From Raillietiella orientalis (taxonomy: Eukaryota): a DNA stretch of 64,000 nt. Position 1 is the first letter of the stretch. Each line of letters begins with the position of its first letter. The notes below the pieces were generated by a model. That model was given only the letters and a program-made list of their open reading frames with translations. It was not told where the DNA came from and did no database searches. The position numbers and the translations under genes are program-made. Of this stretch, positions 1 through 64,000 are shown piece after piece. The stretch lies in the NCBI GenBank assembly GCA_036172245.1, contig JAYWIR010000001.1, positions 7,998,001 through 8,062,000 on the forward strand, read 5' to 3'.

Positions 1-149
1 TTGTGGGAAGGGTACACGCTTCTGCGAAGGAGATTCAGTGGTCTTATGAGAAGCAGCAGCTGCGGCCACAAGAACACAGAATACATGGAGAAACAATTTT
101 GTTGTTCTAATCACCACCTCAGTGTTTGGTTTGGTGTTCAACTAGAAAT

Positions 150-2650
150 GGTTAAGCCAAATGCAAAACCAGAGTGGGTAGAAGGGATGCATCATCGCAT
201 TGACTCTCGTAGATAACAGGATACAGCTGAATGACTCTTCTGTTGCTTTACAGAAGGGAAGAATTTTTTGGCATGCGCTGCTATGTTAGGACCTTGCAGT
301 TGGGCATTCGATTCTACAAGTCAAGCTATTAAAGATCCGAAATGTCTATCCTCTTAGAAGCACCTCACTTTGCCTGCTATAGAAAACTACACTTTTCCTT
401 TGCATTTTGAGTTTGTTGTGGATACTTCTTTTAGATTTTCTCAAAAAGCTTATGTTACTACTGCGAGATTCTGTAACTACTACTTTCACCATGCACTTTT
501 CAGAATTAAAATGTTCCGTTTTCTGAAGAGTTTTGTAGACCAGCAGTCTGAATGCAGCCTCATTTCCAGTCTCTCGCAGTAGAAGGAACGAAATAGCCAC
601 CTTCAGAATTGGGGAACTTTTCTCTTTTAGTGAGCTCCTTCCAGAAAAGCTTTTCCGGCAAGTGCACTTTGTATTTGACGGTTGATGTTCGAATTAAGAA
701 ACAAGATGGATGCACAAACCAAAATATTCTTCATTTCGTTTTGGGTACGCTGCCTTACTAAGAATAGTCTTCTTTCTTTCTCTAGTGCAGTTTTGCCCTC
801 TTTTCACAAGGATCCTCTTGTACAATGAGCTCATGCTTGTTTATCGGAGCCCTTTACAGATTAACATGATCAACGTTCCAAACACTTTATGAGAAAGTGA
901 ACGTGGATGGTTGTCATGGTTTATGAGAAGCACACATCCATGAGCAGGTTGTCCACACAAGTATACCTTGCTTATCTGCGGAGAATGTCTGCTGCCTCAA
1001 TAACCTATCAAAGTATCAAAGTACTGTTTGCAAGATAGTAAAGAAAACGCTTTCGCCAGCAGACACTCCAAGCAGCTTTGAAAAGGTTCACGGTGACATG
1101 TTTTTAAGACGGCTGTCATCTTACAATTCCGCATTCTGATTCTCCTCTACATGATAGCTTAAGCAGAATCTCTCTTTTTCTGTCATTGATCATCGAATGA
1201 AAAGAATCTACTGTCGTCCAAGGAAACCTAACGGAAATGCGACTTCAGTAGCTGTACAAGTGAACGGCAGTGGAACCAGGTAATGCAAAATCTTTTCATG
1301 AAGCGGTCATGGAAATCTCCATTCTTGGAAACGACGCCTCCATACGAGTAAGCATGTGGAAAACTTTTTCACATTAGTAACACACACACCATGAGATGAT
1401 CTGCTGCGATACTCTCTTCCTTATCCTTTCCCGAGAATCCATATATCAGAAACAAATGAGTCTTCGCATCACGTCTATCTTGTAAAACTTCACTCCGGCA
1501 GTGCAACTTCTTTTCATAACACCAACTACAGATATGCACTATGGTTTTGTCATTCCCTTTCTCACAGTCCGCATCAAACAGCGAATGAGATCGTCTGACT
1601 GCTTGTATGAGGTCCAAATCTGAAGTGGTTTGCGAAGGAAAGCAGCAAAGAGAAGTGCTTGTATCAATTCGCTGCTAGAAGTTGGACCTGCAGTTTTCGG
1701 TGAGAATGAAGCTGCGTTTCCGAAATCATCCCGCCAGTCACGTAGGCGAATGTTAGCCTGAGCTATTTCGATTCCTGCTCTATTGATTCAATGCGTGGGC
1801 GTAAAATACCAGCAAACTCTATGAGTGGGTTCATGAAACAGTGTGATTGAGAGGGGGACTACGAGTCGCTCTCACACTGTCGTCCAACGTCCCTAACTGA
1901 TTCCTTCAATGTGTTTCCCTGATAACGCTTGCCAGGAAACTTCCGCCTTTCGTAAGAAGCACAGCTCAGAACATTTCCCTTCAAACTCGCGGGTTGAATT
2001 CACTGCTACAGATGATGTACAATTTCATTTTCGAGAGACAATGGAGCTGCAGAACGACGGGACATCCGAACTCGATTACATCACAGACGAACGCAGTACA
2101 GAAAATTTCCATTGGAACAACAACGCCTTCAAACTACTTCTTTTCTCTTGATTTACACTAACGTGATCAATCAATGGTGTTAGAACTGTGGAGTCTTCCA
2201 TCCAAAAATTTCTTTCACAGAGTAACAAAGCGCGCAGCAGCAAATCTTAACATCTGCAAATGAGAAATGGTCCCGTTGCTTAGTGTTTGTCCGCAGAAAG
2301 GCCGACTTCGCTAATGACCTCCGTGTTGAGCAAACCGGAGGGCTCAAGGAATTATGCAGCCAATGTGGTGTTTGCCCAAGAGGTGTCTGCTAACTATCTT
2401 TCTTGTATGTGAGGAAAGGAGACTAAGGAGGACTTAATCGTGTCAGGAGAAAAGTTTTCACAAAGTGGGGACCGGCGATTATTTCTCTTCCATGATTGAT
2501 TTGTGGAAGGCTTTACCTTCATTGACTGACAGGTGGTCTTCCACAAAGACGTTGTCTTTGGGCATGCGTATATTCTGGCGATGCCACACTTTTGTCCAGG
2601 ACACCCAGTCCATGGAGAATTGCAAGGGTAAAGAATTGTGATAGACTCCA
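150..2650 (-). pseudogene. Highly decayed LINE/RT relic of an older family; boundaries approximate
   Basis: Minus-strand fragments occur in RT order: CPGQKCGI (~2600, APGxDG-like), PDTIKSSLVS (~2440), SGLLNTE (~2335, RPISLLNTD-like), GRQ..DS*SP (~1870, RQGDPLSP-like) and a degenerate xDD (~1730). Many stops and frameshifts. Confidence 0.4.
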
Positions 2651-4679
2651 ATCAATCTGTAAAAAGATTTAGATTCGAGTTCGTCTTTCTGTAAAGGAAG
2701 TGGCACTGGATGCAGACCATTGGAATTTCCTTGCTCTCTAACGACTTTCTTTGCGTGGAAATGTAAAGTGTACCCCAAGAGTGACGAGTGATGCATACGT
2801 GAAGAAAGAAAAGCAAAAAGTAAAGTCCCAATAAGAAAGACTCCCGAAAAAGCATGCGGTGAAGTGGAACGTTTTTGATTTGCATGTGTGCATGCGATTT
2901 GAGGCTGAAATAGCATTTCGTCTTCAGCAAACTGATGGGTGCAATGATGAAATAATCAAACTTCAAGTCTTCAGGTATGAGTGCAATAGTCGTCACACAA
3001 GGCAACGACCATGTGCATCGGTGAAAAGCATGATTGTGAAGACGGAAGCTGTTCCCGGCATTGATAATAATGGCTAATAGTAGCATCAAGGTGTGCAACT
3101 AGTAATCGCAGAAGATAGCGTTGAAAAACAAACTTGAAATACGATCCCGCTACTATATGTAGCTTTGTTTTATCACATGTAGTTTGTTTTTTCTCAGAGG
3201 AGCAAATGAAATGCTAAGTTTGAATGCTGAAATATGTACCTCTTGAATAGTATTTTTTCTGTGGCACAAGATGAATCAGTCTTATACGGTAGTGCTTTGC
3301 TGAGAAACTGATATTTCTAGCAAAGGACACTTCTATCGGTCGTAGCCATTAATTTCTAATGAAATGAAGCTGAGCAAATATCTAATTAACAGTTATCTCC
3401 AATTATTAACTTAGAGATCTTGGCTACATGGTTTTCATATTTAGTTCCACTTGGCCTGTAGAATAATGTCTACAGTAAATGCGTTCACTAAGTGACTGTG
3501 CGAAATAGCGCTGATTTGGGAATTTCTTCCCCATACTACCCCAAAACTGTATCTCCTCAAATGTACTATTCCGGAAAAAGCGTAGGGGACATGCACTGGA
3601 ACGTGTCTAATGGCAGCAAGGAACAAGGGTACCTATGGATATACGGAGCACCACAGTAGTGAATTTCACCTATTTTACCTTGAAATGCACCATCTGATAC
3701 AAAATAAAATCTACAAGTACAAGGTAATGTGGAGTTCTCAGAACTTATTGTAAAAAAACACTGATCATGTCACAGAGTGATGTATTCTTAAGGAAAGAAT
3801 AAACATTAGGAATCCGATGCTTGTTTCTGTTCAAAGAGATTCGTTTCCGATACCACTGACTCACATCCCAGGTTCACACCTTGAGGGTTACAGACAATTT
3901 CACCTTCTGGAGGTGCGCAGCATCACCTTACTGTAATGTCGAAAGTGATCTTAAAGACCAATGTTCTTTAGAGCTGTGCATTCATTTCAAAGGTAACAGC
4001 AGAAAAGAGCTAAGAATGCTGACTGAGAATCAATCTCCATCGCGGCATAGGTGAACGAGTCCTTGTGCCCATGACATGTTTTTTCTGATCTTGCAAAACG
4101 CCATCAGCAAAAGCAAAATCTGGGAAGTTGCTTGCCCTCACCAGGTCACAGTGGAAGCGTTTATTTGGAAGAGATCAACAGACTAGGGAACGCAGTTGCC
4201 AAATTAACAAGAGAAAATGGATTTATGAGCTTTCATTTTTTCTTGTTAATAGTTACTCATAGTTTTCCTGAAGAAAGTGAGGGTTCAACCTCGTACGGAT
4301 CAGTTACTGTGGAAATCCGAAGAAGGAAGGGAAGGGAGCCATAAATAAAGTGAACACAGGGTGCGTACACGAGGAGTCTTTGGCTATAGCCGCTTCCTCT
4401 TTCTCAGAACCGGCGCGCAATGCGGACAGTCTCCCACTTTCTCCCTGATGACGTCATCTCGCATTCATCCTCATTTAGACGGCTTCTTGCAAGTGACTTC
4501 CCTTTGATGTGTCTCAGAACCCAGAACATGATGGACGGTGACGCTGGATGTCGCAGACACGAAAGATGTCGGAAGTCCTGTGCATCCTTGCGAAAAAAAT
4601 ACATGCAGCGATTCCTTGGTAGTGCCTCCATAAGACAAAGTCCTTGATAGTTCCTCTAGACTCAAGAAAGCTTCCTGCA

Positions 4680-4850
4680 AGAACTGAATGGAGGAAACTG
4701 CAGTTTAACGGCAGCTGTAACAGCGATGTGATTGTTCACACCTTGAGCAGTTTAAGAACGAATCATTCCTGGAAACCAGCTGCCTGTGCAGATTGCACTG
4801 GCTACCCTGGTGTAGAATCAGTAGCACACATTTTTGCACTCCAACGGAAA
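4680..4850 (+). pseudogene. Decayed LINE ORF2 C-terminal zinc-knuckle fragment
   Basis: ORF 4644..5150 contains W..L...LRT...CADC....ESVAHIF, resembling the CxxC...ExxxH-F motif at LINE ORF2 C-termini. Confidence 0.4.
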
Positions 4851-5649
4851 CGCCGAATTGTTTACGTAGAAAGAAAGCTCCACAATTCCTTCAAGGCAAA
4901 CACTCGCGCCGTCGCTTCGCAGAAGCAGTCCTTTCGCTTGACTACGCCATGTGGGGCTGTCCTTCAGTTTGCAGGACTTCCAACCTTTCCAAACGTTTCC
5001 TCATTCCTGCAATGCTGCAGAAGAACTTTTACCTCGATGTCCAGGGACATCCATTTCTTGCACTCAGGCAGATGGCACTACGGCACGAGTGTGATCCAAG
5101 ACCATTTCGTTCAGCTGTGCAAGACTTTTCCGAGAAGGTATCTGGAGTAAGTTCGCAGAGACGAATATCCTGTGAGTGGTCTTACAGCTTGAAAATTTGA
5201 TACTGCATGATCTCTTACCGTCGAGCGTTACAGTTTGTGGGGTGGCAGAATTATCACAAGTAAGGATCCTTGATGAACGAGTCAAATTTCAAGCATTTTA
5301 CCCATCCTGCGCCAGTTGTGAATGCCTTACATCGCACGACGTGATGCGCTTTCAAACCTAGACTTTCTTTATGTTCTTAGCGCAGGGCTTCAGGTGACAG
5401 AACACACCACGTCACGAATTGCTGCAGCACATCTTGTGTGCACAAGAGTTACATGTAGTGATCTCCAGGCTTATGCGGGCACCGAGAAGTGATTTTTCCA
5501 ATGGAATTTCCAGTATTATTGAAGACAAGTTCCCATTCTAACAGAACGTGTCGCCAATCACTGGAAAAAACAGGAAAAAGAGATCTTAACTTATCTCGTT
5601 GAGAATACCAAGGGAACACTGAGCAGTGGCGCATTCATGCCTTTTGTCC

Positions 5650-5915
5650 AGCCTCCTATTACGCTGAGAAGGCTTACAGAAACGGAGATGTAAAAAAACT
5701 TGTTGGTGTCCGCCTAGGAGACCAATAGAGTTTGCAAGGTCACGCCATCCACTCATCACAAAACCAAAAGGATCGGTCGCATTATTTTCAGACGACCTTC
5801 AAGATTGCAGCCCCTTGTCAACGTCATCTGTACACAAAAGTGTGGCTGCTAACACAGGTCTGTAACTAACAGTCTTCTGAGAGGAGAAAGAAAAATTCAT
5901 GCTGTGCTAGAGTGG
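5650..5915 (+). pseudogene. Decayed RT fragment, host of the leftmost nested element
   Basis: GVRLGDQ*S at 5705-5731 and ALFSDDL at 5779-5799 are degenerate GVRQGDPLS and (Y/F)ADD motifs. Confidence 0.55.
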
Positions 5916-5917
5916 TT

Positions 5918-7655
5918 CCTTACTGGATCACGCCGAGACGTTTATTAAAGTAAACGAGTTGAAAGCAAAGTTCCCAACTGACGACAAAACCAGCAAGATG
6001 GGGAATCAACTGGCACGCAGGCCAAGATAACAAGAGTTGGGAACCGGGTGGGAGATCGAGCAGCAAAGAGAAAGTTAAATGCGGTGGGTTGGAGGAAGGG
6101 TCTTTGGATTCGCAACATGAGGCAATGGGATGAAACCAAAAACACCAAAGGAGTTGCAGAGAAAATGATAATGGGAAAGAATCAAAATAAATAAACAAAC
6201 AAATGAACAACATAAAACAAAATGGAGTGAATCAAGGGAGGGAAAGGGCCGGATTTACTGGGGTCCGCCGTTCCTGACTGTCCACCAACCGGCAGTGGAT
6301 GCTGGTAATCACCTACTTTTCCGCTTCTTCCAGGTGAAGAAACCTTGAAACCGTCCTCATTCTAGGCAGCAGCCACACAGTGGATCTCCCTTCTCTGCGC
6401 AGTCATCTCCATTACCTAGCAGACCTTCACAGTGGCGGGAATGCAACAGATTGTTGCGACTACCAAACCACCTAAAAGCCCGCTGCTCACGAGAAAACAC
6501 TGCAACATGTCCTTCGCAGAATCCTCCATAAGAGGGACGTCTAAAGCCAATCTCCACCACAGGTCACGGAAGACACCACAGTCAGGCAAAAGATGCGGGA
6601 ACGATTCGATCGTTTCGCATCTCTAGCAGTCGAGACAGCTCCTCGGAAACCATGTGTCGACGATAATTACGCTAAAGTCTCCAGTGTGAAAGTAGCAACA
6701 CGTCCTGTTTTCGTCTTAGGAAGAACACCGAGGTGTCCAAACAAGCAGGAAGGCCTACTAGTTCTCCGGGAGGCACACTCAACATTTCACTTTACCAGAG
6801 GAGTCATATAGCCCGGTTCGGAGAAATGGCGGCATGAACCAGTTCCTTTGTCCTCTACCCACCCAAGAGCTTGGTTTCTGTTGCAATTTCAAGTGCAGAG
6901 GAACTTCCACCTTGACAATAGTTAATTGTCATTGCTTGTCCCTAGGGCAAGCAACGCTGCCAAAAAGGATGTGCTGGCTAAGAGATTCCACTTTTTGTCC
7001 TGCTTCACCTCTTCCAGAAAGCGATTCAGCAGCAGTCGCAAGCCTAAAAGATCTTCCGGGAGTACTCCTACATTTTCAGCCCAGGACAAAACAGATTCCT
7101 GCTGCCAGGCATTGAAGTTCATCGGGAGGCAGGAGATCGCATGTTCGGCTTTCAGTAGCGAAGGAAGCTGCCTCAGTGAAAGGCCAAATCCTCTTCTAGT
7201 GTGGAGAAGGTGCGGCAGCAATCAGAGCAATCGTTCGCTCTTAGTGTAGCGCCGAAGGAGGCGTGCAGAAAGACAGCAAGGAGTACATCAGGGTCTGGAT
7301 GATAGAGCCAGCATACGGAATAGTTCCTGCAGTCAGATATTCTCGATGGCCAGGATGCGAAAGCCACCATCCTGGCGCAATGGCAGCAAAGCTTTCAGAC
7401 AAATGCTGAAACTAATGCTGCCTCACGGAACTTTGCGCAGCAAGCGTTTCCCTCGGTCCTTCACCGGATGAAGAGGAGAGCAAACAAAAAACAAAAGGCG
7501 CAGGAGGGGGCAACGAAGCTGTTTCAGATGGAGGCCTGTTTAGCAAAACTAAACTACCATCAAAGGATTAGCAGCACCCTCTGCCTTCTGAAGACAGTTC
7601 AATCATGCCTGTGAATCGCGGAAGAAGGCTAGCGGCATGCTAAGGTACTTGAAAT
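5918..7655 (-). mobile_element. Old, degenerate E/C-like LINE, 3' portion
   Basis: Degenerate 3' motif aataaacgtctcggcgtgatccagt (5921-5946, minus) and CTGCGT stem-loop (~6015). Peptides ISCLPMNFNAWQQESV and GYFKYLSMPL match the E ORF2 C-terminal half. Confidence 0.8.
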
Positions 7656-7659
7656 ACCC

Positions 7660-7866
7660 GCTCAAGTTGTGCCACCCGGGCCTAAGGTTCAGGCCGCACC
7701 CGAGACCCCGACGAACAACGCCGAAAAGGTCGAGGGAAACGGCCAGAAGCCTGAGTGGCTGGTGACAACGGCCAAAAATCAAAAAAAGAACGACGTCTAT
7801 AGAAACTCGCATACCGAAAGAAAAAGAAGCAGGGTCGCGAGATTATTTAAGAATGCAGCGTCGTCG
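7660..7866 (+). pseudogene. ORF1 fragment (Lys-rich linker ending in an ECSV motif)
   Basis: PEWLVTTAKNQKK followed by aagaatgcagcgtc (ECSV) resembles the GWQ..K-rich..ECSVALER region of A/F/D ORF1. Confidence 0.45.
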
Positions 7867-8158
7867 TTTGTTCCACGGCTGCGCCGGGACGTTTATTTCA
7901 AATCGCCTGGGAACTGTGTTCTCAGGCAAGGGGAACAGAAGATGGGGAGGAGTGTACCCGACACGCAGGCCGGGCACACTGAGAGTTCGGAACGGCAGGG
8001 AGGGAACAATAAATAAACAAATATCGTGGGAGGGTGAGGATAGGGGTCTGCAGTTCCATTCGTTCTTTGTCTCAGAACCGGCGGTGAATGCCTGCAATCT
8101 CTGTCCTCACTTCTGCGTCAAGGTGTGGCCACCCGGCAGCCAGTTGCAGATTGCAGGC
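7867..8158 (-). mobile_element. Short 3'-end fragment of a C-like LINE
   Basis: aataaacgtcccggcgcagccgtgg (minus, ~7873-7898) and stem-loop gtgcccggc-ctgcgt-gtcgggtac (~7953-7978). The layout is like the C 3'UTR at 46953-47200. Confidence 0.75.
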
Positions 8159-8406
8159 TGAACTGTCGGGGAATGATGTAGTGAATGCGGACGCGAAGTT
8201 GCTTGTTGCCATCCGAGCACGCCGGGGCGCTTAATATAAATTCTCTAATTTGTGGTACAAGGCCCCACTACGGCCAACAAAGCAGGACCTGCCAGGTCAC
8301 CGGTACTCAGACCGGCACGACTCCCCTCGTCAGCGGAAGGGTATGAAGGGAAAAACAAAAAGAAAAATAAAACAGAAAAACAAAAATTTGGAGGGCAGGG
8401 AAGGGA

Positions 8407-11400
8407 TCAAGGTCCATTGGGAGGAGGATCCATCATTTCCAGGATGCCCTCGTAATCCGTTCGTATAATTCCCAGGTGGGGCCATCTGGTCGCAATCCGC
8501 AGATAGCGGACTGCAAGTACGACGGCATCCCTGTCGTGGTTCGGTCTTCTCACGTCGCTCCAGCACGTCACAATTTCTCGGACACAGCAGAGTGCTGCCA
8601 GGTCGGCGGCTGGTCGCGGGGCGTCCTGCACGAACAGAAGCCGAAAAACGTATCCAGGATGGCTGCACACCTGGACCCGTAGGGAGGTACCAAAACGTTC
8701 CCACAGGGGTCGGAGGGCAGCACAATCGTTCAAAGAGGTGAGGGAGTGTTTCTTACTCCCCGCACCTGATGCAGGAGGGATTCAATCGACCCCTGGTCCA
8801 AGGCTGGCGGCGTGAGCTGCAGGGTAGACCCCAATGCAACAACAGAAGCGCCGAGTCCTACCACTTTAGGCGGAGGATCCTCGAGCCAATGAATATCTGG
8901 GGCCACTTCAGGTCATCCATCCGGATGCTAAGTAGCACGCCCCATCTCATTAGTCCACGCGGAAGGACACTTCGGGTCGAGGCGTCAGCCAGCTGCCCCG
9001 TGGTCTAGCCGCTTATCAGTTTCTCTCTGCCTGCGATACGGCGGGAGACTTTCCACCTAGGCATGCGGCTGCTGTGAGCGCACTCCTCAGAAAGGGCATC
9101 GCCGTAGCTAGTACGGTTGTCTCTGCCCATGTGCTCCTTGCGGGACATTCTAGTATTTTCCGAAGAGTGTAGCGGGCGTAGGAGCAGTGTTGCAGGTATT
9201 TCCACTTGTCGTGGATCTTCTCGTTCATCTTTGCAATACGTGCCAGTTGTCTCCACCAAGCATGCGGATGAGTTGGCGGGGCTACATTCCATCCAGCGGT
9301 TCTCCTTAGCCAGGGTGGCCATGCGTCCCAGAAGGAGGCCGCATCTTTTGACCTTCCTTCCACGGCACAGAAGAGAAGACGCTAGATTTTGCATCCCAGA
9401 TACACGGCTGGCAAGGATGTGGGCCGGAACGCACCATGGAGTGCTCCATAACTTTGCTGCGATGGCCATGGTGCGCCATCGCAGCTGGATCGCCATTCGC
9501 TCCAACGTCAAGAGGCCGAGGCCGCCATCCCGACGTGGAGCACACAAGTCGTTCAACAGGACTCGGGGCCTCTTTTTTCCCCAAAGGGCAATCCGTAGGA
9601 GGTTCTTGGTCCGTTTCCTCAACTTCTGGGGGACGGGCAAACAAAAAGCAGGCGGCGGAGGATGGGAGCCGCGAACACGTTCCACACCGCGGCCCGTTCC
9701 GGAAGGAGAAAATTGTCTTCCAGGAACGGGCCGATCGCCAACATTACATTGCGGAGACGCCCTGACTAGGCCACGCCGCACCGACAGGAACCACCGTCGA
9801 CTTCGCCCTGTTCACCGTAAGTCCGGTCCCGCGGCTAAGCAGATCGAAGAAATCCCCGACCGCCTTCGCCGGGGTGGACATCGGCAACACAAGCAAAAGA
9901 TCGTCGGCGTATGCTGATACGGCGGGCGTGCCGGGGCACGAGCTCGGCAAGGGGACCAAAGTCACCCTGTACGCTCTCAGCACCAACTCAAAGTAGGTGC
10001 TAAAGAGCAGGGGACTGAGGCTGTCGCCCTGCCGTATTCCCCGCCGTACCGGCACGCCGTACGCCATTTGACCTCTTTAAGAGATATTGATCAGCGCGCT
10101 GCGCCAGCAGGAGCGCAGGTAGGTCTGTAGGGAGGGAGGGTAGCCCATGCGTCCCAGGACATCCAGCAGGAGATCCTGGTCCACGCAGTCAAACGCTTTG
10201 TGCAGATAGACTGCCATCGCTAAGGCTCCCTTCCCCACCTGGGAGTCCTGTCCCTGCCCGGCTGACGCCCCCAAAGCGGGGCTGCCAATCCTTCCCTCTT
10301 CCTTTTCTTCACTAGTCTGCACATGAAACCATGTGCTCGCGAAGAAGAGGTGGCCTCCATACTTCGCCCTGGAACAGCGTAAGTCTACTCCGGGCTAATT
10401 ATGGAATTGGCCACCTGCCCGAGACGCGAAGCCCACAGTCCGGCGATCAACTTGGCGTCCGTGTTCACAATTGTGATCGGACGCCAGTTGCTGAGTTCCC
10501 TGAGGTCTCCTCCTTTCGGAAGGAGCCTCACTCTGGCTGACCGAAACGAGGCGGGTACATCGCCTTCATCTCGGATCAGCCTTGTCAACTCAAGCACCAG
10601 GAGTGCCAACTCTGCCGCGAAGCATTGAAAAATCTCCGCAGGCAGGCCGTCTTCCCCTGGTGCTTTCCGCCTCTTGAGCCTTTTGATACCGGCGAGAATT
10701 TCGCCGGTGGTAAAAGGCTCGTCGAGGCTTTCCTTCTCCTCCTCCCCTATTGCAGGGGCACCGTTCCGAAGCAAGCGCCGAGAGGCACCTTGGTCCGGGG
10801 GCGCCCTGGCGTAAAGGGAGGAATAAAAACGCCGCACGAGGTGCCGTATTCTAGCCGGAGCCGAGTGCTCCCGGCCCTGGTCGTCCAGCGAGCTGGCCGA
10901 TCCGGATTGCCAGGCTTGACGTTCGGCCCCGGCTCGGTACTCTGCCAGGCGACGGACATTGGGGGTCCTCTCGTACCGGCGGGCCTGTAAATAGGCCCTA
11001 TGGTTCCGAGCCCCCTACTTAAATCCGGGGGGCAGGCGGTGCAGGGGGAACTCCTCGCAGAACTCGCGGACCGAGGCCTTGAAGAGGTCCCAATCTTTGA
11101 GACTGCGGAGGGTGACGCCTCTCAGGAATTCGCGAAGGTGTTCCTTCGCACCTGAGAGTCGCGTCCAGTCCCCAGGCAGACGCCACGCTTTGGATAGGGG
11201 GCCCTTGTCGCGCGGGCACACCTCGAATATCAACCGGAAATGGTCAGACAGCTCTGACGCAACTTTCTCCCGTTTGCTGACCCGTGAACACAGGTCGACA
11301 TCCAGGAAGACGTGGTCGATGCTGCTGACCATTTCCGAAAGATCCCCTAACAAGTTGCGCGTGCGCATGGCGGCGCACAACACGTTAGCCGTCCGTTCCT

Positions 11401-11899
11401 GTGCGTGTGGCTCACCTGATAGCAGGCGGAGATTAAAGTCTCCTGCTATCAGGTGAGCCACGCGCACGTTCGCTTCCACCAGCCAGTCGTGCTTCACGCT
11501 TTCCAGGAACGCCGCGCGTTCCCGTTACCTGTTATAACCGCTCGGGGCGTATACGTTTGTTACGACGAGGTCGATCGTGTCGGACCATCTGAGAATCAGC
11601 TGCCCGACACGACCGGCTTCGTCGAAGCGCACGCCCTTCACGGCAGCGTCGACCGCCGGTTTCATAAAAAACGCGACGCCGCAGGTGTATCGGGTGCCGC
11701 ATTGCCACACCAGCCGCCCTTCTGCGATCCTCTCGATCTCCTGGGCGTTCTCCCCGGTGATCACGTGGATCTCCTGCAGGAGTGCCAGGTCGAAGTCACG
11801 CAGGGTGGCTGCCGTGTCCCGTCTGTTGCTGTCGTCGCGCAGCCCGTGGACGTTCCAGCATGCCACACGCAATCGACGGCGACAGGCGATCCCAGGTGT
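8407..11899 (-). pseudogene. ORF2 APE-RT of A1, disrupted
   Basis: WNV, LQE, NVYAP, GDFN, SDH, APGEDG, WRPI, KAFD, QGDSLSP and YADD are in order. Stops at 11525, 11015 and 10385, frameshifts, and a deletion near 9760. Confidence 0.92.
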
Positions 11900-13920
11900 T
11901 ATTCCCGGGAAAGTGGCAATGGGGCTCCCGCCACCTGGTCGGGCGGGACGGATGGAGGCATGGGGGCACCGCCCAGCGGTTCTCCCACCTCCATGGGGGC
12001 CGATTCCTCGGCGGACCGCAACGGTTGAAGGGAGCATGCTTCACGCACCTGCTTCCCCTCTTCCTTGGGGGCCGATTCCTTGACTGCGTTGGACGGCAGG
12101 TGGGAGCGGTTCTCAGCTGACTGCTCCCCCTCTTCCATGACCATCTTCTCCGCAGGCTCCACCGGTGGAAGGGGGAGGCAATGCCCTGCCTGCTCCCCCT
12201 CCTCCATGGGGGTGGCCGGCTGCTCGGTGGCGGAGGGTGGGAAAATTCCTTCCTCCGTTCCCACGCTGCCGGCTTCCCCCTCGGCTGCCGGTACGTCCCC
12301 CTCGCTCTTCGTCGGGATGCGCCTCTTGGGATTCTTGGACTTCCGTCCAGTCTTCTTCGGAGGCGCCTCCGTGGAAGAGGACGCACTTCCGGCATCCGGG
12401 TCGTGGTCACCTGTCGGAGGTGCCCTGGTCGCGGCCGGCCTTCGCAAGGCCTTTCGCGCGCCGTTCTCACGGTCGGCGAGTTCGGCCGCGAGCTCTTCCG
12501 CCGCCTGCTGGAAGGCGGCCTCGTCGATCGCGGCGAGCGCGTCGCGCGGTTCCCCCTCTGTTTGCACAGAGGGTTCGCCTTCCGCAATCGCGTTATCGTC
12601 GGCGTCGACGCGGGGGATATCGCCCCCGGTGGCGGTCTCGGGTACCTCCACACGCTCCAAAGCGACCGAACATTCGCGGATCAACGCGCGGCTTTGTCTC
12701 CTATTTAAAGGAGACGTCGCGGGTTCCGCTGTCGACCCTTCGGTTTTCTTAATTTTCTTGGCTTTAGGCTTCGCCTTCTGCCAGCCTTCTCTCTTTTCAG
12801 CGTCGTCGGTAGATTCCACGACCGGCGTTTGCTGCACGGTCTCGGGCTCCGGCTGTGGGTTCCGCCTCACGGGTGCCTTCGCAGGGTTTTCCGTAGCCTC
12901 CGCGCGTTTCCCTTTGGAATTTTTCAAGGCAGCGGGAGCCGGAGGTTCGCGCTTCGGGCACACTTTGCGGAGGTGGCCCTTCTCTCCACAGTGGAAACAC
13001 TGGATGTGAGGGCACCGCTTTTTCAGGTGCCCTGTGGCATCACAGTGTCCACAGTACTTGGGCTTGCCCACGTACCAGACGTCGACGGTCTCGTTGCCGA
13101 CGTCTAGTTTGTGGGGTAGCCCACCGTTTTCGTGGACGGTTACACGCGCACCAGCCATGCCACTAAACAGTCTTCCGTAACTCTGGAAGACGTTGGGCTT
13201 GGGCCATAGCGCGTGAACCGTTCCGTATTTTCCGAGTTCCTCCTGCACGTCGGCTTTCGACATGCGGAGGGTGACTCCCGTGAGGTGCGTCACCACGGAG
13301 CGATCCTCCGTTACCAAGAAAACCTTTCGGCCTTCCAGTGTGATTGGCGTATTCAGGAGGTGTTGAGCAAGGCTTGCATTTCTGCAAGTCAGCTCCACCC
13401 GCTGACCACAACTCAACACGGAAAGACCTTCCAGGTCTTCCTCTTTTACGTTCAACCGCTGCAACTCCCTTTCGAAGTTGCGAGCGGTGTTCCCGACAAA
13501 CAGATTGCCTATCTTGTATATCAGGGACGGCTTGTATCCCTGCTCCAGGTAGGCTTTCTGCTCGGCGAGGGCTGCAGGAGATGGGGCTGCAGCCACTGAA
13601 CTCCAGGTCTTCGGCGATGCCGAAGACGCATTCGAGGGTGCAGGTGCCCCCTTTTTCAAGGAGGCGGTTGCGCCCTTTTCCAGGGTTGCGGTTGTCCCCT
13701 TTTTCAAGGGGGCGGTTGCACCCTGTTCCAGCGGGGCTTTTGCCCCCTTTTTCAAGGGGGCCTTTGCCCTCGCTTCCGAGGCGGCGGTTGCCCCCTTTTT
13801 CAGGGGTGCGGCTGCCGTCGCCTCCGTGGGGGCGATTGCCCCCACCTCCGTGGGTTGGGGAGAGGAGCAAGCCTCTCCCCCTCCTATATCCATCGCGGTG
13901 TCCTCAGGCATTTCTGCCAT
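11899..13920 (-). CDS. ORF1 gag-like nucleic-acid-binding protein (A1, 673 aa)
   Basis: Open from MAEMPED; two CX2CX4HX4C knuckles (CGHCDATGHLKKRC, CFHCGEKGHLRKVC); long acidic, disordered tail. Confidence 0.9.
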   Translation of the reverse strand: MAEMPEDTAMDIGGGEACSSPQPTEVGAIAPTEATAAAPLKKGATAASEARAKAPLKKGAKAPLEQGATAPLKKGTTATLEKGATASLKKGAPAPSNASSASPKTWSSVAAAPSPAALAEQKAYLEQGYKPSLIYKIGNLFVGNTARNFERELQRLNVKEEDLEGLSVLSCGQRVELTCRNASLAQHLLNTPITLEGRKVFLVTEDRSVVTHLTGVTLRMSKADVQEELGKYGTVHALWPKPNVFQSYGRLFSGMAGARVTVHENGGLPHKLDVGNETVDVWYVGKPKYCGHCDATGHLKKRCPHIQCFHCGEKGHLRKVCPKREPPAPAALKNSKGKRAEATENPAKAPVRRNPQPEPETVQQTPVVESTDDAEKREGWQKAKPKAKKIKKTEGSTAEPATSPLNRRQSRALIRECSVALERVEVPETATGGDIPRVDADDNAIAEGEPSVQTEGEPRDALAAIDEAAFQQAAEELAAELADRENGARKALRRPAATRAPPTGDHDPDAGSASSSTEAPPKKTGRKSKNPKRRIPTKSEGDVPAAEGEAGSVGTEEGIFPPSATEQPATPMEEGEQAGHCLPLPPVEPAEKMVMEEGEQSAENRSHLPSNAVKESAPKEEGKQVREACSLQPLRSAEESAPMEVGEPLGGAPMPPSVPPDQVAGAPLPLSRE

Positions 13921-14008
13921 TCGACACCGCAGATGCTTCACACACAATCACAATCCAAATAAATCGCTTTACACCAGGCGCGGAGGAGCGCTACAAAAAC
14001 ACGTCCGC

Positions 14009-16370
14009 ACGCCAAGTTGATAGCAGGGCTATGGGCTTCGCGTCTGGTGTAGGTGGCAGAATCCGTAATTAGCCCGGAGCACACTTATGCTGTTCCCGGG
14101 CGAAGTATGGATGCTAACCTCTTCTTCGCAAGCACATGGGTGCACCTGCAGAGAAGAGAGAAGAAAGGGATAGGGAAAGTCGGCATCCCCACATTGGGGC
14201 CGCCAGCCGGGCTGGGAAGGGACCCCCGGGCGGGGAAGGGGGCCCTAGCGCTCGCAGTCGATCTCCACAAGGCGTTCGACTGTGTAGACCAGGACCTCCT
14301 TTTGGAGCTCCTCCTGGTCCTTCCCACCCTCCCTGACTTCCTACCTGCGCTCTTGCTGGCGGAATGCGATGATTACCGTCTCTTTCAGTGGACAGAAGGT
14401 GTATGGCGTGCCGGTGCGGCGGGGCATAAGGCAGGGAGATAGCCTCAGCCCACTGCTCTTCAGCACCTACTTTGAGTTGGTGCTGAGAGCGTACAGGGTG
14501 ACTTTGCAGCTTTGCCGAGCTCGTGCCCCGGCACGCCCGCCGTAGCAGCGTACGCCGACGATCTTCTGCTCTTGTTGCCAATGTCCACCCCGGCAAAGGC
14601 GGTCGGTGACTTCTTCGATCTGCTCAGCCGCGGCACCGGACTGCAGGTTAACAGGGCAAAGTCGTCGGTTGTGCCAATAGGTGCGGCGTTGGCAAGGCAG
14701 CAGGACTGGGTCCGTCTGGGGATACCCACGGCGAGGTGCTTCAAGTACCTTGGTGTGCCGTTAAGGGACTACTCCCCTGCGTAAGCGTGGTGCAGCTGCC
14801 TCCTAAAAGTCGAGACGGCGATCGGCCCGTTCCTGGAAGGCAAGTTTCACTTGCCGGAACGGGCCGCGGTTTGGAACGCCTTCGCAGCCTCCATCCTCCG
14901 CCCCTTTCTTTTTGTTTGCCCTTCCACCGTGGAATCGAAGAAGAGGACAAAGGACCTCCGCCGTATCGCCCTTTGGGGCAAGCGGAGACCCCTAGTCCCT
15001 CTGAAGGACTTGTGCGCTCCGCGTCGGGACGGCGGTCTTGGCCTCCTGACGCTGTAGCGCGTGGAGAAGCAGCTGCGGTGGCGAACCCTCACCATCGCAG
15101 CGAAGATGTGGATCACCCCTTGGTGCACTCCAGCCCGCCTCCTGGCCAGCCGTGTGTCCCGGTGCGATGGACTCGCTTCTTTTCTTCTGAGCCGTGGCCG
15201 GAAGATGCGAAGATGCGGCCTACTGCTCGGGCGCATGGCAACATTGGCCAAGGAGAACAGCTGGATGGTTTGCTGCCCCGCCAACTCCCCCGCCTGGCTG
15301 GAGTAGAACATCGGAACGTGGGCAGTGGTGAATCAGAAAAGCCACGAAACGTGGAATCGTCTCCGATGCAGCCCCTACGCCCGCTGCACTCTGAGGAATC
15401 TCCTGGAGAATCCAGCCAGAAGCACGTGGGCAGAGACAACCTGCCTGGCTACGGCGCTGCCCTTCCTGAGAAGGGCGCTACACAGCAGTCGGACGCCAAG
15501 GTGGCAAGTCTCCTGCTGCATCGAGGGACATGAGAAGAGAATCATCGCCTGGACCATGGGTCAACTGGCGGACGCCACGACCCCGAGGGCCCAGCCGCGA
15601 GGACTAAGAAGATGGGGCGAGCTGCTGGCCATCCCTATGGATGTGCTGAAGTGGCCCCACTTCTTCAGGAATCCAGGATCCTGCCCCTTAAGTGGAAAGA
15701 GTCGGCGTTGCTGTTGTTGCATTGGGGTTTGCCCTGCAACGCACGCCGTTCTCACTGGAGAAGAGGAGTTGTGGATCCTGCGTGTGTCAGGTGCGGAAAG
15801 CGGGAATCGCTCTCCCACCTGATTGTTTACCTTGCTGCCCTTCGCCCCCTTTGGGAACGGTTTGGGACGATCCTCGGTCTCCTTACGGGCAGTTTCCCTA
15901 GAGACGTTCTACGGCTTCTCTTCGCGAAGGACGCCCTGCAGCCAGCCGCAACCCTTGCAGCCTTGTGCTGCGTCCCAGGCATCGTGGCGGCATGGAGCGA
16001 CACCAACAAGGAAGGAGTGGGTCAACACGCGAGGGATGTCATCCCATATTCCCAACGCTTCTTGCGGAGAGCTGCCGGATGGCCCCAACTGGGGAATATA
16101 CGGATGGACATCGAGGGCTTCCTTCAACGGATGGGCCCTCCTCTCAGCGAACAGTGATTCTTTTCCCTGCCCCCCAACCTTATTTGTTTGTCTGCGTTTT
16201 TTGTTTTTATTTTTTTTTTTTCCCCATCCCCTTTCGCTGACGGGGAGTGCCACGCCGGGCTGCGTCCCGGGGTCCCGGTAGTTCCCGTGCATAAGGCCGT
16301 GAGCGGGGCCTGGTACCGCGATTGTAGAGTTTTTCATAAATAAACGCCCCGGGCGTACCCGGGTTGCAAC
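14009..16370 (+). mobile_element. Subfamily F copy 1, distal half (RT from AKLIAG to the 3' end), degenerate
   Basis: AKLIAGLWASRL, KAFD, QGDSLSP, YADD and CVRCGKRESLSHL; 3' end aataaacgccccgggcgtacccgggttgcaac at 16339-16370. Confidence 0.9.
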
Positions 16371-16479
16371 GTCGAATCCCCGCTGTGGAGAGAGGACGTG
16401 CTTTTCCTGCGCTCCGCCTGCGTGGCAAGGCGAGTGGTTTTTTCTTGAGTGATTTGTGCGTGCATATCGTCGGTGTCCG

Positions 16480-18357
16480 ATGGCAGCGTTGCCAGAGGAC
16501 ACCGCGATGGAAGTAGGCGTGATGGAGGCTTGTTCGTCCCCACAGCCTACTGGATCAGGGGCATCCGCCCCGGAATCGTCCCCGGGGACGCCGAGGTCAT
16601 GGAGCGCCATGGTGGCCGCGCCTAGCGTTGAAGCCATGGCCGAGATGGAAGCCTACAAGAAAGCGGGGTATAAACCCTCGCTAGTCTACAAGGTAGGCAA
16701 CCTTTTCGATGGGCGTACTGCACGCGCCTTTACGAAGGCGCTGCAGAACGCCAATATCTTCGAAAAAGATCTGGACGGCCTCTGCGTCCTCAGCGGCGGG
16801 CAGCGGGTCGAGGTGGCATGCAAGGATATTACCTTGGCCCGACACCTGATCACCGACCCGCTGATCGTTGATGGTCGGAAGATCTTGCCGGTGACGATGG
16901 ACCTCTCGGTGGTGGTCCATCTCACAGGGATGTCCAGTCGCATGACTAGGTCAGCGGTTCGCGAACAGTTACAAAAGCACGCAGAAGTGCACGCGTTGTG
17001 GCCGAAGTCCACGATTTTCCAAGGCTACAATAGCCTTTTCGGAGGTCAAGCTGCGGCGCGTATCACCGTAAGAGAGGGTGGTGCGCTTCCCCACAAGCTG
17101 GAGGTCTGCCAAGAAGCGGTGGACCTCTGGTACGTGGGGAAACGCCAATTTTGTGGCTACTGCAATGCAGTAGGGCATCTACGAAAAAGGTGCCCGAACA
17201 TTGTGTGCCACCTATGCGGCGAAAAGGGTCACGTTCGGCGCGTGTGCCCCAAGCTCCCAACCCCGGTGCCCCCTGCCGCCAAAAAGGCGCAGGGAAAACG
17301 TGGAAAGCTGGTAGAAAGACCAGCTCGCGAAAATGGCCGTTCCCAACTGCCAGACTTCCTTCCTCCCGTGCAGACGTCGGAGGAAAGAGCTCCCGTGAAC
17401 GCGGAAATGGAGGAGGGTTGGCAGCTCGTTCAGGCCAGAAAAGAAAAAAAAAAGAAATTAATGCCAGAAGAAAAGTCGGAGAAGAAAACTGCCGGCAACA
17501 AGAAAAAAGCCGCGCCGCTTTCAAAAAAAAAACAACTCCGCGAATGCTCGGTGGCACTGGAACGCTAAGCCGTTCCTACCGAGTCCGCCCGCGGCAATGT
17601 TCGCGGAACAGCTGATGCGGACGCGATGAATACTCGCGTGGACGAGCCCATTCTACGTTTAGAGGGTGAGACGCGAGACTCGCGCGCCGACAGCCAGGAC
17701 GCCGTGCTCGATAAAGTCGCGGAGGAGCCCGCGGCAACGTTCGCCGTCAGCGATGACGCCGCGCTCGATAAGGTCACGGAGCAGCCCGCGGCAACGGTCG
17801 CCGCTGGGGAAGACGCGGCCTTCGAGAAAGCGACGCAGGAGCTCGCAGCAACGCTCGCCGAGCGCGAAACCCCGTCGCGCAAAGGCGTACGCAGGTCGGC
17901 TCCGACGAAGAAGGCCCACGCAGGTGACTGCGACCTGTGGGCCGGAAGCGGATCCTCCTCCTCGGAGGCACCCCCCAGGAAGTCTGGACGCAAGTCCCAG
18001 AAACCCAGGAGGCGCCTCCCCTCCACCAGCGAGGAGGAGAAGCAGGAAGGAAGCGGCAGCGTGGGAATCCCGGAGGGGGAATAACCACGCCCGGAAGCCG
18101 TCGAGTCGGCCACCTCCATGGAGGAGGGTGACCAGGGGGGTGAAGTCCTCCCTGCAGTCGCGAAACCTGAGCATCCCGAACCCATGGATTAGGGCGAACA
18201 GGTAGGCGCGACTCCACATGCGGGTGATCCGGCCGACGCGCCGGCACCGATGGAGGAGGAGGAACAGGTGCCTTCAGTACCTGTCCCCCCTCCCCCTCCA
18301 CCTAGCGTCCCGCCCCAGCATGTGGCGGACGACGCATCGCCGTTTTCCCAGGAGTAA
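16480..18357 (+). pseudogene. ORF1 of F2 with premature stops
   Basis: MAALPED start and two CCHC knuckles; in-frame stops at 17566, 18082 and 18190; natural end FSQE* at 18357. Confidence 0.85.
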
Positions 18358-19115
18358 CACCTGGGCTCGCCAGTCGCCGTCGGATTCGCGCCGCCTGTTG
18401 GAACGTCAACGGGCTGCGCGAAGACGGTAACAGGCGAGATACGGCCGACACCCTGCGTGAGCTCGACCTGGCGCTGCTGCAGGAGATCCACGTGATCACC
18501 GCGGCAGACGCCCAGGAGATCGAGACGATCGCGGGTGGTCGGTTGTATTGGCGATGCGGCCTCCGCAACACCTGCGGGGTCGCGTTCTTCGTGAAGCCCG
18601 CCATCGACGCTGCCGTAAAGGGCGTGCGGTTTGATGACCGCGGTCGGATCGGTCAGCTGATTCTCAGCTGGTCCGACTCGATCGACCTAATCCTCACAAA
18701 CGTGTATGGCCCCAGCGGCAAACAGGGGTACCGCGACCGCACCAGGCTGCTGGAAACCCAGAAGCGCGACTGGCGGGCGGATACCAATGTGCGAAAGGCT
18801 CACCTGATAGCGGGAGATTTCAATCGAGTGAGGACGTGTTTTTCTTCGCTCTCGTTTCCGTGCTTTCATCCGCTTCATCTTGGCGTCGTACATTTTGACG
18901 ACGATTTTGACCCAACCCGAAGCTACTGAAGTTGGAGGAACAGTATCCGGATCTGCAATCGCGGAACCGACAGCCGCCTCCACTTCGTCTTCCTCGCCGA
19001 TGGAGAGGAACTTGCTGACGGTGCTGCCACAGCAGCTGTCAAAGGGAAACCAATCGACGAGTCGGAGTTGCGGCCATACGTAGCCTAAGGCTATAGACCT
19101 GCCCTCCGATATAAG

Positions 19116-20825
19116 GTGAGTGGTTTTCTTTCTGCGCGCGACGGGAATCAGTTCAACGATGAACTGACCCGTGTTGGCGTGCGGGAGGAGGACCTCCTCG
19201 TAATTATGGCCGTAAAGGATATGGGCTATTTCAAGGTGCGTTGCAAAGACGCTGCACTTGTGCAACGCTTGCTGCGCACCCCGTTGTCGATCCGTGGCCA
19301 GAAGGTCTTCCCGGCCGCCATGGACGACTCATTTGTGGCGGAGATTTTCGACATCGACTCGGAAATCTCCGATATTGATATTCGGAACGCGTTGGCAAAA
19401 TTCGCCACGGTCCATGCGCTGTATAGGGGGAATAGCAACATCAAGGACTTCCCGTCCATACACAGCGGAGTCGCTGGAGTCCGGCTTACAATGCCGGACC
19501 GCCGTCTGCTGCCCACCAAACTACAGGTGAAAGACACGGTAGTTCACCTGTGGTTCGTGGGCAAAGTAGGGACGTGCGAGCAATGCGGGAAGGAGGGGCA
19601 TTGTTTGGATAAATGCCCCTCTGGAAAATGCCGTTATTGCAAACTATGCGGGCACCAATTGAAAAATTGCCCGGATCATTTGCGAAAAAAGGCAGCCGCG
19701 GAGCTCCATTTTGAAAAACAAAGCGCGGATAAAAAGAAAAAATCTGCGAAAAACCTGGAGACCCCACGGCAGAAATTCGGTAAAAACGCGAAGCGGAATG
19801 TCGCCCCAAAGCAGCAGGAAACCTCGCACGCCAAGCCCTGCGCGCTCCCTCTCGCGGCAGGGAAGCCGCAAAAGAAAGGGTGCGGGGAATCCGGGTCAAT
19901 GGTAAGTCCCCCTAGGCTCAATAGCTGTCCTTCCCAAGCACGCCAGGCTCTCTCGGAGTTCGAGCAACCGGCGGGGACGCCAATGGACATCGGCGGTAAG
20001 GACACTTCCAGTACCGTCAGATCCATTCCTTCACCTCCTCCAGTGGCTCAGAAGCCCAAATCGTGTAAGAAGGGTTGTGCCGTGTCGACTTCGAAAGTCG
20101 GCAAAAAAAAATCCGCGTCGCGATCCAACACCGCGAAAGCGGAGAAAAATCTCACGCCGTCGCAGTCGGAGAGCAAGCTCTCGACTGGCGCGGATGCCAT
20201 GCCAACGAAGGGATTAAAAGCCCTTCCGAAGGCAGCGTCCATGACGAGCGTGTCGGAGCCATCGAAAGTGCTCCCGTTTAAAGAAGCGGATGGCTTCAAA
20301 GATGGCAATGGAGCACAATCTCCATTTACGGCGCCAAGCGGAGTGAGGAAACGTAATAAGGTAAAGAAGACTTCAGCAAAGGTCCCTCGTGCAACTGCGC
20401 GTGAGCACGCTGAAAACGCGCGTGCCGGGAAAGCAGCCGTCACCAAAAGCGATGCTCTGGAGACGGAAAATGACAACAGGACAGCTGTCAATCCAGCAGA
20501 ACCTGTCACTACTTCGCGGAAGGCCGAAACCCGATCGAACATGCGCCGGTCGGACTCCGAAATGAATGCCGTTCCGATCACCGAGACGAGGACAACTCGT
20601 TCTAAAGCGTGTGCGCGCCAATCAAAAGTAGGCAGCCAGGCAACTCTCGCCGCGAAGCAACGCGAAGTCTCCAGGAAACCCGACGGGGTTAAGCCTGGCG
20701 TGGAGGCATTACATGCATGCAGCATGACAGAGGACGGTGGCGACCGTCCCCTCCAGCCAGTCGTGCTGCTCGTCTTCTGCTCGCCGGATAAATCGAGCAA
20801 AAAGCCGCCACCTTCCCAGCAGTAA
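19116..20825 (+). CDS. ORF1 of E (N-terminus upstream of 19116 probably broken by a frameshift or stop)
   Basis: 569-aa ORF with CEQCGKEGHCLDKC and CRYCKLCGHQLKNC knuckles; ends in a TAATG overlap with ORF2. Confidence 0.8.
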   Translation: MSGFLSARDGNQFNDELTRVGVREEDLLVIMAVKDMGYFKVRCKDAALVQRLLRTPLSIRGQKVFPAAMDDSFVAEIFDIDSEISDIDIRNALAKFATVHALYRGNSNIKDFPSIHSGVAGVRLTMPDRRLLPTKLQVKDTVVHLWFVGKVGTCEQCGKEGHCLDKCPSGKCRYCKLCGHQLKNCPDHLRKKAAAELHFEKQSADKKKKSAKNLETPRQKFGKNAKRNVAPKQQETSHAKPCALPLAAGKPQKKGCGESGSMVSPPRLNSCPSQARQALSEFEQPAGTPMDIGGKDTSSTVRSIPSPPPVAQKPKSCKKGCAVSTSKVGKKKSASRSNTAKAEKNLTPSQSESKLSTGADAMPTKGLKALPKAASMTSVSEPSKVLPFKEADGFKDGNGAQSPFTAPSGVRKRNKVKKTSAKVPRATAREHAENARAGKAAVTKSDALETENDNRTAVNPAEPVTTSRKAETRSNMRRSDSEMNAVPITETRTTRSKACARQSKVGSQATLAAKQREVSRKPDGVKPGVEALHACSMTEDGGDRPLQPVVLLVFCSPDKSSKKPPPSQQ

Positions 20826-23800
20826 TGCGGGGAATCGCGTCTTCTCGTTGTCTGTCCGTAACGTGTTGGAACGTGAACGGACTACAGAACGACAAGAGGC
20901 GATTAGTGGCCAACGCCCTGCGCCCCTTCGACCTCGCGCTCCTGCAGGAGATTCACGTAATCTCCGACGAGCAGGCAGCCGAAATCGAGGAGCGCGCAAA
21001 CGGAACGCTACATTGGCGGTGCGGCGGCGCACACACGTGCGGCGTCGCGTTCCTCGTAAGAGGAAAAATGGCGGAAGCGGTGCGTAGTGTTCGTTTCGAT
21101 GACGACGGACGGATAGGCCAGCTTGTCAGCAAGTGGTCCGAGTCCATCGATCTCGTCGTTACGAACGTCTACGCGCCGAGTGGCTCTCGCTACCTCGAAG
21201 AAAGAGTAGCTTTCTTTGGTGAGGTGCAGAGCCACTGGCTCAACACCTCCGGTTTCCAAGTGGCGCACCTCGCCGCTGGGGACTTCAACGTCCGCCTGCT
21301 CTCCGACGATTGGAGCCGCCCGAGGGAGCGCGCGCTGCCCATCGAGATGTGCGCGTCCGTGCACGCCGCCAACTTGATGGTCAGCGAACCTGGAATGGAA
21401 AGATCGCTCGATCACGTTTTCCTCGATGAAAACCTGCATTCGCGTGTGGGTAGGAGAGGAAGATTGTTGACTAGGCTTTCTGACCACCACAGGTTGGAGT
21501 TTGAGATCCTTCCGCCAGGCAGGGGGCCTCCGTTGCAAAACTGGAGGATGCAGGCGGATTGGCTTAGCCAACCGGAGGCTGCAGAGCATCTACGTGGATA
21601 CCTCCGAGGCTTTGCCATTCAAGAACTTGCGGACTGGGACGATCTCAAAAGATCTGTTTGCGAGTTCTGCTGCCAATTCCCCTTGCACCGGCTTCACTGC
21701 GGTTTCGGAGAAGGCGTGGCCAACAGTAGAGACTTTCTGCAGGCCCGCACGTTTTCGAGACGCGCGGATGTCGGGCGTCTCGCAGAGTACAAGGCGAGGG
21801 CCGAGCGCCAGGTCTGGCAGTCCGGAGCAGCATGCCTGTTGCACGACAAGGGCCAGGAATGTTCGGCCCCAGCCGAAGTACGCCGCATTGTGAGACGCTA
21901 CTACTCCTCGCTGTACGCGGAATCCCCGACGGAGGATATTCTTTCTGAGATACTCCTGTCTCAGAATGCTCGTGTTGTCGGCGAGGAGGAACGCGAACGT
22001 CTCAACGAGCCCTTCACGGCGGATGAATTCTCGTCCGCAATCGCTGGGCTGAAGAGACGAAAGGCGCCAGGCGAGGATGGGCTCCCTGCAGAGTTTTATC
22101 AGTGCTTTGCAGTGGAGCTCATTCCCTCGATGCTGAAGCTCGTGACGCTGATGAGTGAATCCGGGAATGTCCCGGATTCCTTCCGCTCAGCGAAGGTGCG
22201 CCTCCTGACGAAAGGCGGAGACTTGCGTCAACTTAACAACTGGCGTCCGATTACCTTGGTGAACTCGGACGTCAAGTTGTTTTCCAAGCTGTGGGTCGCG
22301 CGGTTAGGAAGTATCGCGGAATCTGTGGTGAGCCCGGAACAAACCTACGCGGTTCCGGGACGATCCATGGAGGCGAACATCCTTTTCGCGCGTACATGGA
22401 TGCAGCTCCAGGAAGTTGTGGCGCAGCAAAGCCAGGCTGCTGCGAAAGTCACTGCCGCAGGCAAGAAGAACAGGCGCCGACGGCAGGAGGGAACGCCAGG
22501 TGCCTTGGCGGTCGCGCTCGATCTCCACAAGGCGTTCGACTGCGTAAACCAGAAGCTCCTCTTGGAGCTTATGGAACGCCTTTGGTTCCCGGCGCAACTC
22601 CTGCTGTATTTGCGCGCGTGCTGGCGCCACGCGCTAACCTGCATCACTTTCAGCGGCTGCCGCGTGTATGGTATTCCCGTTCGTAGGGGCATCCGACAGG
22701 GCGACAGCTTAAGCCCGTTGCTCTTCAGCATCTTCTTTGAGTTGGTGCTAAGAGCATACAGGCTGACGCTGTCTCACTTGCCAAGCTCCTGCCCGGGAAC
22801 GCCTGCCGTGGCCGCCTACACTGATGACCTGCTTCTTCTGCTCCCCATGTCCACCTCGGCGTCCAGTGTCGAGGATTTCTTCGACCTGATTCGTCGGGGA
22901 GCGGGCATGAGCGTGAACAGAGAGAAGAGCGTGGTCGTTCCTGTGGGTACGTCGTGGGAGGGGCAGTCCGACTGGATCCGCCTGGGGATCCCCACGGGCG
23001 GGTACTTTAAGTACCTTGGCGTTCCGTTGGGCGCTTTCGGCGCAGCCGAAGCGTGGGCGGACTGTCTTAAGAAAGCAGAGTTGGCCATCAGCCCGTTTTT
23101 TAACGGCAAGTTTACCTTGCAGGAACGGGCGACTATTTGGAACACCTTTGTGGCCCCCCTCCTCCGTCCCCTGTTTTTTGTTTTGGACCCCCCCTATGCG
23201 GCAAAGCAGCGGGCTAAACGCCTGCTGAGGAACGCTCTCTGAGGTCCGGCGAGATCCAGGATCCGCCTTAAAGATTTGTTAGCTCCGCGTCGGGATGCTG
23301 GTTTGGGTATCTTGACAATGGAACGAATCGGACTGCAGGTGCAGTTCCGAATGCTGGCACTGTGTGCCCAGCTATGGACATCCCCCCTGTGTGTGCCAGC
23401 CCGCATTCTCCTGCGGAGATGCGCCGGCAGCGGAGGATTTCTCTCGCTTTTGCCGGGCACTCAATACAGGAAGCGGGGTTTCGGGTTTCCATTGCGGCAG
23501 TTGACCGCACTTCTGGAAGCTCACTCGTGGATCTCCTGCCGCCCAATGAACTTTGAAGCTTGGCGGCAGGAGTCTGTTGAATCCTGGGCGGCGTTCCAAG
23601 GAATACGCCCTGAAGATCTTCGCCCCCTGCGTCAATTTTTTCCACGATCCTTGGAAGAAGTACTGCAGGACGAGGTGAAGTTTTCTACCCTGGCTGCCAC
23701 GCCTCTTGCCGCAGCGCTGTCTGCCCTCAGGGCAAGAAACGACAGTTACCAACCGGCGAGGTGGGAGGTTTCCTGCACGATAGCGGGAAAAACCAAACTC

Positions 23801-24415
23801 CTTGGCGCCTGGAAGACGAGTGAGTTGGCGGACGCCGCCACTCCTCGTGTTACTGCAAAGGGACTCCTCCGGTGGGCAGAAGAACTTGCTGTCACCCCCG
23901 AAGAACTTGTAGTCCCTCTACAGTGTATTGACAGTTCGCTGCTCCCCCTTGCTTGGAAACAAGCCGTGCTGCTTTTCGTTCACTGGGGTTTTCAGTGCAA
24001 CGAGCGTTGGCATCGCTACTCCGGGGGACTTGCGTCTGCGAACTGCGTTCGGTGCGGATCGACGGAGTCGATTCCGCACCTACTTCTGGACTGCGGTGTC
24101 CTACAAGGACTGTGGCGTAGGCTGGCAACAGCACTAATGCATCCCGTGGACACCGCAAGAGACTTGCTGCCACGATTCTTCACGCCGAGCGGGCTGTCAC
24201 TAAGCGCAAGGATTGCAACCATCGGTTGCATACGCGCGATAGTTTCCGTCCGCCAGGCGTTGGTAATCAACGGACAGCACCAAGAGGTAATCAGCAAAGC
24301 ATCCTTCAACATGGGAGCATCCGCTAGATGGCCTCATTTGACAGAGGAGACAAAAAGGAATCTCGCCGCAATACACCGCCGGTTTACACACCCTCAGCAG
24401 CGGCCAACCCGGTGA
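20825..24415 (+). pseudogene. ORF2 APE-RT of E with a single nonsense codon
   Basis: ORFs 20825..23242 and 23276..24415 are in frame, separated by TGA at a conserved Trp (NALW); YTDD; CVRCGSTESIPHLLLDC. Confidence 0.92.
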
Positions 24416-25988
24416 TCATTGCCCTACCCTCCATAAACTATTTTTTTATTTTCTTTTTACATCCGCGTCCCCATAGCATATGGAACATTTTAGGTGCTCA
24501 TCGTTTAAATCCCCGTGAGTACGGAGCCTAACCAAAAACCCGTTACCCTTCCCTCCAGTTTTTGATTTTTGTTTGTTTCCCCTCATTCCTCCCACGCTGC
24601 GAGCGGTTTGTTTACCAGGCCTGCGTGCCGGTAATTTTTCTATGTTCCCTGTCGTTCTGTTGATTGGGGACATTGTCCCTGACCAGGTTTTTGTTATTAA
24701 TAAACGCCCCGGCTTGACCGGGTGATAAATTTCAATCTCCGCCTGCTAACATGTGAGCCGGGAACGCGAAAGAACGCGATGAACGAGTTGTGCGCCGCCT
24801 TGCGTGCGCGCAGCTTTTTCGCAATTGAGCGGGGAATGGTCCACAGCATCGTCTGGTCGATGCTGTGGACCTCGACACCGACCTTTGTTCGCGGGTCGGC
24901 AAGCGTAGGAGGGTTGCGTCGACGTTGTCGGACCATTCCCGGCTAATTTTCGAGATGCGGCCTCGCGACAAAGGACCGCCATCCAGGGACTGGCGTCTCC
25001 CCGGGGACTGGACGCGCATCTCAGGTGCAAAGGTACACCTTCGCGAATACCTGAGAGGCGTCACGCTCCGGAATCTCCAGGACTGGGACCTTTTTAAGGA
25101 ATCGGTCCGCGAGTTATGCGAGCAGTTCTCCCTGGATCGCCTGCCCTTCGGATTTGGCGAGGGTGCTCGCAACCATCGAGCATATTTACAGGCCCGTCGT
25201 TACGAGAGAACCCCAAATGTCCGTTGCTTGGCCGAGTACCGCGCTGGGGCCGAACGCCAAGCCTGGCAATCCGGGTCGGCCAGCTTGCTGGACGACCAGG
25301 GCCGGGAATGTTCGTCCCCGGTGTCGGTACGGCATCTCGTGAGAAGATTTTATTCATGCCTTTACGCCAGGACGCCTCCGTACCAAGATGCCTCTCGGCG
25401 CTTGTTCCCGGATGGTGCCCTGGGGATAGGGGAAGAGGAGTCGGTAAGCCTCGACGAGCCTTTCACTGCCGGTGAAATTCTCGCCAGTATCAAAAGGCTC
25501 AATAGGCGTATGGCGTCAAAGAAGGATACCTTGCCCGCGGAGTTCTTTCAGTGCTTCGAGGAAGAGCTTGCCCTCCTGCTGCTCGTGTTGACAAGGCTGA
25601 TCCGAGACGAAGGCGATGTTCCCGCCTCGTAAAGGTCAGCCAGAGTGAGGCTCCTTCCGAAAGGGGGAGACCTCAGGAAATTGCATAACTGGCGTCCGAT
25701 CACCATCGTGAACACGGACGCCAAGTTGCTAGCAGGGTTATGGGCTTCGCGTTTAGGGCAGGTGGCAGAGTCCATAATTAGCCCGGAGTAGACCTATGCT
25801 GTTCCCGGGCGAAGTATGGACGCCAACCTCTTCTTCGCAAGCACGTGGATGCACCTGCAAAGGAGAGAAAAGAAAGGGAAAGGGAAAATCGGCAACCCCA
25901 CATTGGGGCCGCCATTGGGGCTGGGAATGGACACCCGGGCGGAGAGGGGGGCCGTAGCGCTCGCAGTCGATCTCCATAAGGCGTTCGA

Positions 25989-28342
25989 TTTTCACCCGGA
26001 TTTCGCCGGGGCGTTTATTGTAAAATAAACTTTTACAAAGACGTGCGGTGGCTGGACCATTGCTCCAGCCACGCACGAAAAAACACAGAGCCTGCCGGGT
26101 CACCGGTTCGCAGACCGGTACGGTCCACCACGGCAGCAGGGGGAAGGGGGAAAAACAAAAAAAACAAAACAAAAAAGAAAAGAAAAATTGGGAGGGTAAG
26201 GGAAGGGATCACAGTTGCTGGTGGGGCCGTTGCATCCTTTGCAGGATGCCGGCAAGCTCCTTCTGTATTCCTGGATCCAGGTGGGGCCATCGGGACGCCC
26301 TCCTCAGGAACTGAGAGGCTGGCTGGATGGCACCCTGGTCGCGTTGTCCTTTCGTAGCCTTGCTTCAAGCGGTGACGATCCCGCGTAGGCAGCACAAAGC
26401 TGCTAACGAGGCCGCTGGCCGAAGGGCGTCGGCAACGAAGAGGGCTTTCAGTGCGTCCCTGGGGTTGCCGCAGGGGATTCCGATGGCCGCGGCAAAGCGA
26501 AACCAAAGGGGCCGAAGGGCAACACAATCCACTAGCAGGTGGGGGAGGGAATCCCGTTCCCCACACCTGACGCAATTGGGGTCCACCGTTCCCCAGGTCC
26601 AGTGGTGTCGGCGGGCGTTGCAGAAGAGTCCCCAGTGCTGCAACAGGAGAGCCGACTCCTGCCATTTTAAGGGTAGGGCGGAAGTGTTCATGAGCACCGG
26701 GGGCCACTTCAGATGTTCAATGGGAACATCGAGCAGCGCGCCCCAGCGCAGAAGTCCATTGGGAGGCGCACTCGGGGTCGCAGCGTCTGTTAACTGGCCC
26801 GTCTTCCACTCTCCTATCTTCTTCTCCTTTCCGGAGATTGTTACTGTTACCACCCACTTCGCCGCAACATCGCTGTCCAGATCTTCCATCAGGGAGGGCA
26901 GCGCAGCAGCGAGGGGGGTTCTTCCTGCCCACGCTCTCTTCTTTGTATCCTCCAGGATCTCGCGGAGCGTGCAACTTCTGTAACCCCCAAACAGGAACCT
27001 TCGTTCCTGTTGGGAGCGTTGCATGCCGAACTGTCCCACGTTCGAACGGTTTCCTGCAACCAGGCACTACCGTTAAACGGGCGACAGGTGAGCAATCCTG
27101 GGTTTTTCCGATACAACGCAGCCACCCTCCGTAGCTGGAGTCCGCATCGGTTGACGCGGCGACGGAGTGCAAGAAACGACGTCAGTCCCGTCTTGCCGGT
27201 GGCTTGCTGGAGAAGGAGACGTGCAGGGACGCACCAACAGGTGCACCACAACTCTGGAACGAGTGCCGACAAGCGGAACTGGAGCTGAAGCTCCAGCCGC
27301 TCCAGCGTCAGGAGGCCCAGACCACCATCCCGACGAGGAGCGCACAAGTCCTTTAAGCGGACTCGGGCCCTCCCGTTGCCCCAAAGGGCGATACGGAGGA
27401 GGTCCTTCGTCCGCTTTTTGATCCTCTCTGTGGGAGGGCGAACAAAAAGCAGGGAGCGGAGGAGAGGAGCCGCGAACGTGTTCCAAACCGCGGCCCGTTC
27501 AGGCAGGAAAAACCTGCCGCCTCGGAACGGGCCGATAGCCGTCTCTACTTTTTGGAGGCAGCCGGACCACGCTTCCGCAGGGGAGTAGTCCCCCAACGGC
27601 ACACCAAGGTACTTGAAGTACCTCACCGTGGGGATCCCCAAACGGACCCAGTCCTGCTGCCCTGCCCACGCCGCACCAACTGGCATCACGGACGACTTCT
27701 CCCTGTTCACCGTAAGTCCGGTTCCCCGATGCAGCAGGTCGAAGAACTCCTCGACCGCCGCAGCCGGGGTGGACATAGGGAGCAGCAGCAGAAGGTCGTC
27801 CCCGTATGCTGAAACGGCCGGAGTACCGGCACAGTCGGGCGGCAGGTGCGCCAGAGTTCCCCTGTACGCTCTCAGTACCAACTAAAAGTAGGTACTGAAG
27901 AGCAAGGGGCTCAGGCTGTCTCCCTGCCGGATCCCACGCCGCACCGGCACGCCGTGCACGGTCTGCCCGCTGGAAGTAACGTTGATGAGCGCGTCGCGCC
28001 AGCGGGAGCGCAGATAGGCCACAAATGAGGCCAGGAAGCCCAAGCGTTCCAGAAGCTCCAGAAGGAGATTCTGGTCGACGCAATCGAATGCTTTTCGCAA
28101 GTCGATTGCGACCGCAAGGGCTCCCTCCCCCACCCGACCATCCAACCCCTTGCCGGCGCATGCACCGGAATTCCGGCTGCGCACCAAGCTCCTTTCATGT
28201 TGGAGCTCTAGCCAGGTGGAAGCGTGGAACAGGTTCGCCTCCATGCTTCGCCCGGGAACAGCATATGTCTGTTCCGGGCTGATGAAGATGTTGGCAACCC
28301 GACCCAGACGCTCTGCCCAAACCTTAGCCAGCAACTTGGCGT
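25989..28342 (-). mobile_element. Subfamily B copy 1, distal part; antisense in KAFD of F2 and cut by A2 at DAKL
   Basis: 3' end aataaacgccccggcgaaatccgggtgaaa (minus, 25990-26019); RT motifs AKVWAERL, KAFD, QGDSLSP and YGDD; CVRCGERDSLPHL. Confidence 0.9.
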
Positions 28343-28370
28343 GCGGACGTGTTTTTGTAGCGCTCCTCCG
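28343..28370 (+). promoter_or_regulatory. Conserved 5'-terminal motif (G/A)GACGTG(T/C)TTT..CGCTC, putative internal promoter (example copy)
   Basis: Found within ~6 nt of the 5' end in 9 elements. Function is inferred. Confidence 0.6.
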
Positions 28371-28430
28371 CGCCTGGTGTAAAGCGATTTATTTGGATTG
28401 TGATTGTGTGTGAAGCATCTGCGGTGTCGA

Positions 28431-30452
28431 ATGGCAGAAATGCCTGAGGACACCGCGATGGATATAGGAGGGGGAGAGGCTTGCTCCTCTCCCCAACCCA
28501 CGGAGGTGGGGGCAATCGCCCATACGGAGGCGACGGCAGCCGCACCCCTGAAAAAGGGGGCAACCGCCGCCTCGAAAGCGAGGGCAAAGGCCCCCTTGAA
28601 AAAGGGGGCAAAAGCCCCGCTGGAACAGGGTGCAACCGCCCCCTTGAAAAAGGGGACAACCGCAACCCTGGAAAAGGGCGCAACCGCCTCCTTGAAAAAG
28701 GGGGCACCTGCACCCTCGAATGCGTCTTCGGCATCGCCGAAGACCTGGAGTTCAGTGGCTGCAGCCCCATCTCCTGCAGCCCTCGCCGAGCAGAAAGCCT
28801 ACCTGGAGCAGGGATACAAGCCGTCCCTGATATACAAGATAGGCAATCTGTTTGTCGGGAACACCGCTCGCAACTTCGAAAGGGAGTTGCAGCGGTTGAA
28901 CGTAAAAGAGGAAGACCTGGAAGGTCTTTCCGTGTTGAGTTGTGGTCAGCGGGTGGAGCTGACTTGCAGAAATGCAAGCCTTGCTCAACACCTCCTGAAT
29001 ACGCCAATCACACTGGAAGGCCGAAAGGTTTTCTTGGTGACGGAGGATCGCTCCGTGGTGACGCACCTCACGGGAGTCACCCTCCGCATGTCGAAAGCCG
29101 ACGTGCAGGAGGAACTCGGAAAATACGGAACGGTTCACGCGCTATGGCCCAAGCCCAACGTCTTCCAGAGTTACGGAAGACTGTTTAGTGGCATGGCTGG
29201 TGCGCGTGTAACCGTCCACGAAAACGGTGGGCTACCCCACAAACTAGACGTCGGCAACGAGACCGTCGACGTCTGGTACGTGGGCAAGCCCAAGTACTGT
29301 GGACACTGTGATGCCACAGGGCACCTGAAAAAGCGGTGCCCTCACATCCAGTGTTTCCACTGTGGAGAGAAGGGCCACCTCCGCAAAGTGTGCCCGAAGC
29401 GCGAACCTCCGGCTCCCGCTGCCTTGAAAAATTCCAAAGGGAAACGCGCGGAGGCTACGGAAAACCCTGCGAAGGCACCCGTGAGGCGGAACCCACAGCC
29501 GGAGCCCGAGACCGTGCAGCAAACGCCGGTCGTGGAATCTACCGACGACGCTGAAAAGAGAGAAGGCTGGCAGAAGGCGAAGCCTAAAGCCAAGAAAATT
29601 AAGAAAACCGAAGGGTCGACAGCGGAACCCGCGACGTCTCCTTTAAATAGGAGACAAAGCCGCGCGTTGATCCGCGAATGTTCGGTCGCTTTGGAGCGTG
29701 TGGAGGTACCCGAGACCGCCACCGGGGGCGATATCCCCCGCGTCGACGCCGACGATAACGCGATTGCGGAAGGCGAACCCTCTGTGCAAACAGAGGGGGA
29801 ACCGCGCGACGCGCTCGCCGCGATCGACGAGGCCGCCTTCCAGCAGGCGGCGGAAGAGCTCGCGGCCGAACTCGCCGACCGTGAGAACGGCGCGCGAAAG
29901 GCCTTGCGAAGGCCGGCCGCGACCAGGGCACCTCCGACAGGTGACCACGACCCGGATGCCGGAAGTGCGTCCTCTTCCACGGAGGCGCCTCCGAAGAAGA
30001 CTGGACGGAAGTCCAAGAATCCCAAGAGGCGCATCCCGACGAAGAGCGAGGGGGACGTACCGGCAGCCGAGGGGGAAGCCGGCAGCGTGGGAACGGAGGA
30101 AGGAATTTTCCCACCCTCCGCCACCGAGCAGCCGGCCACCCCCATGGAGGAGGGGGAGCAGGCAGGGCATTGCCTCCCCCTTCCACCGGTGGAGCCTGCG
30201 GAGAAGATGGTCATGGAAGAGGGGGAGCAGTCAGCTGAGAACCGCTCCCACCTGCCGTCCAACGCAGTCAAGGAATCGGCCCCCAAGGAAGAGGGGAAGC
30301 AGGTGCGTGAAGCATGCTCCCTTCAACCGTTGCGGTCCGCCGAGGAATCGGCCCCCATGGAGGTGGGAGAACCGCTGGGCGGTGCCCCCATGCCTCCATC
30401 CGTCCCGCCCGACCAGGTGGCGGGAGCCCCATTGCCACTTTCCCGGGAATAA
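28431..30452 (+). CDS. ORF1 of A2 (673 aa)
   Basis: Differs from A1 ORF1 at two residues in the ORF track; two CCHC knuckles. Confidence 0.9.
   Translation: MAEMPEDTAMDIGGGEACSSPQPTEVGAIAHTEATAAAPLKKGATAASKARAKAPLKKGAKAPLEQGATAPLKKGTTATLEKGATASLKKGAPAPSNASSASPKTWSSVAAAPSPAALAEQKAYLEQGYKPSLIYKIGNLFVGNTARNFERELQRLNVKEEDLEGLSVLSCGQRVELTCRNASLAQHLLNTPITLEGRKVFLVTEDRSVVTHLTGVTLRMSKADVQEELGKYGTVHALWPKPNVFQSYGRLFSGMAGARVTVHENGGLPHKLDVGNETVDVWYVGKPKYCGHCDATGHLKKRCPHIQCFHCGEKGHLRKVCPKREPPAPAALKNSKGKRAEATENPAKAPVRRNPQPEPETVQQTPVVESTDDAEKREGWQKAKPKAKKIKKTEGSTAEPATSPLNRRQSRALIRECSVALERVEVPETATGGDIPRVDADDNAIAEGEPSVQTEGEPRDALAAIDEAAFQQAAEELAAELADRENGARKALRRPAATRAPPTGDHDPDAGSASSSTEAPPKKTGRKSKNPKRRIPTKSEGDVPAAEGEAGSVGTEEGIFPPSATEQPATPMEEGEQAGHCLPLPPVEPAEKMVMEEGEQSAENRSHLPSNAVKESAPKEEGKQVREACSLQPLRSAEESAPMEVGEPLGGAPMPPSVPPDQVAGAPLPLSRE
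28545..28710 (+). repeat. Six coding repeats (L-K/E-K/Q-G-A/T-x-A, mostly 27-bp period) in the A ORF1 N-terminus
   Basis: ttgaaaaagggggcaaccgcc-like units; also at ~13640-13805 (minus) and ~44855-45025. Confidence 0.85.
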
Positions 30453-33400
30453 CACCTGGGATCGCCTGTCGCCGTCGATTGCGTGTGGCATGCTGGAACG
30501 TCCACGGGCTGCGCGACGACAGCAACAGACGGGACACGGCAGCCACCCTGCGTGACTTCGACCTGGCACTCCTGCAGGAGATCCACGTGATCACCGGGGA
30601 GAACGCCCAGGAGATCGAGAGGATCGCAGAAGGGCGGCTGGTGTGGCAATGCGGCACCCGATACACCTGCGGCGTCGCGTTTTTTATGAAACCGGCGGTC
30701 GACGCTGCCGTGAAGGGCGTGCGCTTCGACGAAGCCGGTCGTGTCGGGCAGCTGATTCTCAGATGGTCCGACACGATCGACCTCGTCGTAACAAACGTAT
30801 ACGCCCCGAGCGGTTATAACAGGTAACGGGAACGCGCGGCGTTCCTGGAAAGCGTGAAGCACGACTGGCTGGTGGAAGCGAACGTGCGCGTGGCTCACCT
30901 GATAGCAGGAGACTTTAATCTCCGCCTGCTATCAGGTGAGCCACACGCACAGGAACGGACGGCTAACGTGTTGTGCGCCGCCATGCGCACGCGCAACTTG
31001 TTAGGGGATCTTTCAAAAATGGTCAGCAGCATCGACCACGTCTTCCTGGACGTCGACCTGTGCTGGCGGGTCGGTAAACGGGGGAAAGTTGCGTCGGAAC
31101 TGTCTGACCATTCCAGATTGATACTCGAGGTGTGCCCGCGCGACAAGGGACCCACGTCCAGGGCGTGGCGGTTGCCTGGTGACTGGACGCGCCTCTCAGG
31201 TGCAAAGGAACACCTTCGCGAATTCCTGAGAGGCGTCACCCTCCCCGGTCTCAAAGATTGGGACCTCTTCAAGGCCTCGGTCCGCGAATTCTGCGAGGAG
31301 TTCCCCCTGCACCGCCTGCCCCCCGGATTTAAGTAGGGGGCTCGGAACCATAGGGCCTATTTACAGGCCCGCCGGTACGAGAGGACGCACAATGTACGTC
31401 GCCTGGCAGAGTACCGAGCCGGGGCCGAACGTCAAGCCTGGCAATCCGGATCGGCCAGCTTGCTGGACGACCAGGGCCGGGAGCACTTAGCTCCGGCTAG
31501 AATACGGCACATCGTACGGCGTTATTATTCCTGCCTTTACGCCAGGGCGCCCCCGGACCAAGATGCCTCTGGGCGCTCACTTCCGAGCGGTGCCCCGGCA
31601 ATATGGGAGGAGGAGAAGGAAAGTCTCGACGAGCCTTTTATCACCGGCGATGTTCTCGCCGGTATCCAAAGGCTCAAGAGGCGGAAAGAACCAGGGGAGG
31701 ACGGCCTGCCTGCGGAGTTTTTTCAATGCTTCGCGGCAGAGTTGGCACCCCTAGTGCTTGAGTTGACAAGGCTGATCCGAGATGAAGGCGATGTACCCGC
31801 CTCTTTTCGGTCAGCCAGAGTGAGGCTCCTTCCGAAAGGAGGAGACCTCAGGAAACTCAGCAACTGGCGTCCGATCACAATTGTGAAGACGGACGACAAG
31901 TTGATCGCCGGACTGTGGGCTTCGCGTCTGGGGCAGGTGGCCAATTCCATAATTAGCCCGGAGTAGACTTACGCTGTTTCCGGGCGAAGTATGTAGGCCA
32001 CCTCTTCTTCGCGAGCACATGGTTTCATGTGCAGAGTAGTGAAGGATTGGCAGCCCCGCTTTGGGGGCGTCAGCCGGGCAGGGACAGGACTCCCAGGTGG
32101 GGAAGGGAGCCTTAGCGATGGCAGTCGATCTGCATAAAGCGTTTCACTGCGTGGACCAGGATCTCCTGCTGGAGCTCCTGGGACGCATGGGCTTCCCTCC
32201 CTCCCTACTGACCTACCTGCGCTCTTGCTGGCGCAGCGCGCTGATCAATATCTCTTTCAGAGGTCAAATGGCGTACAGCGTGCCGGTACGGCGGGGCATA
32301 CGGCAGGGCGACAGCCTCAGTCCCCTGCTTTTTAGCACCTACTTTGAGTTGGTGCTGAGAGCGTATAGGGTGACGTTGGCCCCCTTGCCGAACTCGTGCC
32401 CCGGCAGGCCCGCCGTAGCAGCGTACGCCGACGATCTTCTGCTTTTGTTGCCGATGTCCATCCCGGCAAAGGCATTCGAGGATTTCTTCGACCTGCTTAA
32501 CCGCGGAACCGGACTGCAGGTTAACAAGGCGAAGTCGTCGGTGGTACCAGACGGTGCGACGTGAGCTTGGCAGCAGGACTGGGTCCGTTTGGGGATCCCC
32601 TCGGCAAGGTGCTTGAAGTACCTCTGTGTGCCGTTGGGGGATTACTCCCCTTCGGATGCGTGGTCCGGCTGCCTCCAAAAAGTGGAAACGGCGATCGGCC
32701 CGTTCTTGGAAGACAAGTTCCTGCTTCCGGAACGGGCCGCGGTGTGGAACTCCTTTGCGGTTCCCATCCTCCGCCCCCTGCTTTTTGTTTGCCCCGTCCC
32801 CAGGGACATGAAGAAAAGGACGAAGGACCTCCTGAGGTTTTCCCTTTGGGGAAGAGGGAGGCCCCGAGTCCATTAGAAGGACTTGTGTGCTCCACGTTGG
32901 GATGGCGGTCTGAGCCTCTTGACGCTGGAGAGAGTAGAAATCCAGCTGCGATGGCGCACCCTGGCCATCGCAGCGAAGTTATGCAGCAACCCATGGTGCG
33001 TTGAGGCCCGACTCCTTGCCAGCCGTGTATCCGGAACGGAAGGTCTGGCGTCTCATCTTCTGTGCCGCCACTCGAAGATCAAGAGATGCGGACTCCTCCT
33101 GGGACGCAAGGCAACCCTGGCAAACGAAAACGGCTGGATGGAATGCAGCCCCGCCAACTCCTCCGCATGGTTGGAGGAGACAGCTGGCACGTGGGCGAAG
33201 ATAAACCAGAAGAACGGAGAGATGTGGAACTGCCTGCGACGCGGCGCCTATTCCCGCTACACTCTGCGGATGATACTCCAGTGTCCCGCGAGAAGCACGT
33301 GTGCAGAGACAACCCCCCTAGCTACGGCGATGCCCTTCCTGAGGAGGGCGCTCTCCAGGAGCCGCAAGCCTAGGTGGCAAGTCTCCTGCCGCATCGCAGG

Positions 33401-34021
33401 CAAGGAGAAGTTGATCAGCGGCTGGTCCACGGGCGAACTGGCGGACGCCAGTACCCATAGTGTACAGGCGAGAGGACTGCAGAGATGGGGCGAGCTACTC
33501 GGCATCCAGCCGGATGACCTGAAGTGGCCCCCGGTATTAATTGGATCTAGGATCCTCCCCCTGAAGTGGCAGGATTCGGCGCTTCTGTTGTTGCATTGGG
33601 GTCTACCCTGCAACGCACGCCGCCACCACTGGACCAGGGGTCGAGTAGATCCTACCTGCATCAGGTGTGGGGAACGGGAAACTCTCCACCACCTCCATGT
33701 TGATTGTGCTGCCTCCGGCCCTCGTGGGAACATCTTCGTGCCTCCCTACGGATCCAGGAAGGCTGCAAGCCCAGAGACGTTTTTCGGCTTCTGTTCGTGC
33801 ATGATGCCCTGCGTCCAGCCGCTACCCTGACTGCACTTTGCCGCGTACGCGGGATTGTGACGTGCTGGAGCAACGTCAGAAGACCGAGGCACGACAGGGA
33901 TACCGCCGTACTTGCAGTCCGCTACCTGCGGATTGCGACCAGATGGCCCCACCTGGGAAATATACGCACGGACCTCGAGCGCATCCTGCCAAGGATGGAC
34001 CCTCCTCCCAGTGGTCAGTGA
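30452..34021 (+). pseudogene. ORF2 APE-RT of A2, disrupted
   Basis: All APE/RT motifs are in order, with stops at 30826, 31336, 31966, 32876 and frameshifts. Confidence 0.92.
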
Positions 34022-34228
34022 TCCCTCCCCAACCCTCCCAAATCTTTTTGTTTTAATGTTTTATTTTTCTTTTTGTTTTTTCCCCCACCCCCTTCCGCTG
34101 CCGAGGAGAGTCGCGCCGGTCTGCGTACCGGCGACCCGGCAGGTCCAGTTGAGTTGGCCGCAGTGGGGCCTCGTACCGCGAATGAAAGAGAATTTTTAAT
34201 AAACGCCCCGGCGTGACCGGGTGGCAAC

Positions 34229-37200
34229 TAGCAACTTGGCGTCCGTATTCACGATCGTGATCGGACGCCAGTTCTTTAAATCCCTAAGGTCTCCCCCTTT
34301 CGGAAGGAGCCTCACTCTGGCTGACCGAAACGAGGCGGGAACATCACCTTCGTCTCGGATCAGCCTGATCAACTTAAGCAGCAGGGGTGCCAGCTCTTCC
34401 GCGAAGCTCTGAAAGAACTCCGCGGGCAAGCCGTCTTCCCCTGGAGCTTTACGCCTTTTGAGCCTTTTGATACGGGCGATAATTTCGCCGGTGGTAAAAG
34501 GCTCGTCGAGGCTTTCCATCTCCTCCTCCCCTATTGCCGGGGCGCCATCCGGAAGCAAGCGCCGAGAGGCGTTTCGATCCGGGGGCTCCCTGGCGTAAAG
34601 GGAGGAATAAAAACTCCGCAAGAGATGCCGTACCGACGCCGGGGAAGAACATTCCCGGCCCTGGTCGTCCAGCAAGCTGTCCGACCCGGATTGCCAGGCT
34701 TGGCGTTCGGCCCCGGCGCGGTACTCGGCCAGGCGACGGACATTAGGGGTTCTCTCGTACCTACGAGCCTGTAAATAGGCCCGATGGTTGCGAGCAGCCT
34801 CGCCGAATCCGGGGGGCAGGCGATCCAGGGGGAACTGCTCACAGAACTCGCGGACCGATTCCTTAAAAAGGTCCCAGTCCTGGAGATTCCGGAGCGTGAC
34901 ACCTCTCAGGTATTCGCGAAGGTATTCCTTCGCACCTGAGAGTCGCGTCCAGTCCCCCGGCAGACGCCAATCCCTGGATGGCGGTCCCTTGTCACGAGGC
35001 CGCATCTCGAAAATTAACCGCGAATGGTCCGACAACGTCGACGCAACCCTCCCCCGTTTGCCGACCCGTGAACACAGGTCAGCGTCGAGGAAGACGTGGT
35101 CGATGCTGCGGACCATTCCCCTCTCACCCGCGAACAAGTTGCGCGCACGCATGGCGGCGCACAACTCGTTCATCGCGTTCTCTTGTGTTTCTGGCTCACC
35201 TGATAGCAGACGGAGATTGGAATCTCCCGCTATCAGGTGAGCCTTCCGCACGTTCGTGTCCGCCAGCCAGTCGCGCTTCAGGGAATCCAGCAGCCTGGTA
35301 CGGTCGCTGTATCCCTGTTTACCACTGGGGGCGTACACATTCGTGACGATCAATTCGATCGAGTCGGACCAGCTGAGAATCAGCTGACCGACCCGACCGT
35401 CGTTATCGAAGCGCACGCCCTTCACGGCCGCGTCGATGGACGGCTTCACGAAGAACGCGACTCCGCAGGTGTTACGGAGGCCGCACCGCCAATACAGCCG
35501 ACCCCCCGCGATCGTTTCGATCTCCTGGGCGTCTGCCGCGGTGATCACGTGGATCTCCTGCAGCAGGGCCAGGTCGAGCTCACGCAGGGTGTCGGCCGTA
35601 TCTCGCCTGTTACCGTCGTCGCGCAGTCCGTTGACGTTCCAACAGGCGGCGCGAATCCGACGGCGACTGGCGAGCCCAGGTGTTATTCCTGGGAAGATGG
35701 CGATGCGGCGTCCGCCACCTGCTGGGGCGGGACGCTAGGTGGAGGAGGAGGGTCAGGCGCTGCGTGCACCTGGTCCCCCTCCTCCATGGGTAACGGCGCG
35801 TCGAGGGGGTCACCCTTGAGTGGGGTGGCGCCTACCTGTTGGCCCTCCTCCATGGGGGCGGGCTGTTCAGGCTCGGCGACTGCAGGGAGGACTTCGCCCC
35901 CCTGCTCACCCTCCTCCATGGGGGTGGCCGGCTCGAAGGCTTCCGCGCGTGGGAGTTCCCCCTCCGGGATTCCCACGCTACCGCTACCTTCCTGCTTCTC
36001 CTCCTCGCTGGTGGAGGGGAGGCGCCTCCTGGGTTTCTGGGACTTGCGTCCCGACTTCCTGGGGGTGCCTCCGAGGAGGAGGATGCACTTCCGGCCCCCA
36101 GGTCCGACTCACCTGTGGGGGCCTTTTTCGCGGGAGCCGGCCTTCGCACGGCCTTGCGTGAGGGGTTCTCACGCTCCGCCAGCGTGGCCGCGAGCTCCTC
36201 CGCCGCCTTTGCGAACGCGGCGTCCGCAGTGTCGACCGGCGCGTCGCGCGGCTCACCCTCTGTGTAAACAGAGGGTTTGCCGTCGCGAACCTCGGGCGCG
36301 GCGGAAACGGCGAGGGAATTCTCGTCGCCCCGGGTGGCAATCTCGGGAACGGCTATGCGCTCCAGTGCTACCGTACACTCCCGCATGGTCTTAGAGCGCG
36401 GCCCAGGTTTTTTCGCCTTGCCGGCTGTCTTTTTTACCGCTTTTGCGGGTTCCGCGGGGGGCACCGTTTTCTCCTTCCTGGCCTTGACCAGCTGCCAGCC
36501 GTCTTGGACTCCCGCGTCTTCGGAGGGTTTTTCTTCCGACGCCTGTGTGGGAGGAACAGGGGCTAGCGGCTGCTGCCGGCCAGTATCTCTTTTTGGTCTT
36601 TCGACCAGTTTACTGCGTTTTGCCTGTGCTTTTTTTGCAGCAGGCGGCACCGGAGTGGGGTGTTTAGGGCATGCGCGGCGTACGTGGCCCTTCTCCCCGC
36701 ATAAGTGGCACACAATGTTTGCGCACCGCTTGCGCAAGTGTCCTACTGCATTGCAGTAGCCACAAAAGCGGGGTTTCCCCACGTACCAGAGGTCTACGAC
36801 TTCGCCATTGACCTCTAGTTTGTGGGGAAGCCCACTGTCGTTCACCGTCACGCGCGCGGCGGCCTGCCCTCCGAAAAGGCTATCGTAGCCATCGAAGATT
36901 GTGGCCTTTGGCCAAAGCGCGTGAACATCCCCGTACTTTCTTAACTGATCACCAACCGCAGACCGCGTCATGCGGCTGGTGATCCCTGTCAGATGGACCA
37001 CTACGGAGCGGTCCATCGTGACTGGTAGGATCTTGCGTCCGTTCACGTTCAGCGGGGTGGTTATCAAGCTTTGCGCCAAGGTGATGTCCTTGCAGACAAC
37101 CTCAACGCGCTGACCCCCGCTTAGCACGGATAGACCGTCAAGGTCCTTTTCTAACACGTTGGCGTTCTGCAGCGCTTTCGAAAAAGCGCGTGCAGTTCGC

Positions 37201-37526
37201 CCGTCAAAGAGATTGCCTACCTGGTAAACCAAGCTGGGCTTGTACCCAGCTGCCCGGTAGGCCGCCATCTCGGCCATGGTTTCCGCGCTCGGCGCGGCCA
37301 CCATGGCGCTCCAGCTCCTCGCCTTGAGCGGCAAGGGCGATTCCGGGGCGGACGCCCCTGATTCTGTAGGCTGTGGGGGTGGGCAAGCCTCCCCCACACC
37401 TACCTCCATCGTGGTGTCCTCAGGCATCGCTGCCATCGGACACCAACGATGTTCCACACCAAACAACACAAGAAAAAACCGCTTCCTGTCGACTCACTCG
37501 GGAGCGAAGGAAAAACACGTCCACTC
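34229..37526 (-). mobile_element. Subfamily F copy 3, proximal half (5' end, ORF1, APE, start of RT), cut by A2 at DAKL
   Basis: 5' gagtggacgtgttttt at 37526; ORF1 37436-35683 with one frameshift near 36065; ORF2 open from 35683 to NTDAKLL at ~34230. Confidence 0.92.
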
Positions 37527-39560
37527 GCCAAGGGATTCGGCGACGGGGCTCGCAACGAACGCGCGTATTTGCACGCGCGTCATCACGAGAGGAACCCCAA
37601 TGTCCGTCGCCTGGCCGAATACCGCGCCGGAGCCGAGCGACAAGCTAGGTAATCAGGGTCAGCCAGCATGCTGGATGACCTGGGCCGGGAACGTTCGTCC
37701 CCGCCTGCGGTACGGAATCCCGTGCGGTGTTTTTATTCCTCCCTTTACGCCAAAACACCACCCGAACAAGACGCCTCGCGGCGATTGCTCATGAGTGGTT
37801 CCGTGGCGATAGGGGAGGAGGACAAAGAAAGCCTCGATGAGCCTTTCACGACCGGTGAAATTCTCGCCGGTATCAAAAGGCTCAAGAGGCGTAAGGCGCC
37901 AGGGGAGGACGGCTTGCCCGCGGAGTTCTTTCAGAGTTTCGCGGAAGAGCTGGCCCCCCTGGTGCTCGAGTTGACAAGGCGAATCCAAGACGAAGGCGAT
38001 GATCCCGCCTCGTTTCGGTCAGCCAGGGTGAGGCTCCTCCCGAAGGGAGGAGACCTCAGGAAACTTTGCAACTGGCGTCCGATCACGATTGTGAACACGG
38101 ACGCCAAGTTGATTGCCGGGCTGCGGGCGTCGCGATTGGGGCAGGTGTCCAATTCCATAATTAGCCCGGAGCAGACTTACGCTGTTCCCGGGCGAAGTAT
38201 GGAGGACAACCTCTTCTTCGCGAGCACATGGATGCACGCGCAGCGGAGTAATAAAGAAGGGAAAGGGAAAATTTGCAACCCTACTTTGGGGCCGCCAGTG
38301 GGACAGGGAAGGCACCCTCATGCGGGAAAGGGGGTTTTAGCGATCACAGTCGACCTCCATAAGGCATTCGACTGTGTTGACCAGGAACTCCTCTTGAAGC
38401 TCCTGGGTCGCATGGGCTTCCCACCTTCCTTGATTACCTACCTGCGCTCTTGCTGGCGGAACGCGATAATCTCGATTACTTTCAGTGGACAAAAGGTGTA
38501 TGGCGTGCCGGTGCGGCGGGGCATAAGGCAGGGCGACAGCCTCAGCCCCCTGCTTTTTAGCACCTACGCTGTGTTGGTGCTGAAAGCGTACAGGGTGACT
38601 TTGGCCCCCTTGCCGAGCTCGTGCCCCGGCACGCCAGCCGTAGCGGCGTATGCCGACGATCTTCTGCTCCTCTTACCTATGTCCACCCCGGCTAAGGCGG
38701 TCGGAGATTTCTTCGACCTGCTTAGCCGTGGGGCCGGATTACAGGTTAACAGGGCGAAGTCGTCAGTGTTGCCAGTTGGAGCGACGTGGGCAGGGCAGCA
38801 GGACTGGGTCCGTCTGGGGATCCCCACGGTGAGGTGCATGAAGTACCTCGGTGTGCCGTTGGGGGACTTCTCCCCTGCGGAAGCGTGGTCCAGCTGCCTC
38901 CAAAAAGTCGAGACGGCGATCGCCCCGTTCCTGGAAGGCAAGTTTCACTTGCCGGAACGGGCCGCGGTTTGCAACGCCTTCGCGGCCCCCATCCTCCGCC
39001 CCTTGCTTTTTGTTTGCCCCGCCTCCGTGGAATCAAAAAAGCGGACTAAGGACCTCCTCCGCATAGCTCTTTGGGGCAAGGGGAGGCCCCGAGTCCCTTT
39101 GAAAGACTTGTGCGCTCCGCGTCGGGACGGCGGTCTCAGCATCCTGACGCTGGAGCGCGTGGAAATCCAGCTGTGATGGCGGACCCTCGCCATCGCAGCG
39201 AAGATGTGGAGCACCGCTTGGTGCATTCCGGCCCGCCTCCTGGCCAGGCGTGTGTCCCGCTGCGAAGGACTCGCATCGTTTCTTCGGCATTCGATTGGAT
39301 GACCTGAAGTGGCCCCCGGTTCTACTTGGATCCAGGATTCTCCCCCTGGAGTGCCAAGGATCGGCGCTTCTGTGGCTGCATTGGGGTCTACCCTGCAACG
39401 CGCGCCGCTTCCACTGGACGCGGGGAAGAGTAAATCCTGCGTGTGCCAGGTATGGGGAGCTGGAGTCGCTTCCCCACCTCTTAGTTGAATGCCCTGCCGT
39501 CGGGATTCTTTGGGATCGTCTGAAAACGGCCCTCCGGATACCGGATGGTGGCAATGTTGA
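37527..39560 (+). mobile_element. F-related ORF2 fragment (I) starting at PKGFG, with an internal deletion
   Basis: ORF 37668..39176 holds a complete RT core (APGEDG, KAFD, QGDSLSP, YADD). Sequence jumps near 39285 to LKWPP...HWG; no 3' end. Confidence 0.88.
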
Positions 39561-40591
39561 ATGTATCTTCAGTCTTGTCTTCGTCGGCAGTCTTTTCCAA
39601 GAGCTCCTGTACCGAGTCCCTTTCCTGCTGCGCGACTTTTGTCGGAGCCGACGGCTAATCCCCTTTTGTGGAGTTTATCACTATTTTTGCCTTCCTTTCC
39701 TTCTTTTGCGGAAGTTCCGGCATTGGAGCGACGTTCTTCGGGCACACCACTTTGGTGTGGCCCTTCGCGCCGCACGTTGGGCAAACTGCGTCCGGGCACC
39801 GCTTTTTCAAATGCCCGAACGACTTACAGTTTCCACAAAATTTAGGTTTCCCCACAAACCAAATGTCGACGAACTCGTCGCCAATTTGGAGCTTGTGGGG
39901 AAGCTGTACGCTTTCTCGAAGCGTCACGCGCGCGCCTATTCGCCCACTAAATGCACCATTCACTCTGAAGGTGTTGGGCTTTCTCCACATCGCGAAAACG
40001 CTTGCGAATTTTTCGAGTTCAGCGCGGATGGCGTTCTTATCCATCCGCACTGTTGTCGTTGTTAGGTGGACCACAATGGAGTGGTCCACCGTGTGTGGGA
40101 GTAAATTCCTGCCCTCAAATTGTACGGGCGTGCAGAGCATCTTGTGGGTAAGAGCTGCATCCTTGCAGATGAGCTCCGCCAACTGCCCTCCGCTCCGTAT
40201 AGAGAGGCAAAGAATTTCATGGTCGGCAATGCCCATCTTTCTGATGGCATTGCCGAACTTTCGCGCCCTTAACGGGGAATATAAATTTCCTACCTTGTAC
40301 AGGAGGGCCGGATTGTAGCCCTCCTGGATGTAGGATTGGATTTCGGCGGCGACATCGGGCGTTTCCGCCGCTGCCACCGCGCTCCAGGCCCTCGCCGTAG
40401 TGGCGGGTTCAGAATTAGTGGTGGGGCGTGATCCCACCTCCATTGGCTTGGGAAACGCGGTCTTTCCGCCTCCCTCACCTGAAACTGCGGCGTTCACAGG
40501 CATTTCTGCCTGTCAGCGGCCGCGAAACACACACGAAACACCAGAAAAGAAAAACTCCCTATCCACGGAGCGCACAACAATTGCGTCCGCC
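39561..40591 (-). mobile_element. Subfamily J 5' fragment (5'UTR and ORF1 39655..40503)
   Basis: Variant 5' motif ggcggacgcaattgttgtgcgctcc; knuckles CGNCKSFGHLKKRC and CPTCGAKGHTKVVC. Confidence 0.82.
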
Positions 40592-41888
40592 GTACAACGC
40601 GCAGTCAAGCGCTCAACGCGCGCGGTGTTCTTTGCCCGCGGGCGCGTTTTTCCCGTATCGGGCGAACGACCGCATTCCGCGCCGCTCGTCGAGGCCTTGG
40701 TACGAGGCTTCGCGGTCGTGATGCCGACAGTACGAGGCTCTTTGACCTTCGGCACAATGTCTCCTGCATTCAACAATTGGCTGCGAGGTCTCGTAGAAAG
40801 GTCGCATTCTTCGCGAGCTTCCTTCAGGTCGATAGCCGGAGGCTTTGCCGCGACGAGTTTTTTTGTGTTTTTCACCCCTTCTTTGTGGGGGCGAGAAACA
40901 GTTGTCTGCACGTGCGTGGTCGCGGTTTTCGCAACGCTTTTCGGAGCTTTGATGTTTCTTTCTTTCGATTCGCGGCGATTATTCCGCAATGCGGAACGCG
41001 ATTCGTTCCTGCGCTTTTCGTTTTTTAAAAGGAGCTCCGGGCACGTTCCTTTAGTGTGCCCGTGCTCGTGGCAGTAAAAGGAAAGCGGCCGAGGGACACT
41101 TCGTAATGCGGTGACCCTCCTGCCCGCATTCCGCGCATACACGCGTTTGCCCGGCAAACCACAGGCGGACGGTCATTCCATCCACCTGCAGTCGCGTGGG
41201 CATTGCACGGCGATCCGTCAACGTCACTCGCACTGGCGCGAGCCCGCTGTGGTGGTCTTCGAACCCTTCAGCAGGGTTTGGCAGCCTCCAAAGCGCGTGG
41301 ACGGTAGCGTATTTTTCAAGGGCCTCCACGACCTGGAGGTCCGAAAGGCCCTTACACACTCCACTGAGACGGACAACGAACGACTGGTCCGTTGTGACAG
41401 GGAGTATTTCCTGCCCACGAATGCGCAGCGGCGTGTGCAGCAAACGCTGCGTAAGGAGAGCGTCCTTACTGGACACCTCCCAGTAGCCGCACCCACTCAT
41501 GGGCATGATGGACTTCAGTAGGCCTTTTTGAACTCCAATCCGTTGGAGTTCCTGGCCAAACTCGCGCCCAACCCGCTCAGGCATGAGGACACTTACCTTA
41601 TACCTGAGTGCAGGCGTGTAGCAATTTGATACATACGCCTGAAGCTCAGGGCTGTCGGGCGAAGGTCCCATCGTAGCCGCGAGGGCAGCGACCTGGGCGA
41701 ATATCCTCGCCGTCGGCGAGGACAGAGGCTCCTTACTAGCAGCCGAAGCAGCCATCTCAGGAGCAGGTGGCGTTCCCTTCTTGCGGCTGATGTTCTTCTT
41801 TGCTCCCATTGCAGCACAGAAGCACAGCAGAACAAAAACACACAAGAGCCAATCTACCGCGGAGCGACAAAAAAGCACGTCCGTACGC
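40592..41888 (-). mobile_element. Subfamily H 5' fragment (5'UTR and frameshifted ORF1)
   Basis: 5' tacggacgtgctttttt..cgctcc; CAECGQEGHRITKC, with the second knuckle frameshifted near 41075. Confidence 0.82.
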
Positions 41889-42286
41889 GACCGTCGCTGA
41901 TGCGTGAGACGGGAGATGTTCCCGCTTCTTTCCGCTCAGCAAACGTGCGGTTCCTGCCGAAAGGCGGGGATTTCCGCCATCTCAGCAACTGGCGTCCGAT
42001 CACCTTGGTGAATTCGGACGTCAAGTTGTTCTCCAAGCTATGGGTCGCGCGCATGGGGAGAATTTCGGAGTCCTTGGTAACTCCGGAGTAGACGTATGCT
42101 GTTCCGGTGCGGTCCAAGGACGCGAATCTCTTCTTCGCGCGAACATGGTTCGAGTTGCAGCGGCGCGTGGCGCAACAGAGCCAGACAGCCGAAATCGCCG
42201 CTGCCAAAGGTAAGCGGCGGTGTTCAAGGTACGATGGAACGCCGGGAGCCCTAGCGATCGCAGTCGATCTCCACAAGGCGTTCGAT
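41889..42286 (+). mobile_element. C/E-like RT fragment (K), bounded by H and B2 insertions
   Basis: MRETGDVPASFRSA, NWRPITLVNSDVKLF, and AVDLHKAFD at the right end. Confidence 0.85.
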
Positions 42287-44652
42287 TTTCACCCGGATTT
42301 CGCCGGGGCGTTTATTATAAAACAAACATTTACAAAGACGTGCAGTGGCTGGACCATTGCTCCAGCCACGCACGAAGAAACACAGAGCCTGCCGGGTCAC
42401 CGGTTCGCAGACCGTTACGGTCCACCACGGCAGCAGGGGGAAGGGGGAAAAACAAAAAAAAAAAAAACAAAACAAAACAAAAAAGAAAAAGAAAAGTTGG
42501 GAGGGTAAGGGAAGGGATCACAGTTGCTGGTGGGGCCGTTGCATCCTTTGCAGGATGCCGGCAAGCTCCTTCTGTATTCCTGGATCCAGGTGGGGCCATC
42601 GGGACGCCCTCCTCAGGAACTGGGAGGCTGGCTGGATGGCACCCTGGTCGCGTTGTCCTCCCGTAGCCTTGCTCCAAGCGGTGACGATCCCGCGTAGGCA
42701 GCACAAAGCTGCTAACGAGGCCGCTGGCCGAAGGGCGTCGGCAACGAAGAGGGCTTTCAGTGCGTCCCTGGGGTTGCGGCAGGGGATTCCGATGGCCGCG
42801 GCAAAGCGAAACCAAAGGGGCCGAAGGGCAACACAATCCACTAGCAGGTGGGGGAGGGACTCCCGTTCCCCACACCTGACGCAATTGGGGTCCACCGCTC
42901 CCCAGGTCCAGTGGTGTCGGCGGGCGTTGCAGGGGAGTCCCCAGTGCTGCAACAGGAGAGCCGACTCCTGCCATTTTAAGAAGAGGGCGGAAGTGTTCAT
43001 GAGCACCGGGGGCCACTTCAGATGTTCAATGGGAACATAGAGCAGCGCGCCCCAGCGCAGAAGTCCATTGGGAGGCGTACTCGGGGTCGCAGCGTCTGTT
43101 AACTGGCCCGTCTTCCACTCTCCTATCTTCTTCTCCTTTCCGGAGATTGTTACTGTAACCACCCACTTCGCCGCAACATCGCTGTCCAGATCTTCCATCA
43201 GGGAGGGCAGCGCAGCAGCGAGGGGGGTTCTTCCTGCCCACGCTCTCTTCTTTGGATCCTCCAGGATCTCGCGGAGCGTGCAACTTCTGTAACCCCCAAA
43301 CAGGAACCTTCGTTCCTGTTGGGAGCGTTGCATGCCGAACTGTCCCCACGTTCGAACGGTTTCCTGCAACCAGGCACTACCGTTCAACGGGCGACAGGTG
43401 AGCAATCCTGGGTTTTTCCGATACAGCGCAGCCATCCTCCGTAGCTGGAGTCAGCATCGGTTGACGCGGCGACGGAGTGCAAGAAACGACGTGAGTCCCG
43501 TCTTGCCGGTGGCTTGCTGGAGAAGGAGACGTGCAGGGACGCACCAACAGGTGCACCACAGCTCTGGAACGAGTGCCGACAAGCGGAACTGGAGCTGAAG
43601 CTCCAGCCGCTTCAGCGTCAGGAGGCCCAGACCACCATCCCGACGAGGAGCGCACAAGTCCTTTAAGCGGACTCGGGCCCTCCCGTTGCCCCAAAGGGCG
43701 ATACGGAGAAGGTCCTTCGTCCGCTTTTTGATCCTCTCTGTGGGGGGGCAAACAAAAAGCAGGGAGCGGAGGAGAGGAGCCGCGAACGTGTTCCAAACCG
43801 CGGCCCGTTCAGGCAGGAAAAACCTGCCGCCTCGGAACGGGCCGATAGCCGTCTCTACTTTTTGGAGGCAGCCGGACCACGCTTCCGCAGGGGAGTAGTC
43901 CCCCAACGGCACACCAAGGTACTTGAAGTACCTCACCGTGGGGATCCCCAAACGGACCCAGTCCTGCTGCCCTGCCCACGCCGCACCAACTGGCATCACG
44001 GACGACTTCGCCCTGTTCACCGTCAGTCCTGTTCCCCGACTCAGCAGGTCGAAGAACTCCTCGACCGCCGAAGCCGGGGTGGACATAGGGAGCAGCAGCA
44101 GAAGATCGTCCGCGTATGCCGAAACCGCAGGCGTACCGGGAAAATCGCACGGCAGGTGCGCCATAGTCTCCCTGTACGCTCTCAGCACCAATTCGAAATA
44201 GGCGCTGAAGAGCAGGGAGCTCAGGCTGTCTCCCTGCCGTATGCCGCGTCGCACCGGTACGCCGTACACGGTGGATCCACTAAAAAAAACATTAATAAGC
44301 GCGTCGCGCCAGCTGGAGCGCAGGTAGGCCAGCAAAGAGGCCGGGAAGCCCAAGCGTTCCAGAAGCTCCAAAAGGAGATTCTGGTCGACGCAATCGAATG
44401 CTTTATGCAAATGGACTGCGACCGCGAGAACTCCTCTCCCCTCCCGACCATACCGTCCCCCACCGACGGACGCACCGGAATTCCGGTTGCTTATTATGCT
44501 CCTTCCTTGTTGGAGCTCTAACCATGTGGAAGCGTGGAACAGGTTCGCCTCCATGCTCCGCCCGGGAACAGCATAAGTCTGTTCCGGGCTGATGAAGATG
44601 TTGGCAACCCGTCCCAGACGCTCTGCCCACATCTTGGCTATCAACTTGGCGT
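42287..44652 (-). mobile_element. Subfamily B copy 2, distal part; antisense in KAFD of K and cut by A3 at DAKL
   Basis: Same 3' end as B1 (42287-42317); RT with YADD; ORF 42518..43435 with CVRCGERESLPHLLVDC. Confidence 0.9.
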
Positions 44653-44740
44653 GCGGACGTGTTTTTTCCGCGCTCCTCTGCGCCTGTTGTAAAGCGTTCT
44701 TTTTCGGTAGTGGTTGTGTGTGGAGCATCTGCGGTGTCCA

Positions 44741-46762
44741 ATGGCAGAAATGCCTGAGGACACCGCGATGGAAGTCGGCGGGGGAGAGGATTGCTCCTCT
44801 CCCCAACCTATTGAGGTGGGGGCAATCGCCCCCACGGAGGAGAGAGAAACCGCTCCCTTGAAAAAGGGGGCAACCGCCTCTCCGGAAACGAAGGCTACTG
44901 CCACCTTGAAAAAGGGAGCAACCGTCCTCGTGCAAAAGGCCGCAACCGCCCCCTTGAAAAAGGGGACAACCGCCGCCTTGGAAAAGGGCGCAAACGCCTC
45001 CTTGAAAAAGGGGGCAACCGCGTCCTTGGATCCACCTGCTCCATGCACGAAGACCTGGAGCTCCGTGACTGCAGCGCCATCTCCTGCTGCCTTAGCAGAA
45101 CAACGGGCCTACGTGGAACAAGGATACAAGCCGTCCTTGATTTACAAGGTAGGAAACCTGTTTATAGGGAACACCGCTCGTAACTTTGAAAGGGAGTTAC
45201 AGCGGTTGGATGTCAAAGAGGAAGACCTGGAAGGTCTCTCCGTGATGAGTGGGGGCCAGCGGGTGGAGCTGACTTGCAAAAATGCAAGTCTGGCTCAACG
45301 CCTGCTGAACACTCCCATCACTCTGGAAGGCCGAAAGGTCTTCCCTCTAACGGAGGACCGCTCCATTGTTGCCCACCTTACGGGTGTAACTCTTCGCATG
45401 ACCAAAGCTGGCGTGCAAGAAGTGTTGCAAAAACATGGTACGGTGCACGCGCTCTGGACCAAGCCCAACGTCTTCCAAACGTACGGAAGACTGTTCAGTG
45501 GCATGGCTGCAGCGCGTGTGACGGTCTACGAAAACGGTGGGCTGCCCCACAAACTCGACGTCGGCAACGAGGTCGTCGACGTCTGGTACGTGGGCAAGCC
45601 CAAGTACTGTGGGCACTGTGATGCAACAGGGCACCTGAAAAAACGGTGCCCTCACATCCAGTGTTTTCACTGCGGGGAGAAGGGCCACCTCCGAAAAGTG
45701 TGCCCAAAGCGGGAACCTCCAGCGCCCTCTGCTTTGAAAAAAGGTAAGGGGAAACGCTCGGAGAAAACAAGCAAGACTACTGAAGCAAAGGAAAGGCCAA
45801 GCAAAAAGCCAGAGTCCGAAAGCTCCCAGCAAACGGCGGTCGAGAAAACTCCCGACGACGCTGGTGACAACGAGGACTGGCGGACAGCGAAGCCGAAAAG
45901 TGAAAAAATTCGAAAAACCGAAGAACCGACAGCGGAACCCGCGACAACTTCTCTAAATAGAAGGCAACGCCGCGCTTTGCTCCGCGAATGTTCGGTCTCT
46001 TTGGAGCGAGTGGAGATCCCCGAGACCTGCACCGGGGGAGATATCTCCCGCCTCGTTGACGCCGAAGCCGCGATCGAGGAAGGCGAACCCTCTGTGCAAA
46101 CAGATGGGGAGCCGAGCGACGCGCTCGCCGCAATCGAGGACGCCGCCTTCCAGCAGGCGGCGGAAGAGTTCGAGGCCGAACTCGCGGAGCGTGAGAACGG
46201 CGCGCGAAAGGCCTTGCGAAGGCCGGCCGCGAGCAAGGCACCTCGGACAGGTGACCACGAACCGGATGCCGGAAGTGCGTCCTCCTCCGCGGAGGCGCCT
46301 CCGAAGAAGACTGGACGGAAGTCCAAGAATCCCAAGAGGCGCATCCCGACAAAGAAGGAGGGGGACGCACCGGCATCCGAGGGAGAAGCCGGCAGCGTGG
46401 GAACGGAGGGAGGGATTTTCTCACCCTCCGCTACCGAGCAACTGGAGATCCCCATGGAGGAGGGGGATAAGGTGAGTGATTGCCGCCCCCTCCCAACGGT
46501 GGAACCTGTTCAGGAGATAGCCATGGAGGAGGGGGAGCAGACAGCTGACAACCGCTCGCCCCTGCCGTCCAACGCAGCCAACGAATCGGCCCCCATGGAA
46601 GAGGGGGAGCAGGTGCGTGAAACCCGCCCCCTTCAACCGTTGCGGTCCGCCGAGGAATCGGCCCCCATGGAGGAGGGAGAACCGGTGCGCGGTGATCCCG
46701 TTCCTCCATCCGTCCCGCCCGACCAGGTGGCGGGAGTCCCATTGCCACTTTCCCAGGAGTAA
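44741..46762 (+). CDS. ORF1 of A3 (673 aa), diverged variant
   Basis: Open frame, same length and knuckles as A1/A2. Confidence 0.9.
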   Translation: MAEMPEDTAMEVGGGEDCSSPQPIEVGAIAPTEERETAPLKKGATASPETKATATLKKGATVLVQKAATAPLKKGTTAALEKGANASLKKGATASLDPPAPCTKTWSSVTAAPSPAALAEQRAYVEQGYKPSLIYKVGNLFIGNTARNFERELQRLDVKEEDLEGLSVMSGGQRVELTCKNASLAQRLLNTPITLEGRKVFPLTEDRSIVAHLTGVTLRMTKAGVQEVLQKHGTVHALWTKPNVFQTYGRLFSGMAAARVTVYENGGLPHKLDVGNEVVDVWYVGKPKYCGHCDATGHLKKRCPHIQCFHCGEKGHLRKVCPKREPPAPSALKKGKGKRSEKTSKTTEAKERPSKKPESESSQQTAVEKTPDDAGDNEDWRTAKPKSEKIRKTEEPTAEPATTSLNRRQRRALLRECSVSLERVEIPETCTGGDISRLVDAEAAIEEGEPSVQTDGEPSDALAAIEDAAFQQAAEEFEAELAERENGARKALRRPAASKAPRTGDHEPDAGSASSSAEAPPKKTGRKSKNPKRRIPTKKEGDAPASEGEAGSVGTEGGIFSPSATEQLEIPMEEGDKVSDCRPLPTVEPVQEIAMEEGEQTADNRSPLPSNAANESAPMEEGEQVRETRPLQPLRSAEESAPMEEGEPVRGDPVPPSVPPDQVAGVPLPLSQE

Positions 46763-46952
46763 CACCTGGGCTCGCCTGTCGCCGTCGATTACGCGTGGCC
46801 TGCTGGAACGTGAACGGGCTGCGCGACGACGGCAACAGACGGGACACGGCCGCCACCCTGCGTGACTTCGACCTGGCACTCCTGCAGGAGATCCACGTGA
46901 TCACCGCGGAGAACGCCCAGGAGATCCAAAGGATCGCAGGGGAACGGTTGAT

Positions 46953-48033
46953 TGTCACCCGGGTGCGCCGGGGCGTTTATTATAAACTATCCGGGAACAG
47001 GGTTCCCGGACAAAGGGGAAAACAAGAGACGAAGGGGGTGGGATCCCCGACACGCAGGTAGGTATGACGAAAGTCCGGAACGGGAGGGAAGGGACCACAA
47101 ACACACTACTATATAAAAAAATAAAAGAAAAATATGGAGGGCAGGGGACAGGGCTCTTTGGTGAGTCCGTTCCTTCCTTTCAAAACCGGCGATGGATGCC
47201 GGCGATCTCTCTCCTTACGCCCTGTGGCAGATGGGCCCACTGGGCAGCCGACGACATGTTTGCGCTGGCTAATCCGGTGGGCTGACGAAGGATGGCCAGC
47301 TTCTCCAACTCTCGGTGGGCCATGTCGATGGCGCGGGTGCAACACACGGTTGCAACGACAGCACCCAATGACAGGCCGCCTGGCGTGAAGAAGCGGCGCA
47401 TCAACTCCCTCGCGGTGTCCCCCTGGTGCAGGAGAGCTGAGGCCAGCCTCCGCCAGAGTCCTAGAAGGGCACCGCAGTCCAGGAGCAGGTGCGGGAGCGT
47501 TTCCACTTCCCCGCACCGCTTACAGTTTGGGGAGACGACTACCCCTTAAACAAGGTTCGTGCGCTGGTTGGAGTGAAAACCCCAATGCACCAGAATAATC
47601 ACGTCCTGCTTCCACGAAAGGGGGAACACAGAAGTGTTCAGACACGAGGGAGGAACCACAAGTTCTTCAAGGGGCACACTCAAGTGTTCGCTCCACCGAA
47701 GGAGTCCCTTCGGAACGTGGTGAGGTGTGGCGGCGTCCGCCAGCTCGCAAGTCTTCCAGACGCCAATAGGTCGCGTTGTTCCTGCGATGGTGCAGGCGAC
47801 CTCCCATCTCGCCGGTTCGCAACTGTCATCTCTTGCCCTGAGGGCTGACAGTGCGTCTTCGAGGGGGGTGACGGCCAGGCGGGTCCACTTCTCCTGGCTG
47901 TTGCACACCTCATCCTCCGTGCAGTACGGGGAGAGGTGAGCGCAACGGAGTTCCAGGAGGGAAACATCCTGGTGCTTTGCCCAGCCATGCAACGGTTCCT
48001 GCCGCCAGGCTTCAAAGTTCGTTGGGCGGTAGT
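46953..48033 (-). mobile_element. Subfamily C copy 1, 5'-truncated (~1.08 kb)
   Basis: Near-identical to the 3' end of C2; flanked by target copies g(a/g)acggttgat at 46939-46952 and 48034-48047. Confidence 0.93.
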
Positions 48034-48274
48034 GGGGGACGGTTGATTGTCACCCGGGTGCGCCGGGGCGTTTATTATAAACTATCCGGGAACAGGGTTC
48101 CCGGACAAAGGGGAAAACAAGAGACGAAGGGGGTGGGATCCCCGACACGCAGGTCGGTATGCCGAAAGTCCGGAACGGTAGGGAAGGGACCACAAACACA
48201 CTACTATATAAAAAAATAAAAGAAAAATATGGAGGGCAGGGGACAGGGGTCTTTGGTAAATCCGTTCCTTCCTT

Positions 48275-51200
48275 TCAAAACCGGCGATGGATGCCGGCGA
48301 TCTCTCTCCTTACGCCCTGTGGCAGATGGGCCCACTGGGCAGCCGACGACATGTTTGCGCTGGCTAATCCAGTGGGCTGACGAAGGATGGCCAGCTTCTC
48401 CAACTCTCGGTGGGCCTTATCGATGGCGCGGGTGCAACACACGGTTGCAACGACAGCACCCAATGACAGGCCGCCTGGCGTGAAGAAGCGGCGCATCAGC
48501 TCCCTCGCGGTGTCCCCCTGGTGCAGGAGAGCTGGAGCCAGCCTCCGCCACAGTCCTTCGAGGACACCGCAGACGAAGAGCAGAGGCGGGAGCGTTTCCA
48601 CTTCCCCGCACCGCTTACAGTTTGGGGAGACGACTCCCCCGGAAACAAGGTTCGTGCGCTGGTTGGAGTGAAAACCCCAATGCACGAGCATAATCACGTC
48701 CTGCTTCCACGAAAGGGGGAACACAGAAGTGTTCAGACACGAGGGAGGAACCACAAGTTCTTCAAGGGGCACACTCAAGTGTTCGCTCCACCGAAGGAGT
48801 CCCTTCGGAACGTGGCGAGGCGTGGCGGCGTCCGCCAGCTCGCAAGTCTTCCAGCCGCCAATAGGTCGCGTTGTTCCTGCGATGGTGCAGGCGACCTCCC
48901 ATCTCGCCGGTTCGCAACTGTCATCTCTTGCCCTGAGGGCTGACAGCGCGTCTTCGAGGGGGGTGACGGCCAGGCGGGTCCACTTCTCCTGGCTGTTGCA
49001 CACCTCATCCACCGTGCAGTACGGGGAGAGGTGAGCGCAACGGAGTTCCAGGAGGGAAACATCCTGGTGCTTTGCCCAGCCATGCAACGGTTCCTGCCGC
49101 CAGGCTTGAAAGTTCGTTGGGCGGCAGGAGATCCATTCCTGGGCTTCCAGGAGCCGATACAGCGGTTTCAAGGGGAAACCGAAGCTTCTCGTGGCGCGCT
49201 CCGTGTGCGGCCGCAGCGACAGAAGTCCATCGCTGCCTGTGCAGCGCCGCAGAAGCAGGCGCGCGGGAGCGCACCACGGAGTGGACCAAAGGTTGGCGCA
49301 CAGGGCCAACATCCGAAGCTGCACCTGCAGCTCGATTCTCTCCAGCGTCAGGATGCCTAATCCAGCATCCCGACGCGGAGCCGCCACGTCTTTGAGGCGG
49401 ATCCTGGACCTCGCAGGTCCCCACAGAGCGTTCCTCAACAGGCTGTGCGCCTGGAGCTTGGCCGAGTAGGGGGGCGGGCAAACAAAAAGCAGGGGGCGCA
49501 AGAGAGGGGCAACGAAGGTGTTCCATATCGTGGCCCGCTCCGGCAGGACGACCCTGCCATGGTGGAACGGGCTCAGGGCATTCGAAGCCTTCCGAAGGCA
49601 GTCCGACCACACTTCCATTGGGCTGATGTTCCCCAGCGGAACGCCCAGATATTGCACGGAGGACGCGGTCGGGATCCCCAGGCGGATCCAGTCGGACTGC
49701 CCCTCCCACGCCGCACCAATAGGTACGACCACGCTCTTGCTCCGGTTTACGCTCATGCCCGCTCCCCGGCGAATCAGCTCGAAGAAATCCTCGAGACTGG
49801 ATGCCGGGGTGGTCATGGGTAAGAGGAGGAGCAGGTCGTCAGCATAGGCCGCCACGGACGGCGTTCCTGGACAAGAGCTCGGCAGGTTGGCCAGCGTCAG
49901 CCTGTACGCCCTCAGCACCAACTCAAAGAAGATGCTGAAGAGCAACGGGCTTAAGCTGTCGCCCTGCCTGATGCCCCGCCGCACCGGCACGCCGTACACG
50001 TGGCAGCCGCTAAAAGAGATCGAAATGAGCGCGTGGCGCCAGCAAGCGCGCAAATACGCCACGAGGTGCACCGGGAGACCGAGGCGTTCCAGGAGCTCCA
50101 GCAGGAGATCCTGATTTACGCAATCGAACGCCTTGCGGAGATCGACCGCGACCGCCAAGGCACCCGGCGCTTCCCCAGGGCGAATGCAGCGACGCCTAGC
50201 CTCGGCAGCCGCAGACGCGGTTGCCTGGCTGTCGTGCGCCACGCAGCGTTGCAGCTCGAGCCACGTGCGCGCGAAGAACAGGTTCGCCTCCATGGACCGC
50301 CCGGGAACAGCGTAAGACTGCTCCGGACTTACCACGGATCCAGCGATCCTGCCCAGGCGCGCGACCCACAGCCTGGAGAACAACTTGACGTCCGCATTCA
50401 CCAAGGTGATGGGACGCCAGTTGCTTAAATGGCGCATGTCTCCGCCTTTCGGCAACAGACGCACCCTTGCTGAGCGAAACGAGGCCGGGACATTGCCCGT
50501 CTCTCGCATCAGCGCAGAAAGCCTCAGCACCAGGGGGATGAGTTCCGCCGCGAAGCACTGGAAGAACTCCGCAGGCAGACCATCCTCACCTGGCGCCTTG
50601 CGCTTCTTGAGGCCCGCTATGGCGGAAGACACTTCTTCCGCCGTGAAGGGCAGGTCAAGAGTGGCGCGTTCCTCCTCGTCGACCGCCGGGGAATCCGCCG
50701 GCAGAAGCAGCTCCGAGAGACTGCGTTCCGTCGGCTCCCTAGCGTACAACAAGGAGTAATAGCGCTTTAGGAGGCGGCGAACTTCGGCCGCGCCCGAGCA
50801 CTCCAGGCCCTGGTCGTCGAGCAGACAAGCTGCTCCTGACTGCCAGACCTGGCGCTCGGCCTTGGCCTTGTACTCCGCAAGGTACCGGACGTCCGGGCAT
50901 CGGAAGAATTGGCGGGCCTGCAGAAACTCTCTGCTGTTGGCCACGCCTTCCCCGAAGCCACGGGGAAGCAGGCGCAAGGGGAACCGGCTGCAGAACTCGC
51001 GGACCGATCTTTTCAGATCGTCCCAGTCCACGAGCTCTCGAACGGCAAAGGTCCGGAGATGCTGGCGGAGGTGCTCCGCAGCCACCGGATTTCTCAACCA
51101 GTCGGCCGGCAACCTCCAGACGTGCGTCGGAGGGCCCTTGCCAGGCGGGAGTAGCTCAAACTCCAGCCTGTAGTGGTCGGAAAGCTCGGACGGCACGGGA

Positions 51201-51853
51201 CCTCTTCGACCCACCCGGCAATGCAGGTGATCGTCGAGGAACACATGGTCCGGCAAAGCACGCATTCCGGGATCGTCGGCCAGCAAATTCGAGGCGTGCA
51301 CCGACGCGCAAACCTCGTTCACCAGCCGTTTCTCCCGGCGACGGTGAGACTCCTCCGATAGCGCGTGGACGTTGAAGTCCCCGGCTACGAGGTGAGCCAC
51401 GTCGGGGCCGGAGTTGCTGAGCCAGCGGTCGCGCAGTCTCTCGAAAAACTCCAGTTTCTCGGTGTGACGCGCGGAGCCGCTCGGCGCGTACACGTTCGTG
51501 ACGACAAGGTTGATCGATTCGGACCACTTGAGAACAAGTTGGCCCACACGACCTTCCTCGTCGAAACAAACGCTCCGCATCGCTCCCGCCACCCTGCCCC
51601 GGACAAGGAATGCGACTCCGCAGGTATTCTGGGAGCCTGACCTCCAATGGAGCGTCCCGCCTGCGCGAACTTGCAGATCGGCCGCTTGCTGCTCGGAGAG
51701 TGCGTGAATCTCCTGCAGCAGGGCCAGATCGAAGTCGCGCAAGACGTTGGCAACCAATCGCCTCTTCTCGTTGTCCTGCAGCCCGTTGACGTTCCAGCAG
51801 GCCACTCGGACGCGACGGGAAGAAGCGAGACCGCGCATTGCTGCTACGGACAT
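48275..51853 (-). CDS. Uninterrupted ORF2: APE endonuclease, reverse transcriptase and C-terminal knuckle (1192 aa; may start at the second Met, MRGLAS)
   Basis: WNVNG, LQE, NVYAP, GDFN, DH, SDH; APGEDG, WRPI, KAFD, QGDSLSP, YADD, YLG; CKRC...ETLPP (His replaced by Pro). Confidence 0.95.
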   Translation of the reverse strand: MSVAAMRGLASSRRVRVACWNVNGLQDNEKRRLVANVLRDFDLALLQEIHALSEQQAADLQVRAGGTLHWRSGSQNTCGVAFLVRGRVAGAMRSVCFDEEGRVGQLVLKWSESINLVVTNVYAPSGSARHTEKLEFFERLRDRWLSNSGPDVAHLVAGDFNVHALSEESHRRREKRLVNEVCASVHASNLLADDPGMRALPDHVFLDDHLHCRVGRRGPVPSELSDHYRLEFELLPPGKGPPTHVWRLPADWLRNPVAAEHLRQHLRTFAVRELVDWDDLKRSVREFCSRFPLRLLPRGFGEGVANSREFLQARQFFRCPDVRYLAEYKAKAERQVWQSGAACLLDDQGLECSGAAEVRRLLKRYYSLLYAREPTERSLSELLLPADSPAVDEEERATLDLPFTAEEVSSAIAGLKKRKAPGEDGLPAEFFQCFAAELIPLVLRLSALMRETGNVPASFRSARVRLLPKGGDMRHLSNWRPITLVNADVKLFSRLWVARLGRIAGSVVSPEQSYAVPGRSMEANLFFARTWLELQRCVAHDSQATASAAAEARRRCIRPGEAPGALAVAVDLRKAFDCVNQDLLLELLERLGLPVHLVAYLRACWRHALISISFSGCHVYGVPVRRGIRQGDSLSPLLFSIFFELVLRAYRLTLANLPSSCPGTPSVAAYADDLLLLLPMTTPASSLEDFFELIRRGAGMSVNRSKSVVVPIGAAWEGQSDWIRLGIPTASSVQYLGVPLGNISPMEVWSDCLRKASNALSPFHHGRVVLPERATIWNTFVAPLLRPLLFVCPPPYSAKLQAHSLLRNALWGPARSRIRLKDVAAPRRDAGLGILTLERIELQVQLRMLALCANLWSTPWCAPARLLLRRCTGSDGLLSLRPHTERATRSFGFPLKPLYRLLEAQEWISCRPTNFQAWRQEPLHGWAKHQDVSLLELRCAHLSPYCTVDEVCNSQEKWTRLAVTPLEDALSALRARDDSCEPARWEVACTIAGTTRPIGGWKTCELADAATPRHVPKGLLRWSEHLSVPLEELVVPPSCLNTSVFPLSWKQDVIMLVHWGFHSNQRTNLVSGGVVSPNCKRCGEVETLPPLLFVCGVLEGLWRRLAPALLHQGDTARELMRRFFTPGGLSLGAVVATVCCTRAIDKAHRELEKLAILRQPTGLASANMSSAAQWAHLPQGVRREIAGIHRRF

Positions 51854-53756
51854 GGAGGTGCGTTCCTCGCCCCGTCCGGCGAGGCATCAGCCGGGAGCAC
51901 GGCGGATGAGGTAGCGCAAGCGCTTCCTGTCCCCGCCGCGCCGCTCGCGGCCGGCTCGGTGGAGTCGAGGACCATTGCCTCGGGCTCCGAGGAGCATCGG
52001 TAACCGTTCCCGGCATCAGGCTCTTGCCTGGCAAGTTTTGGCTTGCGCGCAGCCCTGGCCTTGACCGGGGCTTGGCGAGCCTTAGCGCTGCCCTCGGACT
52101 CCACCTCGGAGTCCGAATTGCGCGCGCGCGGCGGCGGGCGTTTCGCCTGCCTCTTTGTTTGCTGGCAGCCCGGAGCTGGTCCAGCACTCTTAGAGGGCGC
52201 CTTCGTCGCCGATCCCCCTTTCGGGGTCACGGCTTCGGCAGCTCCCCTCTCGCCGCGGGTGTTTGCGGCGGCGCGCGCGGCGGCAGCAGAGGCTTTTCCT
52301 TGCGCCTTTCTGGGCGCGCGGAGTTGCCTCTTCACCCCGCCTACCTTTTGGATCGGGAAGTGGGAAGGATCGCGCGGTTTGCGCTCCTTCTTTCCCCCGA
52401 CGAAGGTCCAGCCATCCTCGCCGCCTTCCTGTTTGCCCCGGTTGGGCGCGAGGGCTTCCAGGGTCCTTCGCATCCTTTCCAAGGCCTCGGATACGGCGAT
52501 GGAGGCCAGTGTCTCCTTCGCCACGTCTGCCTTCTGCACCTCCTTACCGGGAGGTGCGGGCACAGTGGCGGGATTCTCGGGTGTCGCGCGAGGCTTTTCA
52601 GCCTTTGCTGGCGTTCGGCCCGCCGTGGCCGGCTTGCCTGTCGCGGGCAAAGGGGCGCGCGACCCCTTTTTCGACGCTCCGGTGGTCTTCCCGGGCGTGC
52701 CACCGCTATTTCGCTCCGGAGCGAGAGCGGACGGAAGCGGCGGTGGTTTTGCAGCCTGCCCGATGTTATCGGCGGGCTGGGTCGCTCGGGGCTTTACTGA
52801 AGCAGCCTGGAGGAGCTTCTTGTCCTTTCGCGCGGGTTTTTGTGGAGCATTGCTCCGAGAATCGCCCGCGCAAGCGGACTTTTCACTTCTCCGCTGAGAA
52901 TGCTCGTTCGCGCCTGATTTCTTCCCCGACGACGGGGCGGATGGAGTCGGCGCGGACGGCGATGTTGCGGGGGGGTTTCTCGCCCTCCTCTTTCGTTTCA
53001 GCTCGGCGCACTCGTTAATCGAGTGGCCGAGCAGCTTACAGTATCGGCAACTGCGTGTTGGGCACTTCCGCGGACGGTGGCCCTCCTTCCCGCAGTTGCC
53101 GCAAGCGGGGGTTTGCCCGGCAAACCGGAGATAGACGACGACGTCACCGAGGAGGATCTGCGAAGGCATGAGCCTCGGGTCGTCCATGGTGACGCGCGCC
53201 GTCGCGAGTCCGCAAGAGAGGCGCGCGACTTTATCGATCGGGTTCGCGCGCCTCCACATCGCGTGCACTGTGGCGAACGCCTCGAGTGCAACAATGATGT
53301 CGCGGTCCGTTATTCTCGGCCTAATTCCCGAGAGCTGGACCACGAACGATTGATCCAGGGCCGAGGGGACGACCTCCTTACCCCTGATGTTCAGGGGGGT
53401 TCGCAGTAGGCGCTGGACGAGGGCTGCATCCTTGCAGTGCACCTCCCAATGGCCTACCGCGCTCACTGGCATAATTGCCAGGAGATCGTCCTCTCGGACC
53501 CCTACGCGTTCCAGCTCGCTCCAGAGCTGGTTGCCCGTCCCATCCCGGTACGCGGCACTGACCTTGTAGGCCAGAGGGGGGTTGTAGCCGCTCGCGGCGT
53601 ACGCCCGCAGCTCTGCCTCGTCGGGTGGGGCTCCGTGAGCCGCCGCTGCCTTAGCAACGGCGGCAAAACTTCTCGCTGGAGGCGAGGGACGATCGGTAAA
53701 GGCTTCCGCTCCTCCCGAAGAAGGTCCTGCGGCGCAGGGGGATTCCTCCACCTCCA
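51844..53756 (-). CDS. ORF1 of C2, 5'-truncated but open
   Basis: CGNCGKEGHRPRKC and CRYCKLLGHSINEC. The first ~90 aa of the predicted 726-aa ORF are antisense host sequence. Confidence 0.85.
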
Positions 53757-55115
53757 GGGACGGTTGATGTGGCAATGCGGCACCCGATACACCTGCGGCG
53801 TCGCGTTTTTTATGAAGCCGGCAGTCGACGCAGCCGTGAAGGGCGTGCGCTTCGACGAGACCGGTCGTGTCGGCCAGCTGATTCTCAGGTGGTCCGACAC
53901 GATCGACCTCGTCGTAACAAATGTGTACGCTCCGAGCGGTCCTACCAGGTTCTAGGAACGTAAGGCGTTCCTGGAAACCCTGAAGCGCGACTAACTGGTA
54001 GAAGCGAACGTGCGCGTGGCTCACCTGATAGCGGGAGACTTTAATCTCCGTCTGCTATCAGGTGAGCCACACGCACAGGAACGGACGGCTAACCAGTTGT
54101 GCGCCGCCATGCGCACGCGCAACTTGTTAGGGGATCTTTCGGAAATGGTCAGCAGCATCGACCACGTCTTCCTGGATGTCGACCTGTGTTCACAGGTCGG
54201 CAAACGGGGGAAAGTTGCGTCGGAGCTATCTGATCATTTCCGGTTGATATTCGAGGTGTGCCCGCGCGACAAGGGCCCCCCATCCAGGGCGTGGCGTCTG
54301 CCTGGGGACTGGACGCGACTCTCAGGTGCGAAGGAACACCTTCGCGAATTCCTGAGAGGCGTCACCCTCCGCAATCTCGCTTGAAACCCGGGTGAGCCGG
54401 GACGTTTATTCTCACGAATAAACCTATATAATCTGTGACTGGACCAGTAGTCCAGCCACGCCCTGGAAAGATATGCTTGCCGGGCTACCGGTGCGCAGAC
54501 CGGCGCGGTCGACCTCGGCAGCAGAGGGGAGGGGGAACGAAACAAAAAGAAAACAAAAAAATAAACAAAATCAGGGAGGGAGCGGGAAGGGATCACAGTC
54601 TGCTGTGAGGGTCCGTCATCCTCTGGAGGATGCCGGCAAGCTGTTTCTGCGTGTGTGGTTCCAGATGGGGCCATCGCGTCGCCATCCTGAGGAAACGGGC
54701 GGCATACACGTTGGCATCCCTGTCGCTGGATCCTCCCGTCGCTTTGCTCCATGCCACGACGATCCCGCGTAGGCAGCACAGGGCTGCAAGCGAGGCCGCT
54801 GGAGGCAGGGCGTCACGGACGAAGAGGGGGCGCAAAGCGTCTCTGGGGTTGCCTCCGGGGATCCCCAGGGCTGCGGCAAAGCGTTCCCACAAGGGACGGA
54901 GGGCAACACAATCCACTAACAGGTGGGGGAGGTATTCCCTCTCCCCGCACTCGACACAATTAGGGTTGACACCCCCCCGCGTCCAGTGGTGTCGGCGGGC
55001 GTTGCAAGGAAGCCCCCAATGCAACACCAGCAGTGCCGACGGTCAGACGTGTTCTCTGCGCGCTCCTGACTCGCTCGACTTTATTGGTGTAGTGCGGTGC
55101 ATCAGTGGTCGGGGG

Positions 55116-56715
55116 ATGGCAGAAATGCCTGATCCCGCCACTAGTGAATGTGGGGTGGGGGCCGGGCGAACGTCCCCCGTACCCATGGAGATAGGGGCAC
55201 CTGCCCCGAAAGCTTCGTCCCTCGCGCCGGCGAGGGACTACAGCGCCGCGGTCGCCGCGCCATCTGCAGCGGCCATCGCCGAGGCCCAGGCCTACAAGGC
55301 CTACAACTACAACCCGAGTCTGCTGTATAAGGTAGGCCGGGTGTTTGATGACCGTGTGGCGCGCTCCTTCGAGAAGGAGCTCCACCGTTTGAACGTTAAC
55401 AAGGAGGATCTGCTGGGTCTCTCCATCCGCAGCGGGGGACAGCATGTCGAGTTGACCTGCAAAGAAGCAGGGTTGGCGCAAAGACTGCTGCGAACCCCCG
55501 TCAGGGTCGAGGGCCGCCAGATCTTCCCTGTCCCGGTGGACAACTCAATAGTTGTCCACCTCCGTGGAATCACCGTGCGGATGTCACCGAGCGCCGTTAG
55601 GGCTGAACTCAGCAAATTCGGCACCGTACACGCGCTGTGGCTGAAGCCCAACAGGTTCCGTACTTATGACGGACTCCTGAGCGGACTCGCCGCGGCACGT
55701 GTGACTGTGAATAAGGACATTGGGGTTCCCCATAAACTAGTAGTCGACGGAGATTCTGTCGACATCTGGTATCTGGGGAAACCCAAATACTGTGCGTTTT
55801 GTGATGGTACGGGGCACGTGAAGAAACGCTGCCCCAACATCACCTGCCGCAAGTGCGAGGCAATCGGGCACACGGAAGAAGTGTGCCCCAAAAAGACTTC
55901 GCGCGCGCCGGCTGCTGCCGTGAGCGGCACGAACGCGAGCAAGAAGCTTGGCAAGACGAGGCCGCCGTCTAAAAATACGGTTGACCCGGAGCCAGCCAAA
56001 AAGGGCATCCCGACCACCCCGTCTGCAGAAACGCAGGCAACCGAGGTGGAAGGAGAAGAGCCTGGCTGGCAAAAGGTCAGTCCAAAGAAAAAGATAGAAA
56101 AAGAGGACGTAAATAATAAAAATAAAGTCCCTGCAAAAACCGCGAAACCCGCGAAAAAGCAGGGACTGAAAAAATGCACGGTCGCACTGGAGCGCCTTGC
56201 AGACGCCGAAGTGCCGTGCGAACAGGACGTTGCCGTGTGCAACAACGCTGACAGCCCCGTCGCTGTGCAAACAGCGTCCGAGGGCTGCGGCGAGGGGGAG
56301 CCGCGATGACGCTGGCTTTGCAAAAGCCGCCGCCGAGCTCGCCGCCAGTCAGCAGCCTCCCGCAAAGGTCGGGAAGAAGGCCGTTCGACGTCCGGCCGAG
56401 AGGAGGGGGACCGGGACCTCGGACTCGGACCCGGAGACCGGACACGCACCATCCGCATCTGCACCCCCGAGGAAGACCGGAAGGGAAATCCGTAACCCGA
56501 GGAGGATCGTCTCCTCCGAGGAAGGGGAATCCTCCGGAAACGAGGGTGCGGCGAGCGTGGGAGAGATGGACACGAGTCCTGAACTCCCACGATCGGTCGA
56601 GACGGAGCCGATGGAGACGGAAGGGGTCGTCGAGCCGCCCCCCACCGCACAGGAGAAAGCCGGCGTCCCGCCCCTAGGCGAGGCGGGAGACGCAGCATCA
56701 CTTTCCCAGCAGTAA
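55116..56715 (+). pseudogene. ORF1 of D, one frameshift near 56300
   Basis: MAEMPD start; CAFCDGTGHVKKRC and CRKCEAIGHTEEVC; C-terminus in ORF 56197..56715 ending in TAATG. Confidence 0.85.
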
Positions 56716-59700
56716 TGCCGGGACTCGCCACCTGCCGTCAAATACGCATCGCCAGCTGGAACGTCAACGGGCTTTGCGATGACGGCAGGAGACGAGACAT
56801 AGCTGCCACCTTGCAAGCCTTCGACCTCGTGCTGCTGCAGGAGATCCATGAGATTTCCGCAGAACATGCGCGGGAGATCGAACGGATAGCAGGTGGTCAG
56901 CTTATGTGGCGATGCGGCCACCACCGTACGCGCGGAGTCGCTTTCCTTCTGAAGCCTGCCTTACAACGCGCGGTGCGGAAAGTTCGTTTCGATGAGGCAG
57001 GTCGGGTCGGGCAAATCACCTTCAGGTGGTCCGACTCCATCAATCTCGTCGTCACGAACGTGTACGCGCCGAGCGGCGGTCACGCGCGCGTGGCACGGAC
57101 GGCGTTTTTCCGTGCGTTCAAGCGCGACTGGCTGTCGGAGGCAGGCGCGCGCACGGCGCACCTGATAGCCGGCGATTTTAATATTCGCCTGCTATCAGGT
57201 GCGGCGAGGACAGAGGCCACCCCGGTTAACGAGATGTGCGCTGCGGTGCACGCATCCAACTTGTTAGCCGGGGATACCGGGATGGAACGGAGCGTGGACC
57301 ACGTCTTCCTCGACGATCACCTGCGCTGTCGCGTGGGCAGGCGAGGTAAGATACAGTCCGCAGTCTCCGACCCCTCCCGTGTGGAACTCGTCATTCTCCC
57401 GCGCGACAGGGGGCCCCCCGCGCAGGCGTGGCGTCTACCGGGGGACTGGCTGACCAAGCCAGGCGCAGCGGAACACCTCCGCGCGTTCTTGCGAGGTTTC
57501 AGCCTGCAGACGCTCGACGACTGGGACGATTTGAAAGTCTCGGTGCGAGAGTTCTGCCAACAGTTCCCCATGGACCGTCTCCCGAAAGGATTTGGAGAAG
57601 GTGTTCGGAACGATAGGGCTTACCTGCAGGCCCGTCGTTACTCCCGAACACCAGACGTCCGAAGACTGGCGGAATTTAAAGCCGGTGCCGAGCGGCAGGC
57701 CTGGCAATCGGGGTCGCCCAGCCTGCTGGACGACGAAGGCCAAAAGCACTCGGCCCCGGCAGAGGTGAGTAGCCTAGTGCACGGCTATTATTCTTCCCTG
57801 TACACCAGGGTGCCTCCGGACCGGGAATTTTCCCAATTCTTGCTTCCGGACGGTGCCCCGGCGATCGGGGAAGAAGAGAGAGTACGCCTGGACGAGCCTT
57901 TCACGATGGGTGAAATCATCACCGCAATCGGGAAGCTCAAAAGGCGGAAGTCACCGGGGGAAGACGGCCTGCCCGCGGAGTTTTTTCAGTGCTTCGCGGC
58001 GGAGCTGGCTCCCCTGGTGCAGCGGCTAACGCTGCTGATCCGGGAGACAGGAGACGTTCCCGCCTCCTTCCGATCGGCACGTATGCGTCTCCTACCGAAA
58101 GGAGGAGACTTACGGAACCTCAGCAATTGGCGTCCGATTACCGTACTGAACGCGGACGCCAAGCTGGTTGCGAAGCTATGGTCGGAGCGAATGGGGCGGG
58201 TGGCGGAAAGCTTCATCAGCCCGGAGCAGACCTACGCTGTTCCCGGGCGAAGCATGGACGCCAACCTGCTCTTCGCGAACACCTGGTTCGAACTTCAAAG
58301 AACCAGAATGAATGGAGGGAACAAGGTCGGCAGCCCGATTTGCGGGACGTCCGCTGGTGGTTCGCGGGATAGTCGGGAGAGAGAAGGGGCCCTCGCGGTC
58401 GCTGTCGATTTGCGGAAAGCATTCGACAGTGTCGACCAGGAGCTCCTGATGGAGCTTCTGGAGCGCTTGGGCTTCCCGGCCTCCTTATTGGCCTTTCTGC
58501 GCTCTTGCTGGCGCGACGCGCTGACCAACATTTCTTTCAGGGGAAGGAACGTGTTCGGTGTGCCGGTGCGCCGCGGGATACGGCAGGGTGATAGCTTGAG
58601 CCCCTTGCTCTTCAGCACCTACCTCGAGTTGGTGCTGAGGGCATTCAGGGAGACTCTTGGTCGCCTGCCGCGCGTGTGCCCAGGTACACCGGCCTTGGCG
58701 GCGTATGCGGACGATCTTCTGCTGCTGCTCCCCATGTCCACCCCGGCGTCGGCGGTCGAAAACTTTTTCGAGCTGCTGCGTCGCGGGACGGGACTGGAGG
58801 TGAACAGAGCAAAGTCGTCCGTTGTTGCAGTCGGTTCCTCGTGGGCAGGGCAGCTAGACTGGTCTCACTTGGGGATCCCCACGGTACAGTACCTCAAGTA
58901 CCTCGGTGTGCCGTTGGGGGACTACTCCCCAGCGGTACAATGGTCTTGCTGCCTCCAAAAGGCCGAGAGAGCGATCGGCCCGTTCCTGGATGGCAAGTTC
59001 TTCTTGCCGGAACGGGCCGTGCTGTGAAACACTTTCGTGGCCCCCCTGTTTCGCTCCTTGCTTTTTGTTTGTCCCCCACCCCGTGGTGTGAGAACACGTA
59101 CAAAGGACCTCCTCAGAATCGCCATCTGGGACAGAGGAAGGCCCCGCGCGCATTGGAAGGACTTGTGCGCCCCTCGTCGCGATGGGGGCCTTGGCCTCCT
59201 CACGCTGGAGCGCCTCGAACTGCAGCTGCAGTTCCGAACAATCGCCCTAGTGGCGAAGTTGTGGAGCGCCAGCTGGTGCGAGCCTGCACGATGCCTGCTT
59301 CAGCGAGTCGGCGGCTGCGCGGGACTGTCTACCTTCCTAACGCGCCGCAAACGCCGGTACCTGTTCCACTGTGGACTGGCTCTTCGGCGAGTGGCGAAGC
59401 TGACCAGGAAGAACACCTGGATCTCCTGCCGGCCCGCGAACGGCACTTCCTGGTTGCAGGAAAGCCTTCGCACGTGGGCCCAGATCGAGGAAGCGAGCCC
59501 GGAGTTGCGGCAGCGAATGCTGCACTCCTATCATAAGAGCCGCTCGCTGCAGGACATCATCGTGCAGCCCGCCTTGAGTGCGTGGGCTGAGAGGACCTCC
59601 CTTGCCACAGCTCTGTCCCACCTCAAGGAACATCTGGGCAGTAGCCAGCCGGCCATGTGGGAGATCCGGTGTACGATCAGGGACACTGAGAAAGAACAAG

Positions 59701-60281
59701 GTGGTTGGACCACGGGTCAGCTTGCTGATGCCGCGATCCCAAGTTCCCCACCGAGAGGACTGTTGCGCTGGGGCAAGCTGCTGTGCATCCCGCGGGATGA
59801 ACTCGAGTGGTCCCCAGTGCTGAGGAATACTCGGGCCCTCCCCCTGAAGTGGCAGGAGTCGGCGTTCCTGGTGTTGCACTGGGGACTCCCCAGCAACGCC
59901 CGCCGCTCTCATTGGACGAGGGGGGTTGTAGACCCAAACTGTGTCAGGTGCGGGGAACGAGAAACTCTCCCGCACCTGCTCGTTGACTGTGTTGCCCTCC
60001 GGCCCCTGTGGTTGCGCTTTGCAACAGCCGTTGGTGCACCCTTGCACGCTCCCAGAGACGTTTTAAAGCGCCTCTTCGTGCGCGACGCCCTTTCGCCTGC
60101 CGCAGCCCTTGCAGCCCTCTGCTGCCTACGAGGGATTGTAGCGGCTTGGAGCACCGCCACTGGTGGACCGAACGATAGGGACATCTTGTGCTACGCCCTG
60201 CGCTTCCTAAGGACGGCAGCCAGATGGACCCATCTGGGACACATGCAGTTTGAACTTGCCGGCATCCTGCAAAGGATGTAG
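56715..60281 (+). pseudogene. ORF2 of D with a single nonsense codon and SDH changed to SDP
   Basis: ORFs 56715..59027 and 59037..60281 are in frame (Trp codon to TGA); the APE catalytic His is replaced. Confidence 0.92.
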
Positions 60282-60500
60282 AGGACGTCTCCAGCGGAAC
60301 GTGATCCCTTCCCCAACCCCTCCCTGCTTTTGTAAATAGTGTTTTCTTTTTGCTTTTTTCTATTTGTCCCTTCCCCCTCCGCTGCCGAGTCGACCTTGGG
60401 AGCCTGCGTGCTGCCCACTCGGCGAGTTCAGAAGAACATGTTCTGAACACTGTAGCGGCGATAGCCCTACACTTGCTTGTTTATTTTTTTTTATTAAAGA

Positions 60501-60530
60501 AATAAACGCCCCGGCGCACCCGGGTGTAAA
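60501..60530 (+). terminator. Conserved 3'-terminal AATAAA plus CCCGG/CCGGG hairpin (example copy)
   Basis: Present at 12 element 3' ends, three of them degenerate; no poly(A) tail follows. Confidence 0.7.
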
Positions 60531-63500
60531 AGCAGTGCCGACTGTTGCCACTTCATGGGGAGGGTGCGCGAGTCCATGAGCACCGGGGGCCACTCGAGAT
60601 GTTCCTCTGGAACATCCAGTAGCTCTCCCCAGCGCAAGAGTTCATTTGGGGTGGTCTTCGGGGTCGCAGCGTTGGTGAGCTGACCCGTTCTCCAATCCCC
60701 GATCTTCCTTGCCCTGCTGGCGATCTTGACAGTAACCTCCCATTGTGCCGCGACGTCGCTGCCCAGATGTTCCCCTAGGGTAGGCAGCACCGCAGCAAGG
60801 GAGGTTCTTTGTGCCCACGCTCTCCTTCGGGGATCCTCGATGATTTCTCGGAGCGTGCGGTGGGCATGCGGCCCAAACAGAGCTATTCGCTCGTGTTGCG
60901 GGCTCTGCTCCTGAATCATCGCCCACGTGCGCACGGTTTCCTGCAGCCAGGCAGGACCGTTCGCGGGGCGTACGAGGATTCGCGCCGAGTTGTTCTTCAC
61001 GAGCTTGGCTGCCCTCCGAAGTTGAAGTCCGCAGTGGCAGATGGGGCTTCAGAGTGCAAAGTAGGACGAGAGTCCCGCATTGCCGGTGGCTCGCTCGACG
61101 AGGAGACGTGCAGGGAGGCACCAAGGGGTGCACCAATTTTCTGCCATAAAGGCGACAACTCGGAACTGGAGCTGTAGCTCCAGCCGCTCCAACGTCAGGA
61201 GGCCCAGACCACCATCCCGACGAGGAGCGCACAAGTCCGAAAGACGGACTCGGGGCCTCCCGTTGCCCCAAAGGGCGATCCTCAGGAGGTCCTTCGTCCT
61301 CTTCTTTGACTCCGCTGAGGGGGGGCAAACAAAAAGCAGGGAGCGGAGGAGAGGAGCCGCGAACGTGTTCCAAACCGCGGCCCGTTCAGGCAGGAAAAAC
61401 CTGCCGCCTCGGAACGGGCCGATAGCCGTCTCTACTTTTTGGAGGCAGCCGGACCACGCTTCCGCAGGGGAGTAGTCCCCCAACGGCACACCAAGGTACT
61501 TGAAGTACCTCACCGTGGGGATCCCCAAACGGACCCAGTCCTGCTGCCCTGCCCACGCCGCACCAACTGGAATCACGGACGACTTCGCCCTGTTCACCGT
61601 AAGTCCGGTTTCCCGATTCAGCAGGTCGAAGAACTCCTCGACCGCCGCAACCGGGGTGGACATAGGGAGCAGCAGCAAAAGGTCGTCCGCGTATGCTGAA
61701 ACGGACGGCGTACCGGCACAGTCGTGCAGCAGGTGCGCCAGAGTTCCCCTGTACGCTCTGAGTACCAACTCAAAGTAGGTACTGAAGAGCAAGGGGCTCA
61801 GGCTGTCTCCCTGCCGGATGCCACGCCGCACAGGCACGCCGTGCACGGTCTGCCCGCTGAAAGTAACGTTGATGAGCGCGTCGCGCCAGCAGGAGCGCAG
61901 GTAGGCCAACAAAGAGGCCGGGAAGCCCAAGCGTTCCAGAAGCTCCAGAAGGAGATTCTGGTCGACGCAATCGAATGCTTTCCGCAAGTCGACTGCGACC
62001 GCAAGGGCTCCCTCCCCCACCCGACCATCCGACCCCCTGCCGGCGCACGCACCGGAATTCCGGCTGCGCACCAAGCTCCTTTCATGTTGGAGCTCTAGCC
62101 AGGTGGAAGCGTGGAACAGGTTCGCCTCCATGCTTCGCCCGGAAACAGCATATGTCTGTTCCAGGCTGATGAAGATGTTGGCAACCCGTCCCAGACGCTC
62201 TGCCCAAACCTTAGCCAGCAACTTGGCGTCCGCATTCACTATTGTGATGGGACGCCAGTTGTTCATGCTCCTCAGATCTCCTCCCTTAGGGAGGAGCCGC
62301 ACCTTTGCCGAACGAAACGAGGCGGGAACGTCACCTGTTTCGCGTATCAGCAAGGTGAGTTGCTGTACCAGGGGGAAAGCTCAGCCGCGAAAGTTTGAAA
62401 AAACTCCGAGGGCAGGCCGTCCTCCACTGGAGCCTTTCGCCTCTTGAGCTTTCCGATGGCCGAGAGGATCTCGTCCATCGTGAAAGGCTCGTCGAGGGTC
62501 TTGCTCTGCTCCTCCCCGATCGCTGGAGCGCCTTCCGGAAGTAGGATTCGTGAGACGTTCCTCTCCGGAGGTGCCCTAGCATACAGGGAGGAGTAGTATC
62601 TCCGCAGCAGGCCGCGGATTTGGGCAGGTGCCGAGTGCTCCTGGCCCCGATCGTCCAGTAAGCCGGCTGATCCGGACTGCCAGGCTTGTCTCTCGGCTCC
62701 CGCTTTGTATTCCGCCAGCCTGCGGATGTCGGGGGTCCTGGCGTAGCGACGGGCCTGCAGGTAGGCTCGTTCGTTACGGACCCCGGTCCCAAAACCCGTA
62801 GGTAAGCGGTGCAGAGGGAACTGGTCGCAGAACTCCTGGACCGACCGCTTGAAGCGGTCCCAATCCTGGAGTGTCCGCAGCCTGAAGCTCCGTATGAACG
62901 TGCGGAGATGTTCCGCCGCGTCCGGGAGCTTCAGCCAGTCCCCTGGGAGACGCCACGCTGACGAGGGGGGGCCCCTGTCGCGCGGATGGATCTCGAGGAC
63001 TAGCGGGCGATGGTCGGACAGCTCGCACGGTAACTTGCCGCGCCTGCCCACGCGAGGGCACAGGTGCTCGTCAAGAAACACGTGGTCAATGCTGTCTTCC
63101 ATCCCCAGTGCACTGGCCAACAAATTACAGGTGTGCACCGCCATGCACACCTCGTTGACCAGGTCACGCCCGGGATTCTGCCCATCTGGTTTCAGGCGAA
63201 CGTTGAAATCGCCTGCAACCAGATGGGCATTCCGCACGCCTGCTTCGGTCAGCCAGTCTCGCCGGAGGGCAAGGAAAAACTCTTTCCTCGCCCTCCTGGA
63301 CATCAGGTCCTTGCCGCTCGGTGCGTACACGTTCGTGACGATCAGATCGATCGAGTCGGACCACCTGAGAGTCAGCTGGCCGACACGACCGTGATCGTCG
63401 AACCGCACGCCTCGAGCCACGGCCTCGACGGCTGGCCGAAGCAGGTAGGCGACACCGCAACTTTTCGCTCTCCCACACCTGTACCATAGCCGCCCTCCGG

Positions 63501-64000
63501 AGATCCGTTCGATCTCTTCCGCTTGTTCTGCAGAGATCACATGGATCTCCTGCAGCAGCGCAAGGTCGTAGGACTCCAGATGGGCGGATATGTCTCGTCT
63601 CCTGCCGGCGTCTGTCATGCCGTTCACGTTCCAAACGGCGATGCGCAGACGACGGCGGGAGGAGATTCCCGGCATTACTGCTGGGAAGATTAAGGTGTGG
63701 GGGAGCCCTCCTCTTGCGAGGCGGGCGGGATGTCCATGGGGGTTTCGGCCTTCTCAGGCACCTGAGGCACCTGTTCGGCCTCTACCCCCTCCATCCCCTC
63801 CGTGTCCGCGCGTGGGAGTCTCTCGGGCGACGTGTCCCGAGAGTTTCCCACGCTCATGGCACCCTCGCTTGCGGAAGCCATCTCTTCCCCTTCGACATGG
63901 GAGACGAGCTGCCTTGGCTTTGTGGACTTACGTCCAGCCTTCTTGCGCGGTGCCGTGGAAACGGAGGCTGCGCTTCCGGCCTCCACCTCGGGGTCGGAAG

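Follow-up and report, generated by a model that had tools for sequence, protein, structure and literature searches.

From position 5918 to the end of the window (the whole 64-kb stretch of DNA analyzed here), 58 kb consist of nested L1-like LINEs and nothing else. ORF2 of these elements encodes Exo_endo_phos (APE) and RVT_1 domains, and ORF1 encodes a zf-CCHC domain (Pfam); the best solved relative was human L1 ORF2p (E = 1e-43), with R2 proteins at 1e-16. At least nine subfamilies occur together in the window, and their copies lie as follows, with ORF2 amino acid (aa) positions numbered according to the intact copy C (1203 aa).

5919..7865, minus strand: X1, fragment of an old, decayed LINE with 14 stops and 49.5% GC, covering ORF2 aa about 655-1177
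7866..8160, minus strand: X2, last ~300 bp of a C-related LINE (ORF2 aa 1176-1203 and 3' UTR)
8204..14008, minus strand: A1, full-length A, antisense in H1 at DAKL
14009..16371, plus strand: H1, F-like host of A1, from ORF2 aa ~491 through the 3' end, with about 45 bp of the 5' part located at 8161-8203
16372..16387, no strand assigned: 16-bp remnant TCGAATCCCCGCTGTG, antisense of the RGF(G) site, once in the window
16388..25988, plus strand: F1, intact 5' end, split by E (18825/24730), cut off by B1 at 25988 (ORF2 aa 588)
18826..24729, plus strand: E, full-length, in sense orientation in F1 at GDFN
25989..28342, minus strand: B1a, B-type 3' half (ORF2 aa ~491-1203 and 3' end), antisense at KAFD of F1
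28343..34230, plus strand: A2, full-length A, antisense at DAKL
34231..37527, minus strand: B1b (F at 37527 in the initial annotation), F-type 5' half (5' UTR, ORF1, ORF2 aa 1-503)
37528..39546, plus strand: H2, F-like host that begins exactly at ORF2 aa ~305 and stops at aa 1124, with an internal gap (aa 895-1037)
39562..40590, minus strand: U1, a further subfamily, ORF1 alone left, 3'-truncated by deletion
40591..41889, minus strand: H, 5' UTR and ORF1; 5' end 41889 (within 5 nt) antisense before LMRETG of H3
41890..42285, plus strand: H3, 396-bp C/E-like ORF2 piece, aa 458-588, host of H and B2
42286..44652, minus strand: B2, B-type 3' half, inserted in antisense in H3 at KAFD
44653..54378, plus strand: A3, inserted in antisense in B2 at DAKL (5' end 44653), interrupted by Ct and C (46952/53758), cut by G at 54378 (ORF2 aa 285)
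46953..48029, minus strand: Ct, 5'-truncated copy of C that retains ORF2 aa 922-1203, inserted in antisense in A3 at GxRL
48048..53757, minus strand: C, near full-length without roughly the first 100 nt, intact 1203-aa ORF2
54379..64000, minus strand: G, 3' end 54379 antisense at LRNL of A3, split by D, running off the window
55041..60531, plus strand: D, full-length, antisense in G at SALL

Nesting reaches five layers, with B2 in H3, A3 in B2, G in A3, and D in G. Nine elements are complete at the 5' end or fall short of it by no more than ~100 nt, two are clearly 5' truncated, and X2 is uncertain. Nearly all copies carry stops, and only C has an intact ORF2. That no well-preserved copy lies in unique DNA, as the initial annotation had stated, rests on the sole LINE/non-LINE boundary of the window (5918) and therefore says very little.

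The ends of the elements are well defined. GGACGTG(T/C)TTT lies within about 10 nt of the junction at eight 5' ends (A1, A2, A3, D, E, F1, F2/B1b, and H), and AATAAACG(C/T)CCCGG-N5/6-CCGGGT, followed by 6 to 8 nt, marks ten 3' ends, intact in A2, B1, B2, C, Ct, D, E, G, and H1 and degenerate in A1; at the 3' ends of X1 and X2 the motif has decayed. The elements end in 1 to 4 A, without a poly(A) tail, whereas the algal LINE Zepp has one. All previously listed junctions were present within 1 nt, with slight shifts for A1, whose 5' end is 14008 rather than 14009, for D (3' end 60531), and for B2 (3' end 42285/42286, an ambiguous A/T). Target-site duplications were perfect for A2 (GCAACTTGGCGT at 28331 and 34231, 12/12), C (ATCAACCGTCC, 11/11), D (GCAGTGCCGAC at 55030 and 60532, 11/11), and E (TTTCAATC at 18818 and 24730, 8/8, or 9 with an ambiguous A), and nearly so for A1 (ATCAACTTGGCGT/AGCAACTTCGCGT, 11/13 over 13 nt) and Ct (13/14 over 14 nt). 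Those of C, D, and E occur in the window at their two flanks only, and that of A2 elsewhere only at two empty homologous sites. B, G, and H each offer one junction and hence no duplication to compare. The duplications announced as 9 to 14 bp long are thus real, but the measured range is 8 to 14 bp.

Each subfamily adjoins a particular motif of ORF2:

C site: GxRL, about aa 76-80
E site: GDFN, aa 169-172
G site: LRNL, aa 285
F site: RGFG, aa 305-309
H site: just before LMRETG, about aa 455
A site: DAKL, aa 497-501
B site: KAFD, aa 585-588
D site: SALL, aa 1065-1068

Every target also has empty homologous sites. When ORF2 windows are ranked by conservation, only the A site is among the top 2%; the other sites lie between the 19th and 81st percentiles. 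The implication that all sites are in ORF2 did not hold, as it is the tail of H's ORF1 that contains the 5' end of U1 (about 40590). The idea that each subfamily has its own target is borne out within the window by A, B, C, and F, which reuse their own sites on the same nucleotide (F within 1 to 3 nt) and in the same orientation, while D, E, G, H, and U1 are single events: D and E were each inserted once, with a perfect duplication unique in the window, and G and H are single junctions. Repeated, independent insertion of a subfamily at its own exact spot in the coding sequence of its kin looks like site-specific targeting and not like chance or simple duplication.

DAKL was taken by A in three copies (A1, A2, and A3). 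Among the A sites bearing GGACGCCAAGTTG, three of seven are filled, leaving four perfect sites empty, and none of the five variant sites is. KAFD was taken by B in two copies, in hosts of different subfamilies (F-type for B1, C/E-like for B2). About 40 nt are common to B1 and B2 at the junction and are equally present in the uninterrupted H1, E, and C; neither the 5' junction nor a duplication is observable for B in the window. B1 had been implied to sit in a single host, but its flanks are F1 at aa 588 on one side and H2 at aa 305 on the other, so these junctions were reshuffled by at least one recombination. At RGFG we found two 5' ends and one 3' end of F: the 5' end of B1b adjoins this site of H2 in antisense, both it and the 5' end of F1 follow antisense CGAATCCC plus 7 to 8 nt, in different hosts, and the TCGAATCCCCGCTGTG remnant lies between the 3' end of H1 and the 5' end of F1, resembling a target copy shared by tandem insertions. 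At GxRL, C entered the second target copy that insertion of Ct had created, so that the two stand in tandem with identical 3' junctions and this copy between them.

Shared junctions could also descend from a few ancestral insertions, not necessarily site specific, that multiplied within a repeat array such as a centromere-like LINE island through segmental duplication, gene conversion, and unequal crossing-over. The cluster does show clear traces of gene conversion and recombination, and some junctions are therefore not independent. Positions 9772-15066 and 32563-27291 are colinear across junctions at 92.9% identity, as are 25947-30629 and 42244-46939 at 89.7%; A1 and A2 form a mosaic, with successive blocks of 100%, 94%, and 82% identity; B1 has its chimeric flanks; and two breakpoints, at about 39550 and at the H2 gap, are deletions and not insertions. 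Colinearity between the composites B1a+A2 and B2+A3 extends over 4.7 kb, so the junctions of A2 and A3 are less surely independent than that of A1 versus either, and duplication followed by conversions is a possible alternative origin for this pair.

However, the identities of flanks and inserts disagree strongly, and in both directions. A1 and A2 are 99 to 100% identical in the first 1200 bp of the element but only 66 to 83% identical in their 5' flanks and unalignable past about 45 bp in their 3' flanks; likewise, B1 and B2 are 92 to 100% identical inside (94% for B2 versus B1a) and 61 to 68% in the flanks. Conversely, A2 and A3 are 81 to 83% identical inside, with flanks of up to 98%, whereas a single duplication would leave the opposite pattern. 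The hosts of A1 and A2 (H1 and B1a; dS 1.03) also belong to different subfamilies, as do those of B1 and B2. Moreover, dead duplicates would decay neutrally, whereas dN/dS was 0.34 for A1/A2 aa 166-480 (p = 7e-5), 0.37 for A2/A3 ORF1 (pS 0.281, pN 0.120, both ORFs open), 0.33 for B1a/B2 aa 500-700 (Fisher p = 2e-7), and 0.41 for C/Ct (p = 0.03). Since this divergence accumulated under purifying selection, the copies come from separate active lineages; for A2/A3, transversions as numerous as transitions also argue against decay of one copy. Finally, the tandem pairs C/Ct and H1/F1 each share a target copy and have one 5'-truncated member, which does not result from unequal exchange. Copying of a few insertions is thus unlikely as a general explanation, and the repeats at A, B, C, and F do not go back to one duplicated insertion.

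A single insertion might instead have spread between hosts by homologous recombination, in the manner of intron homing and without new retrotransposition. A1 and A2 match at 100% across about 2.5 kb, a stretch in which both carry a nonsense codon at ORF2 codon 141, and many similar host copies lie nearby. Nevertheless, the flanks next to the junctions (66 to 74% for A1/A2, and the values given above for B1/B2) are too dissimilar to support homologous exchange, only about 45 bp of host remain in the 3' flank of A1, and selected substitutions separate A2 from A3 and B1a from B2, which makes such spreading highly improbable. The A1/A2 identity with its shared stop points either to gene conversion or to mobilization of a defective master in trans by the protein of another element; in the latter case, the target of an element would be tied less closely to the endonuclease that it encodes.

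A third possibility is that tethering to the chromatin of the cluster, a mechanism proposed for elements that favor centromeres, combined with a common, loose nick preference that leaves few usable sites, creates hot spots instead of subfamily-specific recognition. Self-nesting clusters of Zepp and ZeppL are described at algal centromeres (PMC8226300, PMC9940879), seven of the eight named subfamilies are antisense to the host ORF2, and a similar K-C-(G)-A-A-Y core, noticed post hoc, directly follows the 3' junction in four of the seven subfamilies with such a junction (A, B, C, and the F-like H1). This core could equally well reflect a common, looser nick preference. On the other hand, it begins at 528 positions of the LINE region, yet repeated insertions hit the identical nucleotide; at least 13 nt are common to the filled A sites; and each repeated site was used by one subfamily, none of the nine copies of A, B, C, and F that bear a junction lying at the site of another subfamily. 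We consider regional targeting quite unlikely.

Overall, subfamily-specific endonuclease targeting of sibling LINE coding sequences is the explanation that we regard as probable. Endonuclease domains of subfamilies with different targets share 47 to 73% identity, and when A is compared with F, C with E, or D with G, identity is lower in this domain than in the linker and RT domains. We infer that the endonuclease, rather than RNA-target pairing or tethering, sets the specificity, and the rule would be expected to hold across the genome. We propose that the apurinic-type endonuclease of each subfamily would nick one sequence of about 10 to 20 bp that the coding region of sibling subfamilies happens to contain, on the antisense strand of the host ORF2 in seven of the eight named subfamilies. 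Reverse transcription would be primed at the nick from an RNA ending about 25 nt past the AATAAA signal, just after the conserved GC hairpin, and a second nick 8 to 14 bp away would create the target-site duplication. Each insertion would kill the host copy and regenerate the target, so that a second copy could land in tandem, as may have occurred for C/Ct and H1/F1. Because targets of this length would occur almost only in LINE copies, the family would pile up on itself.

In the literature, we found no description of a LINE guild dividing up its own ORF2. The nearest parallels come from Tx1- and R1-clade LINEs, for which endonuclease-determined site specificity is established, including for transposon targets (PMC4640811, PMC4494074). 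In the Tx1 clade, known from animals, Tx1L targets the transposon Tx1D, crocodilian Tx1-Mar families target Mariner-N4_AMi, Tx1-8_Crp and Tx1-4_AMi target LTR retrotransposons, and Tx1-9_AMi targets Harbinger (PMC4494074). As described there, these are APE-type elements of the L1 group in which related families each enter another mobile element at a precise target of their own, with position and orientation constant, and specificity shifts between close relatives. The targets that this account gives are DNA transposons, LTR elements, small RNA genes, and microsatellites; those in the window, whose LINEs have human L1 ORF2p as their best solved relative, are sibling LINE coding sequences, and the family therefore nests in itself, each hit killing a relative.

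Zepp and ZeppL, L1-type LINEs of green algae (Chlorella, Coccomyxa, and Chlamydomonas) forming centromeric clusters (PMC8226300, PMC9940879), are similar in that they are reported almost only in clusters built by nested insertion in existing copies (PMC8226300, citing Higashiyama 1997). Unlike here, their arrays are described as mostly 3' ends, owing to frequent 5' truncation, with one family per genome in Chlamydomonas (PMC9940879); going by these descriptions, the LINEs of the window differ in mostly keeping their 5' ends and in comprising many subfamilies with a nucleotide-exact site each. R1/R2-type LINEs of the 28S/18S rRNA genes likewise divide one multicopy conserved target among related site-specific lineages and leave tandem and 5'-truncated copies at the regenerated site, and R1 specificity is reported to be set by the endonuclease (PMC1919474). 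However, their target is a host gene held constant by selection on the host, whereas the one in the window is kept only by selection on other transposons, and most of its sites are not especially conserved.

At the outer edge of the array, the 3' end of X1 (5919) adjoins DNA without detectable LINE homology. X2 is 65.8% identical to the 3' end of C, as against 48 to 54% for seven other 3' ends, and is possibly the leftover of the host entered by H1 and F1.

LINE sequence lay on both strands of positions 5918-64000 of the window (50 to 65% G+C) and was resolved into the pieces below. Letters A to H, U1, X1, and X2 denote LINE subfamilies or their copies, with a number for the copy; Ct is a 5'-truncated C copy, B1a and B1b are the parts of B1 on either side of A2, and H1, H2, and H3 are F-like or C/E-like host pieces, not copies of subfamily H.

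Map of the LINE pieces in the window
5919-7865, minus strand: X1, decayed
7866-8160, minus strand: X2, last 300 bp of a C-like element
8161-8203 and 14009-16371, plus strand: H1, host of A1
8204-14008, minus strand: A1, inside H1
16372-16387: 16-bp remnant
from 16388, plus strand: F1, split by E and cut by B1a
18826-24729, plus strand: E, inside F1
25989-28342, minus strand: B1a, cuts F1
28343-34230, plus strand: A2, between B1a and B1b
34231-37527, minus strand: B1b, abuts H2
37528-39546, plus strand: H2, host of B1b
39562 to about 40590, minus strand: U1, inside H
to 41889, minus strand: H, abuts H3
41890-42285, plus strand: H3, host of H and B2
42286-44652, minus strand: B2, in H3
from 44653, plus strand: A3, split by Ct and C and cut by G
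46953-48029, minus strand: Ct, inside A3
48048-53757, minus strand: C, inside A3
from 54379, minus strand: G, split by D and continuing beyond the window
55041-60531, plus strand: D, inside G

By map count, the window holds 17 insertion events, 16 of them within LINE sequence, and nesting reaches five layers (H3, B2, A3, G, D). Eight elements carry a conserved 5' terminus and C is short by only about 100 nt; Ct and H1 are the only clearly 5'-truncated pieces, X2 being uncertain. The left flank (1-5917; 41 to 46% G+C, CpG observed/expected 0.70 to 0.73) contains no useful ORFs and a single faint old LINE trace (4549-4994). Taken together, this flank and the oldest LINE copies (1-7865) have 41 to 50% G+C and a CpG ratio of 0.70 to 0.74, compared to 57 to 64% and 0.95 to 1.07 in the younger copies, and with age, the copies seem to decay toward the flank composition.

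The intact ORF2 of C (48278-51886, minus strand, 1,203 aa) matched the Pfam domains Exo_endo_phos (aa 31 to 238, E = 6e-16) and RVT_1 (aa 479 to 750, E = 1e-22), a pair also present in E and D. In the ORF1 of A2, A3, and B1b, Pfam identified zf-CCHC, and two CX2CX4HX4C knuckles are visible in the translated ORF1 of C. The elements thus have the layout of the L1 group, a CCHC ORF1 upstream of an ORF2 that encodes an apurinic-type endonuclease at its N terminus and then a reverse transcriptase. Among solved structures in the PDB, the closest protein to ORF2 was human L1 ORF2p (E = 1e-43), with R2 proteins at 1e-16; judged by sequence similarity, L1 ORF2p appears to be nearer to the elements than other LINE groups are. 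A search of a large protein collection with the C ORF2 gave 84 matches but no close relative (best identity, 28%); the top homologues carry RVT_1, Exo_endo_phos, and zf-RVT, and the named matches are distant ones (Dictyostelium, Microbotryum, Riccia). Matches in the protein atlas were generic LINE clusters, and Rfam gave no match. As a side observation, the N-terminal part of the A-type ORF1 contains 24/48-bp tandem repeats (unit approximately GGCAACCGCCCCCTTGAAAAAGGG) in all three A copies (13631-13843, 28535-28724, and 44848-45030).

The termini are conserved. The 5' start motif GGACGTG(T/C)TTT...GCGCTCC is shared by eight elements, and the 3' terminus lies in the context AATAAACGYCCCGG-N5/6-CCGGGT. 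Twelve ends read AATAAACG(C/T)CCCGG-N5/6-CCGGGT followed by 6 to 8 nt ending in zero to four A's, and a poly(A) tail is absent. The sequence of the GC stem is conserved without covariation, and its folding energies are only modestly below those of shuffled sequences. The 3' terminal pattern was found at 119 metagenome loci, none of which was similar to the window by blastn or tblastn; the pattern resembles ordinary GC hairpins. In all subfamilies, AATAAA stands about 25 to 28 nt upstream of each 3' end (e.g., 34186-34230 and 48048-48092), directly followed by the CCCGG-loop-CCGGG stem, a placement that would fit a host with AAUAAA polyadenylation signals.

The initial annotation had proposed that each LINE subfamily targets its own site inside the ORF2 of its relatives. 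Every junction that it listed was found, within 1 nt, and our mapping agrees with its naming of the sites by ORF2 motif (A, DAKL; B, KAFD; C, GxRL; D, SALL; E, GDFN; F, PxGFG; G, LRNL; H, before LMRETG). The target-site duplications were given as 9 to 14 bp; the upper bound held, and the lower one becomes 8 bp because of E (8 bp, or 9 if an ambiguous A is counted). The duplication is 12 bp and perfect in A2 and 11 bp in each of D and C; those of Ct (13 of 14 positions) and A1 (11 of 13) are imperfect. Elsewhere in the window, there is no further occurrence of the D, E, or C duplications, and that of A2 is found only at two homologous sites without an insertion, one in G and one in F1. Relative to the host ORF2, seven of the eight named subfamilies are antisense and E is sense. 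Within this one window, the 3' junctions were identical in two of two cases for each of A, B, and C, as were all three 5' junctions of A, so that these subfamilies display sequence-specific insertion with a precise 3' junction, a feature of the Tx1 clade.

Shared junctions could also descend from one duplicated insertion, which the initial annotation had itself named as contrary to its proposal; we checked this in part, within the window. A1 and A2 are 99 to 100% identical over their first 1,200 bp and 100% identical over about 2.5 kb, whereas their 5' flanks are only 66 to 83% identical and their 3' flanks are alike for about 45 bp and then not at all. Their hosts, H1 and B1a, belong to different subfamilies (dS, 1.03). 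Similarly, B1 and B2 are 92 to 100% identical inside but 61 to 68% in the flanks, and blastn gave no match between their hosts, an F-type and a C/E-like element; the roughly 40 nt common to both flanks at the junction correspond to a conserved AVDLxKAFD stretch that is also present in uninterrupted copies. The pattern is reversed for A2 and A3 (81 to 83% inside, up to 98% in the flanks). Neutral drift is expected of dead duplicates, but the differences between copies are biased toward synonymous sites: dN/dS was 0.37 for the A2/A3 ORF1 (pS, 0.281; pN, 0.120; both frames open), 0.33 for B1a/B2 over aa 500 to 700 (P = 2e-7), 0.34 for A1/A2 over aa 166 to 480 (P = 7e-5), and 0.41 for C/Ct (P = 0.03). 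Deamination decay is rejected as the source of the A2/A3 differences, since transitions are about as frequent as transversions.

C and Ct (truncated at aa 922; ORF2 positions follow intact C) lie head to tail with the same 3' junction and a duplicated target copy in between, as expected when a regenerated site is hit a second time. The F-type 5' ends at 16388 and 37527 each follow an antisense CGAATCCC plus 7 to 8 nt in different hosts, and the 3' end of the F-like H1 adjoins the same 16-bp remnant as the 5' end of F1. Together, the flank and insert identities, the selection bias, the C/Ct tandem, and the F ends indicate at least two, probably three, events for A and at least two each for B, C, and F. 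By our rough estimate, the probability that a repeat falls within 1 nt and in the same orientation in a 6-kb element is about 3 in 12,000; five such repeats were seen in the window, and none at the site of another subfamily. Subfamily-specific targeting is therefore supported in this window for A, B, C, and F by independent repeats at their own sites, while for the other four subfamilies, and as a genome-wide rule, it is a candidate.

One explanation for the choice of sites would be that the elements target the most conserved motifs of ORF2. The A site does rank at the 98.7th conservation percentile, with E at the 81st and B at the 75th; the remaining five of the eight sites rank between the 19th and 49th (C, 49; D, 47; F, 46; H, 36; G, 19), which excludes this explanation for them. 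Since most sites fall outside the top-conserved stretches, they look like subfamily-specific words rather than universal motifs. A sites with GGACGCCAAGTTG were filled in three of seven cases and variant sites in none of five. Perfect A words are empty at 10471 (in A1 itself), 25705 (in F1b, part of F1), 38088 (in H2), and 62242 (in G); the A subfamily thus carries its own target, and no A-in-A insertion was seen in the window.

The precise 3' junctions, the 8- to 14-bp duplications, the occasional 5' truncation, and the tandem reinsertion fit a target-primed reverse transcription in which an APE endonuclease cuts at a specific sequence, a mechanism reported as established for Tx1- and R1-clade elements (PMC4640811; PMC1919474; PMC1950540). 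Subfamilies with different sites share 47 to 73% identity in their endonuclease domains, which in the A/F, C/E, and D/G pairs have diverged more than the linker and reverse transcriptase domains. A K-C-(G)-A-A-Y motif, recognized post hoc and with a frequency of 0.0045 per position, directly follows the 3' junction in A, B, C, and F-like elements, which suggests that these elements inherited a common core and diverged in their outer contacts. Pairing of the RNA 3' end with the target was considered as the main determinant. The 3' end of A does contain a target-like GCAAC, but the whole tail is kept in the insert, so that pairing is not used as this model predicts, and we rejected it. The alignment of the APE region (51158-51886, minus strand, plus homologues) to the human L1 endonuclease ends at L1-EN residue 178, and all subfamilies have about 8 residues between NLL and DHVFLD, the region where L1-EN has its T192-S202 hairpin loop, reported to be implicated in target choice (PMC1950540).

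Transposons are among the described targets of site-specific LINEs (PMC4640811), and crocodilian Tx1 families are reported each to prefer a position in Mariner-N4_AMi, LTR retrotransposon groups, or Harbinger (PMC4494074). Zepp/ZeppL LINEs cluster by nested insertion into existing copies, their arrays being described as mostly 5'-truncated 3' ends and, in Chlamydomonas, as a single ZeppL family (PMC8226300; PMC9940879). Nested insertion has given a LINE-only cluster here as well, but unlike Zepp arrays it does not consist mainly of 5'-truncated 3' ends. In the literature searched, mostly article text from outside subscription journals and Repbase Reports, we found no report of several sibling LINE subfamilies each having a nucleotide-exact site within the ORF2 of the others.

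The usual view of site-specific LINEs is one of a truce with their host, under which insertions go into multicopy host genes or inert repeats. Here, the role of safe harbor would fall to the coding sequence of the family itself, a choice that would spare the host and at the same time set transposon lineages in direct competition. It is possible, though we would stop short of calling it probable, that a LINE radiation has turned site-specific integration on itself, with the endonuclease of each lineage tuned to a different 10- to 20-bp word in the ORF1 or ORF2 of its relatives, forming a closed "food web" in LINE-only islands. Each new insertion would disable a competitor and recreate its own target, and the target words would evolve in an arms race between lineages, a process that would account for the position of most sites outside the best-conserved motifs and for the empty perfect sites in some subfamilies. 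Such self-feeding islands might be one origin of LINE-built centromere-like regions. If true genome-wide, this would provide a natural series of closely related APE endonucleases (47 to 73% identical) with at least four, perhaps eight or more, different long recognition sites, useful for learning how they read DNA and for engineering targeted integration. It would also offer a simple account of how LINE-only islands such as the algal Zepp centromeres grow, and a test case for transposon arms races.

Recombination is also active in the cluster. A1 and A2, inverted copies 14 kb apart, show block-wise identities (100%, about 94%, and about 82%), and the identical block includes a common nonsense codon (TAA, ORF2 codon 141), which points either to gene conversion between inverted repeats or to a defective master moved in trans. 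B1 has flanks from different hosts (aa 588 of F1 and aa 305 of H2) and halves of different type (5' F-type, 3' B-type), and B1a plus A2 is colinear with B2 plus A3 over 4.7 kb. B1 is most simply a crossover through an A copy, which would escape notice, the duplication being the same in every A copy. U1 (region 39286-40590) is 3'-truncated, with only its 5' untranslated region and ORF1 left, and adjoins the 3' part of H2, which has an internal gap (ORF2 aa 895 to 1037). Both are deletion breakpoints, which target-primed reverse transcription or insertion cannot produce.

All copies except C contain stops of mixed mutational origin. An altered genetic code for in-frame TAG/TAA was rejected, since GAG, TGG, CAG, and TAC are among the codons that have become stops. 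At ORF2 codon 523, the conserved glutamine of SPE-Q-TYAVPG, four of the 12 copies have TAG in place of CAG, and they represent three unrelated subfamilies (A1, about 10390; A2, about 31960; F1b, about 25790; H3, about 42090). Given the mixed origin of the other stops, an altered code is unlikely here too, and recurrent mutation or conversion could account for this codon.

Follow-up and report, generated by a model that had tools for sequence, protein, structure and literature searches.

A lineage of L1-like LINEs, referred to here as A, has probably integrated by TPRT at the DAKL codons of the ORF2 of other LINEs, in at least two events that were followed by recombination between two of its copies, A1 and A2. 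The evidence comes from a 64,000-nt stretch of DNA (the window), in which the 5' end of each of three A copies abuts the same nucleotide of a host ORF2. An earlier note had proposed independent, sequence-specific, antisense insertions, and this is supported: the comparisons below point to at least two and probably three events, which struck B' as well as one E5-like and one F-like (B) host. Two of these are firm and the third (B vs B') is probable. The count is drawn from three copies in one 64-kb window, with the 3' junction of the third copy (A3) lying outside it.

A GC-rich island of nested LINEs

Nested LINEs, apparently of the L1 clade, make up a GC-rich island between about 6 and 64 kb of the window, where a tblastn map placed about 20 nested LINE pieces. 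GC content is ~60% in the LINE cluster versus ~42% in the left flank of the window. The LINEs of the island contain an ORF1 with a CCHC knuckle and an ORF2 with an APE endonuclease and RT, and Exo_endo_phos and RVT_1 were detected in four ORF2s of the window, including the one at 48275-51853 (5.8e-16 and 1.2e-22, respectively). The closest solved structure to ORF2 is human L1 ORF2p (8sxt, E = 9.5e-44), compared to 1.5e-16 for R2 among the same solved structures. Used as a protein query, an intact ORF2 had five matches at E <= 1e-20, the best of which was 25% identical. None of the 12 LINE 3' ends listed carries a poly(A) tail. These ends read AATAAACGCCCCGGCG..CCGGGTG plus a short tail, in which a CCCGG..CCGGG palindrome, spotted by eye only, is followed by ~5-15 nt. 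RNAalifold recovered no hairpin from ten 3' ends, the windows of which were badly cut. A LINE 3'-end fragment at 7868-8141 was considered as the missing 3' part of E5, but this was rejected because the fragment is R-like (67%).

Spanning ~5.8-5.9 kb, A represents a full-length LINE and comprises more than its ORF1 (Table 1). A3 is interrupted twice (at 46944 and 54379) and has its 3' end beyond the window. The 682-aa ORF1 of all three copies contains a zf-CCHC match (E about 2e-4, just above the cut-off). A ORF2 can be aligned to the reference ORF2 at 48275-51853 over aa 8-1095, with in-frame stops common to A1 and A2 at A coordinates 2482, 2992 and 3622, and at least two in-frame stops in A3. 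A genetic code that reads TAA/TAG as sense was rejected as an explanation of these stops, as ORFs here terminate in TAA, TAG and TGA alike; the R ORF2, with 1192 codons and zero internal TAA/TAG, also contradicts it. A1 and A2 are identical at 2646/2650 nt over their first 2.65 kb, after which identity drops to 93% and then to 82%. A3 is clearly diverged from both (1938/2287 nt identical to A2), and its divergence had been noted before.

Table 1. Positions in the window of the A copies, their junctions and their host sequences.
Feature	Position	Strand	Remark
A1, full-length A-type LINE	8202..14008	-	5' end 14008, 3' end 8202
A1 ORF1, 682 aa, CCHC knuckle	11899-13947	-	
A1 ORF2 remnants	8443-11893	-	
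A2, full-length A-type LINE	28343..34231	+	3' end ...GGGTGGCAACTAG
A2 ORF1	28404-30452	+	
A2 ORF2, in-frame TAA/TAG stops	30458-33707	+	
A3 part one: 5' UTR, ORF1, ORF2 aa 8-65	44653..46943	+	
A3 ORF1, intact, 682 aa	44714-46762	+	
A3 part two, ORF2 aa 64-274	53760..54378	+	resumes past R'/R insertion, stops at F insertion
ACGCCAAGTTG, A1 5' junction, DAKL codons of host1	14009..14019	+	
ACGCCAAGTTG, A2 5' junction	28332..28342	-	
ACGCCAAGTTG, A3 5' junction	44642..44652	-	
ACGCCAAGTTG, A2 3' junction, second copy of 11-nt repeat	34232..34242	-	
A1 3' side: 23 nt of host ORF2 ending ACGCGAAGTTG	8179..8201	+	22/23 nt as in F
host1-down, E5-like ORF2 from DAKL (aa ~480) to 3' end	14009..16375	+	
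host2-down (B), ORF2 from DAKL to 3' end	25990..28342	-	F-like for first ~900 nt
host2-up (B_E), E5-like 5' half: 5' end, ORF1, ORF2 aa 8-492	34243..37524	-	
host3 (B'), ORF2 from DAKL to 3' end	42287..44652	-	
Empty DAKL site in F	62219..62229	-	nearest relative of host2-down
Empty DAKL site in E5	25718..25728	+	nearest relative of host1-down and host2-up

The DAKL site at the two ends of A

The 5' ends of A1, A2 and A3 (14008 on the minus strand, 28343 and 44653 on the plus strand) all adjoin the 11-mer ACGCCAAGTTG, which encodes D-A-K-L in the RT motif of the host, and all three copies are antisense to the host ORF2. The earlier observation that A joins three hosts at an identical nucleotide thus holds for three of three copies in both position and orientation. 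At each junction, the reverse complement of the A 5' UTR (...AAAAACACGTCCGC) reads straight into the 11-mer. Beyond it, the three host ORF2s differ in how they continue (ATAGCAGGG, CTGGCTAAG and ATAGCCAAG), again as first described. Similarity switches exactly at the element end: A1 and A2 are identical through ...GTTG, whereas their hosts are ~60% alike just after it. The context of the motif, NWRPITxVNxDAKL, aligns to NFRPISLMNIDAKI of human L1.

The 11-mer also lies past both visible A 3' ends (34231 and 8202), as an exact copy at 34232-34242 and with 10/11 matches at 8191-8201. A2 therefore has the exact 11-mer on both sides, and A1 has one exact and one 10/11 copy, so that the repeat looks like a target-site duplication. 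Its length fits the 9- and 11-nt repeats that accompany the insertions of G (ATTTCAATC), H (GCAGTGCCGAC) and R (ACGGTTGAT). Up to 4-8 nt of the 11-mer may double as the 5' end of A itself, i.e., as microhomology. Unrelated sequence borders the 23-nt host stretch at 8179..8201, and no further upstream host is left beside A1.

Allowing at most one mismatch, the window contains 16 occurrences of the 11-mer versus 1.15 expected, a number that was reached in 0 of 100 shuffles. Fourteen of the 16 are homologous DAKL positions in LINE ORF2s and represent 12 distinct ORF2 sites, of which nine are empty and three are occupied, the latter having partner 11-mers upstream (34232 and 8191). The empty sites are at 10448, 22269, 25718, 31893, 38101, 42018, 50381, 58156 and 62219, and include all four that had been named earlier. 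Four exact matches (10448, 25718, 38101 and 62219) have been left empty, which counts against a site-specific reading. In a related DNA sequencing run (X1, share 0.15), most pieces are 90-95% alike to the window and one contig contains a B-type DAKL site that is empty, with its loose end at 44652; the run has almost no coverage of A ORF1 and contained no further A junctions. When metagenome contigs were searched for exact patterns, neither the A/DAKL junction nor the motif of the 3' hairpin gave a match.

In the integration mechanism that we propose, an APE-type endonuclease would nick the sense strand of the host directly behind ...ACGCCAAGTTG; since the next bases are ambiguous, the nick may also lie 2-4 nt beyond this point. 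This enzyme may be that of A or of a close helper, which we consider because the A copies found here carry ORF2 stops. The 3' OH at the nick would prime cDNA synthesis on the A RNA, which would fix the antisense orientation, and a second-strand cut 11-15 nt upstream would create the flanking repeat. The end of a full-length cDNA, ...ACGC(CAAG), would then pair with the target, so that the 5' joint falls at the same nucleotide each time. It is very improbable that such pairing is all there is, with a cDNA end ...ACGCCAAG that anneals to any nearby DAKL sequence and no endonuclease specificity, so that the 5' joint alone is site-specific. The A RNA does start with (CTTG)GCGT, its 5' end GCGTGCGGACGTG aligns with the 5' ends of other elements (GAGTGAGGACGTG and GCGTACGGACGTG), and A itself probably contributes 4 nt of the 11-mer. 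B_E has CTTGGCG at its 5' end as well, yet is not located at a DAKL site. Annealing alone would leave aside that both visible A 3' junctions, where TPRT starts, are at the DAKL 11-mer, and that R'/R and B/B' reuse positions at their 3' junctions.

Two more subfamilies reuse one nucleotide position, namely B (twice, at KAFD) and R'/R. B and B' both stop at ...AAGGCGTTCGA (KAFD), the former in E5 and the latter in element N, in hosts that are just 70.6% alike. R' and R are arranged in tandem, with the 9-nt repeat ACGGTTGAT present three times.

Host flanks and the number of insertions

The earlier note had suggested that the phylogenies of host flanks and A copies be compared, and these proved incongruent. 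In a tree of 600 nt of host flank, host1 grouped with the empty E5 (99/97) and host2 with the empty F (100/99), with host3 outside, whereas the grouping of the A copies is (A1,A2),A3. A single clade of occupied hosts was rejected (AU p = 6.8e-12). From the first base past the 11-mer, host2-down is 96% identical to F over 600 nt, versus about 85% to host3. F, host2 and host3 are mosaics, and so are the A lineages, which means that trees of single segments can mislead. Because the host lineages are mosaic, firm support extends to no more than two independent events. Near the junction, host2 and host3 are 72-95% alike, comparable to A2 and A3 (73-95%), and a single event common to these two hosts would be compatible with this as well.

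The upstream flank of A2 is E5/K-like (97/97), with 86% identity to E5 and 56-73% to F, whereas its downstream flank is F-like (94-100%). Judging from these similarities, the two flanks of A2 derive from different host subfamilies, a finding that is new here and that implies that A1 and A2 swapped flanks. When the flanks are re-paired between A1 and A2, two coherent hosts result. The mixed flanks of A2 are best explained by exchange between the near-identical, inverted A1 and A2, whose near-identity is a recombination or conversion tract rather than a trace of recent copying. The two copies recombined after insertion, leaving a 2.65-kb tract with four differences and a flank swap that is equivalent to inverting 14009-28342. 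Recombinant flanks had been raised earlier as a caveat to independent insertion. A1 and A2 did exchange flanks, but the occupied hosts are not one lineage.

It is quite unlikely that A inserted a single time long ago and that the composite was then segmentally duplicated, with flanks later altered by gene conversion. Conversion or recombination is clear here (four differences between A1 and A2 in 2650 nt, then 93% and 82% identity), and the mosaic structure of F, host2 and host3 would agree with it, as would host2 and host3 being about as diverged near the junction as A2 and A3. However, this would require that conversion tracts from empty donors halted within 0-11 nt of each junction without deleting A, and the same AU test rejects a single clade of occupied hosts, host1 and host2 each having an empty nearest relative. 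Moreover, ORF1 of A2 and A3 differs at 326 sites (95, 72 and 159 at the three codon positions) with zero indels and zero stops in 682 codons and a dN/dS of 0.37, which is not neutral drift. As ORF1 shows this ratio without an indel or stop, A2 and A3 diverged as active lineages under purifying selection, a pattern that is not expected for drifting duplicates from one insertion. For frameshifted ORF2 segments, dN/dS was discarded because pS was implausible (about 0.6 for A1/A2, and 0.25 for host2/F despite 96% identity).

Alternatively, A might have entered one B-type LINE, from which B transcripts with an antisense A were retrotransposed, and the E5-like host was struck separately. Such passenger spread is unlikely. 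The A/B junction in host2-down and host3 would be inherited, in keeping with B and B' ending at the same KAFD position and being 97-100% alike across their 3' 1.7 kb, and a 5'-truncated composite would account for the mere 23 nt of upstream host beside A1. Against this, host2-down resembles the empty F (96% over 600 nt) and not host3 (about 85%). A passenger would also not retain a 682-codon ORF1 at a dN/dS of 0.37, yet A1 may have overwritten the ORF1 of A2.

The head-to-head layout of A and its hosts resembles that of 5' inversions of L1. We rejected twin-priming inversion of one LINE, in which the inverted and direct parts would follow one another in a single RNA. Here, the inverted part is instead complete from its 5' end to a 3' end of its own, and belongs to a subfamily that differs from the host. 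The 2.65-kb near-identical inverted repeats could also have let the assembler flip the 14-kb segment between them. Such a flip would alter only the pairing of flanks with A copies and leave the junctions unchanged, and A3 lies outside the repeat pair. Either origin, by twin priming or as an assembly artefact of inverted repeats, is extremely unlikely.

Known site-specific LINEs and self-nesting clusters

Known targets of site-specific LINEs are rRNA genes, telomeres, small RNA genes, microsatellites and one DNA transposon. Like R1 and R2, A is found at one defined nucleotide, in a fixed orientation, in a conserved multicopy target, and its 5' joint would be aided by a target-like RNA 5' end; for R2, a ribozyme and co-transcript model describes this joint. 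Unlike A, R1 and R2 target rRNA genes, and the R2 endonuclease is restriction-like. In the window, a protein-coding motif of other retrotransposons serves as the target, and the position used seems to differ among several subfamilies. The APE-type LINE Tx1L of Xenopus laevis (L1 clade, Tx1 group) has a highly specific endonuclease and integrates at one sequence inside another transposable element (PMC1950540, PMC6719617). It shares with A two ORFs, the L1 type and a target within another transposable element. However, the Tx1L target is the DNA transposon Tx1D, whereas that of A is the RT gene of sibling LINEs, and the nicking specificity of A is inferred.

Zepp and ZeppL of green algae are described as L1-clade LINEs whose insertion into existing copies builds GC-rich LINE-only clusters, with 61% GC for Zepp versus 53% for the genome (PMC8226300, PMC3446292). 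The island resembles these nested clusters built of the element itself, including its elevated GC content relative to the left flank. Zepp and L1-1_CR bear (A)n tails (PMC3747384), unlike the LINEs found here. The parts of the Zepp literature searched did not contain a nucleotide-level target in an RT motif (PMC8226300, PMC3446292). DAKL and KAFD align to IDAKI and EKAFD of human LINE-1 ORF2p. For human L1, nicking occurs at very many sites with a loose TTTT/AA consensus (PMC1950540), whereas A appears at one defined sequence. We found no description of a LINE that targets the RT motif of other LINEs in the literature searched, which leaves absence unproven. A is best read as a variant, apparently not described before, of known site-specific LINEs (Tx1L, R1/R2) and nested Zepp-type clusters.

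More tentatively, the island may house a guild of LINEs in which each subfamily has evolved to target, in antisense and with nucleotide precision, a different conserved motif of codons within the endonuclease/RT gene of its siblings: DAKL for A, KAFD for B and a site in the APE domain for R. If true, the targets cannot mutate away, since active elements must retain these motifs, and every insertion would inactivate a competitor while creating a target anew. This would yield a self-growing, GC-rich, LINE-only island of the centromere type seen in some algae.

The homing of nested LINE islands to existing copies has no nucleotide-level explanation in the literature searched. If confirmed, a LINE that targets a selectively constrained RT motif of its relatives would provide a simple molecular cause for LINE clusters that nest within themselves. 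Such a LINE would, in addition, exemplify competition between transposons and supply APE-type endonucleases that recognise long, defined sequences.

The DAKL insertion site

Each of three copies of an A-type LINE (A1, A2 and A3; see table) lies antisense in ORF2 of another LINE, at the 11-mer that encodes the D-A-K-L motif of the reverse transcriptase (RT). The earlier note had claimed that A struck the same nucleotide in three different host sequences, and this holds: in 3/3 copies the 5′ UTR of A (5′ ends of the GCGGACGTGTTTTTGTAGCGCTCC type) adjoins ACGCCAAGTTG of the opposite-strand host ORF2, and the sequence past ACGCCAAGTTG is distinct in each host. With at most one mismatch, the 11-mer has 16 matches in the window versus 1.15 expected, and 14 of the 16 fall on homologous D-A-K-L positions in ORF2 copies. 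Counting sites gave 12 DAKL sites, 3 occupied and 9 empty, plus two upstream partner copies (34232 and 8191).

The 3′ ends of A have the form ..CCGGGTGGCAAC.AG. A2 ends in ...GGGTGGCAACTAG at 34231. Immediately after it the same 11-mer recurs as its reverse complement, beyond which lie host ORF2 from aa 492 down to 8, ORF1 and a LINE 5′ end at 37524. Next to the 3′ end of A1 are a one-mismatch copy of the 11-mer and 12 further host-like bases; these 23 nt are identical at 22 positions to F, a LINE with an empty DAKL site, and the sequence beyond is unrelated. The DAKL site bounds A at its 5′ and its 3′ end alike, the visible 3′ ends being those of A1 and A2. The four bases past the 11-mer are also alike (CTAG/CTTG at A 3′ ends, ATAG/CTGG in hosts), so the flanking repeat of A may be as long as 15 nt, and the nick could be as much as 4 nt farther downstream. 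The 11-nt repeat agrees with those of other insertions in the window (G and H; see table).

In a mechanism that would yield these junctions, the ORF2 sense strand of the target (..GTGAACACGGACGCCAAGTTGCTAGCAGG..) would be nicked after GTTG or within the next few bases, reverse transcription would be primed from the A 3′ end, the second strand would be cut 11–15 nt upstream, and homology would aid the 5′ joint. Judging from its alignment with the 5′ ends of the LINEs G, E5 and M, A probably begins GCGTGCGGACGTG, in which case 4 or more nt of the 11-mer would belong to A as well. The E5-like element with its 5′ end at 37524 (region 37523-37544) begins CTTGGCGAGTGGACGTG, yet adjoins a non-DAKL site (aa ~294 of the ORF2 of LINE K). 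The CTTGGCG at this 5′ end looks like a carried-over piece of a DAKL repeat, as if the parent had been transcribed from inside such a repeat. Ahead of the 5′ end of E5 (16376-16391) stands a 14-nt spacer with GAATCCCC, which is similar to this aa-294 site. Near its N-terminus, A ORF1 carries a tandem repeat with a unit of 24 nt (8 codons), at 28460-28744 and 44770-45078.

Coordinates of A copies, junctions and other features
Feature	Position	Strand	Details
A1, full length	8202-14008	-	ORF1 682 aa, 11899-13947 (-)
A2, full length	28343-34231	+	ORF1 682 aa, 28404-30452 (+)
A3, broken up twice, extends past window edge	from 44653	+	ORF1 682 aa, 44714-46762 (+)
Three ORF2 stops in A2	30824, 31334, 31964
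A in E5-like element, flanks re-paired	34243-37524 + 14009-16375
A in F-like element B, flanks re-paired	8179-8201 + 25990-28342
G in E5	18817-18825 and 24729-24737		ATTTCAATC repeat
H in F	55030-55040 and 60532-60542		GCAGTGCCGAC repeat
A2 host downstream/A3 host/F mosaic regions	26-28.3 kb, 42.3-44.7 kb, 60.5-62.3 kb
B 3′ junction in E5	25989/25990		region 25969-25990
B′ 3′ junction in N	42286/42287		region 42266-42287
R′, 5′-truncated copy	46953-48038		in A3 endonuclease region, antisense
R, near-full	48048 to ~53757		tandem with R′ in A3, antisense
Example LINE 3′ ends	34198-34231, 26004-25990, 48076-48048
Old LINE fragments, left edge	4549-4985; 6365-7758		3′ end at 7868-8141

Host flanks and probable independence of the A insertions

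In a tree built from 600 nt of flank downstream of the DAKL site in all 12 copies, the host flanks were incongruent with the A copies. The host of A1 grouped with E5, whose site is empty (99/97), that of A2 with the empty F (100/99), and that of A3 fell outside (99/98); constraining the three occupied hosts to one group cost 240 log-likelihood units (p-AU 6.8e-12). The A copies group in the opposite way, as A1 and A2 are identical at 2646/2650 nt at the 5′ end and A3, already described as diverged, matches A2 at 1938/2287. The breaks in similarity coincide with element ends: A1 and A2 remain identical through ...GTTG, and the hosts are ~60% alike from the next base. Between the ORF1s of A2 and A3 there are 326 differences (95, 72 and 159 at first, second and third codon positions), with zero indels, zero stops and a dN/dS of 0.37, which argues that these lineages diverged while functional rather than by decay of duplicates from a single insertion.

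The host of A2 switches type at the A insertion itself, a point absent from the earlier note. Upstream of the site (B_E) it is E5-like (86% identity to E5, as against 56-73% with F; placed at 97/97 in the E5/K clade), whereas downstream (element B) it is F-like, with 94-100% identity to F over ~900 nt and 48-71% to E5. The downstream host of A1 is E5-like (88%, 99/97) and the 23 nt beside the A1 3′ end are F-like. A1 and A2, 14 kb apart, form inverted repeats whose match weakens along their length: 4 of 2650 nt differ at first, and identity then falls to 93.2% (1464/1570) and finally to 82.5% (1264/1533). The simplest account would be a reciprocal A1-A2 exchange, which would amount to inverting 14009-28342; the flanks may instead appear swapped because the assembler flipped this segment. 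When the exchange is undone, two coherent insertions result, each A in one host type. On this account the high A1/A2 identity reflects a conversion or recombination tract rather than recency.

Independent insertion, as the earlier note had proposed, is well supported for two events, one in an E5-like host and one in the F-like or B′ hosts (B′ being the host of A3). A third event, in B separately from B′, is only probable, since F and the hosts of A2 and A3 are mosaics of one another. After the F-like ~900 nt of the A2 host, all three are 98-100% identical over the next ~350 nt, past which the A2 host resembles that of A3 (97-99%) and F stands at 60-80%. This mosaicism fits either recombination in the RT core or template switching there. 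B and B′ could instead be retro-copies of one B element already carrying A, which would account for the 23-nt stub beside A1 too; however, as soon as the 11-mer ends, the A2 host is F-like (96%) and not like the A3 host (~85%), and the F site is empty. The evidence for independence consists of three A copies in one window, among elements whose evolution is reticulate. Exact-pattern scans of metagenome contigs found no junctions of A with DAKL outside the window.

Reuse of other positions in a LINE island

Reuse of one position extends beyond A. The 3′ ends of B and B′ (...CCGGGTGAAA) adjoin the same nucleotide of K-A-F-D, a second RT motif (...GATCTCCA(T/C)AAGGCGTTCGA^), in E5 and N, respectively, which are only 70.6% alike; six further KAFD sites are empty. 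Around R′ and R, the 9-mer ACGGTTGAT occurs three times (46944-46952, 48039-48047 and 53760-53768), as if a regenerated target had been re-used and hit twice.

GC content is 57-64% from 8 kb to the window end, versus ~41-46% over 1-6 kb, and the GC-rich part consists nearly entirely of LINE pieces on both strands. The left edge of this island (1-8180; ~42% GC) is without long ORFs and holds old, diverged LINE fragments. A tblastn map with an intact 1192-aa ORF2 (48275-51853, -) as query gave ~20 ORF2/ORF1 segments in the window; Exo_endo_phos and RVT_1 were found on ORFs of 770-1192 aa and a CCHC knuckle on ORF1s. The best solved relative of the intact ORF2 is human L1 ORF2p (8sxt, E 9.5e-44), where NWRPITLVNADVKL aligns with L1 NFRPISLMNIDAKI and DLRKAFD with L1 IDAEKAFD; its database protein relatives are distant (25% identity). 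Elements start with ..GGACGTGTTTTT, and all LINEs of the window end in a common AATAAACGCCCCGGCG-N-CCGGGTG, with a CCCGG..CCGGG palindrome; the tail is short, differs between subfamilies and has no poly(A). This common end looks like a 'stringent' 3′ recognition element. Over the whole cluster (8-64 kb), 11 of the 12 scorable nested or abutting pairs are antisense to the host (A three times, B twice, R′, R, F, H, B_E on K, and M on N), G in E5 (18826-24728) being the sole sense-oriented pair.

Known systems and the autonomy of A

The rDNA is the target of R1 and R2. Tx1L, an L1-group LINE, has a specific endonuclease and a target site inside another transposon (PMC1950540, PMC6719617). Zepp and ZeppL insert into existing copies, giving nested GC-rich LINE clusters that mark centromeres in some green algae (PMC8226300, PMC3446292, bioRxiv 10.1101/2025.03.28.645958, 10.1101/2022.06.16.496473). 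Zepp is listed as poly(A)-tailed in a table of PMC3747384, unlike the LINEs of the window. In the literature searched, with the original Zepp papers and supplements outside its scope, no description was found of a LINE whose target is a conserved RT motif in other LINEs.

In contigs of X1, a single DNA run of a relative, depth over A ORF1 (28336-30336) was 0.16-1.3 versus 3-24 over host LINE parts; this relative may be without this A lineage at ≥90% likeness.

A1 and A2 share in-frame ORF2 stops (TAA at A coordinate 2482, TAG at 2992 and 3622), and at least two different ones occur in A3. The 682-codon ORF1 is intact in every copy. With these ORF2 stops, the A copies in the window are not autonomous. 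Either they have decayed or the A lineage is mobilised by a helper, and to judge from its reading frames the lineage may retain ORF1 while relying on the ORF2 of a helper.

Follow-up and report, generated by a model that had tools for sequence, protein, structure and literature searches.

Why does the 3′ end of one LINE, here called B, abut the same codons in two different host LINEs? Both junctions lie in a 64-kb window, the whole stretch of DNA analysed here, within a ~56-kb nest of L1-like LINEs. GC content is ~60% from ~8.2 kb to the end of the window and 41–50% in the left 8 kb, and copies of a single LINE superfamily make up nearly all of the GC-rich part. We mapped the window by six-frame tblastn, using one intact ORF2 (1203 aa, 48275–51886, minus strand) and one ORF1 (683 aa, 28404–30452) as queries; ORF1 and ORF2 fragments tile the region on both strands.

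A nest of L1-like elements

The ORF2 of element Z contains the Pfam domains Exo_endo_phos (E = 5.9e-16) and RVT_1 (E = 1.2e-22), the same APE and RT domains are carried by element E, and CCHC knuckles are found in ORF1. Their ORF2 has an apurinic-type endonuclease at the N terminus as well as an RT, which makes the elements APE-type, L1-like non-LTR retrotransposons. The best solved-structure match of ORF2 is human L1 ORF2p (8sxt_A, E = 9.9e-44; APE domain, 7e-7). A protein database search with the Z ORF2 returned 23 matches, the best of which is only ~25% identical and none of which comes from the source genome.

All elements share their two termini. The 5′ start is GGACGTGYTTTT, with seven exact matches in the window and a variant at the start of element V. 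The 3′ end contains AATAAA and a CCCGG/CCGGG hairpin and consists of AATAAACGYCCCGG, a 4–6 nt loop, CCGGGT, and a tail of 4–15 nt. None of the 11 3′ ends seen has a poly(A) run. In an alignment of the 3′ hairpins the five pairs are essentially invariant, no pair shows a compensatory (two-sided) change, and an Rfam scan of the whole window gave no matches.

Flanking TSDs are present at X1 (13 bp), E (9 bp), V (12 bp), and Y/Z (8 bp). Since the duplications around E, V, and Y/Z are real, these three are insertions made by target-primed reverse transcription (TPRT). Between 8.2 and 64 kb we parsed 13 LINE-in-LINE relations, that is, nested insertions within one family in a local cluster. All are antisense except one (12/13), the exception being E. 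The antisense bias may be mechanistic, or it may reflect survivorship if the direct repeats left by sense insertions are deleted by recombination.

One element end in two host LINEs

The original prediction placed a twin junction at 25981 and 42278. The 39-nt sequence composed of GCGTTCGA joined to TTTTCACCCGGATTTCGCCGGGGCGTTTATT indeed occurs exactly twice on the plus strand, at 25981–26019 and 42278–42316, without a mismatch; the number of occurrences expected from 100 shuffles is 0. The left part of the junction comprises the last bases of the codons AAG GCG TTC GAT (KAFD, RT motif A) of plus-strand ORF2 fragments, which occupy 25978–25989 in host F and 42275–42286 in host H2. To the right, the junction continues in a reverse-complemented LINE 3′ end with the motif AATAAACGCCCCGGCGAAATCCGGGTGAAAA. 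Ten further elements in the window, including one with a degenerate end (X3), finish in the same terminal motif. The view of B as the end of a discrete element is supported. B is a LINE on the minus strand; its 3′ tail adjoins the plus-strand KAFD codons, antisense to the host. The position of the break is ambiguous by at most 3 nt (25988–25991), where the GAT T... of the host and the run of Ts in the reversed tail overlap. The hosts, the B copies, and their neighbours are as follows.

16394–18825, plus strand: first part of LINE D/F, with 5′ start GGACGTGCTTTT, ORF1, and ORF2 aa 6–172; interrupted by E.
18826–24728, plus strand: LINE E, full length, a sense insertion at the GDFN codons of D/F.
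24729–25989, plus strand: host F, ORF2 aa ~182–588 of D/F, ending in the KAFD codons.
25990–28342, minus strand: 3′ part of B1, 3′ UTR and ORF2 aa 1203–491; tail at 25989/25990.
34230–37523, minus strand: 5′ part of B1, ORF2 aa 503–6, ORF1, and a 5′ start that is the reverse of GGACGTGTTTTT at 37511–37523.
37524–39534, plus strand: LINE G, from ORF2 aa ~299 (ACTCGCCAAGGGATTCGG...), adjoining the B1 5′ end.
41093–41887, minus strand: LINE M, an ORF1 fragment and 5′ start (41871–41883), forming the left bound of H2 at host ORF2 aa ~455.
41888–42286, plus strand: host H2, ORF2 aa ~455–588 of an E/Z-like LINE, a 0.4-kb fragment ending in the KAFD codons.
42287–44652, minus strand: 3′ part of B2, 3′ UTR and ORF2 aa 1203 to ~482, with a TSD copy, ATCAACTTGGCGT, at 44640–44652.
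54385–64000, minus strand: LINE W, the closest relative of the B1 middle part, with its X site (62217) and KAFD site (61970) both empty.
55041–60530: LINE V, full length, inside W, with a 12-bp TSD, AGCAGTGCCGAC.

D/F is a full-length element of which host F is the second part: 17779–18825 and 24729–25732 match the contiguous segments 36254–35215 and 35223–34228. The intervening E is flanked by the TSD ATTTCAATC (18817–18825 and 24729–24737), and an in-frame TAG is present in host F. The loop sequences by which the hosts had been told apart are present, host F reading TWMHLQRREKKGKGKI and H2 reading TWFELQRRVAQQSQ. Their assignment to two different subfamilies is upheld by a FastTree phylogeny that places H2 beside Z/E, and F in the clade of H3/G/X3, with a support of 1.000. 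Identity reaches 88% between F and H3 and 76% between H2 and Z, and in both H3 and Z the KAFD site is uninterrupted. Both hosts thus resemble copies lacking an insertion at KAFD more than they resemble each other, so host and B cannot have been copied together in a plain segmental duplication. This scenario was also rejected on the unequal divergence across the junction, with 44–70% identity in the host and 97–99% in B.

The two hosts had been described as closely similar only over their last ~40 bp. A step in identity does exist, from 60% (210/352) upstream of the last 45 alignment columns to 39/45 within them. Judged from the alignments, this likeness is best read as ordinary motif conservation, not as shared origin, the last ~45 nt being the best-conserved stretch in every subfamily. 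Over these 45 nt, H2 matches Z at 39, F at 39, and H3 at 40 positions, and F matches Z at 36 and E at 34.

The two B copies are 97.5% identical (1436/1473) over 25989–27461, and their nearest relative at the 3′ end is W (70–80%). B1 is a three-part recombinant: 25990–27461 is B2-like (97.5%), 27462–27662 is identical in B1, B2, and W, 27662–28342 is W-like (93–99%), and the 5′ part beyond the inserted element X1 is D/F-like (86–87%) and only 68% identical to W. The 5′ half of B2 lies beyond the end of the window, nested under X2 and W. LINE G, which follows the 5′ end of B1, is not the continuation of F (81% identity over the overlapping 840 bp), and its right end is aberrant.

Both B 3′ ends in the window (2/2) are located at KAFD, at the same nucleotide and in the same orientation, in different hosts. 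The window has 11 KAFD sites in all, and the other nine are empty. The two occupied sites read AAGGCGTTCGAT, a 12-mer that only Z possesses among the nine empty sites, and for this reason sequence seems to matter. TTCGAY alone cannot define the target because it occurs three to five times per element on the sense strand.

Mis-joined reads within the repeat nest could in principle have created both junctions, and dense repeats with tracts of 97–100% identity invite mis-assembly. Such mis-joins are, however, expected in long identical tracts and not at the terminal base of an element beside unique, diverged host sequence; moreover, both junctions are in frame with the host context intact. We consider an assembly artefact extremely improbable. 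Two inversion mechanisms were also discarded: L1 twin-priming, since the antisense partner adjoins the 3′ terminus of B rather than an internal point and belongs to another subfamily, and snap-back inversion, on geometry.

A second recurrent site and the origin of the junctions

A second lineage, X, recurs at one exact site. Its copies and the third host are as follows.

8204–14008, minus strand: X3, full length; occupies the VNxDAKL site of a third host, H3.
14009–16370, plus strand: 3′ part of H3, host of X3, with its 3′ tail at 16370.
28343–34229, plus strand: X1, full length, an antisense insertion at the VNxDAKL codons of B1.
44653–46942, plus strand: first part of X2, ORF1 and ORF2 to aa 76; X2 resumes at 53733–54384 and is then cut by W.

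X1, X2, and X3 all begin directly after ...CAACTTGGCGT, which is the VNxDAKL codons read in antisense. All three 5′ ends and both visible 3′ ends are at this site, X1 and X3 ending at the same base. X1 is flanked by a perfect 13-bp TSD, AGCAACTTGGCGT (28330–28342 and 34230–34242), and the 13-mers flanking X3 (8191–8203 and 14009–14021) are alike at 11 of 13 positions. X2 is interrupted by the Y/Z insertion with its 8-bp TSD, CGCAGGGG, at 46935 and 53733. The 5′-flanking hosts are of three kinds: a W-like segment (X1), B2 (X2), and H3 (X3). W is 93–99% identical to the host segment that flanks X1, yet it has an empty perfect 13-mer at 62217, and because this near-identical copy keeps an empty site, the X junctions do not all derive from one composite. 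F also has an empty perfect 13-mer, at 25718. Identity between X1 and X3 is 100% over the 5′-most 2.65 kb and falls from there to ~94% and then to ~80%. The mosaics in B1 and X are most simply explained if copies of one element residing in different hosts underwent crossover. Such a crossover shuffles flanks; it cannot make a new junction between an element end and a host.

The recurrence of X inside B bears on an older and more complex history, in which a segment comprising host, B, and X was duplicated (offset ~16.3 kb) and later conversions refreshed B and replaced one host. In line with this scenario, a single BLAST HSP connects 25596–30629 to 41896–46939 at 87.6% identity, X is nested in B and B in the host in both copies, and the 5′-ward part of B and X are similarly diverged (~83–85%). 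Over this 5-kb block, however, identity per 100 columns is discontinuous, at 44–70% in the host, 97–99% in the 3′ part of B, and 62–96% beyond. In addition, F and H2 both have closer relatives with empty sites, W lacks X despite its near identity to the X-flanking segment of B1, and at least three extra conversions, bounded at element ends, would be needed. We therefore regard a refreshed duplication as very unlikely.

Instead, B was probably inserted twice, in two independent, sequence-directed events, at the KAFD codons of two old, unrelated LINE hosts. This reading is favoured because the junctions share base and orientation in hosts that are 60% identical and belong to different clades, and because a young B (97.5%) residing in old hosts (H2–Z, 76%) gives the simplest order of events. 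That the insertions were directed by sequence is suggested by the recurrence of X at one exact site in different hosts. By our estimate, if insertion into a ~6-kb element were random in position and orientation, the same base would be struck twice with a chance of about 1e-4. The original proposal that B had inserted twice at KAFD thus stands as regards the element end and the differing hosts; that the two insertions were separate events we infer.

Several observations weigh against two insertions. On its 5′ side B1 is flanked by G (aa ~299) instead of the part of F that follows KAFD, and only two B-type 3′ ends are present in the window. Recombination between copies is frequent, as seen in the B1 mosaic, in X1 versus X3, and at the G end. 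X occupies the same site in both B copies, as a duplicated composite would also give, and W and other elements insert elsewhere.

The frequency of recombination matters most for a model with a single B insertion, in which homologous exchange between the host|B locus and a B-less LINE of another subfamily, by crossover or conversion, created the second junction, with a break in the last 45 nt or less of the host, which encode AVDLHKAFD. Copies in this window have demonstrably recombined, this block is the best conserved of the region (39/45 versus 60% upstream), and in three of four parent pairs tested for a switch from Z-like to F-like sequence the maximum-chi-square break lies 44 nt before the junction, with a best p of 0.04. 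The p values of the four pairs (0.04, 0.14, 0.36, and 0.82) are, however, not significant after four comparisons. The last 45 nt of H2 are equally near to Z, a member of its own clade, and to F (39/45 each) and contain states private to H2, and the mismatch to F nearest the junction is 13 nt away. Where exchange is documented, it took place in long tracts of near identity (200 bp, 100%), not in 12–45 nt of imperfect homology, and an exchange at KAFD would leave the behaviour of X at another site unexplained. Recombination within the AVDLHKAFD block, which had been named at the outset as what would refute a double insertion, thus found no positive support. We consider it unlikely and keep it as a live rival because recombination is active at this locus.

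The lineages W, V, Y/Z, M, and E insert at unrelated sites (aa 76, 285, 455, and 1066). The LINE family as a whole is not strictly site-specific; its specificity looks partial. None of the eight 5′ starts found in the window is at a KAFD site. Similar sequence does precede some other junctions, a point in favour of directed insertion. The 3′ tail of H3 at 16370 adjoins an antisense remnant, ...GGATTCGAC (ORF2 aa ~299–306), at 16371–16393, and the sequence at this tail junction is ...GGGGATTCGAC, at ORF2 aa ~305. The 5′ flank of B1 in G (aa ~299–305) shares 11 of 18 positions with the KAFD flank, a level reached by 0.15% of the 18-mers in the GC-rich part.

The LINEs of the nest insert into each other via TPRT. 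According to the double-insertion model, B would be one young lineage, two copies of which entered two old LINE copies independently, both in antisense orientation. Reverse transcription would be primed from the host sense strand, nicked right after ...AAGGCGTTCGA(T) in the KAFD codons. Precision could stem from the nick specificity of the element endonuclease, which would prefer ...GGNRTTCGAY. Alternatively, the nicked DNA could pair with a B RNA whose 3′ end carries a few bases of the flank of the previous copy; in R1/R2-type site-specific LINEs, an RNA 3′ end with flank bases pairs with the nicked DNA in this way. Inspection of the window junctions revealed no general complementarity between RNA tails and nick sites. 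As the catalytic-motif codons are conserved in every subfamily, homing to them would give the same junction in different hosts.

Targeted insertion predicts uninterrupted, full-length B copies with a TSD of fixed length starting at TCGAACGCC. A scan of a collection of genome contigs with the 3′-end motif yielded 36 loci, all bacterial or archaeal; these are chance matches, since none of the 36 has a tblastn match to ORF1/ORF2 or a blastn match to the B 3′ region.

Tentatively, and with more doubt than conviction, we propose a broader model: a LINE lineage may use its endonuclease, or base pairing by the 3′ end of its RNA, to recognize the codons of RT catalytic motifs (KAFD, VNxDAKL, and a GFG site similar in sequence) in rival copies, and may insert there in antisense. 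It would thereby gain a harmless landing pad and disable a competitor, building nested, mostly full-length arrays like those that mark centromeres in some algae.

Comparison with known LINEs

The elements described here resemble human LINE-1, the best structural match, in combining APE and RT, in having two ORFs, and in being flanked by TSDs. They differ from it in that they end without poly(A), in a conserved AATAAA and a 5-bp hairpin, and in that CCHC knuckles are present in ORF1.

Sequence-specific LINEs (R1, R2, the Tx1 group, TRAS/SART) use one exact target in a fixed orientation with precise 5′ and 3′ junctions. Full-length copies are frequent among them, a regenerated target is reused head to tail, and the target itself is multicopy and conserved. 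We count these features as likeness to the elements in the window. The targets are different in kind, rDNA, snRNA, telomeric, and microsatellite repeats in the known cases and the RT-motif coding sequence of sister LINEs here, and the ORF2 at this locus is L1-like, not R2-like. Our search of the literature on self-insertion and site-specific nested LINEs found no RT-motif targets.

As clusters, the closest parallels are Zepp and ZeppL of green algae, which are described as centromere-associated L1-type LINEs with nested insertion into their own copies (PMC8226300, citing Higashiyama 1997); nested clusters of the Zepp/ZeppL type also feature in the accounts given by a 2025 CENH3 preprint and a 2024 Chlorella preprint. 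The likeness, drawn from these descriptions and not from sequence, consists in the L1 type and the nested self-insertion. Two differences stand out: Zepp arrays are described as mostly 5′-truncated 3′ ends (PMC8226300), whereas most elements here are full length, and poly(A) is absent here. Self-targeting LINE clusters are thus already known, and the passages on Zepp and ZeppL do not state how these elements find their own copies. The same accounts name no base-level target. If the KAFD and VNxDAKL sites do reflect motif-specific antisense homing, such homing would provide a concrete, testable rule for the target at base level and would explain why arrays of this kind stay confined. It would also be a further example of a retrotransposon with a safe haven, here in the catalytic core of its competitors.

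Recurrent insertion sites

A single exact site, at the VNxDAKL codons, holds element X in three different hosts in the window, with a 13-bp TSD, AGCAACTTGGCGT. The copies lie antisense to these codons:

8204-14008, antisense to VNxDAKL codons: X3, in the plus-strand LINE H3
28343-34229, antisense to VNxDAKL codons: X1
44653-46942 and 53733-54384, antisense to VNxDAKL codons: X2, in the minus-strand LINE B2

This is the same phenomenon as that of element B at the KAFD codons, and the evidence for it is better. A third recurrent site is located at ORF2 aa ~299-306 (..GGATTCGRC; window 16371-16393 and 37524-37545). Here, an antisense remnant of 17-24 nt is bracketed by the 3' tail of H3 and the 5' start of D/F, the plus-strand LINE split by LINE E, in a head-to-tail pair; at the same codons, the plus-strand LINE G is adjoined by the 5' end of B1, the B copy in host F.

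Orientation of nested elements

Across the whole nest (8.2-64 kb), 12 of the 13 LINE-in-LINE relations are antisense; in the sole sense case, E (18826-24728) is inserted at the GDFN codons of D/F. Tallied per distinct site, antisense relations outnumber sense by 7 to 1. One insertion site in X2, with the TSD CGCAGGGG, is common to two elements, which share a 1094-bp repeat (96.8%):

46943-53732, minus strand: Y (5'-truncated at aa 922) and Z (full-length), head to tail

Coding sequence and margins of the nest

The conserved CAG codon of SPEQTY is TAG in three of 11 copies, the three belonging to two clades (~25778 in F, ~42078 in H2, an E/Z-like ORF2 fragment, and the equivalent position of X3). 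This looks like a parallel C-to-T change, possibly in a CHG-type context. A stop at the GFG codons (GFK*GAR) is common to both X1 and X3, and the N-terminal part of X-type ORF1 carries a 24-nt tandem repeat encoding 8-aa KKGA-like units (28460-28744, 44770-45078).

G lacks aa 895-1037 and at 39534 adjoins a minus-strand ORF1 fragment that has no LINE 3' end; 39285-41093 is a rearranged region. The left flank, 1-8200, is the edge of the LINE nest. Its GC content is 41-50%, it contains no long ORF, and its ORF2 fragments are only weak, old ones (28-48% aa identity).

Mosaic elements

From their 5' ends, X1 and X3 are 100% identical for ~2.65 kb (28343-31000 versus 14008-11350), then ~94% and then ~80%, a stepwise pattern attributable either to in-situ gene conversion or to recombinant source elements. 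B1 (25990-28342 and 34230-37523) comprises three segments, successively B2-like, W-like (W being the LINE closest to its middle part) and D/F-like. One switch of subfamily falls within a 200-bp tract that does not differ among three copies, and the other exactly at the X1 insertion. This pattern suggests that copies occupying the same site in different hosts have crossed over with one another.

Follow-up and report, generated by a model that had tools for sequence, protein, structure and literature searches.

From about 4.5 kb onward, the window (the whole 64-kb stretch of DNA analyzed here) is a nest of GC-rich L1/Tx1-like non-LTR retrotransposons with ~60% G+C; the G+C content of its first 4-8 kb is ~41-50%. 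A tblastn search of the window with the ORF2 of copy C, the only element in which this reading frame is uninterrupted (1203 aa), returned about twenty ORF2 fragments on both strands. These share 30-66% amino-acid identity with copy C, its own duplicate excepted, and many of them are interrupted by other copies. In three ORF2s, Pfam recognizes Exo_endo_phos (the APE endonuclease, which is N-terminal) and RVT_1, and there is a weak zf-RVT match at the ORF2 C-terminus. The upstream open reading frames (ORF1) encode CCHC knuckles, two of them adjacent in all eight ORF1 translations examined, and Pfam zf-CCHC is matched in copies A and A2.

The nearest solved enzyme to ORF2 is human L1 ORF2p (E 1e-43), with R2 proteins as weaker matches (E 1e-16). 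Because of this ranking and the two-knuckle ORF1p, the family is provisionally called L1/Tx1-like. Type I ORF1p, which combines an RRM with a CCHC knuckle, is described for plant L1s and for Tx1-like elements of fish and amphibians (PMC5203782). Set against that description, the CCHC knuckles match, but no RRM family passed Pfam at E 0.01 in the ORF1 found here. A search of 5.8 billion proteins gave no ORF2 relative above 28% identity and almost no named matches, and the matches in a protein atlas are unnamed RVT_1/Exo_endo_phos clusters with no taxa given. The family may already be catalogued in repeat libraries such as Repbase or Dfam.

In copy A, a pyrimidine tract separates the ORF2 stop usual for the family, located by aligning A with B, D, F, and G, from a hairpin with the hexaloop CTGCGT (Table 1). 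This hairpin lies ~100 nt past the ORF2 stop and ~100 nt before the element end. The tail closes with a terminal block in which AATAAA is followed by a second hairpin, its CCCGG/CCGGG stem invariant, and by 7 further nt. AATAAA and a short GC hairpin close all 12 elements. Folding predicts the terminal hairpin for the intact copies and, for most lineages, also a third hairpin, unrelated in sequence, in the stretch that separates the conserved pair. The next hairpin of copy A contains CGCAG, and loop-loop pairing with it was considered; this was put down to chance, as the motif is absent by eye from the middle stretches of F and B.

Table 1. Hairpin copies and associated features of the retrotransposon nest, in coordinates of the 64-kb window; scores are those of the covariance-model search.
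Feature	Position	Strand	Score (bits)	Description
Hairpin, copy A	34098-34142	+	62.1	Top match; outer stem 34098-34103/34137-34142; inner stem 34114-34120/34127-34133; hexaloop CTGCGT 34121-34126
Hairpin, copy A2	8296-8321	-	54.7	Decayed duplicate of A, 82% identity in this part; loop CTGAGT 8305-8310; one G.U pair
Hairpin, copy B	26101-26120	-	61.2	7 bp; loop CTGCGA 26108-26113
Hairpin, copy H	42398-42417	-		Segmental duplicate of B, 87.6%; loop CTGCGA 42405-42410; stem C>A breaks a pair, uncompensated
Hairpin, copy G	54484-54506	-	51.6	Loop CTGCGC 54493-54498; one G.U pair
Hairpin, copy F	16252-16273	+	50.9	Closing pair G-C; loop CTGCGT 16260-16265
Hairpin, copy D	60397-60417	+	47.4	3 bp, bulged G, 3 bp; loop 60404-60409; enclosing outer stem of 7-9 bp
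Hairpin, copy E	24612-24634	+	41.1	3 bp, bulged A, 5 bp; loop 24621-24626
Hairpin, copy C	48142-48157	-	54.7	5 bp, second pair A-U; loop 48147-48152
Hairpin, copy C2	47047-47062	-		Tandem duplicate of the C 3' end, 96.8%; loop from 47052; stem G>T breaks a pair, uncompensated
Hairpin, relic r2	7951-7980	-		Uninterrupted 12-bp stem with two G.U pairs; loop 7963-7968
Hairpin, relic r1	6005-6031	-	39.3	5-bp stem and a further 3-4 bp, U-A and U.G pairs included; loop 6015-6020
ORF2 stop, copy A	34019-34021			TGA
Pyrimidine tract, copy A	34022-34097	+		T-rich, then C-rich; between ORF2 stop and hairpin
Terminal block, copy A	34198-34229	+		AATAAA, second hairpin, 7-nt tail; 34229 is the last base
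Target-site duplication of A	28330-28342 and 34230-34242	+		13 bp
Element A	28343-34229			Inserted in the ORF2 of element B
Element D	55041-60530			12-bp target-site duplication
Element E	18826-24728			9-bp target-site duplication
ORF2, copy C	48278-51886	-		Uninterrupted
Segmental duplication	9772-15074 with 32563-27283			92.7%
Segmental duplication	25596-30629 with 41896-46939			87.6%

The ends of elements A, D, and E are bounded by target-site duplications. Element D sits between G and an ORF2 fragment at 60527-62452, and the latter two form one element. All three of the bounded elements end 4-7 nt past the terminal hairpin and 24-26 nt past AATAAA, which is the usual distance between a polyadenylation signal and its cleavage site. 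Their ends carry no poly(A), with no A run longer than 3, and no short tandem repeats were seen at element 3' ends. This arrangement suggests that transcript cleavage falls near the element's last base and that this base, not a position in a tail, is where reverse transcription begins. A start of such precision would require the machinery of the element itself to recognize the 3' region specifically. A histone-type 3' end was set aside, because the conserved AATAAA stands 24-26 nt before the end and histone-type processing needs a downstream element, which the RNA would not carry.

A search for the terminal motif identified 12 element 3' ends where 1.0 were expected, a count that none of 100 shuffles reached. 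Every one of the 12 has a hairpin with the loop CTGCG(T/A/C), or CTGAGT in the decayed A2, located 65-91 nt upstream of the terminal AATAAA block and downstream of the ORF2 C-terminus. Nine of these hairpins (A to G and the relics r1 and r2) had been listed in a sequence-only reading of this DNA, and all nine are present at the places and on the strands that it gave; A2, H, and C2 are additional. A covariance model made from the 12 copies and run over the window with filters off recovers these 12 and no others at 39-62 bits, and the next match drops to 15.6 bits (E 0.37). Such a model had also been suggested as a way to SINE partners, but no orphan copy or SINE-like carrier of the hairpin was detected with it in the 64-kb window. 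Rfam gave no match at gathering score over the whole window, and below threshold the tail of A matched only IRES_mnt (13.4 bits against a gathering score of 100). The hexamer by itself is barely enriched in the window (50 found against 36.7 expected, with 2 of 100 shuffles reaching 50), and the signal therefore lies in the context and not in the word. Among arbitrary 6-nt loops of the window, just 1.0% are flanked by at least five contiguous pairs. A CTGCGT at 4190 on the minus strand was not counted, as it is without a stem.

Self-comparison of the window identified A/A2, B/H, and C/C2 as duplicates that arose by segmental or tandem duplication inside the nest, so the 12 copies represent nine lineages. 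Site-specific insertion, suggested by an A-type element at the same position of a B-type ORF2 three times, was rejected for the same reason: the three are copies of one event.

Mean pairwise identity across the nine lineages differs sharply between blocks of the tail. The loop is the most conserved block of the UTR (0.93), in keeping with the earlier description of it as near-invariant. CUGCG is kept in all copies except A2, which has the only mutation at loop positions 1-5 among the 12, and position 6 is U, A (in B and H), or C (in G). The arms of the inner stem are at 0.58 and 0.66, the outer 5' arm with the internal loop at 0.40, and the pyrimidine tract at 0.52. From the hairpin to AATAAA, identity falls to 0.29; it is 0.79 for AATAAA with the terminal hairpin and 0.34 for the last few bases. 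The view that the UTRs otherwise diverge thus describes the mid-tail, but not the near-invariant terminal block of ~30 nt. An outer stem (CTGCCG/CGGCAG), previously noted in several copies, is indeed found in A, B, H, G, and D and in part in A2 and F, with 66.7% of its cells paired overall. C, E, r1, and r2 have a longer inner stem instead.

Covariation was scored for the inner 5-bp stem of the 12 copies on a plain MAFFT alignment that was not fitted to the structure. Of its 60 cells, 56 are paired (93.3%), and the four exceptions are the mutations of H and C2 and the bulges of D and E. All five pairs show change on both sides: C-G closes the stem in six copies, U-A in five, and G-C in one; the second pair is G-C, A-U, or G-U; G-C and A-U occur at the third, C-G and U-A at the fourth, and C-G, G-C, and U-G at the fifth. 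Double-change cells number 11 against 2.6 in shuffles, and for four of five measures none of 500 shuffles reaches the observed value. While the shuffles do not keep the phylogeny, it is kept in controls in which the 3' partner was slid by 1-3 columns; these leave 25-48% of cells paired and at most three double-changed. When whole 3' arms were permuted among the nine lineages (one sequence each), the observed pairing was reached in 25 of 200000 arrangements. RNAalifold picks the same stem on the unfitted MAFFT alignment of the whole 3' tails. For the nine lineages sampled, all from one 64-kb window, these results support the earlier claims that the stems covary in every subfamily and that changes between lineages are compensatory. 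Most of the covariation signal comes from the closing pair and from lineages C, D, and r1.

The duplicates provide an internal control. Three inner-stem changes separate recent duplicates and none is compensated: G-C became G.U between A and A2, C-G became A.G between B and H, and G-C became U.C between C and C2. Compensated change between lineages against uncompensated change within duplicates is the pattern expected if selection acts on the transposing RNA and is followed by neutral decay after insertion. Taken as comparative sequence evidence, an RNA structure and selection on the hairpin are well supported.

Predicted folding energies contribute less. In 30-nt pieces the hexaloop hairpin is the minimum-energy fold of 10 of the 12 copies, the exceptions being H and C2, each with a fresh stem mutation. 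With 53-nt pieces this holds in only 6 of 12. Copy A folds into the hairpin at both lengths, yet the hairpin is absent from the minimum-energy fold of its 145-nt tail (z -0.31). The z-scores of the 53-nt pieces lie between -0.8 and -1.9 for eight of the 12 and are positive for C, C2, and r1; only r2 stands out (-4.07, with none of 200 shuffles folding as well). Thermodynamic support from these models is accordingly weak. G.U pairs are present on the sense strand in G, A2, B, r1, and r2, which would fit a sense-strand RNA. Sense and antisense hairpin energies are alike except in r2, and the strand argument is modest.

The hairpin probably serves the copying enzyme of its own element as a docking site. 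Its likeness to the recognition hairpins of "stringent" LINEs makes ORF2p the most likely partner, a specific identification to which we give about an even chance. On this proposal, the hairpin would act in cis, as an RNA element within the 3' UTR of L1/Tx1-like non-LTR retrotransposons. The RNA would offer the fixed loop 5'-CUGCG(U/A/C)-3', carried by a stem of 5 bp or more that is free to drift in sequence while its pairing is kept. ORF2p would read the loop bases together with the helical shape of the stem and would thereby select its own RNA as the template for target-primed reverse transcription. The internal hairpin and the invariant terminal hairpin behind AAUAAA may jointly position the enzyme for a start of copying at one fixed base, and this would account for the precise, poly(A)-less ends of inserted copies. 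Conservation of the linker between the EN and RT domains of ORF2 is close to that of the RT domain (0.49-0.73 in windows of 30 aa), which is compatible with a reading of the hairpin by ORF2p. The terminal block is better placed as an entry site for the enzyme and might be the true or sole recognition element.

In L2-clade LINEs, the hairpin lies within the terminal ~60 nt and is followed by short 3' repeats. The tail hairpin of eel UnaL2 is described as required for mobilization (PMC1636434). In zebrafish L2 LINEs, the tail stem-loop is bound by the part of ORF2 that lies between EN and RT; the loop is read specifically, and the stem must be a helix but may be exchanged for another that pairs (PMC4176376). 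Retrotransposition and binding assays underlie these findings on L2-clade hairpins (PMC4176376, PMC1636434). The elements studied here resemble UnaL2, ZfL2-1, and ZfL2-2 in having a 3'-region hairpin, and a fixed loop on covarying stems is what the mechanism described for those elements predicts (PMC4176376). The architecture differs from the terminal hairpin and 3' repeats described for UnaL2 and ZfL2 (PMC1636434), as the hairpin here is ~100 nt from the end, the terminus itself is taken up by a second invariant hairpin, and no 3' repeats were observed. Each ZfL2 LINE is described with a loop of its own (PMC4176376), while here one loop is common to all subfamilies. Unlike the L2-clade elements, those in the window have L1 ORF2p as their closest solved enzyme.

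L1-clade elements are the textbook "relaxed" LINEs, which recognize little beyond a poly(A) tail. Reports of L1-clade lineages with a specific 3' hairpin are few, and the idea of a stringent ancestor is built on them; Ohshima argued that the ancestral L1 was stringent and that stringent lineages occur within an otherwise relaxed clade (PMC3472496). According to the same source, most plant L1s end in poly(A), and a monocot L1 lineage, the maize LINE1-1_ZM group, has a conserved 3' hairpin with compensatory stem changes and conserved loop bases (PMC3472496). That hairpin has a UCU loop with a CGAG 3' flank, lies within the last ~45-50 nt, and belongs to a tail shared with SINEs; L1-1_CR/SINEX-3_CR of Chlamydomonas is described as another L1/SINE pair with a conserved 3' hairpin (PMC3472496). 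The elements in the window are like LINE1-1_ZM and L1-1_CR as there described, being L1-like LINEs that have a 3' hairpin with compensated stems and a conserved loop (PMC3472496). They are unlike LINE1-1_ZM in their CUGCG(U/A/C) loop, in a hairpin that is internal to the UTR, in an invariant terminal hairpin fused to AATAAA, and in having no poly(A). SINE partners are described for both LINE1-1_ZM and L1-1_CR (PMC3472496), whereas none was found in the 64-kb window.

A literature search for a CUGCGU retrotransposon loop or for poly(A)-less L1-like elements found nothing relevant. The silkworm R1-clade element SART1 reportedly has a 3' UTR stem-loop inside the UTR and not at its very end, together with a precise start of reverse transcription. 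SART1 is of another clade, is said to be target-specific for telomeric repeats, and ends in poly(A). For R2, a structured 3' UTR RNA is described as bound by a single protein upstream of its RT domain, and target-primed reverse transcription as precise without a need for poly(A) (PMC4176376, PMC11194090). R2, however, differs in its restriction-like endonuclease, its one ORF, and the far greater size of its folded RNA, and its protein is much the weaker match to ORF2.

The two hairpins may also make up a two-part, poly(A)-independent 3' signal in which the common loop lets the enzyme of any subfamily copy the RNA of any other, an extension that we consider possible but doubtful. If the loop is shared in this way, RNA of defective or truncated copies would be mobilized as well. 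The co-resident, diverged subfamilies would then constitute a communal, cross-mobilizing population and not a set of independent lineages, and the family would still show today the stringent state that has been proposed as ancestral for the L1 clade. ORF2p as the partner, the joint action of the two hairpins, and the use of one subfamily's RNA by another are all points that we infer.

A different partner within the element is the first of three competing readings. The hairpin may be a binding or packaging site for ORF1p, whose two CCHC knuckles would grip exposed G residues of the loop, much as the nucleocapsid knuckles of retroviruses hold packaging-signal loops that contain G, and so nucleate an RNP on the RNA of the element itself. 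The adjacent knuckles in every ORF1 translation examined would suit such a role, the loop has two invariant G residues spaced G-N-G, and a fixed loop on free stems fits any sequence-specific reader of loops. We nevertheless regard it as unlikely. The ORF1 proteins of LINEs serve generally as RNA chaperones and coat proteins, and under cis-preference a packaging signal becomes unnecessary. Those readers of LINE tail hairpins that are described as experimentally mapped are ORF2 proteins (PMC4176376). The sequence features themselves do not discriminate at all between ORF1p and ORF2p.

Quite unlikely, in our judgment, is a host factor that binds the hairpin in 3'-end formation, stability, or export of the RNA, for example with the hairpin as an upstream enhancer of cleavage and polyadenylation at AAUAAA. 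Several aspects of the layout would accommodate this, namely the fixed spacing of 65-91 nt upstream of a conserved AATAAA in all 12 copies, the long U- and C-rich tract that precedes the hairpin, and an element end at the cleavage site expected from AATAAA. Known upstream polyadenylation enhancers, however, are U-rich linear motifs and not fixed-loop hairpins, and poly(A)-less copies need specific 3' recognition by their own enzyme somewhere in any case.

Very improbable is the remaining reading, that the hairpin has no function and is a GC-rich palindrome around a CCGG core kept by descent, its covariation coming from relatedness and wobble tolerance: the core is common to the stems of A, B, G, F, and r2 and in part E, full pairing survives in 21 of the 72 arm combinations made across lineages, the folding z-scores are unremarkable, and the shuffles ignore phylogeny, but the phylogeny-keeping slid controls fall far below the observed pairing and double changes, all five pairs have changed on both sides with three kinds of closing pair, the loop is at 0.93 against 0.29-0.40 for the adjoining UTR and 30-66% for the proteins, and changes that followed insertion are uncompensated in the duplicates whereas those between lineages are compensated.

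Recognition of the hairpin by the element's own enzyme, the reading preferred here, would place the family among signals of a kind already known from L2-clade and monocot L1 hairpins; this motif itself is undescribed in the literature and Rfam searched. An L1-like element with poly(A)-less, precise ends and one loop over divergent subfamilies would be a clear added case of the stringent type. The loop and its stem offer a compact, testable RNA-protein pair, and the common loop makes cross-mobilization testable. For annotation, the hairpin and the terminal block together give a sharp signature for the 3' ends of the family and for any SINE that borrows them.

The loop and terminal-motif pattern was also scanned for in metagenome contigs, where it occurs at a minimum of 120 loci. 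Among the matches listed, five passed a loose test; none of those five has the hairpin and the terminal hairpin together, and two of them resembled bacterial terminators. These listed matches were taken as chance, and they yielded no copy from outside the window. Among the sequencing runs listed, one DNA run and no RNA run shares words with the window, the DNA run only a small fraction (0.07); its contigs match positions 33700-34300 at 80% likeness in short pieces only and do not bear on covariation, 3' ends, or expression. Within the hairpin, these contigs differ by G>A at 34123 (two contigs) and by a 1-nt deletion at 34131 (one contig).

Every element in the nest is closed by a near-invariant block, found at all 12 3′ ends in the window, in which AATAAA is followed by a hairpin and then 4-7 nt. 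This terminal hairpin keeps a fixed CCCGG/CCGGG stem under a variable loop of 4-6 nt; the hexaloop hairpin further upstream in the 3′ UTR is the opposite, with a constant loop on a changing stem. In element F, one additional G and one additional C make the terminal stem a pair longer.

Between these two structures, folding predicts a middle hairpin in most lineages (34143-34197, plus strand, in copy A), whose sequence shows no kinship from group to group. One such predicted hairpin, of up to 14 bp, is common to copies B, H and G, another of 12 bp to C and the relic r2, and D would form two. The middle stretch of the tail seems to be conserved in predicted architecture and not in sequence. Upstream of the hexaloop hairpin, all copies carry a long T-rich run, differing in length from copy to copy, followed by a C-rich run of the CCCC-TT-CCCC type (34022-34097, plus strand, in copy A).

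Target-site duplications, two of the three starting with AGCA, flank A, D and E, all of them full-length elements, and none of these elements has a poly(A) tail. Their 5′ starts (…GACGTG, then a T-rich run) resemble each other and that of an element beginning near 16386.

Features of the nest; terminal blocks come from a motif search of the window
Feature	Position	Strand	Detail
Terminal block, copy A	34198-34229	+
Terminal block	5933	-
Terminal block	7884	-
Terminal block	8222	-
Terminal block	16339	+
Terminal block	24699	+
Terminal block	26006	-
Terminal block	42303	-
Terminal block	46968	-
Terminal block	48063	-
Terminal block	54397	-
Terminal block	60501	+
Target-site duplication, A	28330-28342 / 34230-34242		13 bp
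Target-site duplication, D	55029-55040 / 60531-60542		12 bp
Target-site duplication, E	18817-18825 / 24729-24737		9 bp
Inverted segmental duplication	9772-15074 with 27283-32563		92.7% identity
Segmental duplication	25596-30629 with 41896-46939		87.6% identity
Tandem duplication	46939-48032 with 48034-49127		96.8% identity
ORF1	28404-30452	+
ORF1	51844-54054	-
ORF1	54609-56309	+
ORF1	19089-20825	+
Overlapping stop-free frame, example	11796-12680	-
Overlapping stop-free frame, example	12029-13009	+
Overlapping stop-free frame, example	29342-30322	-
Overlapping stop-free frame, example	49005-49838	-

Duplications inside the nest are large and of both segmental and tandem kinds. A junction in which A is inserted in a B-type ORF2 is seen three times because of the segmental duplications, and site-specific insertion need not be invoked. 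Abrupt shifts in identity at 9740-9770 and at 15074 suggest, from sequence comparison, mosaic copies or inter-element recombination.

The left end of the window (1-8500) has a G+C content of 41-50% and, in 1-4500, no convincing ORF. The decayed relics found there are r1, r2, a piece of an element at 4549-4985 and the 3′ portion of A2, a duplicate of A. The terminal motifs of these relics carry C>T changes, and the relics fit older copies whose decay is bringing them closer to a lower-GC host background.

In the ORF1 proteins, a conserved middle domain is succeeded by two CCHC knuckles separated by 4 residues and then by a long, low-complexity tail rich in lysine, alanine and proline that differs greatly among subfamilies. 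The real ORFs are overlapped, in a different frame or on the opposite strand, by many long stop-free frames of the kind that coding sequence with 60% G+C is expected to contain. In a 736-aa frame upstream of the C ORF2, the N-terminal ~100 aa come from reading, in antisense, an endonuclease fragment that belongs to another element (53734-54378).

Follow-up and report, generated by a model that had tools for sequence, protein, structure and literature searches.

The window (the whole 64,000-nucleotide stretch of Raillietiella orientalis DNA that was analysed) contains two tandem copies, C1 and C2, of a non-LTR retrotransposon, here called C. The pair splits the endonuclease-coding region of H_P3, a related L1-like element that is older. 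Once their orientation is corrected, the C elements are seen to lie on the minus strand, and hence the end common to both copies is the 3′ end. Short target copies flank and separate them, in the following order:

44711-46939, plus strand: left part of host element H_P3, with ORF1 at 44711-46762 and the first ~58 codons of ORF2 from 46768
46940-46952, plus strand: left 13-bp target copy, GGGAACGGTTGAT, host sequence next to the C1 3′ end; the empty paralogs align with the host as far as this point
46953-48029, minus strand: C1, 5′-truncated, comprising the 3′ 1.08 kb (ORF2 residues ~922-1203 and a 227-nt 3′ UTR)
48030-48034, no strand assigned: junction filler TAGTG (plus-strand reading), separating the middle target copy from the truncated C1 5′ end
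48035-48047, plus strand: middle 13-bp target copy, GGGGACGGTTGAT, between C1 and C2
48048-53755, minus strand: C2, a near-full-length L1-like element of 5.7 kb with the same 3′ end as C1
48275-51886, minus strand: C2 ORF2, uninterrupted over 1203 codons; AP-endonuclease domain at residues 31-238, reverse transcriptase domain at 479-750
51847-53757, minus strand: C2 ORF1, open over 637 codons; N-terminal half of RNA-binding type, and two CCHC knuckles
53756-53768, plus strand: right 13-bp target copy, AGGGACGGTTGAT, followed by host sequence GTGGCAATGCGG
53769-54378, plus strand: right part of H_P3 (ORF2 residues ~80-285), interrupted at 54378, where the minus-strand element J/M has its 3′ end

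Judged from its translations, C is a two-ORF non-LTR retrotransposon of the L1-like type: ORF1 specifies an RNA-binding part and CCHC knuckles, and ORF2 specifies an AP endonuclease and a reverse transcriptase, with a CCHC at the C terminus. The coding capacity of C2 can be read directly from the sequence. The C2 copy may be defective. Its ORF2 product matches the Pfam families Exo_endo_phos (E = 5.9e-16, residues 31-238) and RVT_1 (E = 1.2e-22, residues 479-750), and a sibling, element F, carries the same two Pfam domains, AP-type endonuclease and reverse transcriptase. The C-terminal CCHC of C2 has lost its conserved His and Asp (PPLLFVC vs PHLLLDC). This His is kept in 11 of 11 other ORF2 copies; the C..C...H....C motif is visible in nine of them, one of the others being without the last Cys and one having an alignment that ends before it. 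The Pfam zf-RVT score lies below the curated cut-off of 27.5 bits in the siblings F (24.2 bits) and C′ (17.6 bits). In ORF1, Pfam zf-CCHC reaches 12.8 bits in C2, below the cut-off of 20.8 bits, and 21.7 bits in the host element; two CCHC knuckles are visible in the C2 translation. No ATG lies close to the start of C2 ORF1. Atlas look-alikes of ORF1 (score 0.90-0.94) fall into CCHC and ZCCHC3-type clusters and serve as a lead only. In a set of 1.84 billion representative proteins, the nearest one shares 62% identity across 589 residues and the second-nearest 36%; a search of Rfam gave no match at gathering scores. The C pair is ordinary in kind, and its element family is unannotated.

Both copies share their left end on the plus strand, TGTCACCCGGG..., and the 3′ end of C1 reads ...AATAAACGCCCCGGCGCACCCGGGTGACA. 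This 3′ end forms a short hairpin without poly(A). The 5′ ends lie ~4.6 kb apart in element coordinates, in keeping with the different 5′ truncations ascribed to the two copies in an earlier note on this DNA: C1 starts from about ORF2 residue 922, and C2 from ~100 nt into the 5′ UTR of C′, a related full-length element with which it aligns. C2 probably lacks ~100 nt at its 5′ end. C1 carries one in-frame TAA (47545-47547). Alignment of C1 with C2 also confirmed their slight divergence, with 96.8% identity over 1094 bp, 33 substitutions and no gaps; the period is exactly 1095 bp.

The earlier note had described the target as a 9-nt core in three copies. The core ACGGTTGAT is present at 46944, 48039 and 53760, as claimed, but the target is 13 bp long, not 9. 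A further core match lies at 678, giving four in the window against 0.31 expected, a count that none of 100 shuffles reached. The 13-bp repeat was obtained by aligning the three junctions with the empty-site paralogs. Any two of the three 13-mers differ at no more than two positions, and they are located exactly at the three element boundaries, so that the layout target-C1-target-C2-target, as originally proposed, is directly visible. At up to two mismatches, the 13-mer was found four times (1.63 expected), a bare count that was reached in 11 of 100 shuffles and is not significant alone; the weight of the 13-mers comes from their position exactly at the element ends and not from their number. 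At the tandem junction the target-site duplication is present once more (13-mer at 48035), and it is as long as the copies on the outside (46940 and 53756).

Two paralogs of the host region run uninterrupted through the site, one direct (P2, 25947-31244, ~90% identical) and one inverted (P1, 9772-15066, 93% identical); the identity of the right host flank is 90.9% (BLAST). Each preserves the unoccupied target:

30631-30643, plus strand: empty target site in P2 (AGGGCGGCTGGT region), a single target copy and no insertion; differs from the H_P3 site at 4 of 13 positions
11706-11718, minus strand: empty target site in P1, a single target copy

Because both paralogs carry the site empty with one target copy, this is a real insertion and the target copies are true target-site duplications, as had been assumed. 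A duplication of 13 bp is within the range for the superfamily, since other nested insertions of this kind in the window duplicate 9, 13 and 11-12 bp.

The best reading of the locus, and a probable one, is that two separate target-primed insertions entered the same site. This agrees with the double insertion by target-primed reverse transcription (TPRT) at a regenerated target that was first suggested, and the boundary 13-mers, the empty paralogs and the distinct truncations make it the best explanation. The first C copy would have entered the endonuclease-coding region of its older sibling by TPRT, with a plus-strand nick at ...GGGGACGGTTGAT^GTGGCAAT... and the other strand nicked 13 bp off; these putative nick positions would account for the 13-bp target-site duplication. 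Each duplicated target copy would still have offered the nick site, and a second C RNA could then have inserted at the same two nicks, producing target-C1-target-C2-target. The two events were probably ordered with truncated C1 first and long C2 second, because only the right-hand target copy retains the full sequence flanking the first nick (target + GTGGCAAT). With the empty-site paralogs in the same window acting as an internal control, the locus would be a clean case of a target-site duplication letting a LINE enter the same place twice.

The relative age of the copies was approached by polarising their 33 differences with C′, which placed 12 on the C1 branch and 13 on the C2 branch and left 8 unplaced. 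Changes in the coding part (9 synonymous and 18 non-synonymous) are spread evenly across both branches. By this measure C1 and C2 appear to be of the same age and neutral to the same degree, a pattern as compatible with duplication as with two insertions close in time; with no asymmetry and neutral-looking counts, this dating did not separate the models. Gene conversion was considered and rejected as the origin of a cluster of seven changes in C2: with up to three mismatches allowed, the corresponding 35-mer is matched nowhere else in the window.

The 5′ junction of C1 contains 2-5 extra bases; the TAG of the junction filler may itself be C sequence, C2 having CAG at the same position. Such extra bases are common at LINE 5′ junctions and count in favour of double insertion. 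A 7/8 match, GCAGG(A/G)GA, connects C2 (49124-49131) with the host (46936-46943). Four observations count against a double insertion: the equal apparent age of the copies, this microhomology at a possible breakpoint, the large segmental duplications in the window and the presence of one C locus only.

In a rival scenario, C would have inserted once, and 1095 bp (target sequence of 13-14 bp together with the 3′ 1.08 kb of C) would later have been duplicated locally in tandem. Replication slippage or microhomology-mediated repair would be the cause, and C would not have retrotransposed a second time. An exact and gapless period of 1095 bp, derived changes that are symmetric between the copies (12 vs 13) and neutral-looking substitutions in both C1 and C2 are all compatible with such an origin, as are the occurrence of GCAGG(A/G)GA at both would-be breakpoints and of large duplications elsewhere in the window. 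Nevertheless, the observed junction departs from the one that the microhomology predicts at ~4 of 12 positions, two extra bases among them, while the repeat units are only 3% apart. A duplication unrelated to transposition would also need a left breakpoint that matches, within ~2 nt, the outer edge of the 13-bp target duplication, an edge set independently by the right-hand copy. With minimum thresholds of 88% identity and 150 bp, the window yields five self-matching pairs, one P1-P2, two P2-P3, one P1-P3 (623 bp) and C1/C2. The P1-P2 pair and the two P2-P3 pairs belong to large segmental duplications, and at these thresholds the window has no other local tandem duplication on the kilobase scale, which also speaks against this origin. 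Overall, a tandem duplication is considered unlikely.

A single integration event could have produced both copies if the reverse transcriptase, after a truncated first cDNA, had switched to a second C RNA carrying read-through target at its 3′ end, or if the template came from an already dimeric donor locus. Template switching by LINE reverse transcriptases is established, and the two copies look equally old. This route would require, however, that the read-through RNA end exactly at the 13th target base and that all 33 differences be pre-existing or later changes; moreover, the order of long copy upstream and truncated copy downstream is not simply given by one continuous cDNA. Its probability is accordingly judged to be very low. 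Similarly improbable is an assembly artefact, in which two diverged haplotypes or repeat copies of the C 3′ end were joined in tandem: a dense nest of related repeats is error-prone for assemblers, but 33 substitutions without indels over 1094 bp do not make an exact duplication, and a complete 13-bp target copy with a short filler at the junction is a biological signature unexpected from mis-joined reads.

Double insertion does not imply that C is confined to one site. The view of C as a site-specific element of the R1/Tx1 type is not supported as it stood: the sister C′ and four other nested insertions occupy different targets, and all eight homologous sites examined in other ORF2 copies are unoccupied, although the identical 13-mer is absent from each of them. 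The sister lineage C′, with an ORF2 identity of 66%, occupies another site, where the duplication is 9 bp long and reads ATTTCAATC, and H_P2, F, G/K and J/M, nested insertions of the C superfamily, are found at four further targets. Across the six superfamily sites compared, a weak C|A at the nick is the most that emerges, with no consensus motif, and the window holds only one C locus. A possible second dimer at 16353-16388 (3′ end, 17 nt, 5′ end) has a 17-mer without a second copy in the window.

McGurk and Barbash (2018, Genome Res, PMC5932611) interpret dimers of transposable elements, including those of the non-LTR element jockey, as the outcome of two insertions into a single locus. In their account, jockey dimers have distinct 5′ truncations and the element is treated as having no marked insertion-site preference. 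Together with the other targets and empty sites described above, such dimers indicate that a regenerated target suffices for the pattern and that strict site specificity is not needed. Like the dimers in PMC5932611, the C pair combines same-orientation copies, a target-site duplication in the tandem junction, a tail-to-internal junction resulting from 5′ truncation, and unequal truncations. It differs in that it sits in a nest, hosted by a LINE of its own superfamily, and in being a single fixed-sequence example without population data.

The same source describes R1 dimers and arrays in Drosophila melanogaster, where copies of the rDNA target lie between units and are explained by two elements entering the same target. 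C resembles R1 in being a non-LTR element with target copies between its units. However, R1 is presented there as strictly specific for one 28S rDNA site, with a dimer grown to a large array and 33-nt spacers (PMC5932611), whereas the C pair has two units only, a 13-bp spacer and unproven specificity. Crocodilian SINEU-3 offers another parallel. These Tx1-mobilised elements, with a target preference for Mariner-N4_AMi, form tandems 'sandwiching a TSD' that are ascribed to sequential insertion (Kojima 2015, PMC4494074). As in SINEU-3, the C target lies inside another transposon and the tandem copies enclose a target-site duplication. In contrast, SINEU-3 elements are SINEs with 313 of the copies examined (90%) at one target according to PMC4494074, while C is an autonomous LINE with one visible locus. 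Double entry of this kind is the proposed first step from a dispersed element to a tandem array; the C pair adds an example from an unannotated element family and alone alters nothing known.

The pair lies within a wider nest, since ORF1 and ORF2 fragments of a single superfamily, lying on both strands, fill the window from 8.2 to 64 kb. Zepp and ZeppL of green algae are described as L1-type LINEs in nested clusters of their own kind, with a G+C content above that of the rest of the genome and many 5′-truncated copies (PMC3446292, PMC8226300, PMC9940879). The likeness to these nested clusters of own copies is one of layout; as a point of difference, the ORF1 look-alikes here are of animal type. 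A bolder and rather doubtful proposal is that the C lineage recognises a site of 13 bp or more in the endonuclease-coding region of its sibling, as a LINE specialised in disabling a competitor LINE, and that the 56-kb block is a self-targeting, centromere-like nest. The double hit would then be the footprint of real site specificity rather than of a chance hot spot, and the 56-kb nest would resemble Zepp clusters while having an ORF1 of animal type. Provided that the genome can be examined, this nest of self-inserting LINEs around the C pair is a more promising object than the pair itself.

An L1-like non-LTR element, C, splits ORF2 of H_P3, an older L1-like host element on the plus strand. 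Two minus-strand copies of C, the short C1 and the long C2, lie head-to-tail at the site, and a host sequence of 13 bp, the target, flanks and separates them. Uninterrupted paralogs of the host region (P1 and P2) and a sister lineage of C (C′) lie elsewhere in the window.

Features at the insertion site and their relatives in the window
46768–46941, plus strand: H_P3 ORF2, residues about 19–76
46940–46952: target, left copy
46953–48029, minus strand: C1, ORF2 residues about 922–1203 and a 227-nt 3′ UTR
48035–48047: target, middle copy
48048–53755, minus strand: C2, open ORF2 and open ORF1
53734–54378, plus strand: H_P3 ORF2, residues about 75–285
53756–53768: target, right copy
9772–15066, inverted: P1, 93% identical to P2
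25947–30629 and 30631–31244: P2, about 90% identical to the H_P3 region
18826–24728: C′, related full-length element, 66% ORF2 identity

The 9-mer ACGGTTGAT starts at 46944, 48039 and 53760, as the earlier note had claimed; a fourth occurrence, at 678, lies in the left flank, which is AT-rich. These four occurrences compare with 0.31 expected in the window, and none of 100 shuffles reaches that count. Identical sequence, TGTCACCCGGGTGCGCCGGGGCGTTTATTATAAAC..., follows the first two copies. P1 and P2 run uninterrupted through the site as CGCAG-AAGGGCGGCTGGT-GTGGCAATGCGG. H_P3 reads CGCAG-GGGAACGGTTGAT into C1 at the left junction and passes from C2 into AGGGACGGTTGAT-GTGGCAATGCGG at the right one, while the middle target copy is GGGGACGGTTGAT. 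Comparison of the H_P3 junctions with the uninterrupted site refines the repeat, indicating a target duplication of 13 bp with at most two positions differing between any two copies. Because both paralogs carry the site uninterrupted, it also indicates that the segmental duplication came first and the insertion of C later. Five bases (TAGTG) separate the middle target from the last C1 base alignable to C2, and three of them may belong to C. At 676–687 the AT-rich flank holds GACGGTTGATGT, an empty 12-nt match to the C target spanning the nick position; it is probably a chance match, and visual inspection shows no homology between this region and the host element.

Gapless BLAST alignment of 46939–48032 with 48034–49127 gives 96.8% identity over 1094 bp, and since both copies are on the minus strand, their shared end is the 3′ end. 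C2 retains an open ORF2 of 1203 codons with Pfam matches to Exo_endo_phos (E 5.9e-16) and RVT_1 (E 1.2e-22). The ORF1 upstream is likewise open (637 codons) and contains two CCHC knuckles; its language-model look-alikes, a lead only, are CCHC/ZCCHC3-type clusters, mostly animal (scores 0.90–0.94). No start codon was found near the 5′ end of ORF1; its frame (51844–54054, minus strand) stays open for 98 further codons into host antisense, with no ATG there. C1 contains one in-frame TAA. C1 starts at about ORF2 residue 922 and the C2 5′ end aligns about 100 nt within the 5′ UTR of C′, so each copy appears 5′-truncated, to very different extents, which bears out the earlier description of two differently truncated, slightly diverged copies. 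The terminal motif GAGnGAGGACGTG, present at two full-length 5′ ends, is absent from C2. The C-terminal CCHC motif of C2 has lost its conserved His and Asp, with seven changes clustered within 27 bp (in the patch 48555–48589); the His is kept in 11 of 11 other copies aligned there, and the window holds no donor for the cluster.

This layout was likely produced by two target-primed insertions at one regenerated target. The first insertion would duplicate the 13-bp target, leaving a right-hand copy that retains the sequence flanking the first nick on either side (target plus GTGGCAAT). A second insertion at that copy, through the same two nicks, would then place a new element between the old element and the right-hand copy. 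C1 would thus be the older and C2 the younger, an order compatible with the open frames of C2 and the stop codon of C1.

A local tandem duplication of 1095 bp would yield the same layout without a second insertion, and a 7-of-8 match, GCAGG(A/G)GA, does occur at both would-be breakpoints. However, the junction predicted from it mismatches the one observed at about 4 of 12 positions, although the units themselves are only 3% apart, and the breakpoint must fall within about 2 nt of a duplication edge set independently by the right-hand copy. The five self-matches (≥88% identity, ≥150 bp) include no other local tandem duplication. This origin is improbable. Of the 33 differences between C1 and C2, 12 fall on the C1 branch and 13 on the C2 branch, with 8 unresolved; the coding part holds 9 synonymous and 18 non-synonymous changes, with comparable numbers on the two branches. 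From these counts the copies look equal in age and both neutral, and such dating does not tell a duplication apart from a pair of insertions made shortly after one another. A single integration event with a template switch is a very improbable source of both copies, and requires a read-through RNA ending exactly at the 13th target base. Creation of the tandem copies by assembly error is very improbable, given that they differ by 33 substitutions and that the junction holds a complete target copy.

The earlier note read the pattern as that of a TSD recreating a usable site for a site-specific TPRT element. Double insertion is the part that likely holds; site specificity of C is not supported, and a number of sequence checks across the window count against it. 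The homologous sites in eight other ORF2 copies (H_P1, H_P2, H_18, F, K, M, C2 itself and C′) are all empty, and none of the eight carries the same 13-mer. The targets of nested events among related elements differ, with no more than a weak C|A in common at the nick.

Nested insertions among related elements
C′ in H_18: duplication ATTTCAATC
H_P2 in G/K: duplication AGCAACTTGGCGT, 13 bp
F in J/M: duplication (A)GCAGTGCCGAC, 11–12 bp
G/K in H_18, and J/M in H_P3: visible at the 3′ junction only

At 16353–16400, 17 nt (GTCGAATCCCCGCTGTG) separate one element's 3′ end from the full-length 5′ end that comes next, which belongs to another subfamily (H_18). Such a head-to-tail pair might be another target reuse; the 17-mer has no second copy in the window.

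The phenomenon is already known. McGurk and Barbash (PMC5932611) describe a double-insertion signature, namely a TSD in the tandem junction, tail-to-internal junctions and distinct 5′ truncations, and the C1/C2 pair has just this signature. They read dimers of R1, which is site-specific and has rDNA copies between units, as double insertions, and likewise those of jockey, 6 of 10 mapped with clearly distinct truncations. Since the signature is described for jockey as well, the explanation works without strict site specificity. Kojima (PMC4494074) attributes SINEU-3 tandems "sandwiching a TSD" in a mariner-type transposon to sequential insertion, and notes target preference in many Tx1-clade LINEs.

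C is classed as an L1-like element. A word-seeded protein search found distant relatives only (38 proteins at E ≤0.001; the best is 24% identical across 72% of the query). An exhaustive HMMER search returned 40,621 proteins at E ≤0.001, led by P0041 (62% identical over 589 residues; next 36%), whose own next matches are 28–30% identical proteins from ticks, frogs, fishes and plants. In siblings of C, zf-RVT appears below cut-off only. As an example the pair is tidy but unexceptional, and its LINE family is unannotated.

All subfamilies end in AATAAACGCCCCGG-loop-CCGGGTG..A(A) with a variable loop (for example 46953–46980, 48048–48075, 24700–24728 and 60502–60531), and no poly(A) was found at these 3′ ends. 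The pattern AATAAACGCCCCGG-loop-CCGGGTG..A occurs at 12 sites against 1.41 expected, and none of 100 shuffles gives 12. Folding of 5 copies predicts a small terminal hairpin in each, without covariation support.

From 8.2 kb to the window end (64000), a single diversified L1-like superfamily occupies both strands as a nest, its subfamilies about 65–80% alike in DNA and inserted into one another. G+C is 57–65% in the nest versus 41–46% in the first 6 kb (1–6000). The lower-G+C left part holds decayed ORF2 relics and two further superfamily 3′ ends (4549–4985, 6365–7758 and 7855–8195), so the nest grades into older, eroded copies. It resembles the nested clusters of L1-type Zepp/ZeppL elements described in green algae (PMC3446292, PMC8226300, PMC9940879) and may correspond to a centromere-like region. 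A composite block, in which a full-length element lies head-to-head with the 3′ part of another, occurs in three paralogous copies, 90–93% alike and one inverted (9772–15066; 25947–31244; 42244–46939 plus 53756–54370), which points to segmental duplication inside the nest. The host-subfamily ORF1 holds a 24/48-nt minisatellite in all three paralogs (13631–13843, 28535–28724 and 44848–45030).
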